Program-made: the position numbers and the translations under genes
Virus record (IMG/VR): IMGVR_UViG_2713896902_000004
Source of the DNA: a virus
Taxonomy: Duplodnaviria; Heunggongvirae; Uroviricota; Caudoviricetes
Strand: one strand, 5' to 3'
Length of the DNA stretch: 16,021 nt
Part shown: one piece after another, positions 1 to 16,021 of the stretch
How the letters are laid out: every line of letters starts with the position of its first letter
How positions within the stretch are numbered: the first letter of the stretch is position 1
The notes under the pieces: generated by a model
Seen by the model: only the letters and a program-made list of their open reading frames with translations
Told to the model about the DNA's origin: nothing
Databases searched by the model: none

Positions 1-159
1 ATGCTGTTTCCTTGCATCATTGATGGGGAGTCTAAAAGACAAACTATATTTGAAGTGATTCATAACGCAATGTTTTTATGTTTAAAAATTGATTTTATTT
101 ACAAGGCGATGGGGGATTGCTGAAAAAATACTTTTACCCAGTTTCGCCAGCAGCTGGCC

Positions 160-423
160 GTGCGCTGGGTTGAAGCGGGTGAAGGCGTATCGCCAATGTG
201 CTTTGCGGAGCTGCTGGCGTTACGCACAGAGACTGACGAACTGCTGGAATGTAAACAGCGTGCGGGTGAAGCGGAATATGGTCCGCGTCGTCCTTTGTTG
301 CATGTGTTTATTAGTACGGAACTGGTGCGCGGTGAGCTCCCTCCCATGTTACCGGATAGCAGGGACGGAGATGCCAGTGAGCTGGATGGGGTGTTGTATC
401 AAACGGTAATGCGCTGGACTTGA
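160..423 (+). CDS. Uncharacterised GC-rich ORF (87 aa from GTG at 160; 75 aa from ATG at 196); possibly a truncated gene remnant
   Basis: Open frame with protein-like composition and host-like GC, followed abruptly by AT-rich DNA at 421. In-frame stop at 121-123 directly upstream. Nearest purine-rich stretch (GAAGG, 181-185) sits about 10 nt before the ATG at 196. No family recognised. Confidence 0.2.
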   Translation: MRWVEAGEGVSPMCFAELLALRTETDELLECKQRAGEAEYGPRRPLLHVFISTELVRGELPPMLPDSRDGDASELDGVLYQTVMRWT

Positions 424-571
424 CACCCTATATTGTTTTATTACTGTATCAGTAGTATTTTCCAAAATAGAATTCGTTGCTAAATTTTTAATTAAGTCAT
501 TTAAACCAATTTCTAATTACAGACTCAAAATTGTGAGTGGTTTGCCATTATAAATAATTTCACATGACAAC

Positions 572-832
572 TTATTTATAGTGATGAGCAATACTGAATA
601 AATCATGATAGTTAAGTGTTTTTTCTATATTCACAGAAATCGTTTCGGATGTCATCGATTCTTGCAGATGATAACCGGTATTTTTTACAAACTCTATCAT
701 TTTACCTCGAGTACTCCCCAGTACGGGATTACCTGCATTCATAGCTTCTATTGCCACCATATAAAATAACTCCTGAAATTTGGATGGAATAATAACTAAA
801 TCAGCCAAATAATAATAGCGATGCCTTTCCAC
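572..832 (-). pseudogene. Truncated group-1 glycosyltransferase remnant (C-terminal part only)
   Basis: Translation contains ...DLVIIPSKFQELFYMVAIEAMNAGNPVLGSTRGKMIEFVKNTGY..., resembling the GT1 C-terminal motif (PS..EgFg..EAMA.G.PV). Only 86 codons are open and there is no room for the roughly 250-aa N-terminal domain before the Tfa gene at 1073. AT-rich region. Confidence 0.45.
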
Positions 833-985
833 AAAAATACACCTCCTAATATATGACGGTATGAACTTGGTTGTTTAAATTATACTTAATTTTTTGAGGT
901 GTTTACATAGTATATGAATATGAGATATCGCATTCTATAAGTGAATGCGATCTATAGCATGGAATAAATAAAAAGGTGTTATAAT

Positions 986-1012
986 AAAAACTGGGTATGA
1001 AACCCAGTTTTT
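986..1012. terminator. Hairpin terminator downstream of the tail operon (usable in both orientations)
   Basis: Perfect 11-bp inverted repeat AAAAACTGGGT / ACCCAGTTTTT with 5-nt loop ATGAA, flanked by A/T runs; lies about 60 nt 3' of the Tfa stop (minus strand). Confidence 0.5.
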
Positions 1013-1072
1013 ATAAATTATATTATGAAAATAACATGGTTATTATGAGTAATATGGTAGTTTCATATAACT

Positions 1073-1630
1073 TTAATAATTATGTGGCATTATTGGCCAA
1101 TTAACATCGGATTTGATATCGAAACTCGTACGATTTAATTGTACACGATATTTTTTTAATCTTGATAAATAAACGATTTCCTCTTCTGTAGCCATATCTA
1201 GATCTACAGCGTCTTGTAAAGGTAATATGATCTCACTTGCTACTTTGAGTAGATTTTCTTTTTCTTTGAGAAATATATTTTCTAGGTCACTAGAACTATA
1301 TTCCTTGGTGATTATTTGTTCGTTTATATATTGATATTTATCTCGAATCATTATATCTTCTGGTAATATATCCGTTTCAATAATATCAAATCCTGCAGGA
1401 TATAGTTTTGAAATGTCTGTAGCTACAGAGCATATAAACTTACTTTCAGGGTGAACACATAGTTTATATTTTTTAGTGAACATTGGGAATGACGTGTAAA
1501 AATCTAATCCATTTTCATCTATGAAGTATTGAACTTCATCTCCATAAGGTTTTTCTTCTGGATAATAGCGAGTTACTTTTGTTAATTTCATTTTGGTATT
1601 CTCATCCTGAAATGGTACGCCACGCACCAT
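1073..1630 (-). CDS. Tail fibre assembly protein (lambda Tfa / P2 gpG-like chaperone)
   Basis: C-terminal ...LLKVASEIILPLQDAVDLDMATEEEIVYLSRLKKYRVQLNRTSFDIKSDVNWPIMP matches the conserved Tfa C-terminal motif. Sits immediately 3' of the fibre gene. The start is ambiguous: the longest ORF starts at 1630 and overlaps the fibre end by 29 nt; the internal ATG at 1589-1591 (MKLTKV...) has an AGGA upstream. Strongly AT-rich. Confidence 0.85.
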   Translation of the reverse strand: MVRGVPFQDENTKMKLTKVTRYYPEEKPYGDEVQYFIDENGLDFYTSFPMFTKKYKLCVHPESKFICSVATDISKLYPAGFDIIETDILPEDIMIRDKYQYINEQIITKEYSSSDLENIFLKEKENLLKVASEIILPLQDAVDLDMATEEEIVYLSRLKKYRVQLNRTSFDIKSDVNWPIMPHNY

Positions 1631-3098
1631 TAATATTTATTTGGACTGGTTTATATCGTACGCATTCCATTTTATCACCGCCGTCAACAAATGTGATTAC
1701 GCATCCAGCGGGGGCTGAAGTAGATGACTGAACTTCTGCTCCTAATTGTATGTTTTGTATATATCGAGCGTCAGATTGAGCTTTGGTATAAATGTTCACA
1801 GTGGTTGCTTTGCTGTTAGCAAGATCAAAAGCTGCCTTCACCGCGCTTGGTGTTGCCGCTTCCGTCGTACTTGTGCTGTTCGTTGCACTATTAAGCTTCA
1901 CAACTCCTTTTTGCGTCAGTGTGGCGTCGGGGATACCAGTGATTTGTCCCCAGGCGTGGGTATGACTTGCTGGTGCAGCCGCAATAGCCTTATCCATTGC
2001 CGCCTTCACCGCGCTCGGTGTCGCAGCTTCCGTTGTGCTGGTGCTGTTTGTGGTACTGTTAAGTTTCACAACTCCTTTTTGCGTCAGCGTGGCGTCGGGG
2101 ATAGCAGTGATTTGTCCCCAGGCGTGGGTATGGCTTGCTGGTGCAGCCGCAATAGCCTTATCCATTGCCGCCTTCACCGCGCTCGGTGTTGCAGCTTCCG
2201 TCGTGCTGGTGCTGTTTGTGGTACTGTTAAGTTTCACAATTCCTTTTTGCGTCAGCGTGGCGTCGGGGATACCAGTGATTTGTCCCCAGGCGTGGGTATG
2301 GCTTGCTGGTGCAGCCGCAGTAGCCTTATCCATTGCTGCCTTCACCGCGCTCGGTGTTGCAGCTTCCGTTGTGCTGGTGCTGTTTGTGGTACTGTTAAGC
2401 TTCACAATCCCTTTCTGCGCCAGCGTACCGTCAGGGATACTGGTTATCTGATTCCAGCCATGAGTATGACTGGTGGCGGCTTTGCTATTTGCCAGGTCAT
2501 ATGCGGTTTTTACTGCTTTTGGTGTGGCCGCTTTGGTTTCATCATCGCTATTAGTTGCATTACTCAGTTGCGTGAAACCTTTCTGCGTCAGTGTTGCATC
2601 AGGATGATTTCGTGATTGCTGATGTGCTTTCAGCGTGTCATCGACATATTCCCTGGTTGCCATAACAACTGAAGGATCTATCAACAGCGTCACCACATCC
2701 GCATTTGTCACTTCCATCACTGCGCGTATAACAATTTGCTTACTGGCACCTGCAGGTAATTGTGGTTTATAGGTTTCAGGGAATTTACCAATAGCGACCA
2801 GCGTGCCGTCGGTATCCAGCAACCCAACTTCGCGAACATACCAGCCTCCAACCTCTTCGGGAATAATCGCTTCTGCGATAACCCAGGCCGGATTATCTGG
2901 CGCAATTTTTAATGTATTGAGCTGACCACGCCAGACCTCATGGACTACTTTGGTCTGGATTTCTGTCGGTTCGATATATTTACCGTTGCCATCGCCAACT
3001 ACCATAGTTTGCAGACGGATCTGTTTTTGCTCCGCCAGTGCTGAGGCAATTTGGGTTTTGCCTGCAGCAGTTAATATTGTAAAAAATTCACTTGCCAT
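1602..3098 (-). CDS. Tail fibre protein (P2 gpH / Mu S-like N-terminus, repeat-containing shaft, divergent C-terminal tip)
   Basis: N-terminus MASEFFTILTAAGKTQIASALAEQKQIRLQTMVVGDGNG...NPAWVIAEAIIPEEVGGWYVREVGLLDTDGTLVAIGKFPETYKP matches the conserved gpH-type baseplate-attachment domain. Shaft has about 4 tandem ~56-aa repeats (SHTHAWGQITGIPDATLTQKGVVKLNSTTNSTSTTEAATPSAVKAAMDKA), the motif typical of side tail fibres. Confidence 0.9.
   Translation of the reverse strand: MASEFFTILTAAGKTQIASALAEQKQIRLQTMVVGDGNGKYIEPTEIQTKVVHEVWRGQLNTLKIAPDNPAWVIAEAIIPEEVGGWYVREVGLLDTDGTLVAIGKFPETYKPQLPAGASKQIVIRAVMEVTNADVVTLLIDPSVVMATREYVDDTLKAHQQSRNHPDATLTQKGFTQLSNATNSDDETKAATPKAVKTAYDLANSKAATSHTHGWNQITSIPDGTLAQKGIVKLNSTTNSTSTTEAATPSAVKAAMDKATAAAPASHTHAWGQITGIPDATLTQKGIVKLNSTTNSTSTTEAATPSAVKAAMDKAIAAAPASHTHAWGQITAIPDATLTQKGVVKLNSTTNSTSTTEAATPSAVKAAMDKAIAAAPASHTHAWGQITGIPDATLTQKGVVKLNSATNSTSTTEAATPSAVKAAFDLANSKATTVNIYTKAQSDARYIQNIQLGAEVQSSTSAPAGCVITFVDGGDKMECVRYKPVQININGAWRTISG
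1840..2530. repeat. Tandem direct repeats, about 168-bp unit, roughly 4 near-identical copies inside the fibre gene
   Basis: Near-identical 168-bp units begin at about 1861, 2029, 2197 and 2365, with more diverged copies on either side. In frame with the fibre ORF; they also create the spurious plus-strand shadow ORFs 1746..2615 and 2035..2451. Confidence 0.85.
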
Positions 3099-3100
3099 TA

Positions 3101-3832
3101 TTACTCCGGGTATACAGACATTATTTCGGTGCTCCAGTATCCTGTACCGATTTTCATCAGTTGGGATTGTGTAAGGCGATCAGGTCGATAAGGTAGTAGT
3201 TGGATATATTCCTCTACACAATAACCTGTCGCTAAAAATATTCTTGATGATTGGCTGATACTTTCTGCAACAGGAGGCAATACTGTAATGATTTCCCCTC
3301 CTTGCATGGCACTGCCAATAACTGGTATTGAGCTTTGATTAATAAGCCAAATAACAATACTTTCCAGTTTTGAACGAACATTTTTATATTCATGAATTAA
3401 TGTGATAAGTGCATTAAATTCATCTTCATTTAACCCTTTTTCCTCTAGTGTAATATCAACCTTAAAAAAATAAGCTTTCCCGCCATATTCAAACCATTCG
3501 GTAATAGTTCCAGGCAATGAGAGTATTTCCAGTACTCGCCGTACCGCCCAAACTGTTCCTTTATATTTATGTAACTCAATGGCTTGCTTAATTAACTCAC
3601 GCTTCTCTTGTTCATCAGTAGTAAATAACCAACCTTCCAGCCCCTGAACGTGGAATTGTTCTGCAAGGGCAGGTAATGCCGAAGCATCAACCAGGTCGAC
3701 CAGGTATATCATTAATGCCGTCAGATCGAGTTGCGCAAAACGTTCGGCGGCGATATTTGCCAGAGTTGAAAAACGCTCATCGCTGGCAAGCGGCGGCGGT
3801 GGCAGCAATTTATCCATCGCTGACTCCGGCAA
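3101..3832 (-). CDS. Baseplate protein gpI-like (P2 gpI / Mu gp48 family)
   Basis: Position between the gpJ-like gene and the fibre gene, size, and overlap with the gpJ gene (23 nt). Family assigned mainly by synteny and general resemblance. Confidence 0.7.
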   Translation of the reverse strand: MPESAMDKLLPPPPLASDERFSTLANIAAERFAQLDLTALMIYLVDLVDASALPALAEQFHVQGLEGWLFTTDEQEKRELIKQAIELHKYKGTVWAVRRVLEILSLPGTITEWFEYGGKAYFFKVDITLEEKGLNEDEFNALITLIHEYKNVRSKLESIVIWLINQSSIPVIGSAMQGGEIITVLPPVAESISQSSRIFLATGYCVEEYIQLLPYRPDRLTQSQLMKIGTGYWSTEIMSVYPE

Positions 3833-4925
3833 TCGTGACGTCTATTACAGTGCATTCCGCCCATTCATGCGCCTGCAAAATACGTTTTGTAGGCATGTTC
3901 AGCACAACGTCATAGACGCCATCGACTTGTAACACTTTGATTATCTGGTTTGGCACAATGTCCTGCCCCAGATGTTTCTGCCGCTGTTGCGTCCAGAGGC
4001 TAATCGCTTTACGCGCCGCAGCCAGTGTTGTCTCCTGATCGGCGGTGGTAAACAGCGTTAGCTGCGCACGAATTTCATACGGCACCCTAAGAGCACATTT
4101 CGCACTTACTTTGTCAGTCAGCGGACGTTTTTTCTCTTTACTCACTTCTTGTTCAATTTGCGCGAGTAGCTCGGTTCCCGGCAGACCATTCAGGGTTAGC
4201 GGGTAGAGCTCGACGCAGCCTTCTGGCAACCCTTCATCTGGCCCCAGTACTGCAACGTCAATAATTGACTGGCTAACCGAAAGTGTATGAAAGCGATATG
4301 CGCCATAGCTGCCGGCATTACTGAAGCTTTCTGGCGCCAGTTGTATACGCTGGCGTAGTGCATCATCGTTCTCTTCACCGCAACCGCCGGTTGTGGGAGT
4401 CAGATTAGTCACGTTGATATCGTAATAACCGATCCTGTCAACAAGGGCGCTAATCTGTGCAGGCTGCCAGCCATTGCCCTGTTCACCTGCTGCGAGGCTG
4501 GTGGCCGGAACGGCGATATGCAAACTCCTGGCCGGAAGCAGAACATCTTCATCGGTGGCGAACATCACGCTGTCAGAGGCACTGGCCCGCGTCCCCTGGG
4601 GAATCAGGATATTGCTGGTATACGCACTGACGACCGAAAACTGCAACGTCGTTTTTGCCGATTGTGCAGGTAAACGGTGAACACCCACCAGCTCCCCTAA
4701 ATAATCCAACATTGGTGCGCGGGAATACGTGACCAGGTTTTGTTTCGCCGCTTCCTGAATGGCGATGCGCACAAGGTTTTCACGATAGGCAAACAGGTCG
4801 ATGAGTAACCGTTCGGCCTGTGCCGGATAGAGTTTTTTACCGCTGGCATCTTCGTATTGCGCAATCATCTCGCTGGTAATTTGCGCAGGATCGCGGTCAA
4901 TAAAATCGGGTTCGGCTATCGCCAT
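3810..4925 (-). CDS. Baseplate wedge protein gpJ-like (Baseplate_J / T4 gp6-like)
   Basis: 371-aa ORF directly after the gpW-like gene with overlapping junction; sequence character typical of Baseplate_J proteins; conserved V-W-J-I-H-G order. Confidence 0.8.
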   Translation of the reverse strand: MAIAEPDFIDRDPAQITSEMIAQYEDASGKKLYPAQAERLLIDLFAYRENLVRIAIQEAAKQNLVTYSRAPMLDYLGELVGVHRLPAQSAKTTLQFSVVSAYTSNILIPQGTRASASDSVMFATDEDVLLPARSLHIAVPATSLAAGEQGNGWQPAQISALVDRIGYYDINVTNLTPTTGGCGEENDDALRQRIQLAPESFSNAGSYGAYRFHTLSVSQSIIDVAVLGPDEGLPEGCVELYPLTLNGLPGTELLAQIEQEVSKEKKRPLTDKVSAKCALRVPYEIRAQLTLFTTADQETTLAAARKAISLWTQQRQKHLGQDIVPNQIIKVLQVDGVYDVVLNMPTKRILQAHEWAECTVIDVTIAGVSDG

Positions 4926-5275
4926 AACACCTCCGTTGAGTTGATTACGCCGTCAGCGGCGCGCCATTGCACACGTAACGTCAGATGTTCACCGTCGATT
5001 ATCGGTGCTACCTTCAGCAACCGACATCGCGGTTCCCACTGGCGGATGGCTTCCACCGACTCCCGTACCACATGCGGGATTGCCCGCTCGATGGGGTAAT
5101 CGATGTAGTGCCACAAGTTGCTGCCAAACAGCGGTCTGTGGGGATCACTGCCGCGCGGCGTGCGCAGAATGATGTGTATTGCCTGGTGAATATCATCCAG
5201 TCCGCAGACGTATTCTTCAGGCCGCTGCAAGGCGGGTTGCCAGTGCAGCGTTGAGGGGCGTGTTTTTGTGTTCAT
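4916..5275 (-). CDS. Baseplate wedge protein gpW-like (GPW/gp25 family)
   Basis: 119 aa; ...DDIHQAIHIILRTPRGSDPHRPLFGSNLWHYIDYPIERAIPHVVRESVEAIRQWEPRCRLLKV... resembles the gp25/GPW family; sits between the V-like and J-like genes. Confidence 0.8.
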   Translation of the reverse strand: MNTKTRPSTLHWQPALQRPEEYVCGLDDIHQAIHIILRTPRGSDPHRPLFGSNLWHYIDYPIERAIPHVVRESVEAIRQWEPRCRLLKVAPIIDGEHLTLRVQWRAADGVINSTEVLWR

Positions 5276-5336
5276 GTGCTTATTTTCGCCCTGAACGGAC
5301 AGTGGGGATATTAAAGCGATTTAGAAAACTGATTGA

Positions 5337-5368
5337 TTAAAAAGAGAAAACCCGCCATCAGGCGGGTT
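5337..5368 (-). terminator. Intrinsic-terminator-like hairpin between the gpV-like and gpW-like genes
   Basis: On the minus strand, 4 nt after the gpV stop: AACCCGCC-TGAT-GGCGGGTT (8-bp GC-rich stem, 4-nt loop) followed by TTTTCTCTTTTT. Confidence 0.5.
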
Positions 5369-5373
5369 AAAAG

Positions 5374-6033
5374 CTAGTGTGAATGGTGATTTGAGTTACC
5401 ACCGCTATCCTGCAATGTGCCGCTGGCCTGAACGTTACCAATCACATTGACATTGCCAGTTATCGTGGCGGCGTTACCGATGCCTCCACTTCCTGCCATG
5501 CCACCCAGCCAGGTGAGTTTTTTCATTACTGTGACGTTACCAGTAAAGGTGCTCATGGGCGCATCTACCGTCACTGTCGCCGCTTTAATATCGACGGTAT
5601 CGGAAGTCACGGTGACCTGTTGGGCTTTAACCTCAACGTTGGGTGATGTCAGGTTAGTATGGTCAATAACCTCAATCACGATTTTCTCAATACCGCCGTT
5701 AATCGTAAGCTGGTGTGTGCTGCGGTCATATTCAAACGCTGCGCCATCAGAAAACTGGACGTAACGTTTATCTCGCGAGGCCACAGGCGCGGTGTCAACC
5801 GTAGAATAAACGGCCCCAAGTACCACGCCATCTTCGCCGTTGTCGTCCAGCAGAACTTCCACCTGCTCACCCATATCCGGTAGCCAGTAGTCTTTATTGT
5901 CCTGGGAATTACGTTGAAGTACCGCAAGCCAGTTACTCTTCAGATTGTCGCACTCTGGCAGTGTGACTCGCACCCGAACGCTGGTTTCGTCAATATCGCT
6001 GATAATCCCCGTTTGCCGGGTTACTCCCTTCAT
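5374..6033 (-). CDS. Baseplate central spike protein gpV-like (P2 gpV / Mu gp45 family)
   Basis: 219 aa; N-terminal OB-fold-like region (…NGEDGVVLGAVYS…) and a C-terminal Gly/Val/Asn-rich beta-helix-like region (GNVTVMKK…GNVNVIGNVQASGTL) typical of spike proteins; follows the gpD-like hub gene. Confidence 0.8.
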   Translation of the reverse strand: MKGVTRQTGIISDIDETSVRVRVTLPECDNLKSNWLAVLQRNSQDNKDYWLPDMGEQVEVLLDDNGEDGVVLGAVYSTVDTAPVASRDKRYVQFSDGAAFEYDRSTHQLTINGGIEKIVIEVIDHTNLTSPNVEVKAQQVTVTSDTVDIKAATVTVDAPMSTFTGNVTVMKKLTWLGGMAGSGGIGNAATITGNVNVIGNVQASGTLQDSGGNSNHHSH

Positions 6034-6042
6034 AGTGCCTCC

Positions 6043-7083
6043 TTACTGGCTGGTTGCTGGCCCGCGCGAAACGTCGATTTCAGTGGTATAGCCGCTGCGC
6101 ACAAAACTGTGAGTAGATTTATCAATCAGCCATTGTCCAGAAAGAATACCAAAATCAATGAGTTCGATTTTATTGCCTGCTGTCAGTTCCGGGCAGCCCA
6201 TCATCCTGAGTGTTCCGGTTTGCTGATATTCGTTGTGGCTGTCGAGTGCAGCGTTGGCCTTTGCCTGTGCCGCGCCAACATCCGTCGCCCGGCTGTTGAG
6301 TTTCAACGTGTCGGCACTGGTGCCGACTCCACGGGCTGACGGTTTTTGCTGGCTGTCGTGAGTGTAGATAACCAGTTCTTTTTTCTTACTATTTTGATGC
6401 TGTACGGTGGCGTTCTTGTAGATGCGATTAATGGTGTCTTTGAAGGTAAAGTGCGAAACCTCTTTACGGTCGATGGTTTTCACTGGCGCCAGGCAGCGTA
6501 GTGTCGGCAGATGTGAAAAAATCAGCTCTTTTGTCGTCACTTTCACGGCATAGCCATATTCGCTGGCCAGACGCTTGAGAAATCCAACATCGGTTTCGCC
6601 GTACTGTGTCACCCGGTCAATCGCCAGTGGCTCGATTTTGCCCACCAGCTTCAGACCGTGAGTTTGCGCGATACGACTGGCGATGGCCGAAAGCGTCGTT
6701 TCTTCAAAGCCCTGACTGTTACGGGTACGCAGCGCCTGATTGACGGAAGTGGCAATGCCATCAATATTTACCGTGGAAGGTGGTGCTGAAATATCAATTT
6801 TATCAATAACATACTGACCGCAATCGAGGAGCGTCTCCCCCTGATAACCCATATGTAGCGCCAGCGTATCGCCTTTGCCGGGATACCACTCTTTTATCCA
6901 ACGTCCATCGGTGTCATCCAGTGTAATGGCGATGGTATCTGACTCGTTTTTGATGCTGTCGTGGTAACTGATGCTGGTGACATAGGGCGTGATGTCATAA
7001 GTGATATCTTTATGCCCATACCAAAGGGTAAAAATGGGCGCGAGTGTGGCAAAGACGCCACCAGATACGCTTATCTCAGCCAT
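6043..7083 (-). CDS. Baseplate hub protein gpD-like (P2 late control gene D / Mu gp44 / VgrG-N family)
   Basis: 346 aa with the family character (…SDTIAITLDDTDGRW…PGKGDTLALHMGYQGETLLDCGQYVIDKIDISAPP…); conserved position after the gpX-like gene. Confidence 0.8.
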   Translation of the reverse strand: MAEISVSGGVFATLAPIFTLWYGHKDITYDITPYVTSISYHDSIKNESDTIAITLDDTDGRWIKEWYPGKGDTLALHMGYQGETLLDCGQYVIDKIDISAPPSTVNIDGIATSVNQALRTRNSQGFEETTLSAIASRIAQTHGLKLVGKIEPLAIDRVTQYGETDVGFLKRLASEYGYAVKVTTKELIFSHLPTLRCLAPVKTIDRKEVSHFTFKDTINRIYKNATVQHQNSKKKELVIYTHDSQQKPSARGVGTSADTLKLNSRATDVGAAQAKANAALDSHNEYQQTGTLRMMGCPELTAGNKIELIDFGILSGQWLIDKSTHSFVRSGYTTEIDVSRGPATSQ

Positions 7084-7283
7084 GGTGGTATCTCCGATAA
7101 GGTTTTGTTGACGGAAATGACCGGAATAATGAGTTGAATACCGGAAGGCAGTACCGGGTAAATGGCGACATGTGGATTGGCGGCGATGATGCGTTCATAA
7201 GCCAGCGCATCGCCGTAGTAATACCATGCCAGATTATCCCAGCGTTCGCCGTCGGTGGTGATATGTTCAAGGTATCGCATCAC
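7071..7283 (-). CDS. Tail protein X-like (P2 gpX, LysM-like baseplate protein)
   Basis: 70 aa; TTDGERWDNLAWYYYGDALAYERIIAANPHVAIYPVLPSGIQLIIP parallels the gpX pattern (T..GDTLD.I..RYYG…VL.ANP…LP.G..V.LP). ATGA overlap with the upstream gene. Confidence 0.7.
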   Translation of the reverse strand: MMRYLEHITTDGERWDNLAWYYYGDALAYERIIAANPHVAIYPVLPSGIQLIIPVISVNKTLSEIPPWLR

Positions 7284-8233
7284 CAGCTCCTCGTAATGGT
7301 CGCGGCAGCAAGCTGGCTCACTGCGGGAGTGGTTTGTTGTACCGTTGTTCGTGCCTGCTCAACCAACGTTGCGGCTTTATCGAACGTCGCTTCGGCGATG
7401 TCGTTGGTAATGTCGTCGAAAAGCGCCTGAGCATGGTCAACCAGCGTGCTGGCGTCTTTGGCGCAGTCCCGGATACCTGGCATGTTACCCAGTAAAGCGT
7501 TAATCTGCGCCGATAACGCTTTTGGGAGTCCTGCCAGCGTTTGCAGATCCATGGGCTGTTTAAACAGGGTTTCGATGGCGTCGATAGTCTTTTTCAACGA
7601 CGTAATTATCTTTTCACACTTTTCTTTTAACGCTTTGGCCTCTTTAACCAGTGCTTTCACTTTTGCCACCGTTTTTTTAATATCTTCAATGGCTTGAGTC
7701 AGCTCATCGAGCATCTCTTTGGCCTTACGCATACCTTCTTCAATGGCGTTCAATATCTGATCAAACCAGGACTCCACCATGTCTGGAAAATCGCTCGCCT
7801 TTTCGTCAATATTCGGGTCTTGGGTAGTAATTGCCGGGGGCAAGAGTGGATTTTTAGGATCACCGGTGTACTCCTGGAGCGACATTGTTCCGCTTTGAGC
7901 AATCACATTGCCCCAGGGATCGGTGTGCTGGTGGGTGGCGGTTAGCTCCGTAATCACAAACCAGCCGCGATAATCGCCATTGCCAAACACCAGAGCCATC
8001 GCTTTGTGGGCAAGCATGCCTTCACGCAGTCGATTCAGCTCTGTTGTGGGTTGGCAAAACTGGCTGTGCAAGGAAAATTCCAGTGCCAGCATATCCAGCT
8101 TATCGCCAATAAACTGCACGCCGGGTTTGCCTTCTATACGGGCATGTGTGGCGTAGTCCACGCCCATTGTGCTTTTAAAGCCGTCCCAGAATGTGACAAC
8201 CTTAAATTCAATCTCTCCTAAAACGGCATACAT
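7280..8233 (-). CDS. gpU-like tail/baseplate protein with a long alpha-helical, coiled-coil-like C-terminal extension
   Basis: The first ~120 aa loosely resemble P2 gpU-type tail proteins, and the gene sits in the gpU position (TMP-U-X-D). The C-terminal ~180 aa are rich in A/K/E/L heptad-like sequence. Start overlaps the TMP stop by 1 nt. Confidence 0.5.
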   Translation of the reverse strand: MYAVLGEIEFKVVTFWDGFKSTMGVDYATHARIEGKPGVQFIGDKLDMLALEFSLHSQFCQPTTELNRLREGMLAHKAMALVFGNGDYRGWFVITELTATHQHTDPWGNVIAQSGTMSLQEYTGDPKNPLLPPAITTQDPNIDEKASDFPDMVESWFDQILNAIEEGMRKAKEMLDELTQAIEDIKKTVAKVKALVKEAKALKEKCEKIITSLKKTIDAIETLFKQPMDLQTLAGLPKALSAQINALLGNMPGIRDCAKDASTLVDHAQALFDDITNDIAEATFDKAATLVEQARTTVQQTTPAVSQLAAATITRSW

Positions 8234-10608
8234 CAGGCATACCCCCGGCGCTGTTGTTGCGCCATTACGTCGTTAATCATTCTTTCCAGTTCGCGTTTAC
8301 TTATCGTCAACACGTTCTGAATGTCTTTAGTGGTGTTTTGTCCGTTACTCTGCACGGTAATTTGTGGCGAAAAATTCACCTGAACTTTTCCAGAGGAACG
8401 GGAGGGTAGCGTCGCCGGTTTGGTTACAGATTTACCAGGTAAAGAGGCCGATGCGGGTTTGGCTGCTGTATTTTTTGCCGCTGGTGTCGATGGCGACGTT
8501 GTCGTTTTACTGGATGGCGCGAGTTGTTTGCCCACAGGAGGCGTTAAAATCGCTCCGGCAACGCCTGGAACAACGGTCGTGGGGGAGATTGATGCGGTAT
8601 TCGTCGTGCTTGTAACAGCCGTAGCCGATCCTTCTGTGCTAATACCCATCGTGGTTTTTAGCCAGTCCGGTAAGGCGTTTTTGACCTGATCAATAATGCC
8701 TTTCAGAGCGGGGAAAGCATTCATTATGCCGTCAACCAGACTGCCCAGAAGATTGCTGCCGAACTCGCTAAAACTTGCAGGCATCTCGATACCAAACCAA
8801 TTCATCACACTGGAAAAGGCGCTGTAGAACAACTCCAGCGGCGACCAGTCGAGAATTAACCGGCAAATCCCTGCAATGCCGCCGTCAAAGGCCGTGGTGA
8901 TACGTTGCCAGATGGCGGAAAAGAATCTGGAGATAGGTTCCCAGTGGCGATAGATCAGATAAGCAGCGCCCGCAATCGCGGTGATGACCAGACCAATGGG
9001 ATTCATCAATAAAACTCTACCCAACCAGAAGACGGTCTGACCTGCCAGTTTCAATGCGCCAATCAGGCCACGGCCAAGCAGTTGCGTTAGCCATTTTGCG
9101 CCGTTATATAATGACTTAACCGCTGATAGCATCTTACTTGCCGCGCCTGTGAGCGTCAGACTTGCCCTGACTTTCAGGAAGATATCGACCAGACGAATAA
9201 ACGGCGAGGCGATGACGTTCGCGCCCAGCTTTAAAACATTCAGTGCGCCGTTAAACAGCCAAATCGCTCCGACGATTTTCGCAATGTTTTGCACCAGCGC
9301 CGGGTGTTCACGTAGCCAGGCGCTGAACTGGCGAATCACCGGAGTAAGGCTTTGCGCCAACTCGCCAATCAGCGGCATTAATTGCAAGCCAATGCTGAGC
9401 CATAAATCATTTAACGCCAGTTGTAACGTTTTAGTTTGTTCAATGGGCGAGGCCATCTGCACAGAAAAATCGTTGTCAATCATATTCTTACCGCTGTCTT
9501 GCATGGCGGAGGCTTTTAACTGGCGATACTCTTCCATATTCGCCAGCACAGGTGCCAGGAATTCCACTGTTTGCGCATCGCCGAACATTTCGCCCAGATT
9601 AAATTGCGTCACCATCGATTGCAGTGCGTTGCTGCGAGCAGATAAATCTTCAATTTGCATGGTGCGTTTGAAGGTGTCGAGGATCGCCGGATTCATCTTC
9701 TCAAGTTGCGTTTGCACGATATGAATCATGGCTTCGCTAACACCCATGCCGTTTTGCTGATGTTCAAGCAGAGAGCCTTGCAGATCGACGCCCTGGCTGA
9801 CGAACCAGTTATCGGTTTTTTTCGAAAAGATGGTTTGCAGAAAGTGGTCGAAATTCTCCGCCGCCACACTGGCGCTGGCACCATTTTTCATTGCGATCTG
9901 CATTGTGGCGGTCAGTTCAGCCATACCTTCTAAACCCTGTGCGCCAGTTTTAACTGCAAATTTGTCTATCCACTGCGCTTGCCCGGCAACGGTAGGCCCA
10001 CCGTTTTTGCTAATGCCGTACATCATGTTTTGCGCGGCGTGGAAATTTTCTGGCGCAATATTCAGTCGATCATGAGTCGCGAGCGCGGCATTCGCCCATG
10101 TTTCAGCACTTTCGCGCGTGGTGGTGGCTGCTTTGGCGATCTCCGGCATATAACGGTTGAGATCCTGCATCGACGACAAATTACCTTCGATTAGCACCTG
10201 GGCTGCGTTCTGTAAGGTGGTCTGCTGCTGGTTAAAATCCATACTCCAGTCGCGCAGATTAAGGCTGAGTGTCTCGCGGGTTGTATCATTCATCCCACCT
10301 TTGGTCGCCAAATTGACCATGTTGTCCTGAAACTCATACGGCAACTTCCAGTCAGGGACTTCAACATTGAATACTTTGCTAAATTGCCCGGCAAATGTTT
10401 GGGTTTTCTCCATCAGATCAGCGCGGTTTCGGCTATTTTCCTCCAGGCGGAGAGCGGAATCGGCAAGTTGCTGCGTTAGTTTGATTACTGCCGCTTGCTG
10501 AGAAGAGAGTGCTAACAATGTTCTGGCGTTGAGTGAGCCGTAACGGGCTATTGCCTGCGTCAACGTCTCATTACGCGTCTGAAGCTGGGTAATAATATCG
10601 TTGGCCAA
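8233..10608 (-). CDS. Tail tape measure protein
   Basis: 791 aa, largest gene of the module, directly after the chaperone gene; alpha-helical N-terminal half, several hydrophobic segments in the middle, Ser/Thr/Pro-rich low-complexity C-terminal region. Annotated start is TTG with AAGAGA upstream. Confidence 0.8.
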   Translation of the reverse strand: MANDIITQLQTRNETLTQAIARYGSLNARTLLALSSQQAAVIKLTQQLADSALRLEENSRNRADLMEKTQTFAGQFSKVFNVEVPDWKLPYEFQDNMVNLATKGGMNDTTRETLSLNLRDWSMDFNQQQTTLQNAAQVLIEGNLSSMQDLNRYMPEIAKAATTTRESAETWANAALATHDRLNIAPENFHAAQNMMYGISKNGGPTVAGQAQWIDKFAVKTGAQGLEGMAELTATMQIAMKNGASASVAAENFDHFLQTIFSKKTDNWFVSQGVDLQGSLLEHQQNGMGVSEAMIHIVQTQLEKMNPAILDTFKRTMQIEDLSARSNALQSMVTQFNLGEMFGDAQTVEFLAPVLANMEEYRQLKASAMQDSGKNMIDNDFSVQMASPIEQTKTLQLALNDLWLSIGLQLMPLIGELAQSLTPVIRQFSAWLREHPALVQNIAKIVGAIWLFNGALNVLKLGANVIASPFIRLVDIFLKVRASLTLTGAASKMLSAVKSLYNGAKWLTQLLGRGLIGALKLAGQTVFWLGRVLLMNPIGLVITAIAGAAYLIYRHWEPISRFFSAIWQRITTAFDGGIAGICRLILDWSPLELFYSAFSSVMNWFGIEMPASFSEFGSNLLGSLVDGIMNAFPALKGIIDQVKNALPDWLKTTMGISTEGSATAVTSTTNTASISPTTVVPGVAGAILTPPVGKQLAPSSKTTTSPSTPAAKNTAAKPASASLPGKSVTKPATLPSRSSGKVQVNFSPQITVQSNGQNTTKDIQNVLTISKRELERMINDVMAQQQRRGYA

Positions 10609-10708
10609 AATTGTTTCTCTTATAGATTGGTGATGGCCCGCTGGTTAGTTTTCTGAAAAATGGGCTGGGAAGAAATAAACCTGGCGAGCTTTGAAGAACT
10701 CGCAGACA

Positions 10709-10930
10709 TCAGGTCTGCGAGTCATATTCGATTTTTATTTGAGCGCTGGCTTCATCCAGCCAGTGACTAAAGTCATCTATCGTGAGCGAGTCAATCTCAC
10801 TGGGTGGAAAGCGAAACCATCTCGCCAGTAGCGCCATTGCCTGCCATAGCAAGGGGGGATTCTGTAGCCACGGTAAGCATGGATTGAAATCGTTTCTGCA
10901 ACGCCTGGTAATCCAGCAAATCCATTTCAG
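10709..10930 (-). other. Open +1-frame window overlapping the 3' end of the chaperone gene; candidate programmed-frameshift extension (gpE'-like)
   Basis: Relative to the chaperone frame, the +1 frame is open from 10930 to a TGA at 10709-10711, running about 29 codons past the chaperone stop (…FPPSEIDSLTIDDFSHWLDEASAQIKIEYDSQT). A C6 run (10853-10858; TCC CCC CTT in frame 0, CCC CCC TTG in +1) is a possible slip site. The -1 frame closes 8 codons after the chaperone stop. Confidence 0.35.
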
Positions 10931-11114
10931 CTAAATCTTCTGGTACCAGCCCGGTCATCGCTGCCATTAGCGGTTCATCCCATTCTTCCGGCTTTTCGCT
11001 GACCCGGCGTGCATTACGCATATCTTTGACTTTCAGGCGACGTAATTGTAGCGTGTCGATATTATTTCCTGCTGCCGACGTAAAGGGAAACTGTAAGATA
11101 TAATGCTCTTTCAT
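10797..11114 (-). CDS. Tail assembly chaperone (P2 gpE-like)
   Basis: 105 aa between the tube and tape-measure genes; …LQLRRLKVKDMRNARRV…LMAAMTGLVPEDLAEMDLLDYQALQKRF… resembles the gpE family; AAGGA Shine-Dalgarno upstream. Confidence 0.7.
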   Translation of the reverse strand: MKEHYILQFPFTSAAGNNIDTLQLRRLKVKDMRNARRVSEKPEEWDEPLMAAMTGLVPEDLAEMDLLDYQALQKRFQSMLTVATESPLAMAGNGATGEMVSLSTQ

Positions 11115-11140
11115 TTTGTATCCTTATTTATTTTTCGGAG

Positions 11141-11160
11141 TTCGGGGCCGTAGCCCCGAA
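11141..11160 (-). other. GC-rich intercistronic stem-loop between the tube and chaperone genes
   Basis: TTCGGGGC-CGTA-GCCCCGAA, perfect 8-bp stem with 4-nt loop, starting 4 nt after the tube stop; no U-tract follows on the minus strand. Confidence 0.4.
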
Positions 11161-11164
11161 TAAC

Positions 11165-11689
11165 TTAGCCACCGATGTTATTGCGATAGGTACTTAATTG
11201 ATCCACGCCGTTAACGCGGAAAATATTCGCCATATAATCCAGTTCAAGCAGCGTTTCACCATCGACTACTTGTTTAATATAAGTGCAGCCAAAGGCGCTG
11301 CTGAATTCCGGGTTTTCATTCTGTTTAAATGTGCCCAGTGGATTTTTTTTAAACATCACGGTTAAATGTGTGACTAACGCTAATTGATTCGCTTTCCCCT
11401 GAGAGTTATAACAATCGATACTGGAGCGACACTGTAATGCTACAGCCTGCCACGGGTTTGCCGTTTTACGCATTACGTCCTGGTAAAAGGAGTTCCATTT
11501 AATTTCCCCCTCCAGTTTATCGAAACCAGCCGGGAGTTCTATTTTACCCACCATGCCCAGTGCTTTATGTTCCTGCATAATTAAACTGACATCTGGCAAT
11601 TTAATTTCTGTTGCACGGCCTAAAAGATTATTACCATCGAGATAAATATTGGCGTTGGTAATACGGTTAATTTGAATTTTTCCAGCCAT
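11165..11689 (-). CDS. Tail tube protein (P2 FII-like)
   Basis: 174 aa immediately after the sheath gene with a 1-nt overlap; size and sequence character of contractile-tail tube proteins. Confidence 0.8.
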   Translation of the reverse strand: MAGKIQINRITNANIYLDGNNLLGRATEIKLPDVSLIMQEHKALGMVGKIELPAGFDKLEGEIKWNSFYQDVMRKTANPWQAVALQCRSSIDCYNSQGKANQLALVTHLTVMFKKNPLGTFKQNENPEFSSAFGCTYIKQVVDGETLLELDYMANIFRVNGVDQLSTYRNNIGG

Positions 11690-13116
11690 TAGCGATTGCT
11701 CTCCAGAGAGACTAAATATTCAGAGGTAATTTCAGTTTCAAACGTCAGACGTTCCAGCGGCGGCGGTGGGGTAAATTTATAGCTGAGCAATAAATGCCCG
11801 GCACTGAGTTCAGCCGGTGAATTTCGCGCCGGATCGTACCAGCACTCAAAGCCAAGCAGTGCGCCGTCGGCAATCAGTTTTCGGCCCCAGGTATTTACCG
11901 ATTCGGTCAGCGCGTCAATCAGTGCCTGATTGATCGGCATATCAATATACTGTTGACTGAAATAACGGATTGACTCATTAATTACATCGCCTGTCCGGCG
12001 AACGTTTTCAAAGTTACGCATATGAGTCACGGTTGGCCATGCCGCTGTGCGGTTGCCCCACAGGCGCAGACCAGAACCATAACTATTGAAAATAGTGGTA
12101 ATACCGTTTTCGTTGAGCTGATTCACTTCGCTTTGTGGATCATCAATCATTGCGGAAAGCGAACGTTCGATACCGGTAATACCCTGAATTTCCTGGTTTG
12201 AGTTGCTCCACCAGAAACCTTTTTCGAGGTCTACTTTGGCACGTAGCCCGGCAGCGCGCGAAGAGAGAGGTTCAAGAATTTCCTGGTTAGTGATGCCATC
12301 GTAAACTTTGACGTGTGGGTAGCATAAACGTGCACGATCAGAGCTGGTATTGAAGTTGATTGCGCCTTGCGAACCGCGTCCAGCCAATACCTGCTGGAAT
12401 GTAGTCCCAATTGGGGCATCAATGTAGGTAATCGCACCGAGTTTTTCCGCTTGTGCAATCAGCTCGGTAGTCACTGATTTTTGCGTACAAAAAACGGGTG
12501 CCAGCAGAATTTTGGCGTAGAAACCATACAAGTTATAAGTGTCCTGAAGGAGCCTCATCCCCGTGCGATCGCCTGCGGTATTAACGGCCCCGATAATATC
12601 GGCTGCGGTGACCTTTGTAGGGTCAACATAGGTATAAGTCGCGTAAACCTTTGCTCCTGCCGCAATTTCAGTTCCTGTACGGGTAATAACGCCGTCAGCG
12701 GCATTAACGCTGTATGATGTATTTTTGTATGTAGTGGAACTGATACTTGCTCTTAGCGTTACCGAACTTACCCCCGGATGAGTTAATTTAGCTTTATCGT
12801 CACTATTGAACGTAATGGTTTCATTGGTAATGTGTAGTCCATGTTTTACTGGATCCAGCACATTAATTACCACCACTGTACCGGCACCGTGATCATAAAT
12901 CGCCTTCAGCGCCTGCGGGATCGTAAAGTTAGCCTGAGTCGATCCAAACTGTGCCGCGTCACTTTCAGAAAGGCACAGCGTCGGTTGGTTTACCGGGCCA
13001 CAGGGAGCGGTACCGATTAAAGCGATTACAGCAGATTTTACTGCTTTTACCGGACGCGGGCCGGTTTCAATTTCAATGGTTTCTACACCGTGCAGATAAT
13101 TAGCTGCCATGTACAA
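11689..13116 (-). CDS. Tail sheath protein
   Basis: 475 aa; C-terminal conserved sheath motif (…GSGLRLWGNRTAAWP…); followed by tube gene with overlapping stop/start. Confidence 0.9.
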   Translation of the reverse strand: MYMAANYLHGVETIEIETGPRPVKAVKSAVIALIGTAPCGPVNQPTLCLSESDAAQFGSTQANFTIPQALKAIYDHGAGTVVVINVLDPVKHGLHITNETITFNSDDKAKLTHPGVSSVTLRASISSTTYKNTSYSVNAADGVITRTGTEIAAGAKVYATYTYVDPTKVTAADIIGAVNTAGDRTGMRLLQDTYNLYGFYAKILLAPVFCTQKSVTTELIAQAEKLGAITYIDAPIGTTFQQVLAGRGSQGAINFNTSSDRARLCYPHVKVYDGITNQEILEPLSSRAAGLRAKVDLEKGFWWSNSNQEIQGITGIERSLSAMIDDPQSEVNQLNENGITTIFNSYGSGLRLWGNRTAAWPTVTHMRNFENVRRTGDVINESIRYFSQQYIDMPINQALIDALTESVNTWGRKLIADGALLGFECWYDPARNSPAELSAGHLLLSYKFTPPPPLERLTFETEITSEYLVSLESNR

Positions 13117-13297
13117 TTTCCTCTACGTTATTTTGTTCTTCCTGGGGAATGATGAGAATCAAGTGATTTCGGGCAATCATGGTCATAACCCACTCATTGT
13201 CTTCTGGCAGATCAATTTCACTGTTCGGCCATAATAAGATTTCTTGACCGTCGGCAAGGGTGACGCCGCTTGCCGGACCGTTGTAGATATATTTCAT
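13100..13297 (-). CDS. Small conserved phage protein preceding the sheath gene (Mu gp38/DUF2635-like by position)
   Basis: 65 aa; ATGA overlap with the upstream gene and 17-nt overlap with the sheath start; assignment by position and size only. Confidence 0.35.
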   Translation of the reverse strand: MKYIYNGPASGVTLADGQEILLWPNSEIDLPEDNEWVMTMIARNHLILIIPQEEQNNVEEIVHGS

Positions 13298-13749
13298 TCA
13301 GTTTCCTCGTAATTAACTTCAGTAAGCAGGGGAAGATCCGTGCTGTCCTGTTCAGCGATAAACAGCGAGCTGGTCGCCATTTCCAGGATGTAGCGGCAGA
13401 AACCGTCGCTCTCACCCGTATTAATTTCTTTTTCAAGCCAAATAAGATGATCGCAATCAGGAGGCTGAAGGCCTCCCAATGCGCTGCGTATGTGATCAAG
13501 TGCGTTTAACGCATCACAATTTTTGCCAACAATAACGGTGGCGGTTAAGCGGAGTATTTGCTGTTGTACAATGGCATCACTACTTTCGGGCGTGGTGAAG
13601 ACAGAACCGCTATAATTAATAATCACCGTAATCTGTTGTGTCTGTGGAATATATTTTTGGGCATCCGTAGATGAAATGAATATGTCCATTTCAGGATGCC
13701 GATCACGTAATCTGACCACGACATAATTCATTACAGATAAAATTTTCAT
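13294..13749 (-). CDS. Putative tail completion/terminator protein (Mu gp37-like by position)
   Basis: 151 aa, first gene of the tail block after the terminator at 13855-13891; coupled to the next gene by an ATGA overlap; assignment by synteny. Confidence 0.4.
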   Translation of the reverse strand: MKILSVMNYVVVRLRDRHPEMDIFISSTDAQKYIPQTQQITVIINYSGSVFTTPESSDAIVQQQILRLTATVIVGKNCDALNALDHIRSALGGLQPPDCDHLIWLEKEINTGESDGFCRYILEMATSSLFIAEQDSTDLPLLTEVNYEETE

Positions 13750-13854
13750 ATGAGGTGTACCTTAATTACCGCTCACTTCGTTATCGTTGAAATGTATTCT
13801 GAAGCAGTGAGAGTGAAGAATCTTTTAATGTGATTTAGAGAAAAAATTGAATGG

Positions 13855-13891
13855 TTATAAAAAATCCCCACACTTACGTAAAGGTGGGGAT
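13855..13891 (-). terminator. Intrinsic terminator after the lysis cassette
   Basis: On the minus strand, 4 nt after the stop of the 104-aa gene: ATCCCCAC…GTGGGGAT (8-bp stem with a partly self-pairing 12-nt loop) followed by TTTTTTATAA. Confidence 0.55.
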
Positions 13892-13895
13892 GTAT

Positions 13896-14210
13896 TTAAT
13901 AACTGCCACGTTGTAATAACTCTATTTTGCTATATAAGGCATCCAGCTTTGCTTCTAATACTGCTTGTCCACGAAGATAATCCTCTCTGCGGACATAATA
14001 CAGTGGAAGTTCGGCACGAAATTCGAGAAATTCTCTTTCCAGTTTCGACCAGCTTGTTTCTGATTCCCTGCGGGCATTTTCCAGGGACTCAAAACGCTCA
14101 TTAAGTCTTTTTTCAATTTGCGCTAACAGCAATTTTCCGGCAGCAAACATTAATCCAACGAATGAAAGCATAAAGGAGATCACTTCCCAAAAATCGATAC
14201 TGAGTTTCAT
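13896..14210 (-). CDS. Membrane-anchored coiled-coil protein, possible i-spanin (Rz-like) or lysis accessory protein
   Basis: 104 aa; N-terminal hydrophobic helix (ISFMLSFVGLMFAAGKLLLAQI) followed by a charged helical region; immediately after the transglycosylase gene. Confidence 0.4.
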   Translation of the reverse strand: MKLSIDFWEVISFMLSFVGLMFAAGKLLLAQIEKRLNERFESLENARRESETSWSKLEREFLEFRAELPLYYVRREDYLRGQAVLEAKLDALYSKIELLQRGSY

Positions 14211-14222
14211 CGGCCCCTCTGA

Positions 14223-14828
14223 TTAGTGAAGACAGCTTGCCTGTCCCCAGAGTAAGTAGCGGGCGGCGTGTTGATAGAGAATCATCTTCGGATAGTGACG
14301 ATTTTCTCGCCAGTTTGCGGCGCTGCGCCCGGCGTTGACTTGCTCAACATGACCAAACCAGATGGCGGCATTTAACCCTTTTGTTGTCGCCAGTTTTTTA
14401 TCCCGGTTAATCCAACCCTGACCACCGTTATAGGCGCTTAGAGTAAACGCCATACGTTGACAATCATTTTTTGCAGAGATGTTGTTCCATAAATGCTGGT
14501 CGTACTGTACCAACGCCCGGATTGCCCAGGTTGGGTTATACGGTTTGTTTTCATGTAGCTGTGGATACAGTTGGCTTATCCATGTCGCTGTGGCAGGCAT
14601 AAATTGCGCCATACCTTGTGCGCCAACGGGGGAACGTACCATTGGCTGCCAGGCGGACTCCTGGTGTAATTGCCCGGCAAAGTCAGCCACAGGAGCGTTC
14701 AGTCCCCAGACTTCTCGGGCGGTACGAATCAATTCATTTCTCCATGCCAGAGAGGCTTGTGGTGGTTCAGACGCATTAAGCGGGAAAAGAACGAAAATAA
14801 TCATAGGCGCGATATATTTTAGCCACAT
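14223..14828 (-). CDS. Lytic transglycosylase (SLT-domain endolysin candidate) with N-terminal signal peptide
   Basis: SLT catalytic motifs: …QLHQESAWQ… (catalytic Glu-Ser), …GAQGMAQFMPATA…, …AYNGGQGW…. The longest ORF runs to 14927 but the likely start is the ATG at 14826-14828 (MWLKYIAPMIIFVLFPLNA, Sec-type signal peptide), 2 nt after the upstream stop. Confidence 0.85.
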   Translation of the reverse strand: MWLKYIAPMIIFVLFPLNASEPPQASLAWRNELIRTAREVWGLNAPVADFAGQLHQESAWQPMVRSPVGAQGMAQFMPATATWISQLYPQLHENKPYNPTWAIRALVQYDQHLWNNISAKNDCQRMAFTLSAYNGGQGWINRDKKLATTKGLNAAIWFGHVEQVNAGRSAANWRENRHYPKMILYQHAARYLLWGQASCLH

Positions 14829-14830
14829 CA

Positions 14831-15118
14831 CTATAGCCCTAACGCGACGGAAAGGCAGACTGCAGCCACGATGATGGCGCGACGAATCATTGCCGCTGCG
14901 TAGCAACGCGGTTCCTTCCTGGGGCAAAAAAAGTCAGGCCGTGCCCAGGGGAACAAACTACGATCGAGCCAGTATCCCAGCACTGCGGAAAGTGAAACCA
15001 GGCTTAGTTTATAAATGACGACCGGAATTTGTGCTGAAGATGTCCAGCCGATCAATGCAATCAGAGCAATGGCTGCAGCCAGCCAACCGGAAAGACGGGG
15101 AAAAGTGATTTTTTTCAT
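14831..15118 (-). CDS. Holin-like small membrane protein
   Basis: 95 aa with 2-3 predicted transmembrane helices; strong AGGAG 8 nt upstream of the ATG; first gene of the lysis cassette, tightly coupled to the transglycosylase gene. Function by position only. Confidence 0.4.
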   Translation of the reverse strand: MKKITFPRLSGWLAAAIALIALIGWTSSAQIPVVIYKLSLVSLSAVLGYWLDRSLFPWARPDFFCPRKEPRCYAAAMIRRAIIVAAVCLSVALGL

Positions 15119-15434
15119 ACGATATCTCCTGATAAGTGAGATACCAGTGTCTGCTTATCTCTTTGCTGAAGAATGAAAAAAGCTTTAATAAATAACTTTA
15201 AAAAATGTGTTCTCTTCGAATTAACATGTTCGCCAATTAATCTCCCAACTCAAAATAGAGAACTAAGGATAAAATGGCTGCCAGTTAGATAAATCCTGCG
15301 TTATGTGTAATGAAGGGGATGACATATTGCAATCATGGTCGTTACTTATTTGATTTTTAAAGTTTGTTTAAAAAAATCCTCGACTGTGAGGGAAACGAGC
15401 TTTTTGAAAAGTAGGCGATAAAAATGATAAATAG

Positions 15435-15454
15435 CACTGTATATGTATACAGTA
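15435..15454. promoter_or_regulatory. LexA (SOS) box
   Basis: CACTGTATATGTATACAGTA matches the E. coli LexA consensus TACTGTATATATATACAGTA at 18/20 with intact CTGT-N8-ACAG. Overlaps a possible minus-strand promoter (-35 TTTACA, 16-nt spacer, -10 TACAGT) and lies just downstream of a possible plus-strand promoter (-35 TTGAAA 15404-15409). Confidence 0.6.
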
Positions 15455-15673
15455 TCGTGTAAAATGGCACTCCTGTTGATAAGACATGTAATGAAAATAA
15501 TATATTTGTTTTGTGAATTTATAATTCGTTTTAATTTTTATTGCATATACATTGTGATTATTTATTTGCGTGTTGAATGTATTGAAAAGCAGTAATTGCA
15601 CCAACTTAGCGGATATCCGTGGTGTAACTCACATCAGAGTCCATACAGGGTGCAAGATATATGGAGATGAAAA

Positions 15674-16021
15674 ATGATACAAAAAGCAAAAGAGATGACC
15701 CGGACACCGGAGATCATTAACGATTTGGCGTTTCATGCTTCGCAAGTTCTGATTGAGAGCATCAATCTGGATAGCTCATCTGCGGAAAATGTTGGCTATG
15801 CCATTGCCGATCGCATGATGCGAAACTGGGGCGGACAAAGCATTTATTTTCCAAAAGGAATCGCCAGGCGAGCCTCGGAGCGGGACTATCAAATCTATAG
15901 CGAGTGCGATGGGCGCAACTACGCCGAATTAGCGAAGAAATATAATCTGACGCTGCAATGGATTTATAAGATAGTAAAACGCGTGCATACAGAAAAGCAG
16001 CAACAGCACCGTATGCAGTAG
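15674..16021 (+). CDS. Mor/C-family transcriptional activator (Mu middle-operon-regulator-like)
   Basis: 115 aa; …NWGGQSIYFPKGIARRASERDYQIYSECDGRNYAELAKKYNLTLQWIYKIVKRV… parallels the Mor C-terminal region (GGQ.Y.P.G…RD..I…GRN..EL…Y..T….YK..R) including the HTH; GGAG 7 nt upstream of the ATG; divergent from the lysis/tail block. Confidence 0.65.
   Translation: MIQKAKEMTRTPEIINDLAFHASQVLIESINLDSSSAENVGYAIADRMMRNWGGQSIYFPKGIARRASERDYQIYSECDGRNYAELAKKYNLTLQWIYKIVKRVHTEKQQQHRMQ

Follow-up and report, generated by a model that had tools for sequence, protein, structure and literature searches.

The window analysed here (the whole 16,021-nucleotide stretch of IMG/VR record IMGVR_UViG_2713896902_000004) carries, at one end of a cluster of tail genes, a block that is much poorer in GC than the rest. 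The question this locus raises is whether the block, which covers the end of a tail fibre gene and the DNA beyond it, is a receptor-specificity module recombined onto a conserved fibre shaft, as the initial annotation proposed for positions 420–1760, or an old part of the cluster whose composition is simply unusual. Positions 424–1830 show a step in base composition, recognizable genes, exact boundaries, alternative alleles both within the species and across genera, and a pseudogene. We consider it probable (about 80%) that they are an exchangeable receptor-specificity cassette at the distal end of the tail cluster, swapped by recombination and carrying a dead waaK moron.

Composition and gene content of the AT-rich block

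The features discussed below are the following (window coordinates, strand in brackets):
124..423 (+): 3' remnant (last ~99 codons) of an RlaP-type nucleotidyltransferase gene, Pfam PF10127 RlaP, profile positions 150–248 of 249
424..1830 (−): AT-rich, probably exchangeable cassette, 1,407 bp, GC 0.29–0.31, with fibre tip, Tfa, terminator-like hairpin and waaK-like pseudogene
495..876 (−): pseudogene remnant of a WaaK-type (GT4) LPS N-acetylglucosaminyltransferase, amino acids ~253–380 (3' third), natural stop retained
984..1014 (no strand): terminator-like hairpin, 13-bp arms that pair perfectly around a 5-nt loop, with A/T runs on either side
1073..1591 (−): Tfa (tail fibre assembly protein), Mu U-type, 172 aa from Met14, from Pfam, PHROG, PDB and homologue starts
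1602..1830 (−): fibre tip, last ~76 codons (aa 423–498), Mu S-type C-terminal domain by sequence comparison, putatively receptor-binding
1834..2440 (−): fibre shaft tandem repeats of 168 bp (56 aa), TRF period 168, 3.6 copies, 93% matches
3098..1602 (−): complete tail fibre gene, 498 aa, with a P2 gpH-type N-terminus, a repeat shaft and an apparently swapped tip

GC content is 30.6% (0.306) in 420–1760 and 48.2% (0.482) in the remaining window. All other segments of the same size (1341 bp) have a mean GC of 0.484 (SD 0.031, minimum 0.421), which places 420–1760 about 5.8 SD low. A maximum-likelihood two-change-point segmentation of the first 4 kb set the boundaries at 428 and 1656, between segments of GC 0.55, 0.29 and 0.47, with a log-likelihood gain of ~59 nats. 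Third-position GC (GC3) is 0.215 in Tfa, 0.27 in the fibre tip (aa 430–498), and 0.29 in the open reading frame of the glycosyltransferase fragment, compared with 0.467 for fibre aa 1–422 and 0.46–0.66 for most other tail genes; lower values elsewhere in the cluster are found in gpI (0.34), the tube (0.42), Gp37 (0.42), and the lipoprotein gene (0.35). Within the fibre gene itself, GC3 in 20-codon steps drops from ~0.45–0.7 to 0.15–0.35 between codons ~420 and ~440. Sliding GC, codon-position analysis, and segmentation therefore bear out the sharp change at 420–1760 and the AT-rich Tfa gene described in the initial annotation. Its AT-rich fibre end is real as well, yet the length given for it (~50 codons) is too short, as the foreign part spans ~70–76 codons, and the module ends near 1830 rather than at 1760. 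Further, smaller low-GC patches occur at 3150–3600, 13650–13950, and 15150–15650. Low GC by itself is weak evidence for import: the tip regions of the alternative cassettes described below are likewise GC-depressed (0.32–0.42), and tip genes of this kind may therefore bring some of the bias with them.

In Pfam searches, the fibre has a Phage_tail_fib N-terminus followed by five Phage_fiber_2 stretches. The tip aligns weakly with residues 434–501 of Mu S (domain i-Evalue 0.14) and with S' (0.34), and it shares with both the motifs D.RY...LG and RP.Q..ING.W. Judged from the alignments, its relatedness to Mu S appears convincing solely through intermediates, such as the tip of a Mu-like E. coli prophage, in which a tip homologue (63–67% identical) and a Tfa (~40%) lie in an invertible segment beside a Gin-type (Resolvase-family) invertase. 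The closest relative outside the species, 79.7% identical at the amino acid level, is the fibre tip at the orthologous locus of Salmonella, and tips of E. coli prophages are 63–79% identical. In total, 106 cluster representatives (50% identity clusters) match the tip, nearly all at the extreme C-terminus (last ~65 residues) of proteins that are mostly 90–735 aa long and whose shafts vary. This tip family recurs on unrelated fibre shafts among Mu-like, P2-like, lambdoid, and large virulent phages, and adjacent pairs of tip and Tfa are found in Mu-like, P2-like, lambdoid, and CR3-like phages. The earlier suggestion that novelty in this system lies most likely in the tip is not supported by this comparison, given a Mu S-type domain with such close relatives in Salmonella and E. 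coli and a family of ~100 clusters.

The mechanically called Tfa frame (1630..1073, minus strand, 185 aa) would overlap the fibre gene. Its start is most likely Met14 (window 1591), because NCBI annotates the 172-aa form in Escherichia albertii and homologues begin at the equivalent Met. The fibre stop codon (1602–1604) lies directly upstream of this Met on the same strand, an adjacency also seen in homologues. Tfa matches Pfam Caudo_TAP (PF02413) with 74.1 bits against a cut-off of 22.1 (residues 82–182), PHROG 136 “tail fiber assembly protein” (1.3e-46), and Mu Tfa U (PDB 5YVQ_B, E 2.4e-11, residues 22–182). In the full-length alignment with Mu U, conservation is strongest at residues ~123–165, and the N-terminal half alone has 50–64% identity with DUF4376-type proteins. 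Tfa has the two-domain architecture, with a variable N-terminal and a conserved C-terminal helical domain, that is described for the modular Tfa mechanism, where the variable domain binds the fibre (PMC9608196). The hairpin at 984..1014, 59 bp downstream of the Tfa stop, probably ends the tail operon.

Beyond the hairpin lies the glycosyltransferase fragment, whose longest open piece (832..572, minus strand, 86 aa) matches Glycos_transf_1 and Glyco_trans_1_4, and whose natural stop reads near 495–497. A tblastn search with an intact 380-aa paralogue recovers residues 269–379 at 61% amino acid identity across three in-frame stops, and the nucleotide identity to this paralogue is 73% over window 525–876. 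A frameshifted piece lies at 876–838, and the 5' two-thirds are missing. The best GT4 model is NCBIfam PRK15484 (100.8 bits, positions 270–353, below the curated cut-off of 618), and no other GT4 model fits nearly so well. With one frameshift, three nonsense codons, and only positions ~253–380 left, the fragment is a pseudogene, not a working member of the family, and is genuine debris of a decayed WaaK-type gene, in agreement with the initial annotation. It matches the same model as WaaK/RfaK, the LPS outer-core alpha-1,2-GlcNAc transferase, but differs in being a pseudogene inside a tail cluster and not a gene of the waa locus. The fibre tip, Tfa, and glycosyltransferase remnant named at the outset were thus all verified by Pfam or profile and homologue searches. 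The intact paralogue is found just outside the window (positions 9804–10946 of contig L003, which holds the window), beyond the nucleotidyltransferase remnant and 0.75 kb from the cassette copy, and scores 687 bits with PRK15484 over positions 1–379 of 380.

Alternative alleles on a tail-only island

The window holds a tail-only island of E. albertii, inserted between lysC and yjbD-rluF, with lysC-pgi on one side and yjbD-rluF on the other. Its genes comprise a Mor activator, holin, SLT endolysin, lipoprotein, Gp37, sheath, tube, TAC, and TMP, followed by gpU, X, D, V, and W (with Pfam and PHROG support), gpI, gpJ, and the fibre. Gene identification with Pfam and PHROG found no head, packaging, integrase, or replication genes in the island. 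A contractile tail, a lysis cassette, and a regulator at a fixed chromosomal site are the gene set of an R-type tailocin, and the cluster is best described as tailocin-like, of P2-type contractile build and chromosomally fixed. E. coli, E. fergusonii, and Salmonella carry the island at this site too, and four of five loci in other genera show the yjbD or nucleotidyltransferase flank.

The clearest evidence for exchange comes from a second E. albertii strain, L081. Its fibre is 100% identical over aa 1–150 and 96.7% in the repeats (97–100% over the shaft as a whole), and its flank, comprising the nucleotidyltransferase remnant, orf87, waaK(b), and yjbD, is 99–99.6% identical at the nucleotide level. 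At the DNA level, the left side is 99% identical up to 423 and the repeats are 93–96% identical down to 1831, with unrelated sequence between them; homology of L003 with L081 restarts at L003 9208, which is window position 423. The block between these flanks in L081 is 2.75 kb long and encodes an HxH-type tip, a DUF4376 protein, a 151-aa protein, and a 242-aa ORF. One species therefore holds unrelated alternatives between near-identical flanks, as the proposal of a specificity cassette on a conserved shaft anticipated.

Both edges of the cassette can be placed. The left edge is just past the stop codon (421–423) of the nucleotidyltransferase remnant, a flank of normal GC (55%) that is common to both E. 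albertii cassette alleles, 99% identical to its L081 counterpart, and 70% identical in amino acids to residues 158–263 of an intact 263-aa gene in E. coli IAI39. The right edge is the end of the 168-bp fibre repeat array, the distal end of which (1834) coincides with the junction. Comparison of the junction after the last repeat with related loci, a check suggested by the initial annotation, showed that all five relatives diverge after the ...ATPSAVKAA motif. E. coli IAI39 is 92% identical over 2146–9158 and has no similarity across window 424–1830.

Other species and genera have at least five further tip and chaperone variants on this backbone, namely E. fergusonii, E. coli, Superficieibacter (two loci), Dryocola, Phytobacter, and Lelliottia. 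The HxH/DUF4376 type is common to several of these (E. coli, Superficieibacter, and Lelliottia). Searches of IMG/VR, a phage collection, and 5,426 E. coli genomes found no donor and no near-identical cassette, and the best relatives outside E. albertii are 54% identical for Tfa and ~80% for the tip.

Origin of the cassette

How would such a cassette have been exchanged? We propose one crossover inside the last conserved fibre repeat or at its end (...ATPSAVKAA) and another immediately after the stop codon of the nucleotidyltransferase remnant. The tip of the cassette (the last ~76 residues) would contact the surface of the target cell, with the LPS core as its most likely receptor. If the cognate Tfa works as in Mu, its variable N-terminal domain would bind this tip, and its conserved C-terminal helices would drive trimerization. 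The WaaK-type gene would have travelled with the cassette as a moron and decayed later, and the low GC would reflect the pool that supplies tip and chaperone modules and LPS-core genes, not the host backbone.

The reading that competes most seriously holds that the AT-rich tip and Tfa are ancestral and vertically inherited, with a low GC that is intrinsic or selected (for example through H-NS expression control or fold constraints), and that only the HxH/DUF4376-type alleles were imported. Salmonella gives it some weight: at the orthologous locus it has the same tip and Tfa, colinear and equally AT-rich (30–38% GC in the module vs. 58–68% in the shaft), and its DNA aligns with the window at 71% between 3150 and 1176. 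Between E. albertii and Salmonella, the tip (80%) is conserved like gpJ (87%) and the repeats (78%), above gpI (68%) and the fibre N-terminus (62%), but Tfa (54%) is far more diverged than the tip. Because of this colinear module in Salmonella, E. albertii need not have acquired the AT-rich module recently; the module may have belonged to the island for a long time, with the other E. albertii allele arriving later. On the other hand, the HxH/DUF4376 type also occurs in several genera, so neither type is clearly ancestral, and the occurrence of the tip family on unrelated shafts across the phage groups named above speaks against purely vertical descent. Two alleles in one species with 99% identical flanks need at least one recent exchange, and a GC3 of 0.22 left unameliorated since the split of Salmonella and Escherichia would itself have to be explained. 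On balance, we regard vertical inheritance of the module as possible but doubtful.

Far less probable is an arrangement in which the block is half of an invertible host-range switch of the Mu G, P1 C, or e14 P type, worked by a Gin, Cin, or Pin invertase. The Mu S/U-type tip and Tfa, and the Mu-like E. coli prophage in which their homologues lie directly beside an invertase, make the comparison a natural one, yet neither the window nor 8 kb of flank on the yjbD/rluF side contains an invertase gene, no long-range inverted repeats surround the cassette (positions 1–1900 hold just two local hairpins), and in place of a second, oppositely oriented tip and Tfa there is the co-oriented waaK pseudogene. 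The arrangement is also identical in all eight contigs with this Tfa among those listed. An invertible segment is essentially refuted by the lack, in the DNA searched, of an invertase, flanking inverted repeats, and a second tip and Tfa.

The waaK remnant invites a further reading, that tip, Tfa, and waaK formed a functional unit in which the WaaK-type enzyme would add a GlcNAc cap to the outer core of the producer's LPS and so shield it from its own fibre (self-immunity or superinfection exclusion), the role having passed to the intact paralogue once the cassette copy had died. The LPS core is the receptor of Mu-type fibres. The cassette copy is co-oriented and directly downstream of Tfa, the intact gene lies nearby, past the nucleotidyltransferase remnant, and in P1-like E. 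coli plasmids a waaK-like gene of 70% identity directly adjoins Tfa and tail fibre genes (the remnant is 57% identical to a P1-like plasmid copy). The cassette waaK is nevertheless dead in all E. albertii contigs examined, and the paralogue sits in a common flank with three tip types (E. albertii alleles A and B and E. fergusonii) and therefore has no pairing with this tip in particular. Several strains (L002, L004, L007, and L081) have a split or 5'-deleted paralogue, and in E. fergusonii it is a separate insertion between yjbD duplicates, outside the tail island. A self-immunity unit thus seems unlikely, and recombination of an exchangeable specificity cassette that carried waaK as a passenger remains our preferred reading.

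Relation to known tail systems and significance

The cassette resembles Mu S/S' and Tfa U/U' (G segment; PDB 5YVQ and 8JU3) in its order of fibre then Tfa and in the alignments of both, but it differs in having no invertase, inverted repeats, or alternative S'/U' pair. Its tip is also shorter than the C-terminal region of Mu S/S' to which it aligns, and is fused to a P2 gpH-type N-terminus and Phage_fiber_2 shaft instead of the constant part of Mu S. Mosaicism of the P2 H/G type is similar in several respects: the N-terminus that joins the baseplate is conserved, the C-terminus and downstream chaperone are swapped as a unit, the crossover falls in conserved repeat motifs, and the swapped part is of deviant base composition. 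Fibre C-termini and their chaperones have reportedly been exchanged horizontally among P2, Mu, P1, lambda, and T-even phages. That mosaicism is between free phages, whereas the variants described here are alleles at one fixed chromosomal locus, within a species and across genera. R-type tailocins with hypervariable fibre loci, such as the R-pyocins and kosakonicin (PMC6629978), are likewise tail-only, have a regulator and lysis cassette at a fixed site, and vary among strains mainly in the fibre and chaperone locus. The island differs from them in its gene order (sheath-tube-TMP-U-X-D-V-W-J-I-H-Tfa) and its Mor-type activator. It is well supported that the block is an ordinary mosaic module, tip and chaperone swapping being a well-known route by which phage tails change targets.

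A literature search found no description of the lysC-yjbD island. As a speculation to which we give little credence, the island could be an undescribed, widely conserved enterobacterial R-type tailocin with a killing spectrum set by tip and chaperone cassettes, in which WaaK-type transferases would ride along as receptor-masking self-immunity, as beside the fibre genes of P1-like plasmids, and the dead waaK would be the fossil of a “weapon plus shield” cassette.

The locus offers a natural example of tail fibre retargeting, in which two alleles in one species give the exact crossovers, one of them in a conserved repeat motif, and these are the positions one needs to know in order to engineer chimeric fibres on this backbone. 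Of potentially greater use than the cassette is its wider context, which includes a tail-only island found at a single chromosomal site in at least seven genera of enterobacteria and the recurrent presence of WaaK-type LPS genes beside fibre modules. If particles are made and kill, this island context could account for antagonism between strains and for the diversity of LPS cores in Escherichia.

A tail gene island between lysC and yjbD

The window, assigned to Escherichia albertii by its source names, carries on its minus strand a P2-type contractile-tail gene cluster, with a Mor-family activator encoded divergently at one end.

Features of the island (window coordinates, strand, description)
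15674-16021, +, Mor-family activator, divergent
15118..14831, -, holin
14927..14223, -, SLT endolysin
14210..13896, -, lipoprotein
13749..13294, -, Mu Gp37-like protein
13116..11689, -, sheath, followed by tube and tail assembly chaperone
10608..8233, -, tape measure, followed by gpU, X, D, V and W (gpU to W from the precomputed Pfam table)
4925..3810, -, gpJ
3832..3101, -, gpI
3098..1602, -, fibre, 498 aa
1630..1073, -, Caudo_TAP ORF of the tail fibre assembly protein, Tfa

Head, packaging, replication and integrase genes are absent from the window. In contigs encoding exactly these proteins, lysC-pgi lies directly past the Mor gene, and the other end of the island is followed by a 380-aa glycosyltransferase gene, yjbD and rluF. 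Given these flanks and the lack of head or integrase genes, the island is a tail-only, tailocin-like insertion between lysC and yjbD. E. coli, E. fergusonii and Salmonella share the island and its site, Salmonella having a truncated copy, and in 234 of 5,426 complete E. coli genomes there is a match to part of window 1-3200, with identity of 80-95% in about 150 of them. The island occurs too in Superficieibacter, Dryocola and Phytobacter, where the yjbD or nucleotidyltransferase flank is visible, and in Lelliottia; a scan of genome contigs with gpI returned five loci from other genera and no Escherichia or Salmonella representatives. Our literature search found no earlier account of it, whether for E. 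albertii or for E. coli. Window 15150-15650, which separates the holin gene from the divergent Mor gene, is AT-rich (28-32% GC) and may be where the island is regulated; its 78-aa ORF (15604..15368) matches neither Pfam nor PHROG.

Composition and limits of the fibre-end cassette

The initial annotation had proposed a sharp change in base composition over a fibre tip, Tfa and a glycosyltransferase fragment, all three of which are present, and the change is real and large. GC content is 30.6% in window 420-1760 vs 48.2% elsewhere in the window, where all other 1341-bp windows have at least 42% (mean 48.4%, SD 3.1%), and when the first 4 kb are segmented by maximum likelihood, the composition changes at 428 and 1656. 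At third codon positions, Tfa has a GC of 0.215, the fibre tip 0.27 and the glycosyltransferase ORF 0.29, compared with 0.47 in fibre codons 1-422 and 0.46-0.66 in most other tail genes; the value is lower (0.34-0.42) in gpI, tube, Gp37 and the lipoprotein gene. Along the fibre, third-position GC falls between codons ~420 and 440. The Tfa protein probably starts at Met14 of its ORF (window 1591), as in the 172-aa NCBI annotation and in all homologues.

Comparison with relatives sets the limits of the segment. The island of E. coli IAI39 occupies the same position and is 92% identical to the window over 2146-9158; its fibre repeats align down to 1831, there is no alignment from 1830 to 424, and homology restarts at 96-423, the 3' end of a nucleotidyltransferase gene. 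More informative is a second E. albertii strain (L081): the fibre N-terminus is 100% and the repeats 96.7% identical in amino acids to those of the window, and the left flank (nucleotidyltransferase remnant, orf87, 380-aa glycosyltransferase, yjbD) is 99-99.6% identical in nucleotides, and between the equivalents of window 423/424 and ~1830 lies an unrelated 2.75-kb block encoding an HxH-repeat tip, a DUF4376 protein, a 151-aa protein and a 242-aa ORF. A five-way DNA alignment across the junction, a comparison suggested at the outset, showed that all relatives are alignable through the ...ATPSAVKAA codons of the last Phage_fiber_2 repeat and then diverge at once, and Tandem Repeats Finder ends the 168-bp repeat array at 1834. 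Together, these results place the cassette at window 424-1830, with one junction in a conserved repeat motif and the other directly after a stop codon. The foreign fibre end had been estimated at ~50 codons, where we count about 70-76, and the block had been ended at 1760, where it reaches ~1830.

Among E. albertii strains with identical Tfa (L002-L007), the fibre is 442, 498 or 554 aa long, and since the steps equal one 56-aa (168-bp) repeat of the array at window 1834-2440, they reflect variation in repeat copy number of the shaft. The 40-aa ORF at window 1-123 is the end of an 87-aa ORF (9771..9508 in L003, an E. albertii contig with the window allele), whose surroundings, upstream of the intact waaK paralogue, are AT-rich. 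It matched no family, yet L081 conserves it at 100% and E. fergusonii at 72%.

Exchange of tip and Tfa modules

The window Tfa is related along its entire length to the Mu Tfa (gene U, PDB 5YVQ_B; E 2.4e-11), and the tip gives a weak alignment to the final ~70 residues of Mu S and S'. A Mu-like E. coli prophage has, beside a Gin-type resolvase, a Tfa together with a tip 63-67% identical to that of the window, and by tblastn adjacent tip and Tfa pairs are present in Mu-like, P2-like, lambdoid and CR3/phiTE-like phages. Exhaustive HMMER searching gave 106 tip cluster representatives at 50% identity, nearly all matching at the extreme C-terminus of proteins of mostly 90-735 aa; a word-indexed search had returned 3 proteins only and understated the family. 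With this breadth, the tip is an ordinary member of a family of mobile C-terminal domains, and the suggestion that it was the most likely novel part of the system did not hold. The mechanism would be the one reported for Mu (summarised in PMC9608196), in which the variable N-terminal domain of Tfa binds the distal fibre, conserved C-terminal helices drive trimerisation, and Tfa remains attached to the particle and takes part in recognizing the receptor. The N-terminal half of the window Tfa shares 50-64% identity with DUF4376 protein N-termini, in keeping with this modularity. An invertible segment like the G-type switch of Mu was considered and rejected, since neither an invertase nor flanking inverted repeats nor a second tip or Tfa is present in the window. 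NCBI records give several partial copies of the fibre the name 'short-chain fatty acid transporter', an artefact caused by the alanine-/threonine-rich repeats; the same repeats also produce spurious Succ_CoA_lig and LacZ_4 Pfam matches below threshold.

Alternative tips sit on the same backbone across genera. E. fergusonii (L082), in which the nucleotidyltransferase and slipin genes are intact, has the same shaft at 90-94% amino acid identity with a third tip resembling a distant Mu S type; DUF4376 and 151-aa proteins are encoded as well. The HxH/DUF4376 type is found in Superficieibacter electus and Lelliottia, and a second Superficieibacter, Dryocola and Phytobacter each have still other tips and chaperones. 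GC dips at the tip region (0.35-0.41) in four of the five other-genus loci, less than in the window, with little dip in Lelliottia. The truncated island copy of Salmonella enterica, adjoining yjbD-rluF, has a fibre ending in the same tip (79.7% amino acid identity), followed by the closest Tfa outside E. albertii (54%); this segment is as AT-rich (30-38% vs 58-68% in the shaft), and the Salmonella and window DNA align straight through tip and Tfa (window 3150-1176, 71%). With such variants on one backbone, exchange of the tip/Tfa module is certain, and either of the two E. albertii alleles may be the older.

The 151-aa protein (motif ...CSEFCAEFL...SWRYSPNHLYALVSS; L001 6363-6818, and also L015, L017, L018, L019, L081 and L082) has no Pfam or NCBIfam match; it closes the island in every relative without a Mu-type Tfa and is absent from the window allele and Salmonella. 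A second mosaic joint looks to be present between the 3' half of gpI (3101-3600), which has low GC (GC3 0.34), and the fibre N-terminus (2650-3098), and gpI identity does not track that of the fibre N-terminus (61% vs 83% in Lelliottia, 68% vs 62% in Salmonella).

When a donor of 424-1830 was sought by blastn, the 5,426 E. coli genomes together with 50,697 phage records yielded no more than a ~190-bp stretch matching at 68%, where the fibre gene ends and Tfa starts. An IMG/VR scan with Tfa gave no match, a metagenome scan with the glycosyltransferase fragment only 33-43% relatives, and a word-indexed protein search with the reconstructed remnant only itself.

waaK-like genes and the fibre locus

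The intact paralogue (L003 9804-10946, 380 aa), which lies immediately to the left of window position 1, is a full-length WaaK/RfaK-type LPS N-acetylglucosaminyltransferase (NCBIfam PRK15484, 687 bits, cut-off 618). By tblastn on the window, it matches at 61% identity over residues 269 to 379 through three in-frame stops, and a further piece, in a shifted frame, extends the match to residue ~253 (window ~876 to ~503 in all; 73% nucleotide identity). With these stops, the frameshift and a match to the 3' part only, the fragment is what remains, in decayed form, of the 3' third of a second waaK-like gene. It lies inside the cassette, directly downstream of Tfa and on the same strand, and its early description as debris agrees with this. 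The same truncated form is present in all E. albertii contigs seen. We rejected the 86-aa ORF as a real gene with a strong Shine-Dalgarno sequence, the AGGAGG before its GTG being ...LGGV... codons of the ancestral WaaK frame, which continues upstream after the frameshift.

The flank common to both E. albertii alleles holds the intact paralogue, with yjbD on one side and the nucleotidyltransferase remnant on the other. L002, L004 and L007 have it broken into two pieces of 246 and 89 aa, and in L081 its 5' end is deleted. The E. fergusonii gene sits between a complete and a partial yjbD copy, which points to an insertion of its own. P1-like E. coli plasmids, such as p1919D3-2 (L080, NZ_CP046005.1 77720-79493), carry a waaK-like gene with 70% amino acid identity to that of E. 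albertii beside Tfa and tail-fibre genes; an acetyltransferase gene accompanies it, and the immediate neighbours are a DUF4376-N/Caudo_TAP-C chimeric chaperone and pieces of tail-fibre genes. This recurrence beside fibre modules suggests a function in receptor masking. The evidence for it is mixed, given that the intact paralogue accompanies both E. albertii alleles, seems to be a separate arrival in E. fergusonii and is broken or shortened in several strains.

The initial proposal of a specificity cassette recombined onto a conserved shaft is borne out by the two E. albertii alleles, the junction alignment and the other-genus variants, and our analyses support a receptor-specificity cassette that is exchanged by recombination, belongs to a well-known kind and includes, as debris, a pseudogene moron. 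Taken alone the cassette is of modest interest; the better leads lie in the tail-only island around it and in the repeated association with waaK.

Follow-up and report, generated by a model that had tools for sequence, protein, structure and literature searches.

Carotovoricin, a weapon of a plant pathogen, is a proven SOS-regulated "Mu-type" tailocin (bioRxiv 10.64898/2025.12.09.693261). It is the closest characterized system to the locus analyzed here, which lies in a 16,021-nucleotide stretch of DNA (the window) from the yjbD-lysC region of the Escherichia albertii chromosome. The orthologous Salmonella locus, STM4196-4219, was catalogued as prophage remnant Def4 (PMC5322425), and through that listing the locus is already described. 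We found no paper treating the Salmonella Def4 orthologue as a tailocin, nor any that reports tail particles or killing by the locus or by its orthologues in Salmonella or E. coli. Carotovoricin and the locus have an identical gene order, their sheaths are 75% identical, and most structural proteins are 50 to 76% identical; however, carotovoricin occupies a different insertion site and falls in a different clade from the loci beside lysC (lysC-type loci). From sequence comparison, we put at roughly 65% the probability that the locus descends from a BcepMu-like phage, has lost its head genes and been domesticated, and now serves as a carotovoricin-like, SOS-inducible R-type tailocin.

Genes were assigned from the open reading frame (ORF) listing and then by Pfam and PHROGs searches, as the first-pass annotation had advised for all ORFs. 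That annotation had claimed that only lysis and tail genes lie between 15118 and 1073 on the minus strand, and the searches returned exactly such a set (18/18 genes), with every gene intact in the window. The assignments, together with the divergent activator gene, are as follows.

15674-16021, plus strand: mor, late transcription activator of the Mor/C family (PF08765, E = 1e-37; PHROG "late transcriptional activator")
14831-15118, minus strand: holin (PF13272, E = 7e-26; phrog_1528 "holin")
14223-14828, minus strand: endolysin, an SLT lytic transglycosylase (PF01464; phrog_669 "endolysin")
13896-14210, minus strand: 104-aa membrane protein, homologue of BcepMu gp25 (46% identity; phrog_462)
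13294-13749, minus strand: Gp37-family protein, first tail gene (PF09646)
13100-13297, minus strand: 65-aa protein, homologue of BcepMu gp38 (phrog_895; tblastn matches from the BcepMu and PhiKM gp38 ORFs)
11689-13110, minus strand: tail sheath (PF04984 and PF17482)
11165-11689, minus strand: tail tube (PF04985, E = 4e-56; dN/dS 0.008)
10797-11114 (10709-11114 with the E' extension), minus strand: gpE-like tail assembly chaperone (PF10109)
8233-10608, minus strand: tape measure protein, 791 aa (PF10145)
7280-8233, minus strand: gpU-like tail protein with a coiled-coil C-terminal extension (PF06995; phrog_788)
7071-7280, minus strand: tail protein X, gpX (PF05489)
6043-7083, minus strand: gpD-like baseplate hub (PF05954; phrog_52)
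5374-6033, minus strand: gpV-like baseplate spike (PF04717)
4916-5275, minus strand: baseplate wedge gpW/gp25 (PF04965)
3810-4925, minus strand: baseplate wedge gpJ (PF04865)
3101-3817, minus strand: baseplate/fibre-attachment protein gpI (PF09684)
1602-3098, minus strand: tail fibre, 498 aa (PF12571 and PF03406)
1073-1630, minus strand: tail fibre assembly chaperone, Caudo_TAP (PF02413)

The endolysin, whose hydrophobic N terminus is a signal or anchor, is 48% identical to BcepMu gp22 and 64% identical to the PhiKM enzyme. The 104-aa protein has an N-terminal transmembrane segment followed by a coiled coil (dN/dS 0.03); its BcepMu homologue, gp25, is the last gene of the lysis unit, and no similarity to Mu gp25 was detected. 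The Gp37-family protein is presumably a tail terminator or completion protein. The top PDB match of the sheath is the R2-pyocin sheath PA0622 (E = 3e-45). Overlapping the gpE-like gene in the +1 frame is the E' extension ORF, open over 10709-10930, which matches Phage_P2_GpE weakly (E = 9e-4) and is kept in all lysC-type loci as well as in BcepMu, PhiKM, and others. The length of the tape measure would, at 0.15 nm per residue, specify a tail of ∼119 nm.

The locus is one-to-one colinear with BcepMu gp21-22, gp25, and gp37-gp52 plus the Mor protein gp01, and its sheath is 70 to 75% identical to those of the Bcepmuvirus phages BcepMu and PhiKM. These correspondences support descent from a BcepMu-like (Bcepmuvirus) transposable myophage. 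A Mu-like order built from P2/Mu-family proteins, which the first-pass annotation had contrasted with the classic P2-like R-pyocin layout, proved to be standard for BcepMu-like phages and is found in carotovoricin too. The head genes of BcepMu (gp26-gp36) sit between gp25 and gp37. Between the last lysis gene and the first tail gene of the window there are only 146 bp, which hold a terminator and a promoter-like block and so leave no room for head genes, as had been claimed. A tblastn search of the window with every BcepMu and PhiKM ORF of at least 40 aa recovered no remnants of head, packaging, transposition, or early genes. The ancestral Rz/Rz1 spanins have been lost, and no lipoprotein ORF embedded in the locus was found, so that lysis may be inefficient. 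The element arose by deletions that stripped away gp26-gp31, gp32-gp36, Rz/Rz1, and the entire set of early, transposition, and immunity genes but spared an intergenic terminator and the PI promoter. Both once lay inside the head block, and the promoter would now drive the tail genes.

The noncoding DNA was aligned among six species, and the LexA box was looked for in 98 fetched loci. The following elements were identified.

15459-15464, plus strand: TAAAAT, candidate −10 of mor (flanking decamer GTGTAAAATG invariant in six species)
15437-15452, no strand: LexA (SOS) box CTGTATATGTATACAG, in the context cACTGTATATGTATACAGTA
15183-15208, minus strand: block of 26 nt upstream of the holin gene, ACATTTTTTAAAsTTATTTATTAAAG, invariant in the six-species alignment
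15146-15151, minus strand: conserved −10-like GAyACT after the 26-nt block
13859-13890, minus strand: Rho-independent terminator closing the lysis unit (−15.5 kcal/mol, z = −3.8)
13794-13839, minus strand: late promoter upstream of Gp37 (motif TCTAAATCACATTAAAAG at 13822-13839; −10-like GAATAC at 13794-13799)
5341-5368, minus strand: terminator after gpV (−15.3 kcal/mol, z = −4.5)
5311-5327, minus strand: late-promoter motif TTTCTAAATCGCTTTAA upstream of gpW (PP analogue)

The LexA box context cACTGTATATGTATACAGTA matches the E. coli consensus TACTGTATATATATACAGTA at 18/20 positions; for the box CTGTATATGTATACAG, chance alone would give 0.04 matches in the window. The box and its adjacent hexamer are invariant in six species. 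The SOS box and activator noted in the first-pass annotation are real and conserved. Among the 98 fetched loci, the box is restricted to headless loci of the lysC type and is absent from BcepMu, PhiKM, and carotovoricin; it thus marks a regulatory change that accompanied domestication. With TAAAAT as the −10, the LexA box would cover the −35/spacer region of the mor promoter. On the other strand, the same bases give a holin-ward −35 (TTTACA) whose −10 (TACAGT) lies inside the box, and a promoter scan flags the minus-strand reading there (9/12 matches). We infer both the Mor operator and the orientation of the promoter at this box. Mor, which is 48% identical to BcepMu gp01 (dN/dS 0.07 versus E. 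coli), is the sole regulator retained from the ancestral phage.

The two terminators divide the locus into three units. The 26-nt block upstream of the first is presumably a Mor-dependent late promoter element, the analogue of Plys; a related A/T-rich element, TAAA..TTAAA(A), lies upstream of the holin genes of BcepMu, PhiKM, and carotovoricin. The hairpin that closes the lysis unit is maintained by compensatory changes in six species. The promoter upstream of Gp37 is likewise conserved in six species, and its motif recurs before the protease genes of PhiKM (TCTAAAGCAGATTAAAA) and BcepMu (TAAAGCCGATTAAAAG) and, in carotovoricin, upstream of Gp37 (TCTAAAACAGATTAAAAG); by these sequence matches, it is homologous to the phage promoter before the head protease gene, the PI analogue. 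TTTCTAAATCGCTTTAA is conserved not only across the six species but also in BcepMu, PhiKM, and carotovoricin. By analogy with the Mu-type late promoters to which they are homologous, all three would depend on Mor. In Salmonella, the V-W gap, which in the window holds the second terminator and TTTCTAAATCGCTTTAA, carries an insertion of the O-antigen-modifying genes gtrABC.

The same headless locus is found beside lysC/yjbD in at least six genera, namely, Escherichia (including E. coli), Salmonella, Citrobacter, Enterobacter, Superficieibacter, and Phytobacter, and lysC-type sheaths form one clade separate from phages in the sheath tree. Every gene compared gave a dN/dS of 0.008 to 0.22 versus E. 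coli and 0.04 to 0.28 versus Salmonella, with dS saturated and similar to that of the flanking core genes lysC, pgi, and rluF. On the basis of at least six genera at the same site and a dN/dS of 0.01 to 0.28, the headless state is old and selected. All divergence within the lysC-type clade is later than head loss. Recombination between the locus and related prophages could make purifying selection look stronger than it is.

The fibre has a tail-collar N-terminal domain, five Phage_fiber_2 repeats, and a low-GC C-terminal tip, and its gene contains a tandem repeat (168 nt × 3.6) at 1834-2440. Strains with identical gpW carry fibres of 498, 520, 526, 552, 554, and 582 aa, comprising three fibre/chaperone cassette types plus repeat-number variants. 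The Caudo_TAP chaperone, encoded in a region of 30 to 36% GC, belongs to the swappable cassette; in other strains, as well as in E. coli and Salmonella, DUF4376-type chaperones take its place. This swapping points to selection on target recognition; a like pattern of fibre variation has been reported for carotovoricin tail-fibre loci (PMC13195805).

Could the window simply be part of an ordinary complete prophage, with head and packaging genes just beyond it? The first-pass annotation had called for inspection of the flanks and had named contiguous head and packaging genes as the finding that would make it one. Flanks were read from E. albertii genomes encoding window-identical proteins and from E. 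coli. The right flank runs straight into lysC, pgi, yjbT, psiE, and malGFE, and the left flank consists of glycosyltransferase genes, which adjoin the locus in E. albertii, followed by yjbD, rluF, and the sorbose PTS operon. Within 10 to 15 kb on either side, no phage genes were found, and the flanks of related genomes are free of head, terminase, transposase, and integrase genes; housekeeping flanks are likewise found in E. coli (out to 15 kb), Salmonella, and Citrobacter. Because both flanks are conserved housekeeping genes, and with 146 bp where BcepMu has its head genes, a complete prophage is refuted; nothing was found in its favor, and its probability is negligible. Another reading is an inert remnant: a BcepMu-like prophage became defective through chance loss of its head and early genes and, now without function, is gradually decaying. 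This reading is implicit in the Def4 catalogue entry (PMC5322425) and has more behind it. The spanins are lost, most E. coli genomes lack the locus, the fibre gene is broken in 3/3 E. coli genomes sampled, and half of the eight complete E. albertii genomes sampled carry lesions (one IS1-mediated deletion and three frameshifts or stops). Nevertheless, a neutral element headless since before the Escherichia/Salmonella/Citrobacter/Enterobacter split should carry many stops, whereas all window genes are intact under low dN/dS at saturated dS, the noncoding signals (LexA box, promoter blocks, and terminator stem) are conserved or covarying, and the fibre cassette is actively exchanged among strains. 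We therefore regard this explanation as unlikely.

Less likely still is a selected tail-only element that is not a bacteriocin, for example one that mediates SOS-triggered altruistic lysis releasing toxins, extracellular DNA, or vesicles, acts as a decoy or defence against phages using the same receptor, or donates tails to a head-only satellite or phage. Conservation of the lysis genes and of Mor is no lower than that of the tail genes, and selection could partly act on cargo, given gtrABC in Salmonella and the neighboring glycosyltransferase genes in E. albertii. Lysis or cargo alone, however, would not need selected tail genes, and every tail structural gene is under selection, including those for sheath, tube, tape measure, and baseplate; cassette swapping also suggests selection on target recognition. 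Deletion of the head-tail adaptor gp36 argues against joining to heads.

The tailocin reading, first proposed from gene content, is supported by the headless state, housekeeping flanks, presence in at least six genera, low dN/dS, and conserved SOS box. In such a tailocin, LexA bound to the near-consensus box in the mor-holin intergenic region would repress mor, its predicted target. DNA damage would trigger RecA-stimulated self-cleavage of LexA, and the Mor produced would switch on three late promoters of phage type whose −35 elements are weak. These would express the Plys unit (holin, SLT endolysin, and gp25-like protein), the PI-derived unit (Gp37, gp38-like protein, sheath, tube, chaperone E/E', tape measure, U, X, D, and V), and the PP-like unit (W, J, I, fibre, and chaperone). 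Tails of ∼120 nm would assemble without heads, and holin and endolysin would burst the producer and free them. By analogy with R-pyocins and carotovoricin, the fibre would bind a surface receptor of related strains, probably lipopolysaccharide, and sheath contraction would push the tube and spike through the envelope, killing without DNA transfer.

In E. coli, matches were found in 244 of 5,426 complete genomes, 195 of them in the 90 to 95% identity band of the orthologous locus. The Salmonella Gp37 orthologue is STM4215, the structure of which has been solved (PDB 2GJV).

The window probably carries a domesticated, LexA/Mor-controlled R-tailocin locus of the carotovoricin type, intact in its Escherichia albertii strain; on the sequence evidence, we put the probability of this reading at about 0.65. 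The 18 consecutive minus-strand ORFs from 15118 to 1073 were assigned by Pfam and PHROGs to lysis or contractile-tail functions throughout, and the first-pass annotation had described them correctly, coordinates included. The lysis genes encode a holin, an SLT-type endolysin, and a small gp25-like membrane protein (gp numbers are those of phage BcepMu). Intact tail ORFs encode Gp37, a gp38-like 65-aa protein, sheath, tube, E/E' chaperone, tape measure, a gpU-like protein, X, D, V, W, J, I, fibre, and fibre chaperone. The following features are referred to in the text.

1602-3098, minus strand: fibre gene
1834-2440, within the fibre gene: 168-nt tandem repeat (3.6 copies, 93% identity) encoding 56-aa Phage_fiber_2 units
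10709-10930, minus strand: E' extension of the tail chaperone
15183-15208: 26-nt A/T-rich block upstream of the holin gene
15437-15452: near-consensus LexA box, CTGTATATGTATACAG, in the 555-bp mor-holin spacer
15674-16021, plus strand: mor, encoding a Mor-family activator, divergent from the tail cluster; its end coincides with the window edge

A search of the window with every ORF of BcepMu and of Escherichia phage PhiKM recovered no remnant of the head, packaging, transposition, or early genes, and Pfam together with the same ORF searches yielded no replication, transposition, integration, or lysogeny genes. The head ORFs of both phages were without a match and the gap between the gp25-like gene and Gp37 is only 146 bp, which bears out the earlier statement that the head module is missing. 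The tRNA and Rfam scans of the window were both empty. The locus has its own lysis cassette, but without spanin genes; an embedded lipoprotein ORF (hidden spanin) was sought in the window and none was found, and the absence of spanins was counted against function.

The fibre, holin, and gpW proteins are identical residue for residue in many E. albertii assemblies, and contig BBVM01000008 is 100% identical to window positions 1-13098. In these assemblies, the right flank runs from mor into lysC, pgi, yjbT, psiE, and malGFE; on the left, glycosyltransferase genes, yjbD, rluF, and a sorbose PTS operon come after the fibre chaperone. Copies in E. coli are ∼91% identical and lie at the same site, with housekeeping genes out to 15 kb on either side. 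Head and packaging genes had been proposed as something to look for just outside the block; the flanks hold housekeeping genes, which excludes an ordinary prophage.

The nearest complete phages are BcepMu-like transposable myophages of the genus Bcepmuvirus (BcepMu, phiE255, PhiKM, and Klebsiella KP12). Between the window and these phages, the sheath is 70 to 75% and the tube 69 to 74% identical; the window Mor is 48% identical to BcepMu gp01, and the gp25-like protein is 46% identical to BcepMu gp25. Window and phages have homologous lysis modules, tail modules, and Mor in colinear order, and they share late-promoter motifs. The window keeps homologues of gp01, gp21, gp22, gp25, and gp37 to gp52 and nothing else of BcepMu.

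Gene map of BcepMu by region
Left end: Mor (gp01), then early and transposition genes, repressor
Lysis: holin (gp21), SLT (gp22), Rz/Rz1 (gp23/24), gp25, gp26
Head: TerS, TerL, portal, F, G; gap; protease, capsid, gp35, adaptor (gp36)
Tail: gp37, gp38, sheath (gp39), and onward to fibre (gp52)

This colinear retention explains the Mu-like gene order built from P2-family proteins. The order noted in the first-pass annotation is thus real, but it is not unusual, being the normal order of Bcepmuvirus. Unlike the window, the phages carry transposase, repressor, GemA, Rz/Rz1, terminase, portal, protease, capsid, and head-tail adaptor genes, and they have no LexA box. A functional Bcepmuvirus prophage was rejected as an explanation of the window, which is without transposase/MuB-like, repressor, terminase, portal, and capsid genes. 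Also rejected, at the sequence level, was the idea that the gp25-like membrane protein (104 aa) is homologous to Mu gp25 (a releasin): BLASTP gave no similarity, and there was no DUF2730 match.

The place from which the head genes are missing retains regulatory sequence. The gap between the gp25-like gene and Gp37 contains a strong terminator (−15.5 kcal/mol, z = −3.8), whose stem shows compensatory substitutions between species, and, 3' of it, the motif TCTAAATCACATTAAAAG with a −10-like GAATAC. In PhiKM (TCTAAAGCAGATTAAAA) and BcepMu (TAAAGCCGATTAAAAG), the same motif is found ahead of the head protease gene, within the gap between G and protease and, as here, behind a hairpin. Because the motif is homologous to the one ahead of the phage protease gene, the terminator and a late promoter (the analogue of Mu PI) survived the deletion. 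Genes on both sides of the retained terminator-promoter, gp26 to gp31 and gp32 to gp36, were removed, and the former head promoter would now drive the tail genes. A second terminator lies behind gpV (−15.3 kcal/mol, z = −4.5) and is followed, upstream of gpW, by TTTCTAAATCGCTTTAA, a motif that the phages and carotovoricin also have between gpV and gpW. Six species share the A/T-rich block ahead of the holin gene without change. We infer three late transcription units with phage-type, activator-dependent promoters, which, by analogy with the role of the family in Mu, would depend on Mor. A search with the motif TTTCTAAATCNCNTTAA was circular, recovering just the two sites used to build it; the support for the late-promoter motifs that is independent of this search comes from the phage and carotovoricin loci.

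The SOS box and activator reported earlier were confirmed: the LexA box lies beside mor and is kept in related loci. Only 0.04 LexA-box matches are expected by chance in the window, and the box and its flanking hexamer are invariant in the six-species comparison. The strict LexA pattern was confined to lysC-type loci (headless tail and lysis clusters between yjbD and lysC) among the 98 loci fetched at that point, and it was absent from BcepMu, from PhiKM, and from the fetched part of the carotovoricin cluster. This distribution suggests that control by host LexA was acquired with domestication. A TTTACA/TACAGT reading as a holin-ward promoter at the LexA box is possible. Also considered was a transcript towards the holin gene under LexA control, attenuated between mor and holin; since the hairpin is weak (−5.4 kcal/mol, z = −0.5), this was dropped as the main model. 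This weak hairpin belongs to a conserved spacer block (15347-15405; TTGATTTTTAAAGTTTGTTTAAAAAA then CGACTGTGAGGGAAACGAgCTTTTT) that is present in E. albertii, E. coli, Salmonella, and Phytobacter and not in Superficieibacter.

The locus occupies a fixed chromosomal site in several genera. In Salmonella Typhimurium, the orthologue (STM4196-STM4219) lies between yjbD and lysC and is listed as a prophage remnant, Def4 (PMC5322425). It agrees with the window in site, gene order, headless state, Mor gene, and LexA box, with proteins 57 to 96% identical, and the structure of its Gp37 (STM4215) has been solved (PDB 2GJV). It differs in having an insertion of gtrABC (O-antigen glucosylation) in the gpV-gpW gap and, in place of Caudo_TAP, a set of fibre chaperones of the DUF4376 type. 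In Salmonella Infantis (locus L015, 14131-16966), the gtrABC insert stands where the window has the second terminator and late-promoter motif, and near-identical REP-like sequences occur in the intergenic regions at either end of the insert. The Mor/holin-SLT-gp25-Gp37-sheath layout was also found directly beside lysC in two Superficieibacter species, Phytobacter massiliensis, and Citrobacter freundii, and in the lysC-yjbD neighbourhood of Enterobacter cancerogenus.

In a neighbour-joining tree without support values, the lysC-type sheaths formed one clade excluding all head-bearing relatives, so divergence inside this clade all post-dates head loss. Pairwise dN/dS was low in each gene compared, about 0.01 to 0.28 overall. 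Between E. albertii and E. coli, locus genes had dN/dS of 0.008 to 0.22 and dS of 0.1 to 0.6, with dS of 0.3 to 0.9 for the flanking lysC, pgi, and rluF; between E. albertii and Salmonella, the corresponding values were 0.04 to 0.28, 0.6 to 2.1, and 0.8 to 1.4. These comparisons indicate that the locus is old, orthologous across genera, and maintained by selection after head loss, with lesions existing at the tips.

Carotovoricin (Ctv) of Pectobacterium, an R-type tailocin, is the characterised system closest to the window. Holin, SLT, gp25-like protein, Gp37, 65-aa protein, sheath, tube, chaperone, tape measure, U, X, D, V, W, J, I, and fibre occur in identical order, the head genes are gone from the same place, and the same PI-type motif stands upstream of Gp37. 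Identities to the window are 76% for tube, 75% for sheath, 67% for gpW, 65% for the gp25-like protein, 61% for gpX, 60% for SLT, 58% for gpD, 55% for gpJ, 53% for holin, and 27% for tape measure. Ctv has been described as a "Mu-type tailocin" regulated by SOS/LexA with no dedicated repressor (preprint, bioRxiv 10.64898/2025.12.09.693261); the window cluster likewise has no dedicated repressor gene, and its SOS control is predicted from the LexA box. Four transcription units are known in Ctv (Yamada 2006, as cited in PMC13195805), compared with the three inferred here.

The differences concern site, regulation, and ancestry. Ctv lies at tolC_2/ybiB, as opposed to yjbD/lysC; the Pectobacterium brasiliense cluster follows a protease-secretion operon ending in an OEP (TolC-family) gene, matching the described tolC_2 boundary. 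The fetched part of the Ctv cluster has neither a Mor gene nor a LexA box. The Ctv activator RdgB is reportedly Mor-like and encoded elsewhere; a protein search with Mor for Pectobacterium RdgB returned near relatives only. About half of the Ctv clusters have an invertible fibre locus with the ein invertase, whereas the ORF listing and Pfam gave no recombinase ORF or fibre invertase in the window. Since Ctv retains Rz-like and gp26 genes that the window has lost, the deletion end-points differ, and in the sheath tree (neighbour-joining, no support values), Ctv falls in another clade, which suggests that the two were domesticated independently. Given shared order and identity but another site, clade, and set of end-points, the lysC-type locus would be like Ctv in its working but is a different element, apparently derived from this type of phage by a domestication of its own.

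More distant systems share the architecture. R-type pyocins of Pseudomonas aeruginosa (R2) combine a headless contractile tail, lysis genes of their own, and SOS-linked induction via an activator, to which the gene content and the predicted SOS control of the window correspond, and the R2 sheath PA0622 is the closest solved structure to the window sheath. R-pyocins have a P2-like order, with baseplate and fibre genes ahead of sheath and tube. They differ further in their location at trpE-trpG and in their PrtR/PrtN regulators, which have no relation to the Mor/LexA-box system. Two other tailocins, syringacin Rp4 (SfV-like) and enterocoliticin (Mu-like), arose independently when tails of Mu-type myophages were turned into SOS-inducible killing particles; their phage lineages and regulators are different. 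The earlier interpretation of the block as tailocin architecture is supported as far as sequence can carry it. An Afp/PVC-type extracellular contractile injection system was rejected: Pfam gave no AAA+ ATPase, Afp16-type cap, or toxin cargo, and phage holin, endolysin, and phage-type fibres are present. Two further candidates were set aside, the E. coli ST131 "tailocin" (PMC9205054), which is a P2-like complete prophage, and BceTMilo, which is P2/KL3-like and not a BcepMu-like relative.

The main rival to a tailocin is an inert prophage remnant, the status under which Def4, as a carrier of gtr genes, is described in the literature (PMC5322425). Lesions were counted on its side. Among eight complete E. 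albertii genomes, with intactness judged over the region covered, four were intact and four carried lesions, one genome each: a 1-nt loss in the chaperone C6 run, a T7→T8 change in gpU, an IS1-mediated deletion, and a triple lesion. Some of the single homopolymer indels may be assembly errors. The triple lesion (locus L013, E. albertii CP157789.1) comprises ACAG→GCAG in the LexA box (9667-9682), W408* in the sheath gene (12009-13430), and a 2-nt deletion in gpD at ∼18110; this single case fits a derepressed locus being toxic and then inactivated. In E. coli, 244 of 5,426 complete genomes had any match, 195 of these in the 90 to 95% identity band of the orthologous locus. In all three E. coli genomes compared (NCTC9699, L001; ws5-3, L112; EC17GD31, L113), the fibre gene is split or a pseudogene, which was also counted against function. 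NCTC9699 gpI is frameshifted as well; the remaining genes of the three copies are all or nearly all intact. The E. coli versions may be disarmed.

Against these lesions stand the intact E. albertii copies, the low dN/dS in each gene, and a clade whose divergence post-dates head loss, and we regard an inert remnant as unlikely. A wider proposal is held more tentatively, at somewhat under even odds: that the lysC-linked cluster works as a tailocin and goes back to a single domestication, earlier than the divergence of Escherichia, Salmonella, Citrobacter, and Enterobacter, in which head genes on both sides of the terminator-promoter were lost and control was rewired into a direct cascade from LexA through Mor to the late promoters. 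In the literature searched, we found no description of the lysC-type locus as a tailocin (E. albertii, E. coli, or Salmonella Def4) and no induction, electron microscopy, or killing data.

The layout is already known, and the Salmonella orthologue has been catalogued, though as a remnant; what the locus adds is its presence in model enterics, its age, and a clear anatomy of domestication. It would be a clean case of a phage turned host weapon, with head genes deleted, an internal terminator and promoter kept, and LexA in place of the phage repressor. If it is a functional tailocin, Def4 and the E. albertii and E. coli orthologues would be native R-type tailocins of model enterics, unrecognised as far as the literature was searched, and strain-specific fibre cassettes would shape gut competition. 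If active, it would give E. albertii, many Salmonella, Citrobacter, and Enterobacter strains, and some E. coli an SOS-triggered, strain-specific killing device now filed as junk, with a bearing on gut strain competition and on the effects of SOS-inducing antibiotics. An active locus could also be a chassis for engineered tailocins native to enteric pathogens, a value that follows from the natural exchangeability of its fibre cassettes.

That exchangeability was seen among strains with identical gpW, which carried three forms of the fibre end: (i) the window's type, with fibres of 498, 520, or 554 aa and a Caudo_TAP chaperone; (ii) a Collar-domain fibre (526 or 582 aa) accompanied by a DUF4376 chaperone and a protein of 146 or 151 aa; and (iii) a Gly-rich fibre of 552 aa with a shorter gpI and a DUF4376 chaperone. 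The 498- and 554-aa fibres differ by 56 aa, one unit of the tandem repeat, and the three sizes of the first form indicate that repeat number, hence fibre length, is polymorphic. GC content falls to 30 to 36% in the fibre tip and chaperone (1073-1700), compared with ∼50% in the core. The replacement of the fibre end (loci L099 to L108) looks like cassette exchange by recombination, and the same pattern, a conserved core with a recombining fibre locus, has been reported for carotovoricin (PMC13195805). Just downstream of the tail cluster lies an 86-aa GT4 glycosyltransferase fragment (572-832, minus strand), and an intact 380-aa GT4 gene lies just past the window edge (12267-14414 in the fetched locus L003). 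Genes modifying surface sugars recur at this locus: Salmonella has gtrABC and an acetyltransferase, BcepMu an acyltransferase. Their role may be receptor modification or self-protection.

Other candidate headless derivatives of BcepMu-like elements were encountered. Loci in Brenneria (L021 and L024), Lonsdalea (L028, L030, and L031), and a Paraburkholderia MAG (L056) are BcepMu-like and have lysis genes with Rz, most also with transposase or Mor/early genes; no terminase, portal, or capsid gene was found between gp25 and gp37 or elsewhere in these 21-kb loci. Within the 21 kb covered, these loci may represent transitional stages or else additional headless derivatives that arose independently. 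A third headless layout, with Mor directly upstream of Gp37-sheath and no lysis genes between, was found in many Chromobacterium species (L046, L050 to L055, L058, and L059) and in Rivihabitans (L081), and it has a sheath clade of its own. Sequence comparison suggests that BcepMu-like tails were co-opted several times independently.

The tail chaperone has its E' extension in the +1 (or −2) frame, unlike P2 E/E', where the frame is −1. The +1-frame E' ORF is kept in all lysC-type loci, BcepMu, PhiKM, Brenneria, and a Pectobacterium phage. The C6 run at ∼10848-10853 was rejected as a programmed slip site, since neither E. coli nor Salmonella conserves it. One E. albertii locus (L007) has C5 at this run, which fuses both frames.

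Follow-up and report, generated by a model that had tools for sequence, protein, structure and literature searches.

Variable-number 168-bp shaft modules in the tail fibre gene of a probable Escherichia tailocin cluster

Background

The tail fibre gene considered here raises the question of whether near-identical DNA repeats within a fibre shaft allow whole units to be gained and lost, and fibre length to change with them, or whether the number of units recorded reflects the difficulty of assembling such DNA. Both possibilities were put forward in a preliminary description of the window, by which we mean the whole stretch of 16,021 nucleotides analysed (IMG/VR record IMGVR_UViG_2713896902_000004), and they matter because the range of targets open to a phage or tailocin is determined by its fibres.

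Repeats have been described as a means to adjust fibre length, and octahedral Fe sites formed by HxH motifs are known from R-pyocin fibres and T4 gp37 (PMC6116203), while T-even fibres recombine at conserved motifs (PMC3157838, citing Tetart 1996, 1998). Features of this kind, including tail-fibre repeats in general and the His-box duplications of T4 gp37, are already well known, and the variable-number 168-bp shaft modules described below, although genuine, are of a kind to be expected in these fibres. Current understanding is consequently left unchanged, repeat-built fibres and recombination at conserved fibre motifs being already established. A literature search on tail-fibre tandem-repeat copy number in relation to fibre length returned nothing specific, and the RBPseg atlas paper holds nothing on the 56-aa repeat.

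Results and discussion

The fibre gene and its genomic setting

The 498-aa product of the fibre gene (Table 1) is an exact match to the E. albertii 'tail fiber protein' UPI0007439411, and an exact-protein look-up placed the same sequence on 16 contigs, the largest of 4.70 Mb. Pfam searches of the protein returned Phage_tail_fib (E 8e-58) and five Phage_fiber_2 repeats (E 1.6e-83), with the five stretches together scoring 274.5 bits against a cutoff of 22 for the 42-residue PF03406 profile. Residues 1-235 share 46-48% amino acid identity with the fibre proteins of the P2-like phages Wphi (H) and 186 (K), while a megablast search of the gene against 50,697 phage records gave no match, relatives in that set being found at the protein level only. 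The gene stands in a tail and baseplate setting, with Tail_P2_I, Baseplate_J, GPW_gp25, gpV and gpD upstream and Caudo_TAP downstream (Pfam). Coding on the plus strand was rejected, given that it yields no family hits and that 9 of the 14 variable sites among units U2-U4 occupy the third position of a codon in the minus frame; the plus-strand ORFs at 1746-2615 and 2035-2451 are stop-free antisense artefacts of the repeat.

The genes of the window include Mor, holin, SLT, Gp37, sheath, tube, TMP, baseplate, fibre and chaperone. As far as position 16021 they make up a complete set for a contractile tail and for lysis, with none for head, replication or integration. The whole window is a head-less tail-plus-lysis cluster of the BcepMu/carotovoricin kind and probably represents a tailocin. 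Its sheath is 70% identical to BcepMu gp39, and the carotovoricin cluster is itself reported as BcepMu-like (PMC10991766). In the R-type pyocin (fibre PA0620) and carotovoricin Er (ctv) a head-less contractile tail cluster is likewise accompanied by a lysis cassette. An HxH Fe site is known from the shaft of the pyocin fibre (PMC6116203), but that shaft differs in being built of irregular helix-plus-turn repeats which cannot be recognised from sequence. A fixed chromosomal site is indicated by the orthologue in E. coli NCTC9699, which is flanked by lysC and yjbD/rluF and has no further phage-like genes beside it. Our literature search found no named tailocin at this Escherichia locus, and no paper on the cluster.

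Table 1 Features of the fibre gene and the adjoining chaperone gene, in window coordinates
Feature	Position	Strand	Basis
Tail fibre gene, 498 aa	1602-3098	minus	ORF and translation
N-terminal domain, aa 1-149, P2 gpH-type fibre N-terminus	2652-3098	minus	PF12571 over residues 1-149
Unit U1, aa 166-221, diverged Phage_fiber_2 unit with SHTHGW	2436-2603	minus	Unit alignment
Near-identical 168-bp tandem array	1834-2440	minus	Tandem Repeats Finder; perfect tracts of 23-56 nt at register +168
Unit U2, aa 222-277, near-identical family	2268-2435	minus	156-157/168 nt identical to U3, U4
Unit U3, aa 278-333, near-identical family	2100-2267	minus	163/168 nt identical to U4
Unit U4, aa 334-389, near-identical family	1932-2099	minus	Unit alignment
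Unit U5, aa 390-445	1764-1931	minus	First ~100 nt (Phage_fiber_2 core) resemble U4; remainder enters tip
HxH motif 1, His211-Thr-His213	2460-2468	minus	Pattern search of translation
HxH motif 2, His267-Thr-His269	2292-2300	minus	Pattern search of translation
HxH motif 3, His323-Thr-His325	2124-2132	minus	Pattern search of translation
HxH motif 4, His379-Thr-His381	1956-1964	minus	Pattern search of translation
C-terminal tip, aa ~430-498, with probable relationship to the C-terminal, receptor-binding end of Mu protein S	1602-1811	minus	phmmer
Tail fibre assembly chaperone, Mu gpU type	1073-1630	minus	Pfam Caudo_TAP, E 1.5e-20; 29-nt overlap with fibre stop

Structure of the repeat array

Tandem Repeats Finder reported one array with a period of 168, 3.6 copies, 93% matches, no indels and a score of 1032, and a separate repeat search recovered copies spaced 168, 168 and 168 nt apart; the array is far beyond chance. 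These results confirm the near-identical tandem 168-bp repeats that the preliminary description had reported within the fibre gene, and its in-frame unit of 56 aa is also correct (168 nt = 3 x 56). Its count of about four almost perfect copies requires some adjustment, however, as three full units (U2-U4) and about 0.6 of another (U5) are near-identical, whereas U1 is diverged, and the span it gave, 1840-2530, extends some 90 nt into that diverged unit, the array itself running from 1834 to 2440.

At the protein level five 56-aa units lie in register, each corresponding to one Pfam Phage_fiber_2 repeat. Units U2-U4 agree with one another at 156-163 of 168 nt (93-97% DNA identity) and at 52-54 of 56 residues, against 97-100 of 168 nt (about 58%) and 32-34 of 56 residues for U1 and the other units. 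The position of U1 is conserved across Escherichia species, and 53 of its 56 residues are identical to the first unit in E. fergusonii. Furthermore, paralogous units differ by only 3-7 synonymous codons in 56, compared to 13-19 in 56 between orthologous U1/U2 units of the window and E. coli, which points to recent duplication or homogenisation of the repeats.

A pattern search of the translation located an SHTHxW (HxH) motif in four of the five units, and none in U5. Within the unit, S45, H46, H48 and W50 are invariant in 12 diverse units, and by analogy with the pyocin and gp37 sites the HxH motifs may bind metal. In a PDB profile search with the 56-aa unit, Mu gpS 111-150 was the sole match, and no solved protein contained the whole unit together with HxH. 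An AlphaFold2 monomer model built on a 15-sequence alignment (mean pLDDT 36, pTM 0.28) was unusable for fold search or length estimate.

Like the PF03406 fibres (of the P2 gpH, 186 K, Mu S and lambda Stf type), the window fibre contains PF03406 repeats, five in this case, and a PF12571 N-terminus, but here the repeat sits in a longer 56-aa unit with HxH, the internal units are near-identical in DNA at the level given above, and the protein ends in a small Mu-S-like tip instead of that of P2 gpH. In Mu gp49 (S)/gp50 (U) (PDB 5YVQ, 9KI1, 8JU3), the Phage_fiber_2 core and, more weakly, the C-terminal motifs of S align with the window fibre, and gpU is homologous to the window chaperone over its whole length; however, the repeat core occurs just once in Mu S, which lacks tandem HxH units, and the N-terminus here is of P2 type. 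T4 gp37 similarly bears HxH motifs repeated along the fibre, with Fe sites (PMC6116203), in a trimer such as is predicted for the window fibre, yet it has no detectable sequence homology (the PDB search found Mu S only), and its short His boxes flank variable segments, whereas the window unit is a long regular module.

Unit number among relatives

Unit counts were taken from a protein database and from exact-protein look-ups, while a scan of genome contigs gave 6 loci, none of them from E. albertii or E. coli. When the best 120 homologues were grouped by the same N-terminus and tip, every class sharing both proved to be a ladder of whole units, with lengths such as 386/442/493, 442/498/554 and 526/582/638 aa, equivalent for example to 3/4/5 units in the first, 4/5/6 in the second and 3/4 in the 526- and 582-aa members of the third. 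The step from 386 to 442 is exactly 56 aa, and the 493-aa form falls 5 aa short of a full step because its first unit is a 51-aa variant (with 51-aa spacing); across the homologues, 305 of 404 spacings between unit cores measure 56 aa. Among related strains and species the module count runs from 3 to 6, and the related fibres of Superficieibacter and Lelliottia have a single unit. Steps of the ladders occur on chromosome-scale contigs, for 526 aa (5.0 and 4.85 Mb), 582 aa (4.84 Mb), 554 aa (8 contigs >1 Mb) and 498 aa (4.70 Mb). The 386-aa alleles of Salmonella, present on 128 contigs of up to 4.65 Mb, possess a hybrid u1/u2 unit, which is as expected if an unequal crossover had produced them.

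Repeat number in related loci is thus not invariant, and the suggestion that recombination changes copy number finds support in the whole-unit ladders and the hybrid unit, as well as in the one-unit allele difference and 110-nt tract described further below. We consider it very probable that the array reflects a modular trimeric fibre shaft, in which whole units are gained and lost by recombination or slippage and to which tips are joined within the array. On this interpretation the array would encode the shaft of a fibre predicted to be trimeric, composed of a baseplate-docking N-terminus of P2 gpH type, five 56-aa modules, and a small Mu-gpS-like receptor-binding tip that would be folded with a Mu-gpU-like chaperone. 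In Mu, the fibres are trimers that bind LPS and are docked on the wedge protein gp48 (PMC11915804), and by analogy with the gp49/gp48 structure in the same work the N-terminal domain would attach the fibre to the baseplate. Each HxH motif, brought together in a trimer, could create a buried metal (iron) site of six histidines, which would give four Fe per trimer, and five with the six-unit allele. Whole 168-bp units would be added or removed by homologous recombination between misaligned copies or by slippage during replication, through a putative RecA-dependent or slippage pathway; the high DNA identity of the internal modules implies such gain and loss, with the frame kept and 56 aa gained or lost per step. 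Unit number would in turn be expected to set fibre length or reach. The natural length series of 3-6 modules, with N-terminus and tip held constant, could be used to test shaft length against adsorption or killing, and could guide the engineering of fibres.

Exchange of fibre tips

In the putative Mu-like tip, aa 440-496 match Mu gpS 434-501 (5yvq) weakly as a separate stretch (i-E 0.87), against E 1.3e-9 for the whole protein (phmmer); the motifs SDARY..LG, AP(A/S)G.VIT and PVQ.NING.W are common to both. The chaperone matches Mu gpU (5yvq_B) over aa 22-182 (E 2.4e-11). At this same locus E. albertii has three tip types (GAWRTISG, SWYTVGQL and collar/FNYIVRLA), with different chaperones. Alleles with the other tips are near-identical to the window gene as far as nt ~1122 or ~1230, and then diverge inside a unit, while for E. 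coli orthologues the 90% alignment stops at nt 953, inside U3. The array marks where tip cassettes are swapped, and foreign tip-plus-chaperone cassettes would be joined on at the same conserved repeat DNA that sustains changes in unit number.

A possible reading of these breakpoints, which we consider less likely than not, is that the repeats act as a conserved homology 'adapter' for swapping tip-plus-chaperone cassettes and not mainly to tune length, so that changes in copy number are a neutral by-product. The variety of tips behind near-identical upstream sequence and the end of the E. coli alignment within a unit both favour it, and T-even fibres offer a documented case of exchange at conserved motifs (PMC3157838). 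However, one conserved unit would suffice for this purpose, yet Escherichia and Salmonella keep 3-6, and the adapter and length roles are not mutually exclusive.

Switching of tips by inversion provides a contrast. Mu switches its tip by inversion of the G segment, and carotovoricin switches fibres by DNA inversion, whereas downstream of position 1073 the window lacks both an invertase ORF and a second tip or chaperone in inverted orientation, and has only glycosyltransferase fragments.

Five- and six-unit alleles in E. albertii

The modular shaft model can be compared with a 554-aa E. albertii allele (P0001) whose shared parts are identical to the window gene (663/663 nt, 330/330 nt and 168/168 nt per unit), and which has exactly one additional 168-nt unit, between U2 and U3 and directly upstream of U3 in the gene. 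Deleting 168 nt at any of 111 positions in the 110-nt perfect in-register repeat of this allele yields the window allele exactly. Mosaic in make-up, the extra unit has a private base and combines the ...GCTACTGCGGCAGCACC... version with GCTGCGACACC and AGTCAT; a deletion from six to five units therefore needs one event, and a gain from five to six several. The window's five-unit allele would most simply be a one-step deletion from the six-unit E. albertii allele. No 7-unit allele was seen among the homologues, although unequal exchange should also yield gains.

In E. albertii the five- and six-unit alleles each occur on both flanking haplotypes, and sister haplotypes differ in unit count (L009, with 6 units in a complete genome, versus L015, with 5 in a draft; L010 versus L013, from the same project). 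Assemblies with five units include GCA_027568095.1, GCA_025802815.1, GCA_001514925.1 and GCA_001514725.1, and GCA_024532115.1 and GCA_027567015.1 represent sister strains with six. Unit count thus does not track flanking haplotype, implying either recurrent deletion events or collapse by assemblers. Under the latter alternative, the genome behind the window would really carry six units, and a de Bruijn assembler with k <110 would have skipped the repeat loop. The exact product of such skipping is the removal of one register inside the 110-nt repeat, as observed, and 15 of the 16 contigs with the five-unit allele are <200 kb. Assemblers evidently struggle here, as the preliminary description had anticipated, since in many E. 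albertii fibre proteins labelled 'partial' the start or the end of the sequence lies inside U2-U3, where the contig stops. Nevertheless, the five-unit allele is also present on the 4.70-Mb contig; its share of large contigs (1/16) does not differ significantly from that of the six-unit allele (8/37; Fisher p = 0.25); it recurs in independent projects that, judging from accession series, probably used different assemblers; and reads of at least 150 nt span the 110-nt repeat. Recurrent real deletions are also plausible, given that in E. coli deletion between direct repeats of ~100 nt is likely commoner than the arising of a single SNP in 16 kb. We therefore regard an assembly artefact as an unlikely source of the window's count. 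Draft genomes are nonetheless unreliable at the array, where contigs break and unit counts may be collapsed, and repeat number in short-read assemblies should not be relied on when fibres are used for typing or to predict host range.

An extension of the modular shaft model is that the cluster is a fixed chromosomal R-type tailocin of Escherichia and Salmonella, in which the array acts as a fast, recurrent fibre-length switch tuning the reach of the tip through the O-antigen or capsule layers of competitors. The switch would consist of deletions from six units to five that arose independently in near-identical lineages of E. albertii, were driven by the 110-nt perfect repeat and operated beside exchange of tip cassettes within the array. 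We find this extended reading as a whole doubtful.

That the array is a phase-variation (contingency) switch turning the fibre on and off, as a highly repetitive and recombination-prone tract in a surface-recognition gene might suggest, can be dismissed with near certainty, as the units are a multiple of three in length with no indels, every variant observed is in frame and full length, and the window contains neither an invertase nor a short homopolymeric tract.

Two minor observations concern the genes themselves. The start of the chaperone gene is placed later in other annotations, giving a product of 172 aa. The orthologous fibre gene is a pseudogene in several complete E. coli genomes, indicating that the apparatus is not kept in every lineage.

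Anatomy and age of the repeat array

Tandem Repeats Finder reports one strong array in the window (period 168, 3.6 copies, 93% matches, no indels, score 1032), and a separate repeat search of the window gave copy spacings of 168, 168 and 168 nt. In the protein register five 56-aa units are present, starting at aa 166, 222, 278, 334 and 390, and U2, U3 and U4 are identical in pairwise comparison at 156-163 of 168 nt and 52-54 of 56 aa. The preliminary description had counted about four almost perfect copies of the 56-aa motif, which is close, although the true tally is three full near-identical copies, a partial copy of 0.6 units and one diverged copy. Among the near-identical units, 9 of the 14 variable sites are third positions of minus-frame codons. 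Two plus-strand ORFs span the array only because that frame of the repeat is free of stops; neither matches any family, and both were rejected as artefacts of the repeat composition. The array is real, and its original interpretation is supported; such features are familiar from a Pfam family, from HxH fibres, and from fibre repeat duplication and motif-mediated exchange, and the array in the window is a new, well-documented example.

Features of the fibre locus and its surroundings in the window
Feature	Position	Strand	Observation
Tail fibre gene	1602-3098	-	498 aa; every family match falls on the minus-strand product
Repeat array (Tandem Repeats Finder)	1834-2440
U1	2436-2603	-	diverged; 97-100 of 168 nt in common with other units
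U2	2268-2435	-	near-identical group U2-U4
U3	2100-2267	-	near-identical group U2-U4
U4	1932-2099	-	near-identical group U2-U4
U5	1764-1931	-	like U2-U4 over about the first 100 nt, then turns into the tip
Rejected ORF	1746-2615	+	289 aa
Rejected ORF	2035-2451	+	138 aa
Chaperone gene	1073-1630		downstream of fibre gene; full-length homologue of Mu gpU (E 2.4e-11); Pfam Caudo_TAP
Glycosyltransferase fragment	572-832	-	86 aa, family 4 (Pfam GT4-conflict / Glycos_transf_1); just downstream of chaperone gene
Tape measure protein, C-terminal ~120 aa	8233-8600	-	long Ser/Thr/Pro/Ala-rich low-complexity stretch

U2-U4 differ from one another synonymously at 3-7 of 56 codons, whereas U1 and U2 differ at 13-19 of 56 between Escherichia albertii and E. 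coli orthologues (22 of 165 codons in the N-terminal domain), and the two internal units of E. coli are just 83% identical. Since the E. albertii copies differ less than orthologous units do, their near-identity appears to reflect recent duplication or homogenisation, and not strong selection at the DNA level.

Composition and proposed working of the fibre

The P2-type fibre N-terminus (PF12571) matches aa 1-149 (E 8e-58), followed by five Phage_fiber_2 repeats (PF03406, E 1.6e-83). S-H-T-H-x-W is present in four of the five units, and an alignment of 12 diverse units shows S45, H46, H48 and W50 of the unit to be invariant. Over its last ~60 residues the fibre aligns with the C-terminus of Mu fibre protein S (5YVQ), a stretch that is weak by itself, and within this weak alignment the motifs SDARY..LG, APxGxVIT and PVQxNINGxW are common to both. 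Read from its first ATG, the chaperone ORF overlaps the fibre 3' end by 29 nt (1602-1630); other annotations place its start 39 nt later, giving 172 aa. Homologues of gpI, gpJ, gpW, gpV and gpD lie upstream of the fibre gene. The P2-type N-terminus, the repeats, the Mu S-like end and the gpU homologue together suggest that the fibre is a mosaic of a P2 H-like N-terminus, a repeat shaft and a Mu S-like tip with its own chaperone.

The fibre of Mu is trimeric; it docks on a wedge protein through its N-terminus and binds LPS with its tip (PMC11915804). In solved fibres, three HxH motifs make an octahedral Fe site within the shaft; the authors who describe these Fe sites propose them as folding registration points and note that repeat-built shafts permit adjustment of fibre length (PMC6116203). 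By analogy, the fibre described here would be a trimer docked through its N-terminus on the gpI-like wedge protein and binding LPS through its tip; each unit would add one shaft segment and one metal site, and unit number would set the reach of the tip. An AlphaFold2 monomer model was unusable (pLDDT 36), and a PDB search found no solved protein with a complete 56-aa unit.

Unit number among relatives

We classed the top 120 homologues by N-terminus and tip, and every class with a common N-terminus and tip forms a whole-unit ladder. Salmonella proteins with the 'WRTISG' tip occur at 386, 442 and 493 aa (3, 4 and 5 units), Escherichia proteins with the 'SWYTVGQL' tip at 442, 498 and 554 aa (4, 5 and 6 units), and E. 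albertii proteins with the collar-type tip at 526 and 582 aa (3 and 4 units), with a 638-aa member placed by its length one 56-aa step higher. The Salmonella step from 386 to 442 aa is exactly 56 aa, and the 493-aa form, whose first unit is a variant of 51 aa, is for that reason 5 aa below a whole step. Across these homologues, unit cores are spaced 56 aa apart in 305 of 404 cases. Comparison of related loci, a check proposed in the preliminary description, thus found whole-unit variation from 3 to 6 units, and as ladder steps are present in chromosome-scale contigs, the variation overall is no short-read artefact. The 386-aa Salmonella proteins, found on 128 contigs of up to 4.65 Mb, have a hybrid first unit, its front from u1 and its back from u2 of the 442-aa form, which is the product that would be expected from unequal crossover. 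In Superficieibacter and Lelliottia the related fibres contain just one unit; amplification is confined to the lineages of Escherichia and Salmonella.

Five and six units in E. albertii

The window's fibre protein exactly matches an E. albertii 'tail fiber protein' on 16 contigs, the longest of 4,700,965 bp, while P0001, the 554-aa six-unit form from the same species, occurs in 37 blocks of the contig index. Their DNA is identical before the array (663/663 nt), at the end (330/330 nt) and in each shared unit (168/168 nt), and P0001 carries one extra 168-nt unit between U2 and U3. Removing 168 nt from P0001 at any of 111 consecutive positions yields exactly the window allele, which shows that a perfect in-register repeat of 110 nt bounds the indel. 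The extra unit combines stretches of its neighbours, as a mosaic, with a private base, so that a single deletion from six to five units would account for the pair, while a gain from five to six would need extra changes. This indel, the ladders and the hybrid units bear out the suggestion that such repeats change in number by recombination. The longest in-register perfect tract left in the window allele is 56 nt, and the five-unit allele should therefore be the stabler.

A potential alternative is that the window's unit count is collapsed, an assembler with k below 110 having skipped the loop. The repeats do complicate assembly, as had been cautioned: protein clusters contain many 'partial' E. 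albertii fibres, with N-terminal fragments stopping at aa 232, 243, 245, 260, 265, 269, 293 and 316 and their C-terminal counterparts starting within a unit, so that drafts break in the array. Moreover, two haplotypes ~20 SNPs apart are found in the 8 kb downstream, and both five- and six-unit states occur on each. Sister haplotypes with common private SNPs also disagree, both between a complete genome (L009, CP099877.1, six units) and a draft (L015, five units) and between two drafts of one project (L010 and L013). As the state does not track its flanks, either deletion recurred or assemblies skipped a unit. Contigs above 1 Mb carry the five-unit allele in 1 of 16 cases and the six-unit allele in 8 of 37 (Fisher p = 0.25). 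We consider a collapsed count rather unlikely; recurrent deletion, with the identical event arising at least two or three times, is plausible because of the 110-nt perfect tract.

Exchange of tips

At least three tips occur at this locus among E. albertii strains, and each comes with its own chaperone (window, 1073-1811; related loci L018, 4001-6453, and L019, 4001-6318), the GAWRTISG tip being paired with Caudo_TAP and the SWYTVGQL and collar tips with DUF4376-type chaperones. Alleles with alternative tips match the window almost perfectly from the start codon as far as nt ~1122 (collar) or ~1230 (SWYTVGQL), and E. coli orthologues are alignable only to nt 953, inside U3. Because the tip alleles diverge inside units, these comparisons indicate that cassettes are exchanged within the array, and that the repeat DNA doubles as a junction for swapping receptor-binding cassettes. 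A similar process is described for T-even fibres in PMC3157838 (citing Tetart 1996 and 1998), where exchange takes place at conserved motifs.

Cluster context and decay

By Pfam and gene content (1-16021), the window holds regulatory, lysis and tail genes only: Mor activator, holin, SLT transglycosylase, Gp37, sheath, tube, chaperone, tape measure, gpU-like, X, D, V, W, J, I, fibre and chaperone. At least 80% of it is present at ~91% identity in 184 of 5,426 complete E. coli genomes, as a chromosomal element. The orthologous cluster of E. coli NCTC9699 (L017, 9001-25005) is flanked by lysC and yjbD/rluF, and contains no genes for a head, an integrase, a transposase or replication. The sheath protein of the window has 70% identity to BcepMu gp39, and the Pectobacterium carotovoricin cluster is likewise reported to be BcepMu-like (PMC10991766). 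The cluster in the window looks like a domesticated R-type tailocin of BcepMu/carotovoricin type, as yet uncharacterised, and our literature searches found no published description of it.

Some lineages show signs of decay. Two complete E. coli genomes have a fibre gene annotated as a pseudogene, and one of them also has a frameshifted gpI (L002, 4001-5239; L017, 10828-12793), and the tape measure gene is split (316 + 475 aa) in one E. albertii draft (L011, 499-2866). An intact 380-aa glycosyltransferase lies further along in related E. albertii loci (L009, 11440-12582) and is split in some strains. Finally, a 400-bp contig (L005, 1-400) of a Corallococcus (myxobacterium) assembly, at 0.7x coverage, is 92% identical to the fibre repeats and is almost certainly enterobacterial contamination.

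Follow-up and report, generated by a model that had tools for sequence, protein, structure and literature searches.

The window, that is, the whole stretch of 16,021 nucleotides that was analysed, holds a cluster of tail, lysis and regulator genes; head, replication and integration genes are lacking from it. The cluster is present in about 3.6% of the complete E. coli genomes (195 of 5426), its counterpart in Salmonella LT2 is STM4198-4219, and in E. coli A37 and Salmonella SARB27 it is located between yjbD-side genes and lysC. The locus of interest is the gap between a gpV-like baseplate spike gene and a gpW-like wedge gene, both on the minus strand (Table 1). The spike gene is annotated as 'phage baseplate assembly protein V' in E. 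coli relatives and ends in the window with the stop codon TAG (5376-5374). A sequence-only reading of this DNA had described a 98-nt gap in a region where most other junctions overlap. The gap (5276-5373) indeed measures exactly 98 nt, and the other junctions in the window mostly overlap or span at most 12 nt, with a few longer exceptions: the junctions upstream of the gp37-family gene (146 nt) and after the tube gene (50 nt), and the chaperone frameshift region (188 nt). On the plus strand, a 53-aa open reading frame was observed at 5179-5340.

Table 1 Features of the V-W gap and of related sites in the window
Feature	Position	Strand	Basis or remark
Terminator-like hairpin after Tfa gene, bidirectional	984-1014	both	dG -16.4, z -6.0
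gpW-like wedge gene	4916-5275	-	PF04965; first gene of the putative downstream unit
Predicted -10 hexamer GAAAAT	5287-5282	-	22 nt after dyad, 6 nt before gpW ATG
16-bp dyad ('Mor box') TCTAA-ATCGCT-TTAAT	5325-5310	-	fixed register, pattern search, PWM scans
A/T-rich segment ATCAATCAGTTT	5337-5326	-	conserved pattern; just upstream of dyad
Putative terminator, U/T-tract TTCTCTTTTT (RNA UUCUCUUUUU)	5348-5339	-	directly after stem
Putative terminator, hairpin	5368-5349	-	RNA fold; unique under strict criteria; conserved stem
gpV-like baseplate spike gene	5374-6033	-	PF04717, E = 7.7e-08; last gene of the putative upstream unit
gp37-family gene	13294-13749	-	second Mor-box module upstream
Second Mor-box module TCTAA-ATCACA-TTAAA, 22 nt, CAGAAT	13839-13796	-	pattern search, PWM scans
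Parallel putative terminator after 104-aa lysis-cassette gene	13891-13858	-	AUCCCCAC..GUGGGGAU + UUUUUU; dG -15.5
Mor-family transcription activator gene	15674-16021	+	PF08765, E = 1.2e-37

On the coding strand, an RNA hairpin begins 5 nt past the gpV stop codon. Its minus-strand arms AACCCGCC (5368-5361) and GGCGGGTT (5356-5349; GGCGGGUU as the 3' arm of the RNA) form an 8-bp stem with 6 GC pairs, closed by the 4-nt loop TGAT (5360-5357; UGAU in the RNA). The calculated folding energy was -15.3 kcal/mol with z = -5.0, and none of 200 shuffled sequences was as stable. In the adjoining tract 8 of 10 nucleotides are U, and the last two stem pairs contribute U as well. The hairpin was the top match of a terminator scan. 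When strict criteria were applied (at least 7 perfect pairs, at least 5 of them GC, and at least 7 T in the next 10 positions), it was the sole match on both strands of the window, with 0.01 matches expected per shuffled window. The plus strand has no T-run, so that the terminator would be unidirectional and serve the tail-gene transcript. A search of the whole window against Rfam returned no family at its gathering score.

The canonical-looking terminator claimed in the sequence-only reading is well supported by its passing of the strict criteria, its folding energy and its conserved stem, and the hairpin looks like a real Rho-independent (intrinsic) terminator at which transcription would end. 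It shares with enterobacterial intrinsic terminators the dimensions of its G/C-rich stem and loop, a folding energy near -15 kcal/mol, the adjoining U-rich tract, a site few nucleotides past a stop codon and strand specificity. In two respects it departs from the usual enterobacterial type, being otherwise ordinary: its U-tract is interrupted by two C (UUUUCUCUUUUU), which may keep the termination efficiency below 100%, and it is packed straight against the next putative promoter.

Across about 11 enteric lineages the stem CCCGCC/GGCGGG is invariant and is combined with nine different loops and a varying 5' flank, and the U-tract is kept in all hairpin-bearing relatives. One A-to-G change in the stem was found in relatives, which pairs only as a G.U wobble in the RNA, and no double compensatory change in this hairpin was seen among these lineages. 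The hairpin occurs as a single copy in the same 195 E. coli genomes that carry the cluster; an identity as REP/BIME or another dispersed repeat was rejected, given one copy per genome and its restriction to cluster carriers. A 15-codon open reading frame beginning in the hairpin loop was likewise dismissed, as the loop differs among relatives. In Salmonella, Phytobacter and Dryocola the hairpin is disrupted or replaced. Since it is also absent from complete phages, it appears dispensable for tail production.

Between the U-tract and gpW lies a promoter-like module. Its centre is the 16-bp dyad, composed of 5-bp inverted repeats around a G/C-rich 6-bp spacer and named here the Mor box. The A/T-rich segment just upstream, a candidate alpha-CTD/UP-like promoter part, retains the pattern 'TCAA..TTT' in chromosomal relatives from enterics and Chromobacterium, including those that diverge farther upstream. 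In the hexamer downstream of the dyad, A2 and T6 are conserved in essentially every relative, and GAAAAT, CACGAT, CAATAT, CATCAT, CACCAT, CAACAT and GACAAT are among its variants. The complete register, YCTAA-N6-TTAAW followed by 22 nt, the hexamer nAnnAT, 6 nt (7 in some) and ATG, was found in nearly all of about 90 relatives, among them, besides the window, E. coli, Salmonella, Phytobacter, Dryocola, Superficieibacter, Pandoraea, more than 11 Chromobacterium species and BcepMu-like phages, and it was constant irrespective of the upstream sequence. In Salmonella and Pandoraea, TTAAAGCGCTTTAA at this site is a perfect 14-bp palindrome. A shorter unit, the 12-bp palindrome TAAA-N4-TTTA, was considered and replaced by the 16-bp dyad, as the sites of gp37 and BcepMu conserve the outer TAA and TTAA.

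The exact Mor-box pattern matched twice in the window, before gpW and before the gp37-family gene, against 0.03 expected matches. With a PWM built from non-enteric gpW sites only, the gpW site scored 21.7 bits, above all 200 shuffles. At a 17-bp spacing from GAAAAT, the -35 position is occupied by TATCCC with just 2 of 6 matches, no extended -10 (TGn) precedes the hexamer, and a generic sigma-70 scan reported no promoter in the gap. The latter result fits an activator-dependent promoter and is uninformative when taken alone.

Such an anatomy is known from phage Mu, where a dimer of Mor or C binds a 16-bp dyad in which a G/C-rich hexanucleotide separates two 5-bp inverted repeats; this dyad covers -51 to -36, with its centre at -43.5, and stands in for the -35, and a recognisable -10 is present (PMC4390567, PMC2582627, PMC4287176). 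At the Mu promoter Pm, an A/T-rich alpha-CTD site is located just upstream of the Mor site (PMC4390567). By its sequence, the dyad before gpW is predicted to be the binding site of the cluster's own Mor-family activator. The gene of this activator is divergent from the lysis and tail genes, and its product is 48% identical to BcepMu gp01, the sole Mor/C homologue of BcepMu. The cluster Mor is presumed to activate both Mor-box modules of the window.

The second module, ahead of the gp37-family gene, has a spacing identical in E. coli, Salmonella, Phytobacter, Dryocola and Superficieibacter. Scored with the PWM derived from distant sites only, it reached 16.1 bits, a value only at about the 95th percentile of the shuffle maxima. 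It is preceded by a terminator-like hairpin of its own, so that the design of terminator plus box is repeated at 13891-13796; the stem of this parallel hairpin shows compensatory changes in Superficieibacter (ATCCCTGC/GCAGGGAT). A PWM built without BcepMu sites detected four sites in BcepMu with 18.4-23.9 bits (shuffle maximum 17.9), all on the coding strand and intergenic, upstream of gp19, the holin gene gp21, the head protease gene gp32 and gpW. No third full module was found before the holin gene of the window. A conserved block at this position combines a good left with a poor right half-site, and its score is low; it carries GA(C/T)ACT at the right spacing and is, as a partial match, a candidate site. 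Three Mor-controlled units are predicted for the cluster: lysis; shaft, hub and spike; wedge and fibre.

The fixed distance of 6 nt between the hexamer and the gpW ATG, together with the lack of a usable Shine-Dalgarno (SD) sequence, suggests that transcription starts at or beside the A of this ATG (5275) and yields a leaderless or near-leaderless mRNA. The SD of gpW is weak and misplaced: its best anti-SD duplex, at a distance of more than 10 nt from the ATG, has -3.7 kcal/mol, as compared to -12.1 kcal/mol for V and -10.8 kcal/mol for J. Among relatives the gpW values range from -1.7 to -8.6 kcal/mol, the stronger ones being misplaced. Weak SDs are also present at other genes of the cluster, which are translationally coupled; across the 98-nt gap, gpW has no upstream gene for such coupling. 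Leaderless mRNAs are in general poorly translated in E. coli.

The comparison with complete BcepMu-like phages separates the two halves of the boundary. Their V-W gap measures 45-63 nt and contains the box, with no terminator. The promoter therefore appears ancestral to BcepMu-like tails, the hairpin having been added in the chromosomal, tail-only (tailocin-like) enteric clusters. Contrary to the emphasis of the sequence-only reading, it is the putative promoter and not the hairpin that is conserved and ancestral. The V-W junction is also a site of cargo. In Salmonella it holds gtrABC with flanking REP-like repeats, in other lineages REP- and ERIC-like elements, and in BcepMu-like prophages DUF4145 and CV_2116-like genes; the insertions between V and the box comprise up to 3 kb in the case of the gtrABC cluster, or a DUF4145 gene on the opposite strand. 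The junction thus tolerates insertions, as expected if gpW expression is independent of read-through. In the window itself the junction is free of cargo and contains the putative terminator only.

Taken together, the gap looks like the boundary between two transcription units, one reaching from the gp37-family gene to the spike and the other from the wedge to Tfa, the latter likely ending at the hairpin after the Tfa gene. A division of the structural genes into two such units had been proposed in the sequence-only reading and holds on comparative evidence, namely a terminator followed by a conserved promoter-like module. We consider it probable that the gap is a compact operon boundary in which a Rho-independent terminator is followed by an activator-dependent promoter of the Mor/C type and a leaderless gpW start. 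From the features seen in the sequence, with their statistics and conservation, and from the presence of Mor, we infer the following mechanism. The terminator would close a transcript that begins with the gp37-family gene, covers sheath, tube, tape measure and hub and reaches as far as the gpV spike. Next would come an activator-dependent sigma-70 promoter of the phage Mu Mor/C type with the dyad in the usual place of the -35, where a Mor dimer would bind and recruit RNA polymerase. Initiation at the A of the gpW ATG or beside it would produce a leaderless mRNA of gpW, J, I, fibre and Tfa. The hairpin would most likely stop read-through from upstream and prevent occlusion of the Mor-dependent promoter; it would also avert read-through RNAs in which the internal, SD-less gpW AUG could not be translated, and it probably shields the 3' end of the upstream mRNA.

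An unlikely alternative, an attenuator also having been mentioned in the sequence-only reading, is a leaky attenuator, in which termination is partial, gpW to Tfa are expressed mostly by read-through at a wedge and fibre stoichiometry below that of sheath, tube and hub, and the conserved block is an element of translation or mRNA stability. A tail requires fewer copies of the wedge and fibre proteins than of sheath and tube, the U-tract is interrupted, and the complete phages without a terminator imply that V and W can be co-transcribed there. However, the internal gpW AUG on a read-through RNA, having neither a usable SD nor coupling, would be poorly translated, and the fact that V and the box can be separated by a 3-kb gtrABC cluster or by a DUF4145 gene on the opposite strand also argues against expression by read-through. 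The anatomy of the block, with a dyad at a fixed spacing from a hexamer that keeps A2 and T6, is that of a Mor/C promoter, and the block recurs at other operon starts, including those of the BcepMu holin and head-protease genes, where an attenuation logic is missing.

We regard it as distinctly unlikely that the hairpin is an evolutionary scar with no selected role, left by mobile DNA or a moron, e.g. as the terminator of a lost cargo gene. Morons typically carry their own terminator, and such an origin would be in line with the hairpin-free ancestral arrangement of the phages and with the gtrABC genes, REP-like repeats, REP/ERIC elements and cargo reading frames held by the junction in other lineages. 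Purifying selection is nevertheless indicated by the retention of stem and U-tract across about 11 diverged lineages in which loop and 5' flank vary freely, and an analogous terminator with compensatory stem changes precedes the other Mor-box module. An origin by capture of a terminator would be compatible with a present function.

A constitutive or host-controlled sigma-70 promoter with TAATAT (5313-5308, minus strand) as -10, a 26-nt leader and the palindrome as repressor operator is highly improbable: this hexamer, the -10 proposed in the sequence-only reading, is present, matches TATAAT in 4 of 6 positions including A2 and T6 and is conserved in enterics, Pandoraea and BcepMu, but it overlaps the right half-site of the dyad, has neither a -35 at 16-18 bp nor an extended -10, went unreported in the promoter scan, is replaced by TAAAAG in Chromobacterium and at the gp37, BcepMu holin and BcepMu protease sites and by CCAAAG in L021, all without the critical final T, and no repressor gene is found in the cluster. 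TAATAT is probably not the -10, and GAAAAT, at the position of the downstream hexamer that has A2 and T6 everywhere, is the better candidate.

The favoured reading of terminator, Mor-dependent promoter and leaderless start can be extended to the whole group, a generalization to which we assign somewhat less than an even chance. The gpW gene of all BcepMu-type contractile tails would then possess an ancient Mor-dependent promoter starting at its own AUG and would be translated only from leaderless, Mor-initiated transcripts; owing to this autonomy the V|W junction would be a universal 'safe harbour' in which the phages and the domesticated tailocins descended from them deposit cargo such as gtrABC for serotype conversion and DUF4145 and CV_2116-like genes, and the enteric tail-only clusters would have recruited the insulating terminator secondarily.

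Taken alone, the hairpin is nothing out of the ordinary for a terminator. What is useful is the surrounding regulatory map, and the start half of the boundary is older and more interesting than the hairpin. From the map follows a Mor-box consensus (YCTAA-N6-TTAAW, 22 nt, -10) that can be tested both in BcepMu-like phages and in a widespread tail-only cluster, the regulation of which is apparently undescribed in the literature searched. In that literature we found no description of the lysC-adjacent cluster, its promoters, particle production or killing, and none of the late promoters of BcepMu-like phages, for which an earlier description is possible. The map also offers a rationale for the location of the O-antigen-modifying gtrABC genes and other cargo exactly between gpV and gpW, it leads to the proposal of a conserved leaderless mRNA for a structural gene, and it names the signals that have to be kept or replaced when tailocins are engineered from these clusters.

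The cluster shares with R-type tailocins such as the R-pyocins and BceTMilo the chromosomal combination of a lysis cassette, a complete contractile tail and a regulator. It differs from them in its derivation from a BcepMu-like transposable phage and in its presumed control by Mor. The 'tailocin' of ST131 is a different, P2-like prophage (PMC9205054), and the report on BceTMilo contains no promoter data (PMC5411513). As with morons, the junction of two late units takes up autonomous cargo, for instance the gtrABC O-antigen modification cassettes of Salmonella prophages and prophage remnants.

In phage P2 the late operons PV (V-W-J-I-H-G) and PF (FI-FII-E-T-U-D) are activated by Ogr. Both systems divide the contractile-tail genes into a shaft and hub unit and a baseplate and fibre unit, each with an activator-dependent late promoter, which for the present cluster is a prediction. 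Ogr is a zinc-finger activator, whereas the cluster encodes a member of the Mor/C family, and the boundary lies before V in P2 but between V and W here. The gene order differs as well, since here the genes run in one direction from sheath to D, V and then W to Tfa. The P2 gene V mRNA is counted among the leaderless mRNAs; a confirmation was not found in the literature searched.

The closest parallels are the Mu promoters Pm, Plys, PI, PP and Pmom, which share with the predicted promoters of the cluster a -10 without a -35, an imperfect 16-bp dyad and the A/T-rich upstream segment. In both cases a small activator of the Mor/C family is encoded by the element itself, and several such promoters distribute the genes for lysis, head and tail over distinct late units, a division that is read from sequence in our case. 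The half-sites YCTAA/TTAAW are unlike those of Mu, and a single activator takes the place of the Mor-then-C cascade. If the A of the gpW ATG is taken as +1, a predicted start as opposed to the mapped one of Mu, the dyad extends from -50 to -35 with its centre at -42.5 instead of -43.5. In contrast to Mu, the predicted start would coincide with the start codon, and the boundary of the units would fall between spike (V) and wedge (W).

The long open reading frames of the window were all located on the minus strand. Upstream of the spike and wedge genes (gpV and gpW) lie D, X, U, tape measure, chaperone, tube and sheath genes, and downstream lie J, I, fibre and Tfa (Pfam). The two genes are separated by 98 nt (5276-5373), as the sequence-only reading had described, and nearly all other junctions overlap or span at most 12 nt. 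That reading had also noticed a terminator-like hairpin in this gap, which the fold confirmed (-15.3 kcal/mol, z = -5.0; equalled by none of 200 shuffles). The hairpin was the sole site on either strand of the window that passed strict terminator criteria, with 0.01 expected, and the opposite strand carries no T-run at this position. An Rfam search of the whole window at gathering thresholds gave no match. The segment is single-copy, which rules out a REP-type repeat. Judged by its sequence, the V-W gap combines a predicted intrinsic terminator of ordinary type with a putative Mor/C-type late promoter behind it, both being elements of known kinds.

Predicted features of the window and their coordinates
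Feature	Position	Strand	Remark
gpV-type spike	5374-6033	minus	Pfam PF04717
gpW/gp25 wedge protein	4916-5275	minus	Pfam PF04965
Terminator hairpin AACCCGCC-TGAT-GGCGGGTT	5368-5349	minus	starts 5 nt past gpV TAG
T-tract TTCTCTTTTT	5348-5339	minus	directly 3' of hairpin
Dyad TCTAA-ATCGCT-TTAAT	5325-5310	minus	conserved register
Hexamer GAAAAT	5287-5282	minus	-10-like; conserved register
Terminator before second box	13891-13858	minus	dG -15.5
Mor-family activator gene mor	15674-16021	divergent from lysis/tail genes	window's end

The hairpin is not universal among the relatives; the gap alignment revealed conservation of the ~62 nt adjoining gpW, and similarity between Salmonella and the window begins just past the T-tract. 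The window, E. coli, Salmonella and 18 genomes of a species-level collection were compared, and nearly all relatives share one register before the gpW ATG: a 16-bp dyad YCTAA-N6(G/C-rich)-TTAAW, 22 nt, nAnnAT and 6 nt. It is also kept in the complete phages BcepMu, phiE255, E. coli PhiKM and Pseudomonas Komp_PAO1_1. Among 76 further viral-collection loci, 36 of the 51 distinct sequences fitted exactly and most others were offset by 1 nt. One non-fitting sequence (L052, IMGVR_UViG_3300050189_000002) is a pET-vector artefact in which gpW follows a T7 promoter, a lac operator and an RBS of pET type (TAATACGACTCACTATAGGGGAATTGTGAGCGGATAACAATT...AAGGAGATATACC), so that this public viral collection includes sequence from an expression vector.

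The gpW module contains neither a -35 match nor an extended -10. Assuming a start 7 nt past the hexamer, the dyad would span -50 to -35. The earlier candidate TAATAT (5313-5308) is probably not the -10: it shares bases with the dyad's right half-site, and the equivalent position reads TAAAAG in Chromobacterium, at the gp37 site and at two BcepMu sites, and CCAAAG in one locus, none with the critical T6. The downstream hexamer is the better -10 because its A2 and T6 are retained throughout the relatives. The proposal that the gap separates two transcription units is supported by the comparative evidence, but the ancient, constrained half is the promoter side and not the hairpin. With these two corrections, the -10 assignment and the half that is ancient, the finding holds as real and its main interpretation has comparative support.

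The motif appears to behave like a regulon. The pattern YTAA-N6-TTAAW-N23-A-N2-AT has two exact matches in the window (0.03 expected), both on the coding strand, upstream of gpW and of the gp37-family gene (13838-13796). The latter site occupies the window's only other true large gap; the terminator before it shows compensatory stem changes in Superficieibacter, and the 22-nt spacing and the -10-like hexamer (CAGAAT, CAAAAT, GATAAT) are kept in six genera. A weight matrix trained on non-enteric gpW sites alone scored the gpW site at 21.7 bits, above all 200 shuffle maxima, and the gp37 site at 16.1 bits, about the 95th percentile of these maxima. A second matrix, built without the BcepMu and Pandoraea sites, was scanned on BcepMu and gave four sites at 18.4-23.9 bits (next best 11.6, shuffle maximum 17.9), all intergenic and on the coding strand, upstream of gp19, holin gp21, head protease gp32 and gpW. 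These scans support the predicted regulon. BcepMu possesses a single Mor/C homologue, gp01; the Mor protein of the window shares 48% identity with it, and the C-terminal helices of the two are nearly the same. A block that precedes the holin gene, TTTTTTAAAGTTATTTATTAAAG (~15184-15206, minus), does not vary among E. coli, Salmonella and Superficieibacter. It has Mor-box-like half-sites, a good left and a poor right one, with GA(C/T)ACT at module spacing from the second, and may be a candidate atypical or double activator site of the lysis operon.

The -10-like hexamer ends 6 nt before the gpW ATG, or 7 nt before it in a subgroup of Chromobacterium, which would put a canonical +1 at the A of this codon or right beside it. 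The anti-SD match of gpW is weak and misplaced (-3.7 kcal/mol; V has -12.1 and J has -10.8), and there is no preceding gene for it to couple to. A second instance of this design was found in BcepMu (NC_005882.1, locus L029, 18811-18864), where the annotated start of gp32 at 18850 falls within the -10 hexamer predicted for a Mor-box promoter and an in-frame ATG follows at 18862, 7 nt past the hexamer. This ATG is probably the true gp32 start, and the gp32 mRNA may be leaderless. Given the hexamer-ATG distance, the poor SD, the lack of coupling and the BcepMu protease, the balance tips slightly towards a leaderless or near-leaderless gpW mRNA. A classic example of a leaderless mRNA is that of P2 gene V.

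Of 5426 complete E. coli genomes, 195 contain the V-W region (92-94% identity), each as one chromosomal copy, and the cluster is located beside lysC in them. In E. coli A37 (L005) the cluster is flanked by yjbD-side genes and lysC. It comprises a lysis part (holin, SLT endolysin, membrane protein), a tail part (gp37-family, sheath, tube, chaperones, tape measure, U, X, D, V, W, J, I, fibre, Tfa-like) and a divergently transcribed Mor-family activator, whereas genes for head, transposase, integrase or replication are absent. The window agrees with it in content (cluster 1073-16021, ~16 kb), and Salmonella carries the same cluster at the same lysC-adjacent locus (LT2 STM4198-4219; SARB27, L006). 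Among complete phages, the BcepMu-like transposable ones (Bcepmuvirus; gpW 59-69% identical) come closest, and the 'Gp37' Pfam family originates from this group. Gene content and closest phages together identify the window as a putative BcepMu-derived, tail-only, tailocin-like cluster. It seems to be a tailocin locus that awaits characterisation; a literature search found no paper on this tail-only cluster.

Four further features of the cluster were observed. A stable hairpin with a UNCG-type tetraloop and no U-tract (UUCGGGGC-UACG-GCCCCGAA, 11141-11160, minus) lies in the tube-chaperone interval, in a 50-nt gap after the tube gene, and may be an mRNA-stabilising or processing element keeping sheath and tube transcripts abundant. 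A 42-bp in-frame indel distinguishes gpV of the window (5374-6033) and E. coli A37 (219 aa) from that of E. coli ws5-3 and LSC52 (233 aa; compared at 1975-2676 of L001 and L003). The SLT-endolysin frame (14223-14927, minus) has a mechanical TTG start and a 97-nt overlap with the holin gene; its real start is probably an internal codon further downstream, as the protein annotated in E. coli has 201 aa. Downstream of the Tfa terminator, an 86-aa frame (572-832, minus) aligns with group-1 glycosyltransferases over their C-terminal part alone and is probably a gene fragment at the cluster edge.

In complete BcepMu-like phages the V-W gap measures 45-63 nt and is essentially the module alone, without terminator. 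In the enteric tail-only clusters it measures 96-100 nt, and the extra ~45 nt, positioned between the V stop and the A/T-rich promoter edge, are the hairpin and U-tract. Across ~11 diverged lineages the CCCGCC/GGCGGG stem is invariant and the U-tract retained, with variable 5' flanks and loops (UGAU, AUUCA, GUAAU, GCUAA, GCAAU, AUUAA, UCA, CAA); one A-to-G stem change preserves pairing only as RNA G.U. This pattern indicates selection on the hairpin as an RNA terminator. Its role would most likely be termination of the upstream unit, which would shield the Mor-dependent promoter from elongating polymerases, avoid RNAs carrying the SD-less gpW AUG internally and probably stabilise the 3' end of the upstream mRNA.

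Other lineages carry other DNA between the V stop and the box. In Salmonella SARB27 (L006 7423-10747, minus) the O-antigen glucosylation cassette gtrABC (STM4204-4206) and an 80-aa frame occupy precisely the interval from the gpV stop to the gpW promoter box, flanked by a ~46-bp REP-like direct repeat (GTGCATnAACACnGGCCCGGTAAGCGCAGAAGCGCCACCGGGCAAA). Phytobacter (L008 9825-9950) has a REP-like palindrome inside the terminator hairpin, with the outer stem still pairable and the U-tract kept, and Dryocola (L009 9743-10000) an ERIC-like element in the gap (AATCCCCAGGAGCTTACTTAAGTAAGTGACTGGGG). Phage-sized BcepMu-like contigs (prophages) carry cargo just upstream of gpW at ~1486-1501: a CV_2116-like protein of 81-93 aa (PF21617) on the same strand (L072, L074, L076, L078, L083) or a DUF4145 protein of ~220 aa on the opposite strand (L077, L079, L081). 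The position looks like a moron slot. In some Chromobacterium loci (L021-L024, ~5900-10400) the order is V, fibre, Tfa, gpI, then box, W and J, the Mor box still adjoining gpW despite the rearrangement. Such tolerance of insertions would be expected if gpW expression never relied on read-through.

These data provide a regulatory map for a widespread, apparently uncharacterised tail-only cluster and a Mor-box consensus for BcepMu-like phages that is open to testing. They also suggest a conserved leaderless structural-gene mRNA and offer an explanation for the cargo insertion slot at V/W. The predicted gpW module has the published architecture of the Mor- and C-dependent promoters of Mu, which have a recognisable -10 and no -35. 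In the Mu promoters, two 5-bp inverted repeats flanking a G/C-rich hexanucleotide form an imperfect 16-bp dyad centred at -43.5 (-51 to -36); directly upstream of this dyad lies an A/T-rich alpha-CTD site, and the bases immediately downstream of it are important (PMC4390567, PMC2582627, PMC4287176). The four box sites at intergenic gaps of BcepMu are paralleled by Plys, PI and PP of Mu.

Follow-up and report, generated by a model that had tools for sequence, protein, structure and literature searches.

Frameshifted tail assembly chaperones are textbook matter. According to the logic established for G and GT of phage lambda, a gene located upstream of that of the tape measure gives rise to two products which share their N-terminus and are formed at a fixed ratio (PMC5009743). 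Besides the -1 direction, shifts of -2, as in phage Mu, and of +1 are known and documented for tail chaperone genes, and UUU_Y is a known site of +1 shifting, documented as such in bacteria (PMC5009743). Following Atkins et al., the shift site of YopN-TyeA apparently belongs to this type as well, while the cassette of influenza PA-X reads UCC_UUU_CGU (PMC5009743). In a training set derived from SEA-PHAGES, 350 of 2,718 slippery-site cases are forward shifts (PMC10274946). Hence, the statement of the first-pass annotation of the present locus that a +1 event would be unusual is overstated in the light of both sources. Here we describe a P2 gpE-like chaperone gene for which, on comparative grounds, we consider it likely that a +1 slip of tRNA-Phe at a UUU_C sequence provides, in addition to the 105-residue E protein, an E-E' fusion of 134 residues.

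Gene cluster and reading frames

The window, by which we mean the whole analysed stretch of 16,021 nucleotides, harbours, as judged by its list of open reading frames and by Pfam, genes of a contractile tail and of lysis and no head genes. Its features relevant to the present analysis are:

15674 to window end, plus strand: Mor-family activator, divergently transcribed
15118..14831, minus strand: holin
14927..14223, minus strand: SLT lytic transglycosylase
between the SLT lytic transglycosylase and Gp37, minus strand: ORF of 104 amino acids
13749..13294, minus strand: Gp37
between Gp37 and the sheath, minus strand: ORF of 65 amino acids
13116..11689, minus strand: sheath
11689..11165, minus strand: tail tube gene, 174 amino acids (PF04985 Phage_tube, 189.9 bits), presumed partner of the E' domain
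11114..10797, minus strand: tail assembly chaperone (P2 gpE-like), 105 amino acids, product of the 0 frame, ATG start, TGA stop
10608..8233, minus strand: tape-measure gene, 791 amino acids (PF10145), presumed client of the chaperone

The tape-measure gene, whose E. coli orthologues carry the annotation 'phage tail tape measure protein', is followed by U, X, D, V, W, J, I and tail fibre genes. All tail genes of the window are intact according to the ORF list and Pfam, and the headless cluster extends over positions 1073-16021. The order sheath, tube, chaperone, overlapping ORF, tape measure places the chaperone between tube and tape measure, i.e. at the position characteristic of frameshifted chaperone pairs. 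Related clusters with about 92-94% identity at the DNA level are present in 196 of 5,426 complete E. coli genomes, and homologues of the cluster are found in 11 Pectobacterium species. In E. coli IAI39 (L249) the orthologous cluster is flanked by yjbD/rluF and lysC and lacks head and integrase genes. The chaperone protein of the window is 100% identical to that of one IMG/VR contig (L039). The gene content thus comprises contractile-tail and lysis genes at a fixed chromosomal site and is devoid of head, packaging and replication genes, as in R-type tailocins. Judged by its genes, the window is a cluster resembling R-type tailocins, comes from a genome of the Escherichia type and appears to be related to the carotovoricin of Pectobacterium.

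The chaperone matches PF10109 (Phage_TAC_7) over residues 6-80 with 69.7 bits at a gathering cutoff of 25 and, in addition, PHROG 166 ('tail protein'). Translation of the remaining frames recovers the geometry given by the first-pass annotation, which had reported a +1 frame open for about 74 codons, about 29 of them beyond the chaperone stop, and a -1 frame closed soon after it. On the minus strand the +1 ORF stays open for about 74 codons (10930 to 10712), is terminated at 10711..10709, overlaps the last approximately 44 codons of the chaperone and extends about 29 codons past its stop, while the -1 frame is indeed closed a few codons past this stop. For the fusion we compute a length of 134-135 amino acids, in agreement with the previously proposed value of about 135. 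The elements located at and downstream of the end of the chaperone gene are:

10886..10889, minus strand: proposed +1 shift site UUU_C, consisting of the Phe76 codon TTT (10889..10887) and C 10886, context CAG AAA CGA TTT CAA TCC
10853..10858, minus strand: C6 run (G6 on the plus strand), read TCC CCC CTT in the 0 frame and CCC CCC in the +1 frame
10709..10885, minus strand: E' extension in the +1 frame after the putative slip, 58 codons, NPCLPWLQNPPLLWQAMALLARWFRFPPSEIDSLTIDDFSHWLDEASAQIKIEYDSQT, plus stop 10711..10709
10697..10723, minus strand: 11-bp hairpin ACTCGCAGAC-CTGAT-GTCTGCGAGT around the E' stop codon, perfect over 10-11 bp with the stop in its loop

The +1 peptide (...ALLARWFRFPPSEIDSLTIDDFSHWLDEASAQIKIEY...) had been said to read like real protein and had been proposed for comparison with sequences of the gpE' type. 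BLASTP aligns the peptide to the core of P2 E+E' with E=7e-4 (33% over 30 amino acids), PHROG 8286 is matched at 2e-20, and PF06528 (Phage_P2_GpE) is reached with 18.3 bits (E=0.0016), which is below its gathering cutoff of 23. An HMM of the E' core matches the +1 frame of the window at an E-value of about 1e-23. Within this core MADVAVIFHWPPSELYPMSLTELITWREKA of the window stands against the homologous MALLARWFRFPPSEIDSLTIDDFSHWLDEA of P2. None of the NCBIfam models was hit, and a comparison of the fusion with solved structures gave no meaningful match. Judged by sequence similarity, the +1 peptide and the E' extension of P2 are homologous.

The hairpin at the end of the extension deserves a separate remark. 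RNAalifold assigns -19 kcal/mol and one compensatory pair to it in the alignment of the window with E. coli and Salmonella. No T-run follows the hairpin, which therefore does not represent a typical intrinsic terminator. It might modulate the expression of the tape-measure gene located 90 nt downstream.

Conservation of the +1 frame among related loci

In total, 243 related loci were gathered, among them 24 from bacterial genomes, 209 from IMG/VR contigs and 7 from cultured phages including BcepMu, PhiKM, KP12, Ralstonia YO107_2, Pseudomonas Bise, Komp_PAO1_1 and Pasteurella AFS-2018a. The frame of E' relative to the chaperone was assigned by means of the E' core HMM. Of these loci, 205 have the core in the +1 frame and 29 in the -1 frame; in two it is fused in frame to the chaperone, and in seven it was not found. 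The +1-type loci include tailocin-like clusters of Enterobacterales, carotovoricin loci of Pectobacterium, BcepMu, PhiKM and phages of Ralstonia and Pseudomonas, so that the +1 arrangement along with a conserved peptide is present in many genera. On sequence grounds the overlap exceeds by far what would be expected by chance. The claim that the chaperone bears an extension of the +1 frameshift type is thus borne out by 205 of 243 loci. Conservation among related loci had also been proposed as a check of two individual elements, one of which passed it: the overlapping frame is retained (205 of 243), whereas the C6 run recurs in L039 and L040 only.

To which frame the selection applies can be read from the nucleotide diversity of 90 distinct sequences. 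Upstream of Phe76 the mean diversity at 0-frame codon positions 1, 2 and 3 amounts to 0.25, 0.18 and 0.43, respectively. In the overlap, starting about six codons downstream of the TTT, the corresponding values are 0.39, 0.29 and 0.21, and past the chaperone stop they are 0.49, 0.24 and 0.21. The same switch is visible among the enterobacterial and Pectobacterium loci, where substitutions hit 0-frame third positions before chaperone codon ~80 and, from codon ~82 onwards, 0-frame first positions, which are the wobble positions of the +1 frame. Substitutions in the overlap are synonymous in the +1 frame while leading to exchanges among Ala, Ser, Thr and Pro in the 0 frame. Since the substitution pattern switches to +1-frame wobble after Phe76, the +1 frame must be regarded as being under selection. 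From these data, it is under purifying selection, including in bona fide phages. The same switch in diversity indicates that the last ~25 residues of the 105-residue product are essentially unconstrained and overprinted by E'. In summary, an ORF in another frame which has no conserved start of its own is kept among the relatives.

Several individual loci are worth mentioning. In the GenBank record of BcepMu (L032, AY539836 24602-25363) the E' ORF is annotated as gp42 ('lambda G-like'), and gp43, located in the third frame, as a slippage product. Our alignment suggests gp41 and gp42 to be an E/E' pair joined by a +1 shift at TCC TTT CGC, the sequence which BcepMu-type loci have at the site discussed below. 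In two phage-like loci, one from Erwinia tracheiphila (L020) and the other an IMG/VR contig (L110), E continues in frame into the C-terminal portion of E' (...GEVVPLPAGEIDAL...). At this point L020 reads GCC GGG GAG ATT where the related phage PhiKM reads GCC GGG GGA GAT TGA, pointing to a change from G5 to G4. Either such fusions are a genuine alternative to the overlapping frame, or they go back to an error in a homopolymer.

Position of the proposed frameshift

In all 205 +1-type loci an in-register TTT followed by a pyrimidine is present within the interval permitted for the shift. Exactly one TTT_Y occurs in 201 of them, while the remaining four contain TTT TTT C. Among 23 lineage representatives, obtained as clusters at 70% identity, the Phe76 codon is TTT in 23 cases and TTC in none, the subsequent base being C in 22 cases and T in one. 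For comparison, the codon of the invariant Asp located eight codons upstream is GAT in 13 and GAC in 10 of these representatives. The TTT is retained even in loci of 55-68% G+C in which only about 4-25% of the Phe codons are TTT; multiplication of these background fractions over eight deep clusters results in about 10^-5. Phe76 is, at the same time, a conserved E residue of the +1-type lineages, which accounts for the first two T's of the codon but not for the third one.

The boundaries of the interval are set by stop codons in different lineages. In L035, L038 and L232-243 the +1 frame opens only three codons before the TTT. In L235 (ATG TTT CGT TCT TAA) a 0-frame stop is located two codons after it, in L194, L198 and L206 five to seven codons and in phage Bise ten codons after it. 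This stop-based bounding presumes one common site across lineages. If the site is positionally conserved, the shift consequently has to take place within about -3 to +2 codons of the TTT. Within this interval UUU_C is, as far as can be read from the sequences, the only one to allow cognate re-pairing, as tRNA-Phe (anticodon GAA) reads both UUU and UUC. For a -2 shift at the TTT, which we also considered, the sequence renders cognate re-pairing impossible. We infer the exact site within the window element from these comparative bounds; the substitution data of this element alone would fit any site between 10889 and about 10870. The five +1-frame residues directly following the TTT are not conserved, which fits a linker.

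The 29 loci of the -1 type lack TTT_Y at this position without exception and instead contain Leu, Val, Met or Ile codons or TTT G. All of them have an in-register G_GGA_AAG and/or A_AAG_GGA/G near the chaperone stop. A sub-branch of the E/E' family made up of phages of the Pasteurella/Neisseria type (L037, L168-L197) uses the -1 frame, and in it G_GGA_AAG, often overlapping with A_AAG_GGA, is found 2-12 codons from the stop. The conserved shift-prone sequence of the +1-type loci is TTT_C/T, which is no classical X_XXY_YYZ heptamer. It consists of an in-frame UUU and a pyrimidine and is followed by an open +1 frame on which selection acts.

The surroundings of the site were searched for stimulatory elements. 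Among 80 distinct sequences no conserved RNA structure acting as a downstream stimulator is apparent (RNAalifold -0.7 kcal/mol), and downstream folds of the window itself are not significant with z of -1 to -2 (-1.2 to -2.0). In the 23 lineage representatives there is neither an upstream SD-like motif nor any other nucleotide conserved beyond codon constraints. The 0-frame codon following the TTT is CAA, which is not rare. The tetranucleotide TTTC is very common, occurring 206 times in the window. The E' motif WFRF (window 10807-10816, minus strand), encoded by TGG TTT CGC TTT CCA, comprises two further UUU_C in register with the +1 frame. Because TTTC is that frequent and present in register even within E', UUU_C alone is insufficient for a high or specific rate: it cannot give high-level shifting, or else some ribosomes leave the E' frame again. 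The efficiency of the shift is probably low.

From these observations the following course of events would result. Most ribosomes would remain in the 0 frame and produce the gpE-like chaperone of 105 amino acids. In a minority, the peptidyl-tRNA-Phe (anticodon GAA) placed on the UUU of Phe76 would slip forward by one base and re-pair with the overlapping UUC (mRNA CGA UUU CAA; 10889..10886), upon which translation would continue in the +1 frame up to the stop at 10711..10709. The resulting fusion of 134 amino acids would consist of E residues 1-76 followed by NPCLPWLQNPP...EIDSLTIDDFSHWLDEASAQIKIEYDSQT, and its predicted tryptic junction peptide is FNPCLPWLQNPPLLWQAMALLAR. By analogy to lambda G/GT and P2 E/E' (PMC5009743), the shared N-terminal E part would bind or coat the tape-measure protein, recruitment of the tube protein would fall to the E' domain, and both products would be made at a fixed ratio for the assembly of the tail, here a tailocin-like one. 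The shift at this site, its efficiency and the roles of both products are what we infer from sequence comparison.

The first-pass annotation had proposed that tRNA-Pro could slip at the C6 run, which lies about 30 bases downstream of UUU_C. There, tRNA-Pro on CCC would slip either by +1, leading to 134 amino acids (...ESP-LLWQ...), or by -2, leading to 135 amino acids (...ESPP-LLWQ...). The junction would read FQSMLTVATESP(P)LLWQAMALLAR, with FQSMLTVATESPLLWQAMALLAR as the peptide predicted for the +1 and FQSMLTVATESPPLLWQAMALLAR for the -2 event. CCC_C is a known +1-prone motif. Re-pairing at the run is perfect in both directions, which makes it a formal analogue of the verified -2 site CGG GGG C of Mu. 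Moreover, the run lies inside the overlap of the window, exactly at a conserved Pro codon of the +1 frame, where it encodes Pro86-Pro87 of the fusion. Yet, E. coli orthologues with a DNA identity of about 92-94% lack the run, as do all other lineages. The homologous position reads TCC TCC CCA in E. coli and CCC ACA GCA in the Salmonella orthologue; other lineages have TCC GCA, GCC GGC or TCC GGG and close relatives also TCC GCC ACT. Of all loci fetched, solely L039 (C6) and L040 (C7) have this run in common with the window. What is conserved of the run is its first +1-frame Pro codon, which is CCN with all four third bases occurring. Hence, although C6 permits the re-pairing which characterises a homopolymer of the Mu -2 type, it is absent from orthologues and other lineages. 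Furthermore, the signs of selection for the +1 frame, an invariant Trp of this frame among them, set in about four codons upstream of the run. In Symbiopectobacterium, Conchiformibius, phage Bise, L194, L198, L206 and L235 the 0 frame is terminated at or before the position homologous to C6, so that in these lineages the shift has to occur upstream of it. A database protein in which E and E' are fused in frame (P0008, with C5 in place of C6) seems to speak for this position, but it results from a sequencing error. As a conserved programmed site the run is ruled out by the orthologue alignment and the 243 loci; the claim that it is the slip site is not sustained, and we consider it unlikely that the shift of the window element takes place there. 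The run is confined to one lineage and could add some slippage, though no more than a secondary and adventitious one.

The proteins P0008, P0010, P0030 and P0007, all in-frame 'fusions', stem from assemblies with many broken tail genes and were discarded as sequencing or assembly errors. Compared to the window, the contig of P0008 lacks exactly three nucleotides, each from a homopolymer, and through two of these losses the tube and the tape-measure gene are disrupted. The window contains an A8 run (~11350) in the tube gene and an A7 run (~9822) in the tape-measure gene, that is, inside essential tail genes. The Logan assembly L028, which represents nearly the same element, bears 1-nt deletions at the A8, A7 and C6 runs, giving rise to false gene breaks and to the false fusion P0008.

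It appears highly improbable that E' is a separate small protein translated without any frameshift from a start of its own, either TTG 10852 or ATG ~10837 (MALLARWF...). An ORF of 47 amino acids does exist at 10852..10709, the in-frame ATG is preceded by GGCAGG, and E' has been annotated as a stand-alone ORF in BcepMu (gp42) and Komp_PAO1_1 (CDS0016), as it is in PHROG 8286. These starts, however, are not conserved, the Met position being occupied by Gln in Pectobacterium and by Glu in Symbiopectobacterium, and the conservation of the +1 frame reaches upstream of every candidate start. In addition, E+E' of P2 carries the annotation of a fusion by -1 frameshift, and the invariant TTT_C of the +1-type as well as the canonical heptamers of the -1-type loci make sense only with frameshifting. 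Scarcely credible, finally, is that the +1 frame is accessed by slippage of RNA polymerase, for instance at C6, or that the overlap has lost its function and persists as a remnant of a prophage undergoing decay: homopolymers are present and the cluster is a headless prophage-like element, but these homopolymers are short and lack conservation, strong purifying selection acts on the +1 frame across 205 loci, bona fide phages included, and no tail gene of the window is broken.

A +1 slip at the UUU_C of Phe76 appears to have gone unrecognised, as a bare site used by most members of the P2 E/E' family, in the records and papers covered here; an earlier description may exist. E' is unannotated in the two E. 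coli RefSeq records examined in detail, and PHROGs lists it (PHROG 8286) under 'unknown function'. In IAI39 the locus tags ECIAI39_RS22255 to RS22265 skip RS22260 exactly at the unannotated gap of 190 nt which holds E'; a small ORF may once have been annotated in this gap and dropped later on. Recognition of the proposed fusion would correct the annotation of 205 phage and tailocin loci of the +1 type. If the recoding devices of the P2 E/E' family are interchangeable in the way considered below, the UUU_C group could be a large family of programmed +1 frameshifts at UUU_C that operate in bacteria naturally and with no stimulator. Its 205 natural contexts would be a resource for finding out what tunes low-level +1 slippage. 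The proposed shift would also concern the engineering of R-type tailocins (carotovoricin-like, E. coli and Salmonella clusters), in which both chaperone products would be needed in the right ratio: if the shift depends on UUU_C, changing Phe76 from TTT to TTC in the course of recoding or codon optimisation would silently abolish assembly.

Comparison with known systems

At the level of the gene cluster, the window resembles carotovoricin and other R-type tailocins in having holin, lytic transglycosylase, sheath, tube, assembly protein, tape measure, baseplate and fibre genes and no head genes. Its gene content agrees with the published description of carotovoricin (PMC13195805). The word 'frameshift' does not occur in that paper (PMC13195805).

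With respect to the putative shift site, the closest counterparts are the UUU_Y systems Yersinia YopN-TyeA, influenza A PA-X and the activator of a Mesorhizobium ICE. In them, as proposed for the window, tRNA-Phe slips by +1 on a UUU codon whose next base is a pyrimidine, and no large stimulator is obvious (PMC5009743). The site TCC TTT CGC of many relatives even matches the influenza PA-X cassette UCC_UUU_CGU. These systems, however, involve other genes and another biology, and in the window the site is followed by CAA and not by a rare codon for Arg.

Among the tail chaperones, gp41 of Mu resembles the chaperone of the window in belonging to PF10109, in being located between tube and tape measure and in having its extension in the +1 reading frame. 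In contrast to the conserved UUU_C of the window, Mu makes use of a verified -2 shift on a G5 run (CGG GGG CGA), and its extension is not visibly E'-like. The -1 shift of lambda gpG/gpGT takes place at G_GGA_AAG; while direction and type of site differ from those of the window, the same heptamer is present in the -1-type members of the E/E' family.

P2 gpE/gpE+E' is most similar. As in the window, the pair is situated between tube (FII) and tape measure (T), E belongs to PF10109, and the fusions are of comparable size (142 amino acids in P2, 134 predicted for the window). The annotated -1 site of P2, T_TTT_TTG (GGT TTT TTG, F84-L85), which likewise comprises a UUU Phe codon, aligns only three to four residues from Phe76. 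The direction of the shift, however, is opposite (-1 in P2, +1 in the window), and the window has no heptamer. Also, the 0 frame of the window continues for ~29 codons past the shift, whereas P2 E ends six codons past its site. Whether a single chaperone family of the P2 E/E' type employs interchangeable recoding devices at essentially the same codon we regard as evenly balanced. These devices would be a -1 shift at T_TTT_TTG in P2, a -1 shift at G_GGA_AAG in phages of the Pasteurella/Neisseria type, and, in more than 200 phages resembling BcepMu and tailocin clusters of enterobacteria and Pectobacterium, a +1 shift at a bare UUU_C. The family would then allow -1 and +1 devices to be compared, as they occur in nature, at the same junction.

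Follow-up and report, generated by a model that had tools for sequence, protein, structure and literature searches.

Gene content of the window and its relatives

We analyzed a window of 16,021 nucleotides, which is the whole stretch of DNA under study, and found that its long ORFs all lay on the minus strand with the exception of one on the plus strand. The lysis cassette comprises a holin gene (14831..15118, minus strand, 95 aa; Pfam Holin_2-3, E 6.6e-26; PHROG holin), an endolysin gene (14223..14828, minus strand) for a 201-aa lytic transglycosylase with a hydrophobic N-terminus (Pfam SLT, E 3e-14; PHROG endolysin, E 2.8e-61) and, as its last member, a 104-aa gene (13896..14210, minus strand) whose product has an N-terminal membrane helix followed by a coiled coil and matched phrog_462 (E 2.7e-32). 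The 104-aa protein had no Pfam or NCBIfam match and no BLASTP similarity to Mu gp25; its position suggests a role in lysis, and the gene was found alongside the SLT endolysin gene in related tail-only loci and prophages. An o-spanin embedded in the 104-aa gene was ruled out, the overlapping 53-codon frame having no lipobox.

The tail operon is headed by a Gp37-family gene (13294..13749, minus strand, 151 aa; Pfam Gp37, E 2.8e-33) with its ATG at 13749-13747, and continues on the same strand to 5374 with genes for a gp38-like protein (65 aa), sheath, tube, assembly chaperone (TAC), tape measure and gpU-, X-, D- and V-like proteins, among which the sheath, tube and TAC were identified by their Pfam families. 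A baseplate/fibre operon, also on the minus strand, contains gp25/W-like, J-like, I-like, tail fibre and fibre-assembly (Tfa) genes. The only Mor/C-family activator gene of the element (15674..16021, plus strand, 115 aa; Pfam Mor PF08765, E 1.2e-37; PHROG 'late transcriptional activator') is divergent from the lysis and tail genes. Its product was 26% identical to Mu Mor (BLASTP E 1e-14) and 36% identical to Mu C over 61 aa (E 3e-11). No head, packaging, replication or integration genes were found in the window. The window thus holds a full contractile-tail set of Mu-like genes together with its own lysis cassette and no head, and in gene content it corresponds to an R-type tailocin.

Of 5426 complete E. 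coli genomes, 197 have the element adjoining lysC (~88% DNA identity), with mor as its final gene on the lysC side. The Salmonella orthologue is STM4198-STM4219 of Typhimurium LT2 (74% DNA identity), and in both species lysC and host genes flank the element. Scanning genomes with a sheath alignment gave 79 loci, onto which the proteins of the window were then mapped, and a tail-only layout like that of the window was present in seven of them (E. coli, Salmonella, two Superficieibacter, Lelliottia, Phytobacter and Dryocola); no locus was confirmed when a Gp37 alignment was used for the scan. The E. coli and Salmonella orthologues agree with the window in gene order, in the terminator, in the P1, P2 and P3 boxes and in the LexA box, all of which are described below. 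The Salmonella copy differs by an insertion of gtrABC that separates the T2 position from P3, and by an additional hairpin in the P2 leader. In the literature that we searched there were no transcript mapping or other RNA data for the element and no experimental report of particles. A paper on an ST131 'tailocin' turned out to concern a different prophage, one resembling phage P2.

The hairpin behind the lysis genes

The stop codon of the 104-aa gene (TAA, 13898-13896) is followed by 4 nt (ATAC) and then by a stem-loop at 13891-13864 and a U-tract at 13863-13857, which together form a candidate intrinsic terminator, T1 (13857..13891, minus strand). A strong hairpin with a U-tract 4 nt past the last lysis gene had been claimed in an earlier, sequence-only reading of this DNA, and the claim was exact. 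The stem-loop, AUCCCCACCUU[UACGU]AAG(U)GUGGGGAU, has 11 bp, one bulged U and a 5-nt loop, and the U-tract UUUUUAU begins directly after the closing A-U pair. The hairpin alone folded with a dG of -15.5 kcal/mol as compared to -7.1 +/- 2.4 for shuffled sequences (z -3.5), none of the 200 shuffles being as stable, and it also prevailed in the fold of the whole 156-nt interval. The same reading had noted about 105 nt of AT-rich DNA before the first tail gene; we measured 107 nt between the end of the U-tract and the ATG of the Gp37 gene, and a GC content of 0.32-0.35 over 13750-13899 relative to 0.43-0.52 within the flanking genes.

A hairpin with a T-tract was present at the same place in E. coli, Salmonella, the two Superficieibacter loci and Phytobacter, with per-locus hairpin energies of -15.5 to -20.6 kcal/mol. 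The stems differ between genera and yet pair in each of them (CCCCAC/GUGGGG, CCCCG/CGGGG, CCCUGC/GCAGGG). When the outer helix was scored over five distinct sequences, 95% of the cells were paired and two of the eight pairs had changed on both sides, as compared to at most 55% paired cells in slid controls; in the commonest E. coli variant, a further double change makes the bulged stem perfect. T1 therefore combines a stable GC-rich stem, an adjacent U-tract, an intergenic site after a stop codon and a structure that is conserved over its sequence. It resembles known intrinsic terminators in having the U-tract directly behind a GC-rich stem, here 4 nt past the stop codon, and differs from them in the single bulged U of its stem and in having been lost in some lineages. 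Dryocola lacks T1 and has only an AT-rich structure in its place (dG -2.5 kcal/mol), the GC hairpin of Lelliottia is not followed by a U-tract, and in the E. coli KK19-02 lineage T1 was cleanly deleted (seven records fell in the identity band, one of which was inspected). As Dryocola and one E. coli lineage do without T1, separation of the two units is neither universal nor essential to the element.

A generic terminator scan did not list T1, owing to the bulge in its stem, and found no excess of sites in the window (22 found, 16.6 expected in shuffles). A second scan of the window for hairpins followed by U residues likewise gave no excess in number. Four sites on the coding strand passed this second scan, and three of the four each lay where one of the three gene blocks has its 3' end (13866, 5350 and 990). 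The second block ends in the putative intrinsic terminator T2 (5349..5368, minus strand), located after the gpV-like gene, which reads AACCCGCC-tgat-GGCGGGTT and then UUUCUCUUUUU, has a dG of -15.3 kcal/mol, was the top match of the terminator scan and is conserved in E. coli and Superficieibacter. The third, T3 (984..1014, minus strand), is a symmetric terminator with a 13-bp stem flanked by A and T runs, and lies after the fibre-assembly gene at the end of the element. Since terminator-like sites were not above chance in number, the case for T1 rests on its position and conservation, from which we infer that it ends the lysis-operon transcripts. The proposal that the lysis cassette and the tail genes are separate transcription units is supported by these comparisons, the place of the hairpin being kept in five loci with compensatory changes.

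With respect to other features of the interval, Rfam gave nothing at gathering scores over the whole window, and a relaxed search of 13650-14000 returned a chance match only (E 0.13). Small ORFs of 27 to 32 aa overlap the hairpin and were rejected as candidate genes, being disrupted by indels in relatives.

The predicted tail promoter and its counterparts

A scan of 13750-13895 for a consensus sigma-70 promoter found no -35/-10 pair, as would be expected if the promoter in this interval depends on an activator. The most conserved part of the interval was not the hairpin but a 26-bp box (13821..13846, minus strand; TTTTTTCTCTAAA-NNNN-ATTAAAAGA), which begins ~10 nt beyond T1, forms an invariant block in the alignments and is the predicted site of the Mor-family activator. 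The box is composed of a T-run (13846-13838), TAAA (13837-13834), the spacer TCAC, ATTA (13829-13826) and then AAAGA. It is followed by a putative -10 hexamer, CAGAAT (13796..13801, minus strand), located 19 nt after the end of the box and 24 nt after the dyad, whose counterparts are CATAAT in E. coli, CAAAAT in Salmonella, GATAAT in Superficieibacter and AAAAAT in Dryocola. We designated this candidate tail promoter P2. Between the dyad centre and the first base of the -10 hexamer downstream lie 30.5 bp, which puts the centre at -42.5 to -43.5 relative to a start that is predicted to lie near 13789. The 5' leader of the tail operon would then span 13750..13788 on the minus strand, with a conserved block, AACGATAACGAAG, and the Shine-Dalgarno sequence AAGG at 13763-13760.

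From the P2 and P3 sites we abstracted the pattern TAAA-N4-WTT-N25-NANANT and searched both strands of the 16 kb for it. This search identified three matches, as compared to 0.17 expected, all of them on the gene strand and directly in front of the holin, Gp37 and gp25-like genes, with none elsewhere. The match before the holin gene, P1 (15146..15200, minus strand), is the predicted activator-dependent promoter of the lysis operon. It has a proximal dyad, TAAA-GCTT-TTTT, at 15187-15176, a second dyad, TAAA-GTTA-TTTA, at 15200-15189 and the -10 hexamer GACACT at 15151-15146, is conserved in 8 loci and lies 27 nt upstream of the holin ATG, the holin gene having the Shine-Dalgarno sequence AGGAG. 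P3 (5282..5323, minus strand), the predicted baseplate/fibre promoter, has the dyad TAAA-TCGC-TTTA and the -10 hexamer GAAAAT (5287-5282), which is separated by 6 nt from the ATG of the gp25-like gene (5275). This GAAAAT-N6-ATG arrangement was invariant in the 8 loci and occurred in many complete prophages as well, and the P3 mRNA is probably leaderless. The gap in which P3 lies (5276-5373) repeats the layout of P2, with T2 followed by TTTTCTAAATCGCTTTAATATC, 19 nt and GAAAAT. The dyads of P2 (TAAA/ATTA) and P1 (TAAA/TTTT) are both weak; a perfect palindrome, TTAAAGCGCTTTAA, was present in some sites only, for example in Salmonella P3 and Lelliottia P2.

The spacing from dyad to -10 hexamer was the same in the 24 sites that we aligned (three sites in each of 8 loci, from 7 genera), with a 1-nt shift of the -10 hexamer in P2 of one locus (L004) as the sole exception. 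Position 2 of the hexamer was A and position 6 was T with few exceptions among the 24 sites; the exceptions were the shifted L004 site and the weak GAAGCT of P2 in a second locus (L005). A leave-out PWM, trained on the other genera only, without the window and without E. coli, scored P3 at 34.1, P2 at 28.7 and P1 at 27.8 bits, the next-best match in the window being 12.3 bits. Over 30 resampled windows the same PWM gave a median of ~10.8 and a maximum of 22.2 bits.

The Pm promoter of phage Mu and its four late promoters have -10 hexamers and no -35 element. They need Mor or C as activator; the activator binds to an imperfect dyad with its centre at -43.5, and an alpha-CTD site rich in A/T is located at -57 to -52 (PMC2582627, PMC4390567, PMC4287176). 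The element at Pm is 16 bp long, with 5-bp arms and a 6-bp spacer (PMC4390567), and Mor and C were reported to be tetramers that cover ~26 bp (2025 preprint, bioRxiv 10.1101/2025.05.02.651988). The P2 box agrees with this in its length. P2 resembles the Mor- and C-dependent promoters of Mu (Pm; Plys, PI, PP, Pmom) in having a -10 hexamer without a -35 element, a dyad near -43.5 and an A/T-rich stretch upstream, in an element that encodes a PF08765 activator. As we read Mu Pm from its sequence and from the verbal description in PMC4390567, its dyad AGTAA-AGCCGG-TTAAT and -10 hexamer TATCCT are also 30.5 bp apart. The Mu G-I gap contains TTAAA-CCGGTA-TTTAA; a -10 hexamer could not be placed there at the published distance. 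The 16-bp element with a 6-bp spacer was not found at P2, where the spacer is 4 bp and the arms are of the TAAA/TTTA type within a core of 12-14 bp, suggesting a variant site for a diverged member of the family rather than one identical to the Mu Mor or C sites. The element further differs from Mu in having one activator in place of the Mor-then-C cascade and in the location of P2 directly before a tail gene, where it now lies because the head genes are gone. In the Mu sequence a hairpin comes after the stop codon of mor and another after that of C, ahead of Pm and Plys, respectively; the order of gene, hairpin and activator-dependent promoter is thus a known Mu design. By analogy with Mu, the Mor-family protein would bind the P2 box and activate transcription from it.

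Other loci supported the presence of a promoter before the Gp37 gene. In the tail-only loci of Chromobacterium and Rivihabitans, mor is divergent from and directly upstream of the Gp37 gene with no co-directional gene before it, so that the promoter must lie in the gap, and this gap contained CTGTAAAGCGCGTTAAAAGAC or a close variant amid GC-rich DNA. The suggestion in the sequence-only reading that the tail genes have a promoter of their own, probably dependent on Mor, was therefore borne out as far as sequence comparison goes by the box and -10 hexamer in 8 tail-only loci, by their Mor/C-like geometry and by the Chromobacterium layout. We also inspected complete Mu-like prophages (in Buttiauxella, Pantoea, Photorhabdus, Xenorhabdus, Burkholderia, Pseudomonas and others), in which the Gp37 gene is translationally coupled to the head gene before it, whose stop codon it overlaps, and has no gap upstream. 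Three places in these prophages had the box: it preceded the tail chaperone gene, stood 7 nt before the gp25-like start, and preceded the protease/scaffold gene, where PI lies in Mu. The prophage PI-type site, TTTTTTCTAAAGCAGATTAAAAG...CAGACT, was nearly identical to P2 of Phytobacter and Dryocola, and the start of the leader behind this prophage site, AACGTAACG, has its counterpart in AACGATAACG of the window. The simplest reading of these similarities is that P2 is a head-operon (PI-type) late promoter of a phage which outlasted the loss of the head genes. The complete Photorhabdus, Xenorhabdus and Buttiauxella prophages had no GC hairpin with U-tract upstream of the PI-type box, and T1 is therefore not a component of the ancestral promoter module.

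The proposed regulon and its alternatives

The intergenic region between mor and the holin gene contains a LexA (SOS) box, TACTGTATACATATACAG (15437..15454), an exact pattern match for which 0.01 occurrences were expected by chance. The box is a CTGT-N8-ACAG palindrome that matches TACTGTATATATATACAGTA, was conserved in all 7 aligned tail-only loci and overlaps TTTACA-16-TACAGT on the minus strand and a TAAAAT hexamer on the plus strand. Owing to this box, a link of the element to DNA damage appears likely.

On the basis of the sequence comparisons, we are fairly confident that 13750-13895 is the boundary between two transcription units, with T1 ending the lysis operon and a Mor-dependent P2 starting the tail operon, within a regulon of three operons. 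The transcripts of the lysis operon, for holin, SLT endolysin and the 104-aa membrane protein, would end at T1. The Mor/C-family protein would bind the box at about -43 and recruit sigma-70 RNA polymerase, as at Mu Pm and the Mu late promoters, and a start near 13789 would produce an mRNA with a ~40-nt leader that extends from the Gp37 gene through the gpV-like gene. The first unit would accordingly be P1, the holin, endolysin and 104-aa genes and T1; the second P2 (13846-13796), the Gp37 to gpV-like genes and T2; and the third P3, the gp25-like to fibre-assembly genes and T3. The same type of promoter at P1, P2 and P3, together with one terminator per unit, led us to propose a three-operon regulon of one activator. 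T1 would insulate the tail operon from transcription of the lysis operon and allow lysis and structural proteins to be made at different levels; with separate promoters, far more structural protein than holin could be produced.

An alternative is that the genes form one long operon, in which the hairpin is a weak attenuator or stabilizes or marks a processed 3' end, the tail genes are transcribed mostly by read-through from the holin promoter and the box is no promoter at all. Natural variants without the hairpin (Dryocola and E. coli KK19-02) indicate that read-through is tolerated, and read-through is common in phage late operons. However, the box and -10 hexamer are better conserved than the hairpin and are kept where the hairpin is lost, and the box is also found at the start of the holin operon, before Gp37 genes that have no co-directional gene upstream and at the head operon of complete prophages, where Mu has PI. 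A single operon would leave the box unexplained, and we consider this alternative unlikely. A second possibility, that the GC-rich inverted repeat at 13891-13864 is itself the site of the Mor-family activator with a promoter immediately downstream, draws on Mu Pm, since the mor stop codon of Mu is followed by AAAGCCGG-ttaa-TCCGGCTTT and T8 overlapping the Pm region, and since dyads are the form that Mor and C sites take. The stem covaries and its sequence is not conserved, which is the signature of an RNA structure and not of a protein site; moreover, the repeat is missing in two lineages that retain the tail genes, the T2 repeat is unrelated to it in sequence, and the position 30-32 bp from the repeat centre is occupied by TTTTTT and not by a -10-like hexamer. 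On these grounds, namely the covariation, the two lineages without the repeat and the missing -10 hexamer at a suitable distance, we rejected the hairpin as an activator site and regard this explanation as very improbable.

It could also be argued that the box is a genuine promoter element or operator but is recognized by some other factor, such as a host nucleoid protein on AT-rich DNA, a repressor, or RNA polymerase by itself through a UP-like element. The box is very AT-rich, with a T-run in front that resembles a UP element, and the LexA box indicates that host regulators act on the element. On the other hand, the box accompanies a Mor-family gene in most of the loci examined (the enterobacterial and Chromobacterium tail-only loci and the Photorhabdus, Burkholderia and Pseudomonas prophages), it is placed with respect to the -10 hexamer just as Mor and C sites are, its arms are similar to TAAA...TTAA motifs in the Pm and G-I regions of Mu, and it remains AT-rich in the GC-rich genomes of Chromobacterium and Burkholderia. 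Recognition by another factor is in our view improbable, to about the same degree as a single operon, and we retain the reading of T1 and a Mor-dependent P2 as the end of one unit and the start of the next.

R-type pyocins and other tailocins, such as the PrtR/PrtN-controlled R2 pyocin of Pseudomonas aeruginosa, are encoded by tail-only clusters in the chromosome, each of which brings its own lysis cassette and a positive regulator dedicated to it. The genes of the present element match the R2 pyocin cluster in these three respects. It differs in that its tail is Mu-like in gene order and not like that of phage P2, in that its activator belongs to the Mor/C family and is not PrtN, and in that LexA would exert control directly rather than through a PrtR-type repressor. 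More tentatively, and with somewhat less than even confidence in the reading as a whole, we propose that the element is a domesticated, SOS-inducible tailocin. LexA would control a single Mor/C activator, which in turn would act on three promoters through an operator composed of a T-run and TTAAA-N4-TTTAA at about -43. In this proposal P2 would be an exapted PI-type promoter, the baseplate mRNA would be leaderless and T1, as an insulator that varies between lineages, would set how much lysis protein is made relative to structural protein.

The layout is that of an ordinary phage operon and contains little surprise, since the biology follows the known Mu paradigm; for this element it appears to be undescribed. 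An uncharacterised tail cluster that is widespread in Salmonella, E. coli and other enterobacteria could now be viewed as a regulon with precise predictions, namely three promoters, a binding motif for the activator, three terminators and a LexA box, and P2 would be a case of a phage late promoter retained through the loss of the head genes. The predicted features may be of use in annotating Mu-like prophages and tailocins and in engineering tailocin expression.

The sequence-only reading had further proposed that the timing of lysis is controlled separately from tail synthesis. Its premise of separate units agreed with our results, but independent regulation did not, as P1 and P2 share the box. 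The two units are therefore probably co-regulated by the same activator, and a separate timing could arise at most from a difference in promoter strength or threshold. We speculate that such a difference might come from P1, which has a second dyad, a weaker right arm (TTTT) and a -10 hexamer of the form GAYACT.

The predicted activator box in complete prophages, phage Mu and P1

The box, a T-run with an imperfect dyad TAAA-N4-(A/T)TTA upstream of a -10 hexamer and the predicted site of the Mor-family activator, was found at three places in complete Mu-like prophages, namely upstream of the protease/scaffold, tail chaperone and gp25-like genes. Examples include L008 6338-6386, L010 ~6395-6440 and L013 ~6400-6443, besides many other loci, and the hosts of these prophages span many gamma- and beta-proteobacteria. 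Since the box recurs at three places in many complete prophages, it appears to be the signature of late promoters in a large family of Mu-like phages. In phage Mu itself, the G-I intergenic region (L085 2417-2432) holds TTAAA-CCGGTA-TTTAA, whose arms match the box of the window while its spacer, unlike that of the box, is 6 bp. The distance of this Mu motif to a -10 hexamer could not be reconciled with the published -43.5.

In P1, the predicted promoter of the lysis operon, a second dyad, TAAA-GTTA-TTTA (15189-15200), precedes the proximal dyad at a distance of 13 bp upstream. This second dyad was kept in 7 of the 8 loci, and at its position the predicted tail (P2) and baseplate/fibre (P3) promoters show only a T-run. 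Possibly, the second dyad gives the lysis operon a different activation threshold.

The predicted P3 promoter and the start of the gp25-like gene

At P3 the gp25-like baseplate gene begins, with its ATG, exactly 6 nt after the -10 hexamer GAAAAT (5275-5287), and it has no Shine-Dalgarno sequence. The GAAAAT-N6-ATG arrangement at this gene was invariant in 8 loci and is common in complete Mu-like prophages. This invariant spacing without a Shine-Dalgarno sequence suggests that the P3 mRNA would be leaderless. In Salmonella (L002 6900-10220), an insertion of gtrABC, the genes for O-antigen glucosylation, separates the gpV-like gene from the P3 box. It lies at a site corresponding to ~5330-5370, where the window carries the intrinsic terminator T2. 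Both the P3 box and GAAAAT-N6-ATG are still present in Salmonella. The bases flanking the P3 GAAAAT could pair in several loci, as with GAGGGC/GCCCTC in Lelliottia.

The mor-holin intergenic region and the lysis cassette

Between mor, the activator gene, and the holin gene lies a near-consensus LexA (SOS) box, TACTGTATACATATACAG (15437-15454), which each of the 7 tail-only loci in the alignment has kept. On the holin strand the LexA box overlaps TTTACA-16-TACAGT, and on the mor strand it overlaps a TAAAAT hexamer. Its presence suggests that the whole element is inducible by DNA damage. A conserved block, TTAAACAAACTTTAAAAATCAA (15350-15385), follows the LexA box at a distance of about 70 nt in the holin direction. 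It is preceded in the window by a short hairpin with a T-run, CCTC-acagtc-GAGG-T7, the Salmonella counterpart of which is CTCACG-atcg-CGTGAG-T5. The block could represent a short transcript made under SOS induction, or else an attenuator.

The product of the last gene in the lysis cassette (13896-14210), a putative lysis protein, matched no Pfam or NCBIfam family and was not similar to Mu gp25. Its N-terminus forms a membrane helix and a coiled coil comes next, a predicted architecture that is i-spanin- or releasin-like. A lipoprotein o-spanin partner embedded in this gene was not found; a 53-codon frame lacked a lipobox.

The tail chaperone gap and the left flank

The region between tail chaperone and tape measure genes normally encodes the frameshifted chaperone extension. 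There, the window contains a hairpin on the minus strand, GCGAGTT-cttcaa-AGCTCGC (10684-10703), followed by a T-rich stretch. This hairpin may be a structure linked to frameshifting, or it may have turned up by chance.

The left flank (1-1072) consists of AT-rich, non-phage DNA. It resembled E. coli only at 96-414, a 76% match to a nucleotidyltransferase-domain gene that lies beside the E. coli element as well. The element itself shares 88% identity with its E. coli copy.

Follow-up and report, generated by a model that had tools for sequence, protein, structure and literature searches.

The DNA analysed here, 16,021 nucleotides in length and referred to throughout as the window, is by its gene content an R-type tailocin of Escherichia albertii, a domesticated tail module of BcepMu-like ('Mu-type') phages. 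The gene of its Mor-family activator, mor, is preceded at positions 15435-15454 by a near-consensus LexA box that is very probably a working LexA operator. The regulatory scheme that we consider probable is a cascade in which mor is under LexA repression and, once DNA damage lifts it, Mor switches on the late promoters for tail production and lysis. The lysis and tail genes lie behind three BcepMu-type late promoters of their own, which makes this cascade the best model for the locus.

A tail module without an early region

The contractile-tail and lysis gene set expected of an R-type tailocin is complete in the window. All of these genes lie on the minus strand, and mor alone faces the other way. 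The genes and the two intrinsic terminators that separate the operons are as follows.

1073..5275, minus strand: baseplate proteins W, J and I, tail fibre and fibre assembly protein (Pfam)
5339..5368, minus strand: intrinsic terminator after gene V, AACCCGCC-TGAT-GGCGGGTT followed by a T-run (from the sequence)
5374..13749, minus strand: Gp37, gp38-like protein, sheath, tube, tail assembly chaperone, tape measure, U, X, D and V (Pfam)
13859..13889, minus strand: intrinsic terminator after the lysis cassette, CCCCACCTTTACGTAAGTGTGGGG followed by a T-run, conserved in E. coli and Salmonella
13896..14210, minus strand: membrane protein, annotated 'membrane protein' in E. coli, at the position of the BcepMu Rz-like spanin gene
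14223..14828, minus strand: SLT-type endolysin of 201 aa, gene call from locus L007 (Pfam SLT, E = 4.2e-14)
14831..15118, minus strand: holin (Pfam Holin_2-3, E = 6.6e-26)
15674..16021, plus strand: mor, Mor/C-family late transcription activator of 115 aa (Pfam Mor, PF08765, E = 1.2e-37)

The derivation from a BcepMu-like phage is visible in both sequence and gene order. The sheath is 70% identical to BcepMu gp39, the gp38-like protein encoded between the Gp37 and sheath genes has 65 aa, and the order of the lysis and tail genes agrees with that of BcepMu gp21-24 and gp37-52. Set against the BcepMu map, the element corresponds to the late region after loss of the packaging and head genes gp25-gp36 and of the whole early region gp02-gp20 with its repressor, and this deletion pattern has left mor and the holin gene as divergent neighbours. 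A Pfam search over the window found no head, packaging, replication, integrase or early genes and no regulator besides Mor, and the window contains no open reading frame for an HTH/S24 repressor. In the E. albertii source genome mor is directly followed by lysC and then by pgi, so that no repressor gene is adjacent on that side either. A RecA-cleavable repressor linked to the activator, of the PrtR/PrtN or RdgA/RdgB kind, is thus missing from the window.

The assignment of the activator rests on Pfam and on solved Mor/C structures, both of which place its sequence in the Mor/C family. The Pfam Mor alignment spans profile positions 2-105 of 107, and the product matches PDB entry 1rr7 (Mu Mor) at 2.7e-9 and Mu C (9l0x) at 2.2e-5. 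It is 48% identical to BcepMu gp01, a 'late transcriptional activator', and equally 48% identical to phiE255 gp32, which is annotated 'RdgB'.

The insertion site lies between yjbD and lysC, flanks that are also seen in E. coli strain GF130, and 197 of 5426 complete E. coli genomes (∼4%) carry the element at the same chromosomal site. The Salmonella counterpart, STM4196-STM4219, occupies this site as well but is interrupted at the W promoter by a gtr operon, and an orphan mor persists in Salmonella lineages without tail genes. A locus with mor and the box was also recovered from Phytobacter, Dryocola and Superficieibacter; for Phytobacter, alone among these three genera, divergent holin and lysC neighbours could be recognized from the sizes and positions of open reading frames. 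A protein search with Gp37 returned close relatives only and no Pectobacterium carotovoricin locus. The ST131 'tailocin' (PMC9205054) was set aside as a different element, a P2-like prophage. A literature search found no description of the regulation of this locus, of an E. albertii tailocin or of a Mor/BcepMu-type tailocin.

A LexA box of near-consensus sequence

The original prediction described a near-consensus LexA box with an intact core in a 555-bp AT-rich region between divergent Mor-like and holin-like genes. Both the box and its setting hold: the spacer at 15119-15673 is 555 bp long, its GC content is 32.3% against 46.7% for the window, and its flanks are the Holin_2-3 family gene (minus strand) and the Mor family gene (plus strand) listed above, each identified by a Pfam match. 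The box itself is listed below.

15435..15454, no strand: candidate LexA operator (SOS box) CACTGTATATGTATACAGTA, 18/20 to consensus, unique in the window, HI-like score 3.1

Compared with the LexA consensus TACTGTATATATATACAGTA, the box differs only at positions 1 and 11, and its CTGT-N8-ACAG core is unbroken. No second CTGT-N8-ACAG occurs across the 16 kb window. When the 16 kb were scanned for the consensus with up to three mismatches, the box was the sole match, and none of 200 dinucleotide shuffles contained any match.

The strength of the site was gauged with an HI-like score, for which lower values are better. The matrix behind it derives from an ad hoc set of 27 E. coli operators and differs from the one published by Lewis et al., so that the score serves as a relative yardstick only. 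On this yardstick the box, at 3.1, is better than the sulA (3.9) and recA (4.9) operators as entered in the set and ranks sixth best against the 27 operators, which range from 0.9 to 9.7. Scoring against background had been proposed with the original prediction; with the same ad hoc matrix, the runner-up within the window reaches 14.25, and 2000 shuffles of the AT-rich spacer yielded nothing better than 7.07. A LexA-like site at 15575, GAATGTATTGAAAAGCAGTA, was rejected as an operator, its score of 15.3 lying beyond the functional range.

Conservation of the box across genera

IMG/VR was scanned with a Mor alignment, which yielded 80 loci, 26 of tailocin type and 54 of phage type, and in each locus the 700 nt preceding mor were scored, with the matrix as the sole criterion. 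A divergent holin gene lies 418-659 nt upstream of mor in every one of the 26 tailocin-type loci. A strong box (score 1.9-5.8) is present 239-311 nt upstream of the mor ATG in 23 of these 26 loci, which come from several enterobacterial genera. A strong LexA box is absent from all 54 phage-type mor loci, in which the best score is 14.3 upstream of mor and 11.5 anywhere; gemA lies directly upstream of mor in 45 of these loci. Among the BcepMu-like phages, too, neither the surroundings of mor nor the loci fetched contain a LexA box. The box was evidently gained at the domestication of the phage module.

The 23 tailocin-type boxes comprise 17 variants, which vary at positions 1, 2, 7, 9-12, 14 and 19, and CTGT and ACAG are kept in all 23, although the boxes were found by score alone. 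Variation is thus confined to positions that LexA tolerates while the CTGT and ACAG arms are kept, the pattern expected of a selected LexA operator. In an alignment of the spacer that spans seven genera, with a mean identity of 57%, only three conserved islands stand out: the box together with GTGTAAAATG, a holin-proximal block of 24 nt, and the ribosome-binding site of mor. Judged from the alignment and the ad hoc matrix, the box is under clear purifying selection and has the score of a high-affinity site. Since the box is real, scores as a high-affinity type and is under purifying selection, SOS control of the element is well supported.

Conservation of the box is not universal. It is missing from three of the 26 tailocin-type loci and from the Enterobacter-like loci L013 and L014, and in 11 E. 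coli genomes an ISL3-family element is inserted exactly at its centre; strain AR_0013, for instance, has ISEc53 within the box. From these box-less and interrupted loci it follows that the box is dispensable for keeping intact open reading frames.

The predicted mor promoter

The sequence on the mor side of the box suggests a promoter that the box would overlap. Two features were assigned to it.

15417..15434, plus strand: A-rich tract, possibly UP-element-like, directly 5' of the box in all orthologues
15460..15465, plus strand: predicted -10 hexamer TAAAAT of the mor promoter, assigned by conservation

With TAAAAT as the -10, the predicted mor start falls at about 15472 and the box at about -37 to -18, a placement based on conservation and on a rearrangement found in loci L039-L041. 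The element TAAAATGG, read towards mor, adjoins the box in every box-bearing lineage and sits 5 nt downstream of it in most. In L039-L041 it lies 6-7 nt upstream of the box, which would then span about +1 to +20, a position from which LexA could still shut off rightward transcription. The box-less Enterobacter-like L013 retains TAAAATGG. Across the seven genera TGTAAA[A/G]TG is invariant, including its final T and G (15465-15466). The predicted -35 of mor is poor (CTGTAT or TGTATA).

The distance of 220 bp between the box and the mor ATG would give the transcript a long leader of ∼200 nt. RNAalifold applied to nine sequences detected no conserved structure in this leader. An SOS-induced small hydrophobic leader peptide was also considered and rejected, as the open reading frames of the leader are not conserved between genera. 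Two plus-strand copies of the late-promoter motif described below, at 15189 and 15358, might have indicated autoregulation of mor; they were rejected because neither has a conserved -10 at 21 nt downstream. Remnants of BcepMu or PhiKM early genes were sought in the spacer by blastx and blastn, and none were found.

Late promoters of the lysis and tail genes

The lysis and tail promoters are, by motif and geometry, of the late, activator-dependent type. Their features are listed below.

5282..5323, minus strand: late promoter of the baseplate/fibre operon, TAAATCGCTTTAATA-21 nt-GAAAAT (motif and geometry)
13796..13837, minus strand: late promoter of the Gp37-sheath-tube operon, TAAATCACATTAAAA-21 nt-CAGAAT (motif and geometry common to 12 others; conserved in four taxa)
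15146..15151, minus strand: predicted -10-like hexamer of the lysis promoter, GACACT, with GATACT or CATACT in orthologues (position and type conserved in six taxa)
15173..15207, minus strand: holin-upstream block with two tandem late-motif-like copies, a putative Mor site (24-nt block nearly invariant in seven genera)
15186-15200, minus strand: late-motif-like copy TAAAG-TTAT-TTATTA in this block
15173-15187, minus strand: late-motif-like copy TAAAG-CTTT-TTTCAT in this block

The common architecture consists of TAAA(G/T)-N4-TTAAWA, exactly 21 nt and an nAnnnT hexamer, and was found in all 13 instances examined, taken from the window, E. coli, Salmonella, BcepMu and PhiKM. In BcepMu and in the E. 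coli Bcepmuvirus PhiKM, it stands ahead of the holin, head and baseplate operons. The motif places a putative activator site at about -48 to -34, and there is no -35 element. In Mu, the element bound by Mor spans 16 bp and is centred at -43.5 (PMC4390567), and the C-dependent late promoters have a -10 and lack a -35 (PMC2582627). The promoters described here thus have the -10, the absent -35 and the upstream site of Mor/C target promoters, and the mor product is the presumed ligand of that site.

In the spacers ahead of gp37 and W, an intrinsic terminator comes first and TAAAT-N4-TTAA(A/T)A follows. These two canonical late promoters are identical base for base between E. albertii and E. coli and recognizable in BcepMu; upstream of W, E. 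albertii and BcepMu have the same core, GCTTTAATATCCCC. In the lysis promoter the canonical geometry is altered: a degenerate copy of the motif occupies the canonical position, and another copy lies 13 nt upstream of that one. Its hexamer is of the same type as the late -10 hexamers of BcepMu and PhiKM, and the spacing of 31 nt between the holin-upstream block and this hexamer is fixed, with no indels in six taxa.

None of the three late promoters is associated with a LexA site of its own, as no LexA-like site near them scores below 14. The nearest of the three, the predicted lysis promoter, has the LexA box at 15435-15454 ∼290 nt upstream, and the colicin-type arrangement, in which a LexA box overlaps a structural or lysis promoter, is not found here.

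A probable cascade from LexA through Mor

These features can be joined into the following model. In an undamaged cell, LexA would occupy 15435-15454, overlapping the -35/spacer region of the mor promoter, and mor would be off. Upon DNA damage, RecA would become active, LexA would cleave itself, and mor would be transcribed with its leader of ∼200 nt. Mor would then switch on the three -35-less late promoters, upstream of the holin gene, gp37 and gene W, after which tails would be assembled and the producer cell lysed. In such a scheme, host LexA would replace the deleted phage early circuit of repressor, transposase and GemA. Binding by LexA, the exact promoter and start of mor, the dependence of the late promoters on Mor and the production of particles are all predictions of the model. 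Several features weigh against it: the poor -35 and long leader predicted for mor, the promoter-like sequence on the opposite strand of the box, the deviating lysis promoter, and the loci that keep their genes intact although the box is missing or interrupted.

The original prediction had seen in the box a direct SOS control of particle production. SOS control is upheld by the conserved, high-scoring box; directness is not, given the three late promoters that the particle genes have for themselves. With the box on the mor side and the lysis and tail promoters separate from it, control of the particle is most likely indirect, via Mor.

Published expression data from Salmonella bear on both steps of this cascade. 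In RNA-seq of S. Typhimurium ATCC 14028, STM14_5073 (348 bp, plus strand), the presumed mor orthologue, was up 4.08-fold with nalidixic acid (PMC8072944, Dataset S1). None of the genes STM14_5042 to STM14_5072 is in the list of genes induced at least 2-fold by nalidixic acid (PMC8072944, Dataset S1), so that the second step of the cascade is not seen in this dataset. As support for SOS induction of mor, the Salmonella RNA-seq is weak, because 1091 genes are 'up' in the same nalidixic acid dataset and STM14_5073 is missing from Table 1 of induced genes with a FIMO-detected box (PMC8072944). In an S. Infantis record, the box falls within a small annotated open reading frame, which may explain the omission of STM14_5073 from the box table.

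The same data provide the starting point for another reading, which we regard as unlikely. In it mor is SOS-induced from a true operator, but Mor no longer drives the tail and lysis genes, or does not do so alone. The cluster would then be silent or would await some additional signal, such as relief of H-NS silencing of the AT-rich region or a threshold level of Mor, and induction of mor alone would yield no particles. The 4-fold rise of Salmonella mor with no tail gene up at least 2-fold fits such a reading, as do the spacer GC content of 32%, the orphan mor genes left in Salmonella lineages after tail-gene loss and the non-canonical lysis promoter. However, the Salmonella copy is disrupted by the gtr operon at the W promoter. 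E. albertii and E. coli both retain every lysis and tail open reading frame intact, and the two canonical late promoters do not differ by a single base between these species and are still recognizable in BcepMu; intact reading frames and conserved late promoters together argue for continued selection on Mor-dependent expression.

Direction of control

The original prediction allowed the box to repress a leftward promoter, a rightward promoter or both. A consensus promoter scan over the box returned a single candidate, which reads leftward, with a -35 TTTACA at 15463-15458, a 16-nt spacer and a -10 TACAGT at 15441-15436 and a match at 9 of 12 positions. Both hexamers are kept wherever the box and TGTAAA are kept. 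At tisB/istR, divergent transcripts are under the control of one LexA box, which offers a precedent. Both tisB and istR are listed as LexA-regulated (PMC8072944). On this basis LexA might directly repress a leftward promoter that drives the holin/lysis/tail block or a short RNA, instead of or besides mor, a reading that we consider distinctly unlikely.

The conservation of the leftward hexamers is a matter of necessity, since the -10 falls within the box and TTTACA is the rightward TGTAAA seen from the opposite strand. The invariant T and G at 15465-15466 would have no role in a leftward -35. Loci L039-L041 have no TGTAAAATG downstream of the box, and in them the leftward arrangement is lost but the box is kept. 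The holin ATG is 317 nt away and stands behind its own conserved late-type promoter. A leftward small RNA or terminator was examined and rejected: the hairpins in minus-strand 15430-15355 and in its orthologues are weak and unconserved (z -1.5 to +1), and Rfam matched nothing in 15000-15800. In Salmonella, mor is in the nalidixic-acid-induced list and the lysis and tail genes are not. The comparative evidence therefore favours the rightward promoter, that of mor, as the only target of the box, and LexA probably does not directly repress the lysis/tail block. Of the directions first proposed, the rightward one is thus favoured, by the adjacent TAAAATGG, the separate late promoters and the Salmonella induced list, and the leftward one is disfavoured.

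A combined arrangement can also be envisaged, in which the single LexA operator occludes back-to-back promoters, that of mor and the leftward TTTACA-16-TACAGT, and acts as a commitment gate. This we hold to be very unlikely. If it were true, SOS would trigger the activator together with a Mor-independent leftward RNA, for example one with a regulatory role or one that provides weak, early expression of the lysis genes; this RNA would enter the conserved block at 15350-15406 or the lysis genes. Combined with the two-site, non-canonical lysis promoter, such a gate would be a possible timer that delays lysis relative to tail assembly.

It is extremely improbable that the palindrome is unused by LexA, as a chance product of the AT-rich spacer, a relic operator of the ancestral phage repressor or an insertion hotspot: the ISL3-family insertions at its exact centre in 11 E. 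coli genomes and the lineages that persist without it would fit, but shuffled spacers never came nearer than 7.07 to its score of 3.1, its variation across genera is of the LexA type only, in BcepMu-like phages neither the vicinity of mor nor the fetched loci contain such a site, and the element has no repressor gene.

Comparison with known systems

The favoured cascade, from LexA through mor to the late promoters, shares parts with several known circuits and differs from each of them. The closest functional parallel is the control of carotovoricin and pectin lyase in Pectobacterium (RecA to RdgA to RdgB), which is likewise induced by DNA damage and likewise ends in a Mor-family activator. RdgB is said to have been recognized as homologous to Mor by Liu et al. 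in 1994. In Pectobacterium, a cleavable repressor, RdgA, stands between RecA and the activator, whereas here there is none and a consensus LexA box lies on the predicted promoter of the activator. Carotovoricin has been described as a Mu-type tailocin whose cluster has no internal repressor (PMC13566846). The reference given there for 'LexA' control of carotovoricin is a paper on rdg genetics, with no demonstrated LexA operator (PMC13566846).

The R- and F-pyocins of Pseudomonas (RecA, PrtR, PrtN and P-boxes) resemble the present locus in that DNA damage derepresses a single activator gene, whose product switches on a set of tail and lysis promoters with a common motif. In the pyocins, the repressor is PrtR, a dedicated LexA-like/cI-like protein encoded beside prtN, whereas here host LexA is the predicted repressor. 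PrtN is also not a Mor/C protein, whereas the tailocin activator and its late promoters are inherited from a BcepMu-like phage. The cascade of phage Mu and BcepMu itself provides the homologous activator, the -35-less late promoters and the activator site at about -48 to -34. In the phages, however, mor follows gemA in an early/middle operon and has no LexA site, whereas tailocin mor has its own predicted LexA-gated promoter.

Direct placement of LexA on a gene that commits the cell to bacteriocin or phage production and lysis is known from the colicins, from 186 tum and from the Gifsy antirepressors. The tum gene of phage 186 is a LexA-repressed switch gene. In the colicins, the boxes lie on the toxin/lysis promoter itself, whereas the tailocin box lies on the activator promoter. 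Tum and the Gifsy antirepressors inactivate a phage repressor, whereas the predicted LexA target of the tailocin is a positive late activator and no phage repressor is present. Among the LexA targets compiled in PMC8072944 are the Gifsy dinI-like gene and further genes of prophages. Relative to all of these systems, what would be new is host LexA acting directly on the promoter of a Mor-type activator, with no dedicated repressor.

Biological significance

The natural variants of the locus, with an insertion element in the operator, without the box or reduced to an orphan mor, are ready-made controls for studies of this circuit. The published Salmonella SOS list omits the STM4196-4219 locus despite the induction of its activator in the same paper's data (PMC8072944). 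If the cascade is confirmed, a suicidal tailocin would become part of the core SOS regulon in E. albertii, in Salmonella (STM4196-4219) and in the ∼4% of complete E. coli genomes that carry the element, and SOS-inducing antibiotics such as quinolones would be predicted to trigger tailocin release and lysis. The locus would also represent a minimal route from phage to bacteriocin, in which the head and early genes are dropped, the late activator and its promoters are kept, and a LexA operator is added.

A late-promoter family in the tailocin and two phages

A single late-promoter family is common to the tailocin and the phages BcepMu and PhiKM. The motif TAAA(G/T)-N4-TTAAWA is followed, after exactly 21 nt, by an nAnnnT hexamer in all 13 of the instances examined. 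Predicted members, each consisting of motif, 21-nt spacer and hexamer, include the following.

Window 13796-13837 and 5282-5323, minus strand: predicted late promoters, preceding gp37 and W
Locus L019, 11486 and 18813: predicted late promoters
Locus L022, 5042: predicted late promoter

At the tail gene W, only 6 nt separate the end of the -10-like hexamer from the ATG, so that a nearly leaderless W mRNA would result.

Conserved blocks in the spacer upstream of mor

The predicted leader of the activator gene mor carries a block, ATGTATTG...AGTAATTGCACC (window 15577-15602), that is conserved in every genus, also in those lineages that have no LexA box. As a LexA site the block is implausible (score 15.3); no conserved ORF is present there, and the block lies outside any conserved RNA structure. 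A second block (window 15350-15406), consisting of TTGATTTTTAAAGTTTGTTTAAAAA and then GTGAGGGAAACGA with a T-run, is kept in five to six lineages and is not conserved in Superficieibacter. Within this second block, the plus strand holds a copy of the late-promoter motif that lacks a -10 element at the canonical distance.

Salmonella versions and the left end of the window

In S. Infantis, the gtrABC O-antigen glucosylation operon (equivalent to LT2 STM4204-4206) sits at the W promoter, between the genes V and W. Further Salmonella lineages, as well as a single metagenome contig, have lost the tail cluster entirely and keep an orphan mor, truncated in some cases, beside lysC; at the locus checked, L020, the LexA box is gone too.

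L002 7320-10473, L020 800-1215 and L012 2597-4249: gtrABC-insertion and orphan-mor loci

The S. Infantis mor orthologue has a predicted LexA box, AACTGTATATATATACAGTA, with a single mismatch. The S. Typhimurium ATCC 14028 gene STM14_5073, probably the mor orthologue, is missing from the published list of the Salmonella SOS regulon (PMC8072944 Table 1); Dataset S1 of the same paper records a 4.08-fold increase with nalidixic acid.

Beyond the fibre assembly gene, window 1-1072 is AT-rich and contains only unconserved small ORFs and a glycosyltransferase fragment. This end resembles cargo in decay or DNA from the flank.

Window 572-832, minus strand: glycosyltransferase fragment (86 aa), Glyco_trans_1_4

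Displacement, loss and interruption of the predicted LexA box

One lineage (L039-L041) has its predicted LexA box, ATCTGTATATTTATACAGCA, just downstream of TAAAATGG rather than just upstream. The predicted operator has shifted across the predicted -10 element and still adjoins it.

L040 2720-2760: example of the box/-10 rearrangement

In Enterobacter-like versions (L013/L014 3700-3800; L044, L047 and L048), mor, lysis and tail genes are intact, the LexA box is gone and the holin-adjacent block has diverged. Regulation in these versions has either been rewired or is in decay.

In 11 complete E. coli genomes, the predicted box is interrupted at its exact centre by an ISL3-like ISEc53 transposase gene and a ClbS/DfsB-family gene. 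The insertion is bounded by a duplication of the box's central 8 bp, ATGTACAT, with one copy at each junction.

L015 (E. coli AR_0013) 3790-3850 and 5690-5720: ISEc53 insertion junctions, equivalent to window 15435-15454

These strains are putative natural operator knock-outs.

Follow-up and report, generated by a model that had tools for sequence, protein, structure and literature searches.

The Mor-like gene (mor) that closes the DNA analyzed here, a window of 16,021 nucleotides from Escherichia albertii, most likely belongs to a known kind of phage circuit in domesticated form, in which DNA damage leads a Mor-type activator to switch on tail genes. The window is a domesticated BcepMu-like prophage, a tailocin-type island that has retained from its ancestor three late transcription units and one regulator, the Mor/C-family activator, and has lost the transposition and early genes. 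In the circuit that we propose, host LexA acting on a single SOS box (15437-15452) would have replaced the lost phage repressor. Because this box sits in a compact bidirectional promoter core, DNA damage and the release of LexA would free rightward transcription into mor, using the -10 hexamer TAAAAT and a leader of ~200 nt, and probably also leftward transcription towards the lysis unit. The Mor-like protein would then bind its boxes and recruit sigma-70 RNA polymerase to turn on the tail units, so that the tail genes would be silent without Mor, and it may also boost the holin promoter through a non-canonical 24-mer site (15183-15206). We favor this cascade because the tail units have neither a LexA box nor a -35 element and mor is the sole regulator of the island; taken as a whole, the model leading from the SOS signal through LexA and Mor to the tail genes seems to us reasonably probable.

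The three late transcription units lie on the minus strand. The lysis unit (13896-15118) encodes a holin (14831-15118), an SLT endolysin (14223-14828) and a membrane protein or lipoprotein of 104 amino acids (13896-14210). The first tail unit (5374-13749) codes for Gp37, the product of a small ORF, the sheath, tube, chaperone and tape measure, and gpU-, gpX-, gpD- and gpV-like proteins, and the second (1073-5275) for gpW, gpJ, gpI, the tail fibre and a fibre chaperone. Every large ORF from position 15118 down to 1073 is on this strand and mor is on the other, so that mor is indeed divergent from the lysis and tail block, as an earlier sequence-only reading of this DNA had described. Judged by its genes alone, the island holds the full set of an R-type contractile tailocin (sheath, tube, tape measure, baseplate, fibre, holin and endolysin), and no head, terminase, transposase or integrase genes were found in the window. 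The E. coli and Salmonella copies of the island sit between yjbD and lysC and end with mor, which adjoins lysC; in Salmonella this yjbD-lysC site is occupied by STM4198-STM4219. E. coli K-12 does not carry the island. Related loci are also found in Phytobacter, Dryocola, Superficieibacter and Enterobacter; the scan of genome contigs yielded 4 loci and that of viral contigs 20, mostly from the same genera.

In the searchable literature we found no expression, binding or particle data for the island or for STM4198-4219, and nothing on the regulation of STM4198-4219 or of lysC-linked or BcepMu tailocins. The lack of functional studies there is congruent with the view that the locus is a decaying fragment of a cryptic prophage, in which mor and the boxes are leftovers without a present function for the host. 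The presence of fibre pseudogenes in E. coli ws5-3, the existence of frameshifted assemblies and the restriction of the island to just 197 of 5426 complete E. coli genomes (~4%, in copies of ~88% identity) point in the same direction. However, the tail, lysis and mor ORFs of the window are all intact, and the Mor-like protein is 80-95% identical across seven genera, over which the adjacent Gp37 falls to 37% identity. Furthermore, the LexA box, the Mor boxes, their spacing, the -10 hexamers and the terminators described below are conserved amid diverged non-coding DNA, and we regard decay as a very improbable account of the locus.

The ORF that would supply the activator of the domesticated circuit spans positions 15674 to 16021 on the plus strand (ATG at 15674, TAG at 16019-16021), is the final feature of the window and encodes 115 amino acids. 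Its Shine-Dalgarno sequence, GGAG at 15663-15666, lies within ATATGGAGAT, which is invariant in the seven genera, and its exact product is recorded as WP_059251202.1 from Escherichia albertii. The assignment of this product to the Mor/C family, made in the sequence-only reading, was confirmed by profile searches and by sequence and fold matches to known structures. The protein matches the Pfam Mor family (PF08765) over residues 10-114 of its 115 with E=1.2e-37 and 128.6 bits, the cut-off being 24.9 bits, and PHROG 532 (late transcriptional activator) with E=7.5e-36; searches of NCBIfam and PADLOC returned nothing informative. Its sequence matches in the PDB are Mu Mor (1rr7, E=2.7e-9) and Mu C (9l0x, E=2e-5), and its linker, WGGQSIYFPKG, aligns to LGGGQVYIPRG of Mu Mor. 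An AlphaFold model built on 44 homologs (pLDDT 86.5) contains helices at residues 13-30, 34-52, 69-77, 83-90 and 94-114, and its best seven PDB matches are chains of Mu C and Mu Mor, with probabilities of 0.97-1.00; the TM-scores against these chains are low (0.33-0.43), as would be expected when a monomer model is compared with swapped dimers. As modeled, the protein would have the two-domain fold of Mor and C, with an N-terminal helical dimerisation domain, a Gly-containing beta-strand linker and a C-terminal HTH. The linker WGGQ.IYFP and residues Q95, W96, Y98 and K102 of the recognition helix are conserved with the homologs of the BcepMu clade. The ORF is, in short, a genuine full-length gene for a Mor/C-family activator.

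The nearest phage homologs of the Mor-like protein are BcepMu gp01 (48% identity) and KP12_298 (45%), from a BcepMu-like Klebsiella element. The holin is 63% identical to its BcepMu counterpart (tblastn), and the gene order in the window is that of BcepMu gp21, 22, 25 and 37-52. Among the matches listed, the tailocin Mor proteins form a clade of at least 79% identity, set apart by a gap from the phage homologs, which reach at most 54%; the C-terminal ..LF.. tail of the latter is absent from the tailocin clade. This ancestry alters the interpretation of the orientation of mor, which had been put forward as a departure from Mu requiring an explanation: the ancestors of the island were BcepMu-like rather than Mu, and they were already divergent. 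In BcepMu, in the Klebsiella KP12 element and in an intact Brenneria prophage, mor ends an early operon transcribed opposite to the late genes, and this phage operon extends over ~9 kb under the control of the phage repressor. Because all three share the layout, the divergent orientation must be taken as inherited, and we have discarded it as a novelty. What is derived in the island is that early genes, repressor and head genes have all been lost, so that mor now lies 555 bp from the holin gene.

Both tail units are preceded by an intrinsic terminator and a Mor-type box. The terminator of the lysis unit, on the minus strand at 13859-13889 (CCCCAC..GTGGGG followed by U6), has a dG of -15.5 kcal/mol and a z-score of -3.7, and presents compensatory stem changes in Salmonella and Superficieibacter. 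It is followed on the same strand by the promoter of the first tail unit (P_gp37), with a box at 13824-13839 (TCTAAATCACATTAAA, read as TCTAA-ATCACA-TTAAA) and, 22 bp after it, a -10 hexamer CAGAAT at 13796-13801; if this hexamer is taken as -12 to -7, the center of the dyad falls at about -42.5. Similarly, the terminator after the gpV-like gene (5339-5368, minus strand), with an 8-bp stem that includes 6 GC pairs and a T-run, is followed by the promoter of the second tail unit (P_W), with its box on the minus strand at 5310-5325 (TCTAAATCGCTTTAAT, read as TCTAA-ATCGCT-TTAAT) and a -10 hexamer GAAAAT at 5282-5287, again 22 bp from the box, with 6 nt between it and the ATG of gpW (5275). There is no Shine-Dalgarno sequence ahead of gpW, and a leaderless mRNA is therefore predicted; this leaderless start is common to the island and the BcepMu-like phages. 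The gaps after the two terminators contain neither a sigma-70 consensus promoter nor a -35 element. In Mu, the Mor site has been described as a 16-bp element, a pair of 5-bp inverted repeats flanking a 6-bp spacer, that is centered at -43.5 and replaces the -35 (PMC4390567), and cryo-EM places the imperfect dyad of Mu just upstream of a non-optimal -35 (bioRxiv 10.1101/2025.05.02.651988). P_gp37 and P_W are built like the Mor/C-dependent promoters of Mu, with a -10 but without a -35, and with an imperfect dyad of 16 bp that in the island reads YYTAA-N6-TTAAW and is centered at about -42.5 in both.

A composite pattern of box, 22-nucleotide gap and hexamer has exactly two matches in the window, P_gp37 and P_W. 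Given that the pattern was derived from these same two promoters, an independent test was run on phage sites. On the late strand of BcepMu, NNTAA-N6-TTAAN occurs only upstream of the holin gene and gp32, and in the Klebsiella element it precedes the holin, head protease, tail chaperone and gpW genes, with an extra match inside the invertase gene that has no -10-like hexamer. Each of the phage promoter sites with this motif does carry a -10-like hexamer after 22 nucleotides, and the BcepMu gpW promoter is a near-match with equal spacing and TTTAG as its left arm. A box matrix trained only on 7 phage sites was then used to score the ~32,000 positions of the window and 100 shuffles of it. The P_W box ranked first in the window, with 22.0 bits against a shuffle maximum of 19.4, and the P_gp37 box second, with 17.2 bits against a shuffle 95th percentile of 16.2. 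Upstream of gp37, every one of the 25 tailocin loci retains the box with its spacing, despite the drop of the Gp37 protein to 37% identity. In addition, TAAAGnnGATTAAAAG and positions A2 and T6 of the -10 are common to the tailocin P_gp37, the holin and gp32 promoters of BcepMu and the head promoter of KP12, which suggests, from comparison of these putative promoters, that the deletion of the head genes kept the late promoter of the head operon and joined it to gp37. On this in silico evidence, the gp37 and gpW units are very probably dependent on Mor. The element found upstream of them is also the likely DNA site of the Mor proteins of the BcepMu clade, here defined from sequence alone, and the sharing of such a predicted site within the clade fits the conservation of the recognition-helix residues.

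The regions upstream of 15118, 13749 and 5275 had also been named as candidate activator-dependent late promoters with weak -35 elements, to be compared for a shared motif. The comparison bears this out in part: the dyad without a -35 is found ahead of 13749 and 5275, whereas the arrangement ahead of the holin (15118) is non-canonical. The three late-promoter positions themselves are supported. The holin promoter has no -35. Its -10-like hexamer, GACACT at 15146-15151 on the minus strand, appears as GAyACT or CATACT in all seven genera, with GATGCT as its KP12 counterpart, and a Shine-Dalgarno sequence (AGGAG) is located at 15126-15130. At the position of the canonical box (15174-15189, minus strand, ATTAA-AGCTTT-TTTCA) only the left half-site is intact, the right one being degenerate, and a canonical Mor box was rejected here, the best score of the phage matrix being 6.9. 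The most conserved sequence upstream of the holin gene is a 24-mer on the minus strand (15183-15206, ATTTTTTAAAGTTATTTATTAAAG on the holin strand), near-invariant in the seven genera and containing two TTAAAG half-sites 13 bp apart (TTTAA-N9-TTAAA); it is followed by the semi-conserved TTTTCgTTCTTC and then by the -10-like GAyACT. The Klebsiella phage has a canonical holin promoter, and the promoter has therefore been remodelled in the tailocin lineage. A look-alike of the 24-mer was also picked up by the viral-contig scan in an unrelated phage (locus L018), probably by chance. Further upstream, a second AT-rich block (block 2, 15356-15372) contains the dyad TTTAA-AGTTTGT-TTAAA, with a 7-bp spacer, and is conserved in 5 of the 7 genera; it was rejected as a promoter box, as it has no -10 after 22 nucleotides on either strand.

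The 24-mer is a candidate for a non-canonical activator site, a site for a host factor, or both. Were the AT-rich blocks at 15183-15206 and 15356-15372 sites for host nucleoid proteins or silencers of the H-NS, IHF or Fis type, lysis would be controlled apart from the tail genes. The half-site spacings of 9 and 7 bp, instead of 6, the low matrix scores and a regional GC content of 28-39%, against ~50% in the genes, would all accord with such sites, and H-NS-family control of R-tailocins has been reported in Pseudomonas (PMC12066065). On the other hand, the blocks hold TTAAAG and TTTAA/TTAAA half-sites like those of canonical boxes, the left half of the canonical holin position is intact, and the near-identity of the 24-bp block in seven genera is unusually strict for a protein of this kind. 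We therefore give little credence to separate control of lysis by nucleoid proteins, and retain the 24-mer as a possible activator site within the Mor-dependent cascade.

The input to this cascade would lie in the intergenic region between mor and the holin gene (15119-15673, 555 bp). As had been claimed, the region shared by mor and the lysis and tail block does contain an SOS box: a perfect LexA-binding site, CTGTATATGTATACAG, occupies positions 15437-15452 and is the sole good box in 16 kb. The box is found in all loci of the seven genera, with near-invariant half-sites (CTGTAT and ATACAG) and four central bases that vary; in Dryocola, one half-site differs by one base (CTGTTT). Its sequence conforms to that of a predicted LexA operator (CTGT-N8-ACAG with an AT-rich center), and the combination of constant half-sites and a varying center is, as far as an alignment can indicate, the signature of selection for LexA binding. 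No LexA box was detected in the regulatory regions of BcepMu or KP12, and the phage collection contained no homologs of the intergenic region. Given that the phage relatives have no box and phages no similar intergenic region, LexA control can be regarded as a feature of the domesticated lineage.

A near-invariant decamer, GTGTAAAATG (15457-15466), which differs at two bases in one genus, is found to the right of the LexA box at a distance of four bases. Together, box and decamer provide promoter candidates in both directions. Rightward, TGTATA-17-TAAAAT (8 of 12 matches, plus strand) would have its -10 at 15460-15465 and a poor -35 within the LexA box; leftward, TTTACA-16-TACAGT (9 of 12 matches, minus strand) would have its -35 at 15463-15458 and its -10 (15436-15441) within the box. 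By the sigma-70 matrix, the leftward promoter is the only sigma-70-like one over the LexA box whose alignment column is shared by all seven genera, and the mor-ward candidate scores below it. A second rightward candidate, TTGATA-16-TAATAT at 15476-15503 (plus strand), has TTGACA in E. coli and is good only in Escherichia, where it is the stronger of the mor-ward candidates; it lies 23 bp beyond the LexA box and, from its position, should not be occluded by LexA bound there.

These candidates allow for a parallel form of control, in which LexA represses only the leftward promoter and thereby gates the lysis unit, and mor is transcribed from a LexA-independent promoter such as that at 15476-15503. 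The tail proteins would then be present at a basal level or otherwise regulated, and damage would mainly trigger their release by lysis. The leftward promoter is both the best and the only universally conserved one over the box, and the Dryocola variant of the decamer keeps TTTACA and weakens TAAAAT to TAAAGT; the position of the Escherichia promoter outside the LexA box and the missing canonical Mor box at the holin promoter also speak for control of this kind. Against it, the leftward promoter is ~310 nt away from the holin ATG, across poorly conserved DNA of variable length, a conserved -10 and the upstream 24-mer belong to the holin itself, and the promoter at 15476-15503 is not conserved beyond Escherichia. 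It would, moreover, be costly to express constitutively an activator of 12 kb of tail genes, and this would be unlike what is generally known of the PrtR/PrtN and RdgA/RdgB systems. We consider parallel control rather unlikely. A bidirectional core under one LexA operator is supported by the sequence of the region; that mor is the LexA target is inferred, and we judge this link between LexA and mor to be likely. The two-step cascade suggested in the sequence-only reading, from LexA to the Mor-like activator and on to the lysis and tail promoters, is largely reasonable.

Other candidate signals around mor were rejected. The last 140 nt of the leader contain no plausible pair of hexamers for a mor-proximal promoter. 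A Mor box for autoregulation upstream of mor (TATAATTCGTTTTAAT, 15520-15535) is not conserved even in E. coli. A possible RNA structure in the leader (TTGCACC..GGTGCAA) has a z-score of only -1.0 and is broken in the E. coli clade, and Rfam gave no match in the window. For a terminator directly following the leftward promoter, only the Salmonella sequence is convincing. As a separate observation, TTGAATGTATTG is conserved in the mor-proximal leader.

A more specific scheme may be put forward tentatively, although we think it doubtful in its entirety. In it, a single LexA operator with back-to-back promoters replaces the phage switch and licenses the lysis and mor transcripts at once, the re-spaced Mor site of the holin promoter delays lysis or demands more activator, and gpW is expressed from a leaderless, activator-dependent transcript conserved from Burkholderia phages to Escherichia tailocins. 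If this were true, the timing of lysis relative to tail synthesis would be built into the geometry of the Mor sites.

The circuit proposed here can be compared with several known systems. The R and F pyocins of Pseudomonas aeruginosa are controlled through the RecA-dependent loss of the PrtR repressor, which allows PrtN to act on boxes upstream of the tailocin genes. The island resembles this system in its proposed two-tier SOS circuit. However, PrtN does not belong to the Mor family, PrtR is a dedicated autocleavable repressor and the pyocin tails are of P2 or lambda ancestry, not BcepMu. With Mu Mor and C, the island protein shares the fold family, with its conserved linker and HTH, and predicted target promoters that have a -10 but lack a -35 and carry an imperfect dyad of 16 bp (5-bp arms, 6-bp spacer) centered at about -43. 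The differences are nonetheless substantial, since identity is ~26%, Mu employs a two-step cascade of Mor and then C where the island has a single activator, the arms of the island box (YYTAA/TTAAW) are not those of Mu, the island mor is transcribed opposite to its targets, and upstream control is exerted in Mu by a repressor and an early promoter, in place of which the island has a host LexA box. The BcepMu-like phages are closer, as they share with the island the divergent mor and the box core TAAAGnnGATTAAAAG at the holin, head and gpW promoters, but in these phages mor is under a phage repressor and has no LexA box, whereas the island has a LexA box and no repressor.

In Pectobacterium, RdgB is a small Mor-like activator of the damage-inducible pectin lyase and of carotovoricin; it is controlled by a dedicated repressor, RdgA, and rdgB is located away from the tailocin cluster. 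The control of pectin lyase and carotovoricin by RdgA and RdgB was reportedly described by Liu et al. in 1994. By description only, this system is like the island in running from a damage signal through a repressor and a small Mor-like activator to a Mu-type tailocin, and differs in having a dedicated repressor where the island has a canonical LexA box and no dedicated repressor gene. The Mor proteins of the BcepMu clade are annotated as "DNA-binding protein RdgB" in phage records, and the RdgB of Pectobacterium is absent among the 120 matches listed in our profile search. Carotovoricin has also been described as a Mu-type tailocin without a dedicated repressor and under LexA control (PMC13566846), and the LexA feature of the island therefore has a reported parallel. 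In a similar vein, the Burkholderia tailocin BceTMilo, which is P2/KL3-like, has kept the activator Ogr after deletion of its head genes and shows RecA-dependent induction (PMC5411513). Like the island, it has retained the late activator of the ancestral phage after head-gene loss, but Ogr is a zinc-finger protein and not a Mor, and a phage CI-like repressor has been retained. The distinctive traits of the island are the substitution of a host LexA box for a dedicated repressor, its BcepMu ancestry and the remodelled holin promoter.

The principle of an SOS signal acting through an activator on tailocin genes is already known from the pyocins and from RdgA/RdgB of Pectobacterium, and hence the present analysis is of value chiefly for annotation and for offering a clean model system, rather than for a new mechanism. 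Its most useful outputs are the late-promoter box, the operon map of three units with their terminators, and the question of the direction of the LexA-controlled promoter. Together they lay out the wiring of a hitherto uncharacterised tailocin-type island of the yjbD-lysC site in a form that can be tested base by base. More generally, the island would illustrate a route for the domestication of phage tails, in which one late activator is kept and the phage repressor is exchanged for the SOS repressor of the host.

The Mor proteins of the tailocin islands form a tight group, sharing at least 79% identity across seven enterobacterial genera in alignments (window 15674-16018), and are separated by a wide gap from the homologues of phages and prophages, all of which show at most 54% identity to the tailocin clade and carry a C-terminal ..RQ..LF.. 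extension that the latter lacks.

Conserved non-coding elements are also found between the holin gene and mor. Block 2 (TTTAA-AGTTTGT-TTAAA, 15356-15372), a perfect dyad positioned between the holin promoter and the LexA box, is kept in five of the seven genera; its arms are of Mor type with a spacer of 7 bp, and no -10 element was found at the canonical distance from it. The mor leader harbors a conserved TTGAATGTATTG (15573-15584) and, within 15597-15645, an inverted repeat (TTGCACC..GGTGCAA) that immediately precedes the mor Shine-Dalgarno sequence. The predicted fold of this repeat is not significant (z=-1.0). In the E. coli clade, its place is taken by another hairpin (AGCAGT..ACTGCT), of which one strain presents a compensatory variant (AACAGT..ACTGTT).

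A near copy of the holin-promoter 24-mer, followed by TTTTTCGTTTTA as at the holin promoter, was detected in an intergenic region (1583-1625) of L018, an unrelated metagenomic phage contig that encodes an M23/LysM endolysin and on which no mor or holin homologue was found. This match is probably due to chance in AT-rich DNA; the similarity does continue past the 21-mer used as query.

In the lysis cassette of the window (13896-15118, minus strand), the holin and SLT endolysin genes are accompanied by one for a membrane protein or lipoprotein of 104 aa that resembles BcepMu gp25; the cassette contains no Rz/Rz1 spanin pair like gp23/24 of BcepMu. Further downstream, gpW lacks a Shine-Dalgarno sequence and the predicted -10 element of its promoter ends 6 nt ahead of the ATG (5275-5287, minus strand), so that the gpW mRNA should be leaderless. 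The gpW start is arranged in the same way in the BcepMu-like element from Klebsiella (L008 4870-4890) and also in BcepMu (L007 30800-30825). The gpV/gpW boundary is occupied in the window by a terminator and the predicted Mor-type promoter P_W; in Salmonella, a gtrABC O-antigen glucosylation operon (STM4204-4206; L006 5158-7993) is inserted exactly at this unit boundary.

The left end of the window (572-832 on the minus strand, 600-1800 and 984-1014) presents AT-rich DNA (GC 27-37%) with a fragment of a group-1 glycosyltransferase, matched in Pfam at 3e-7, and, directly beyond the fibre-chaperone gene, a bidirectional terminator with a 13-bp stem. The fibre C-terminus and its chaperone look to have been exchanged horizontally. 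In E. coli ws5-3, the island tail-fibre gene is broken into pseudogene fragments (L001 6805-8052). Many E. coli copies of the island may therefore be non-functional, their intact mor and control region notwithstanding.
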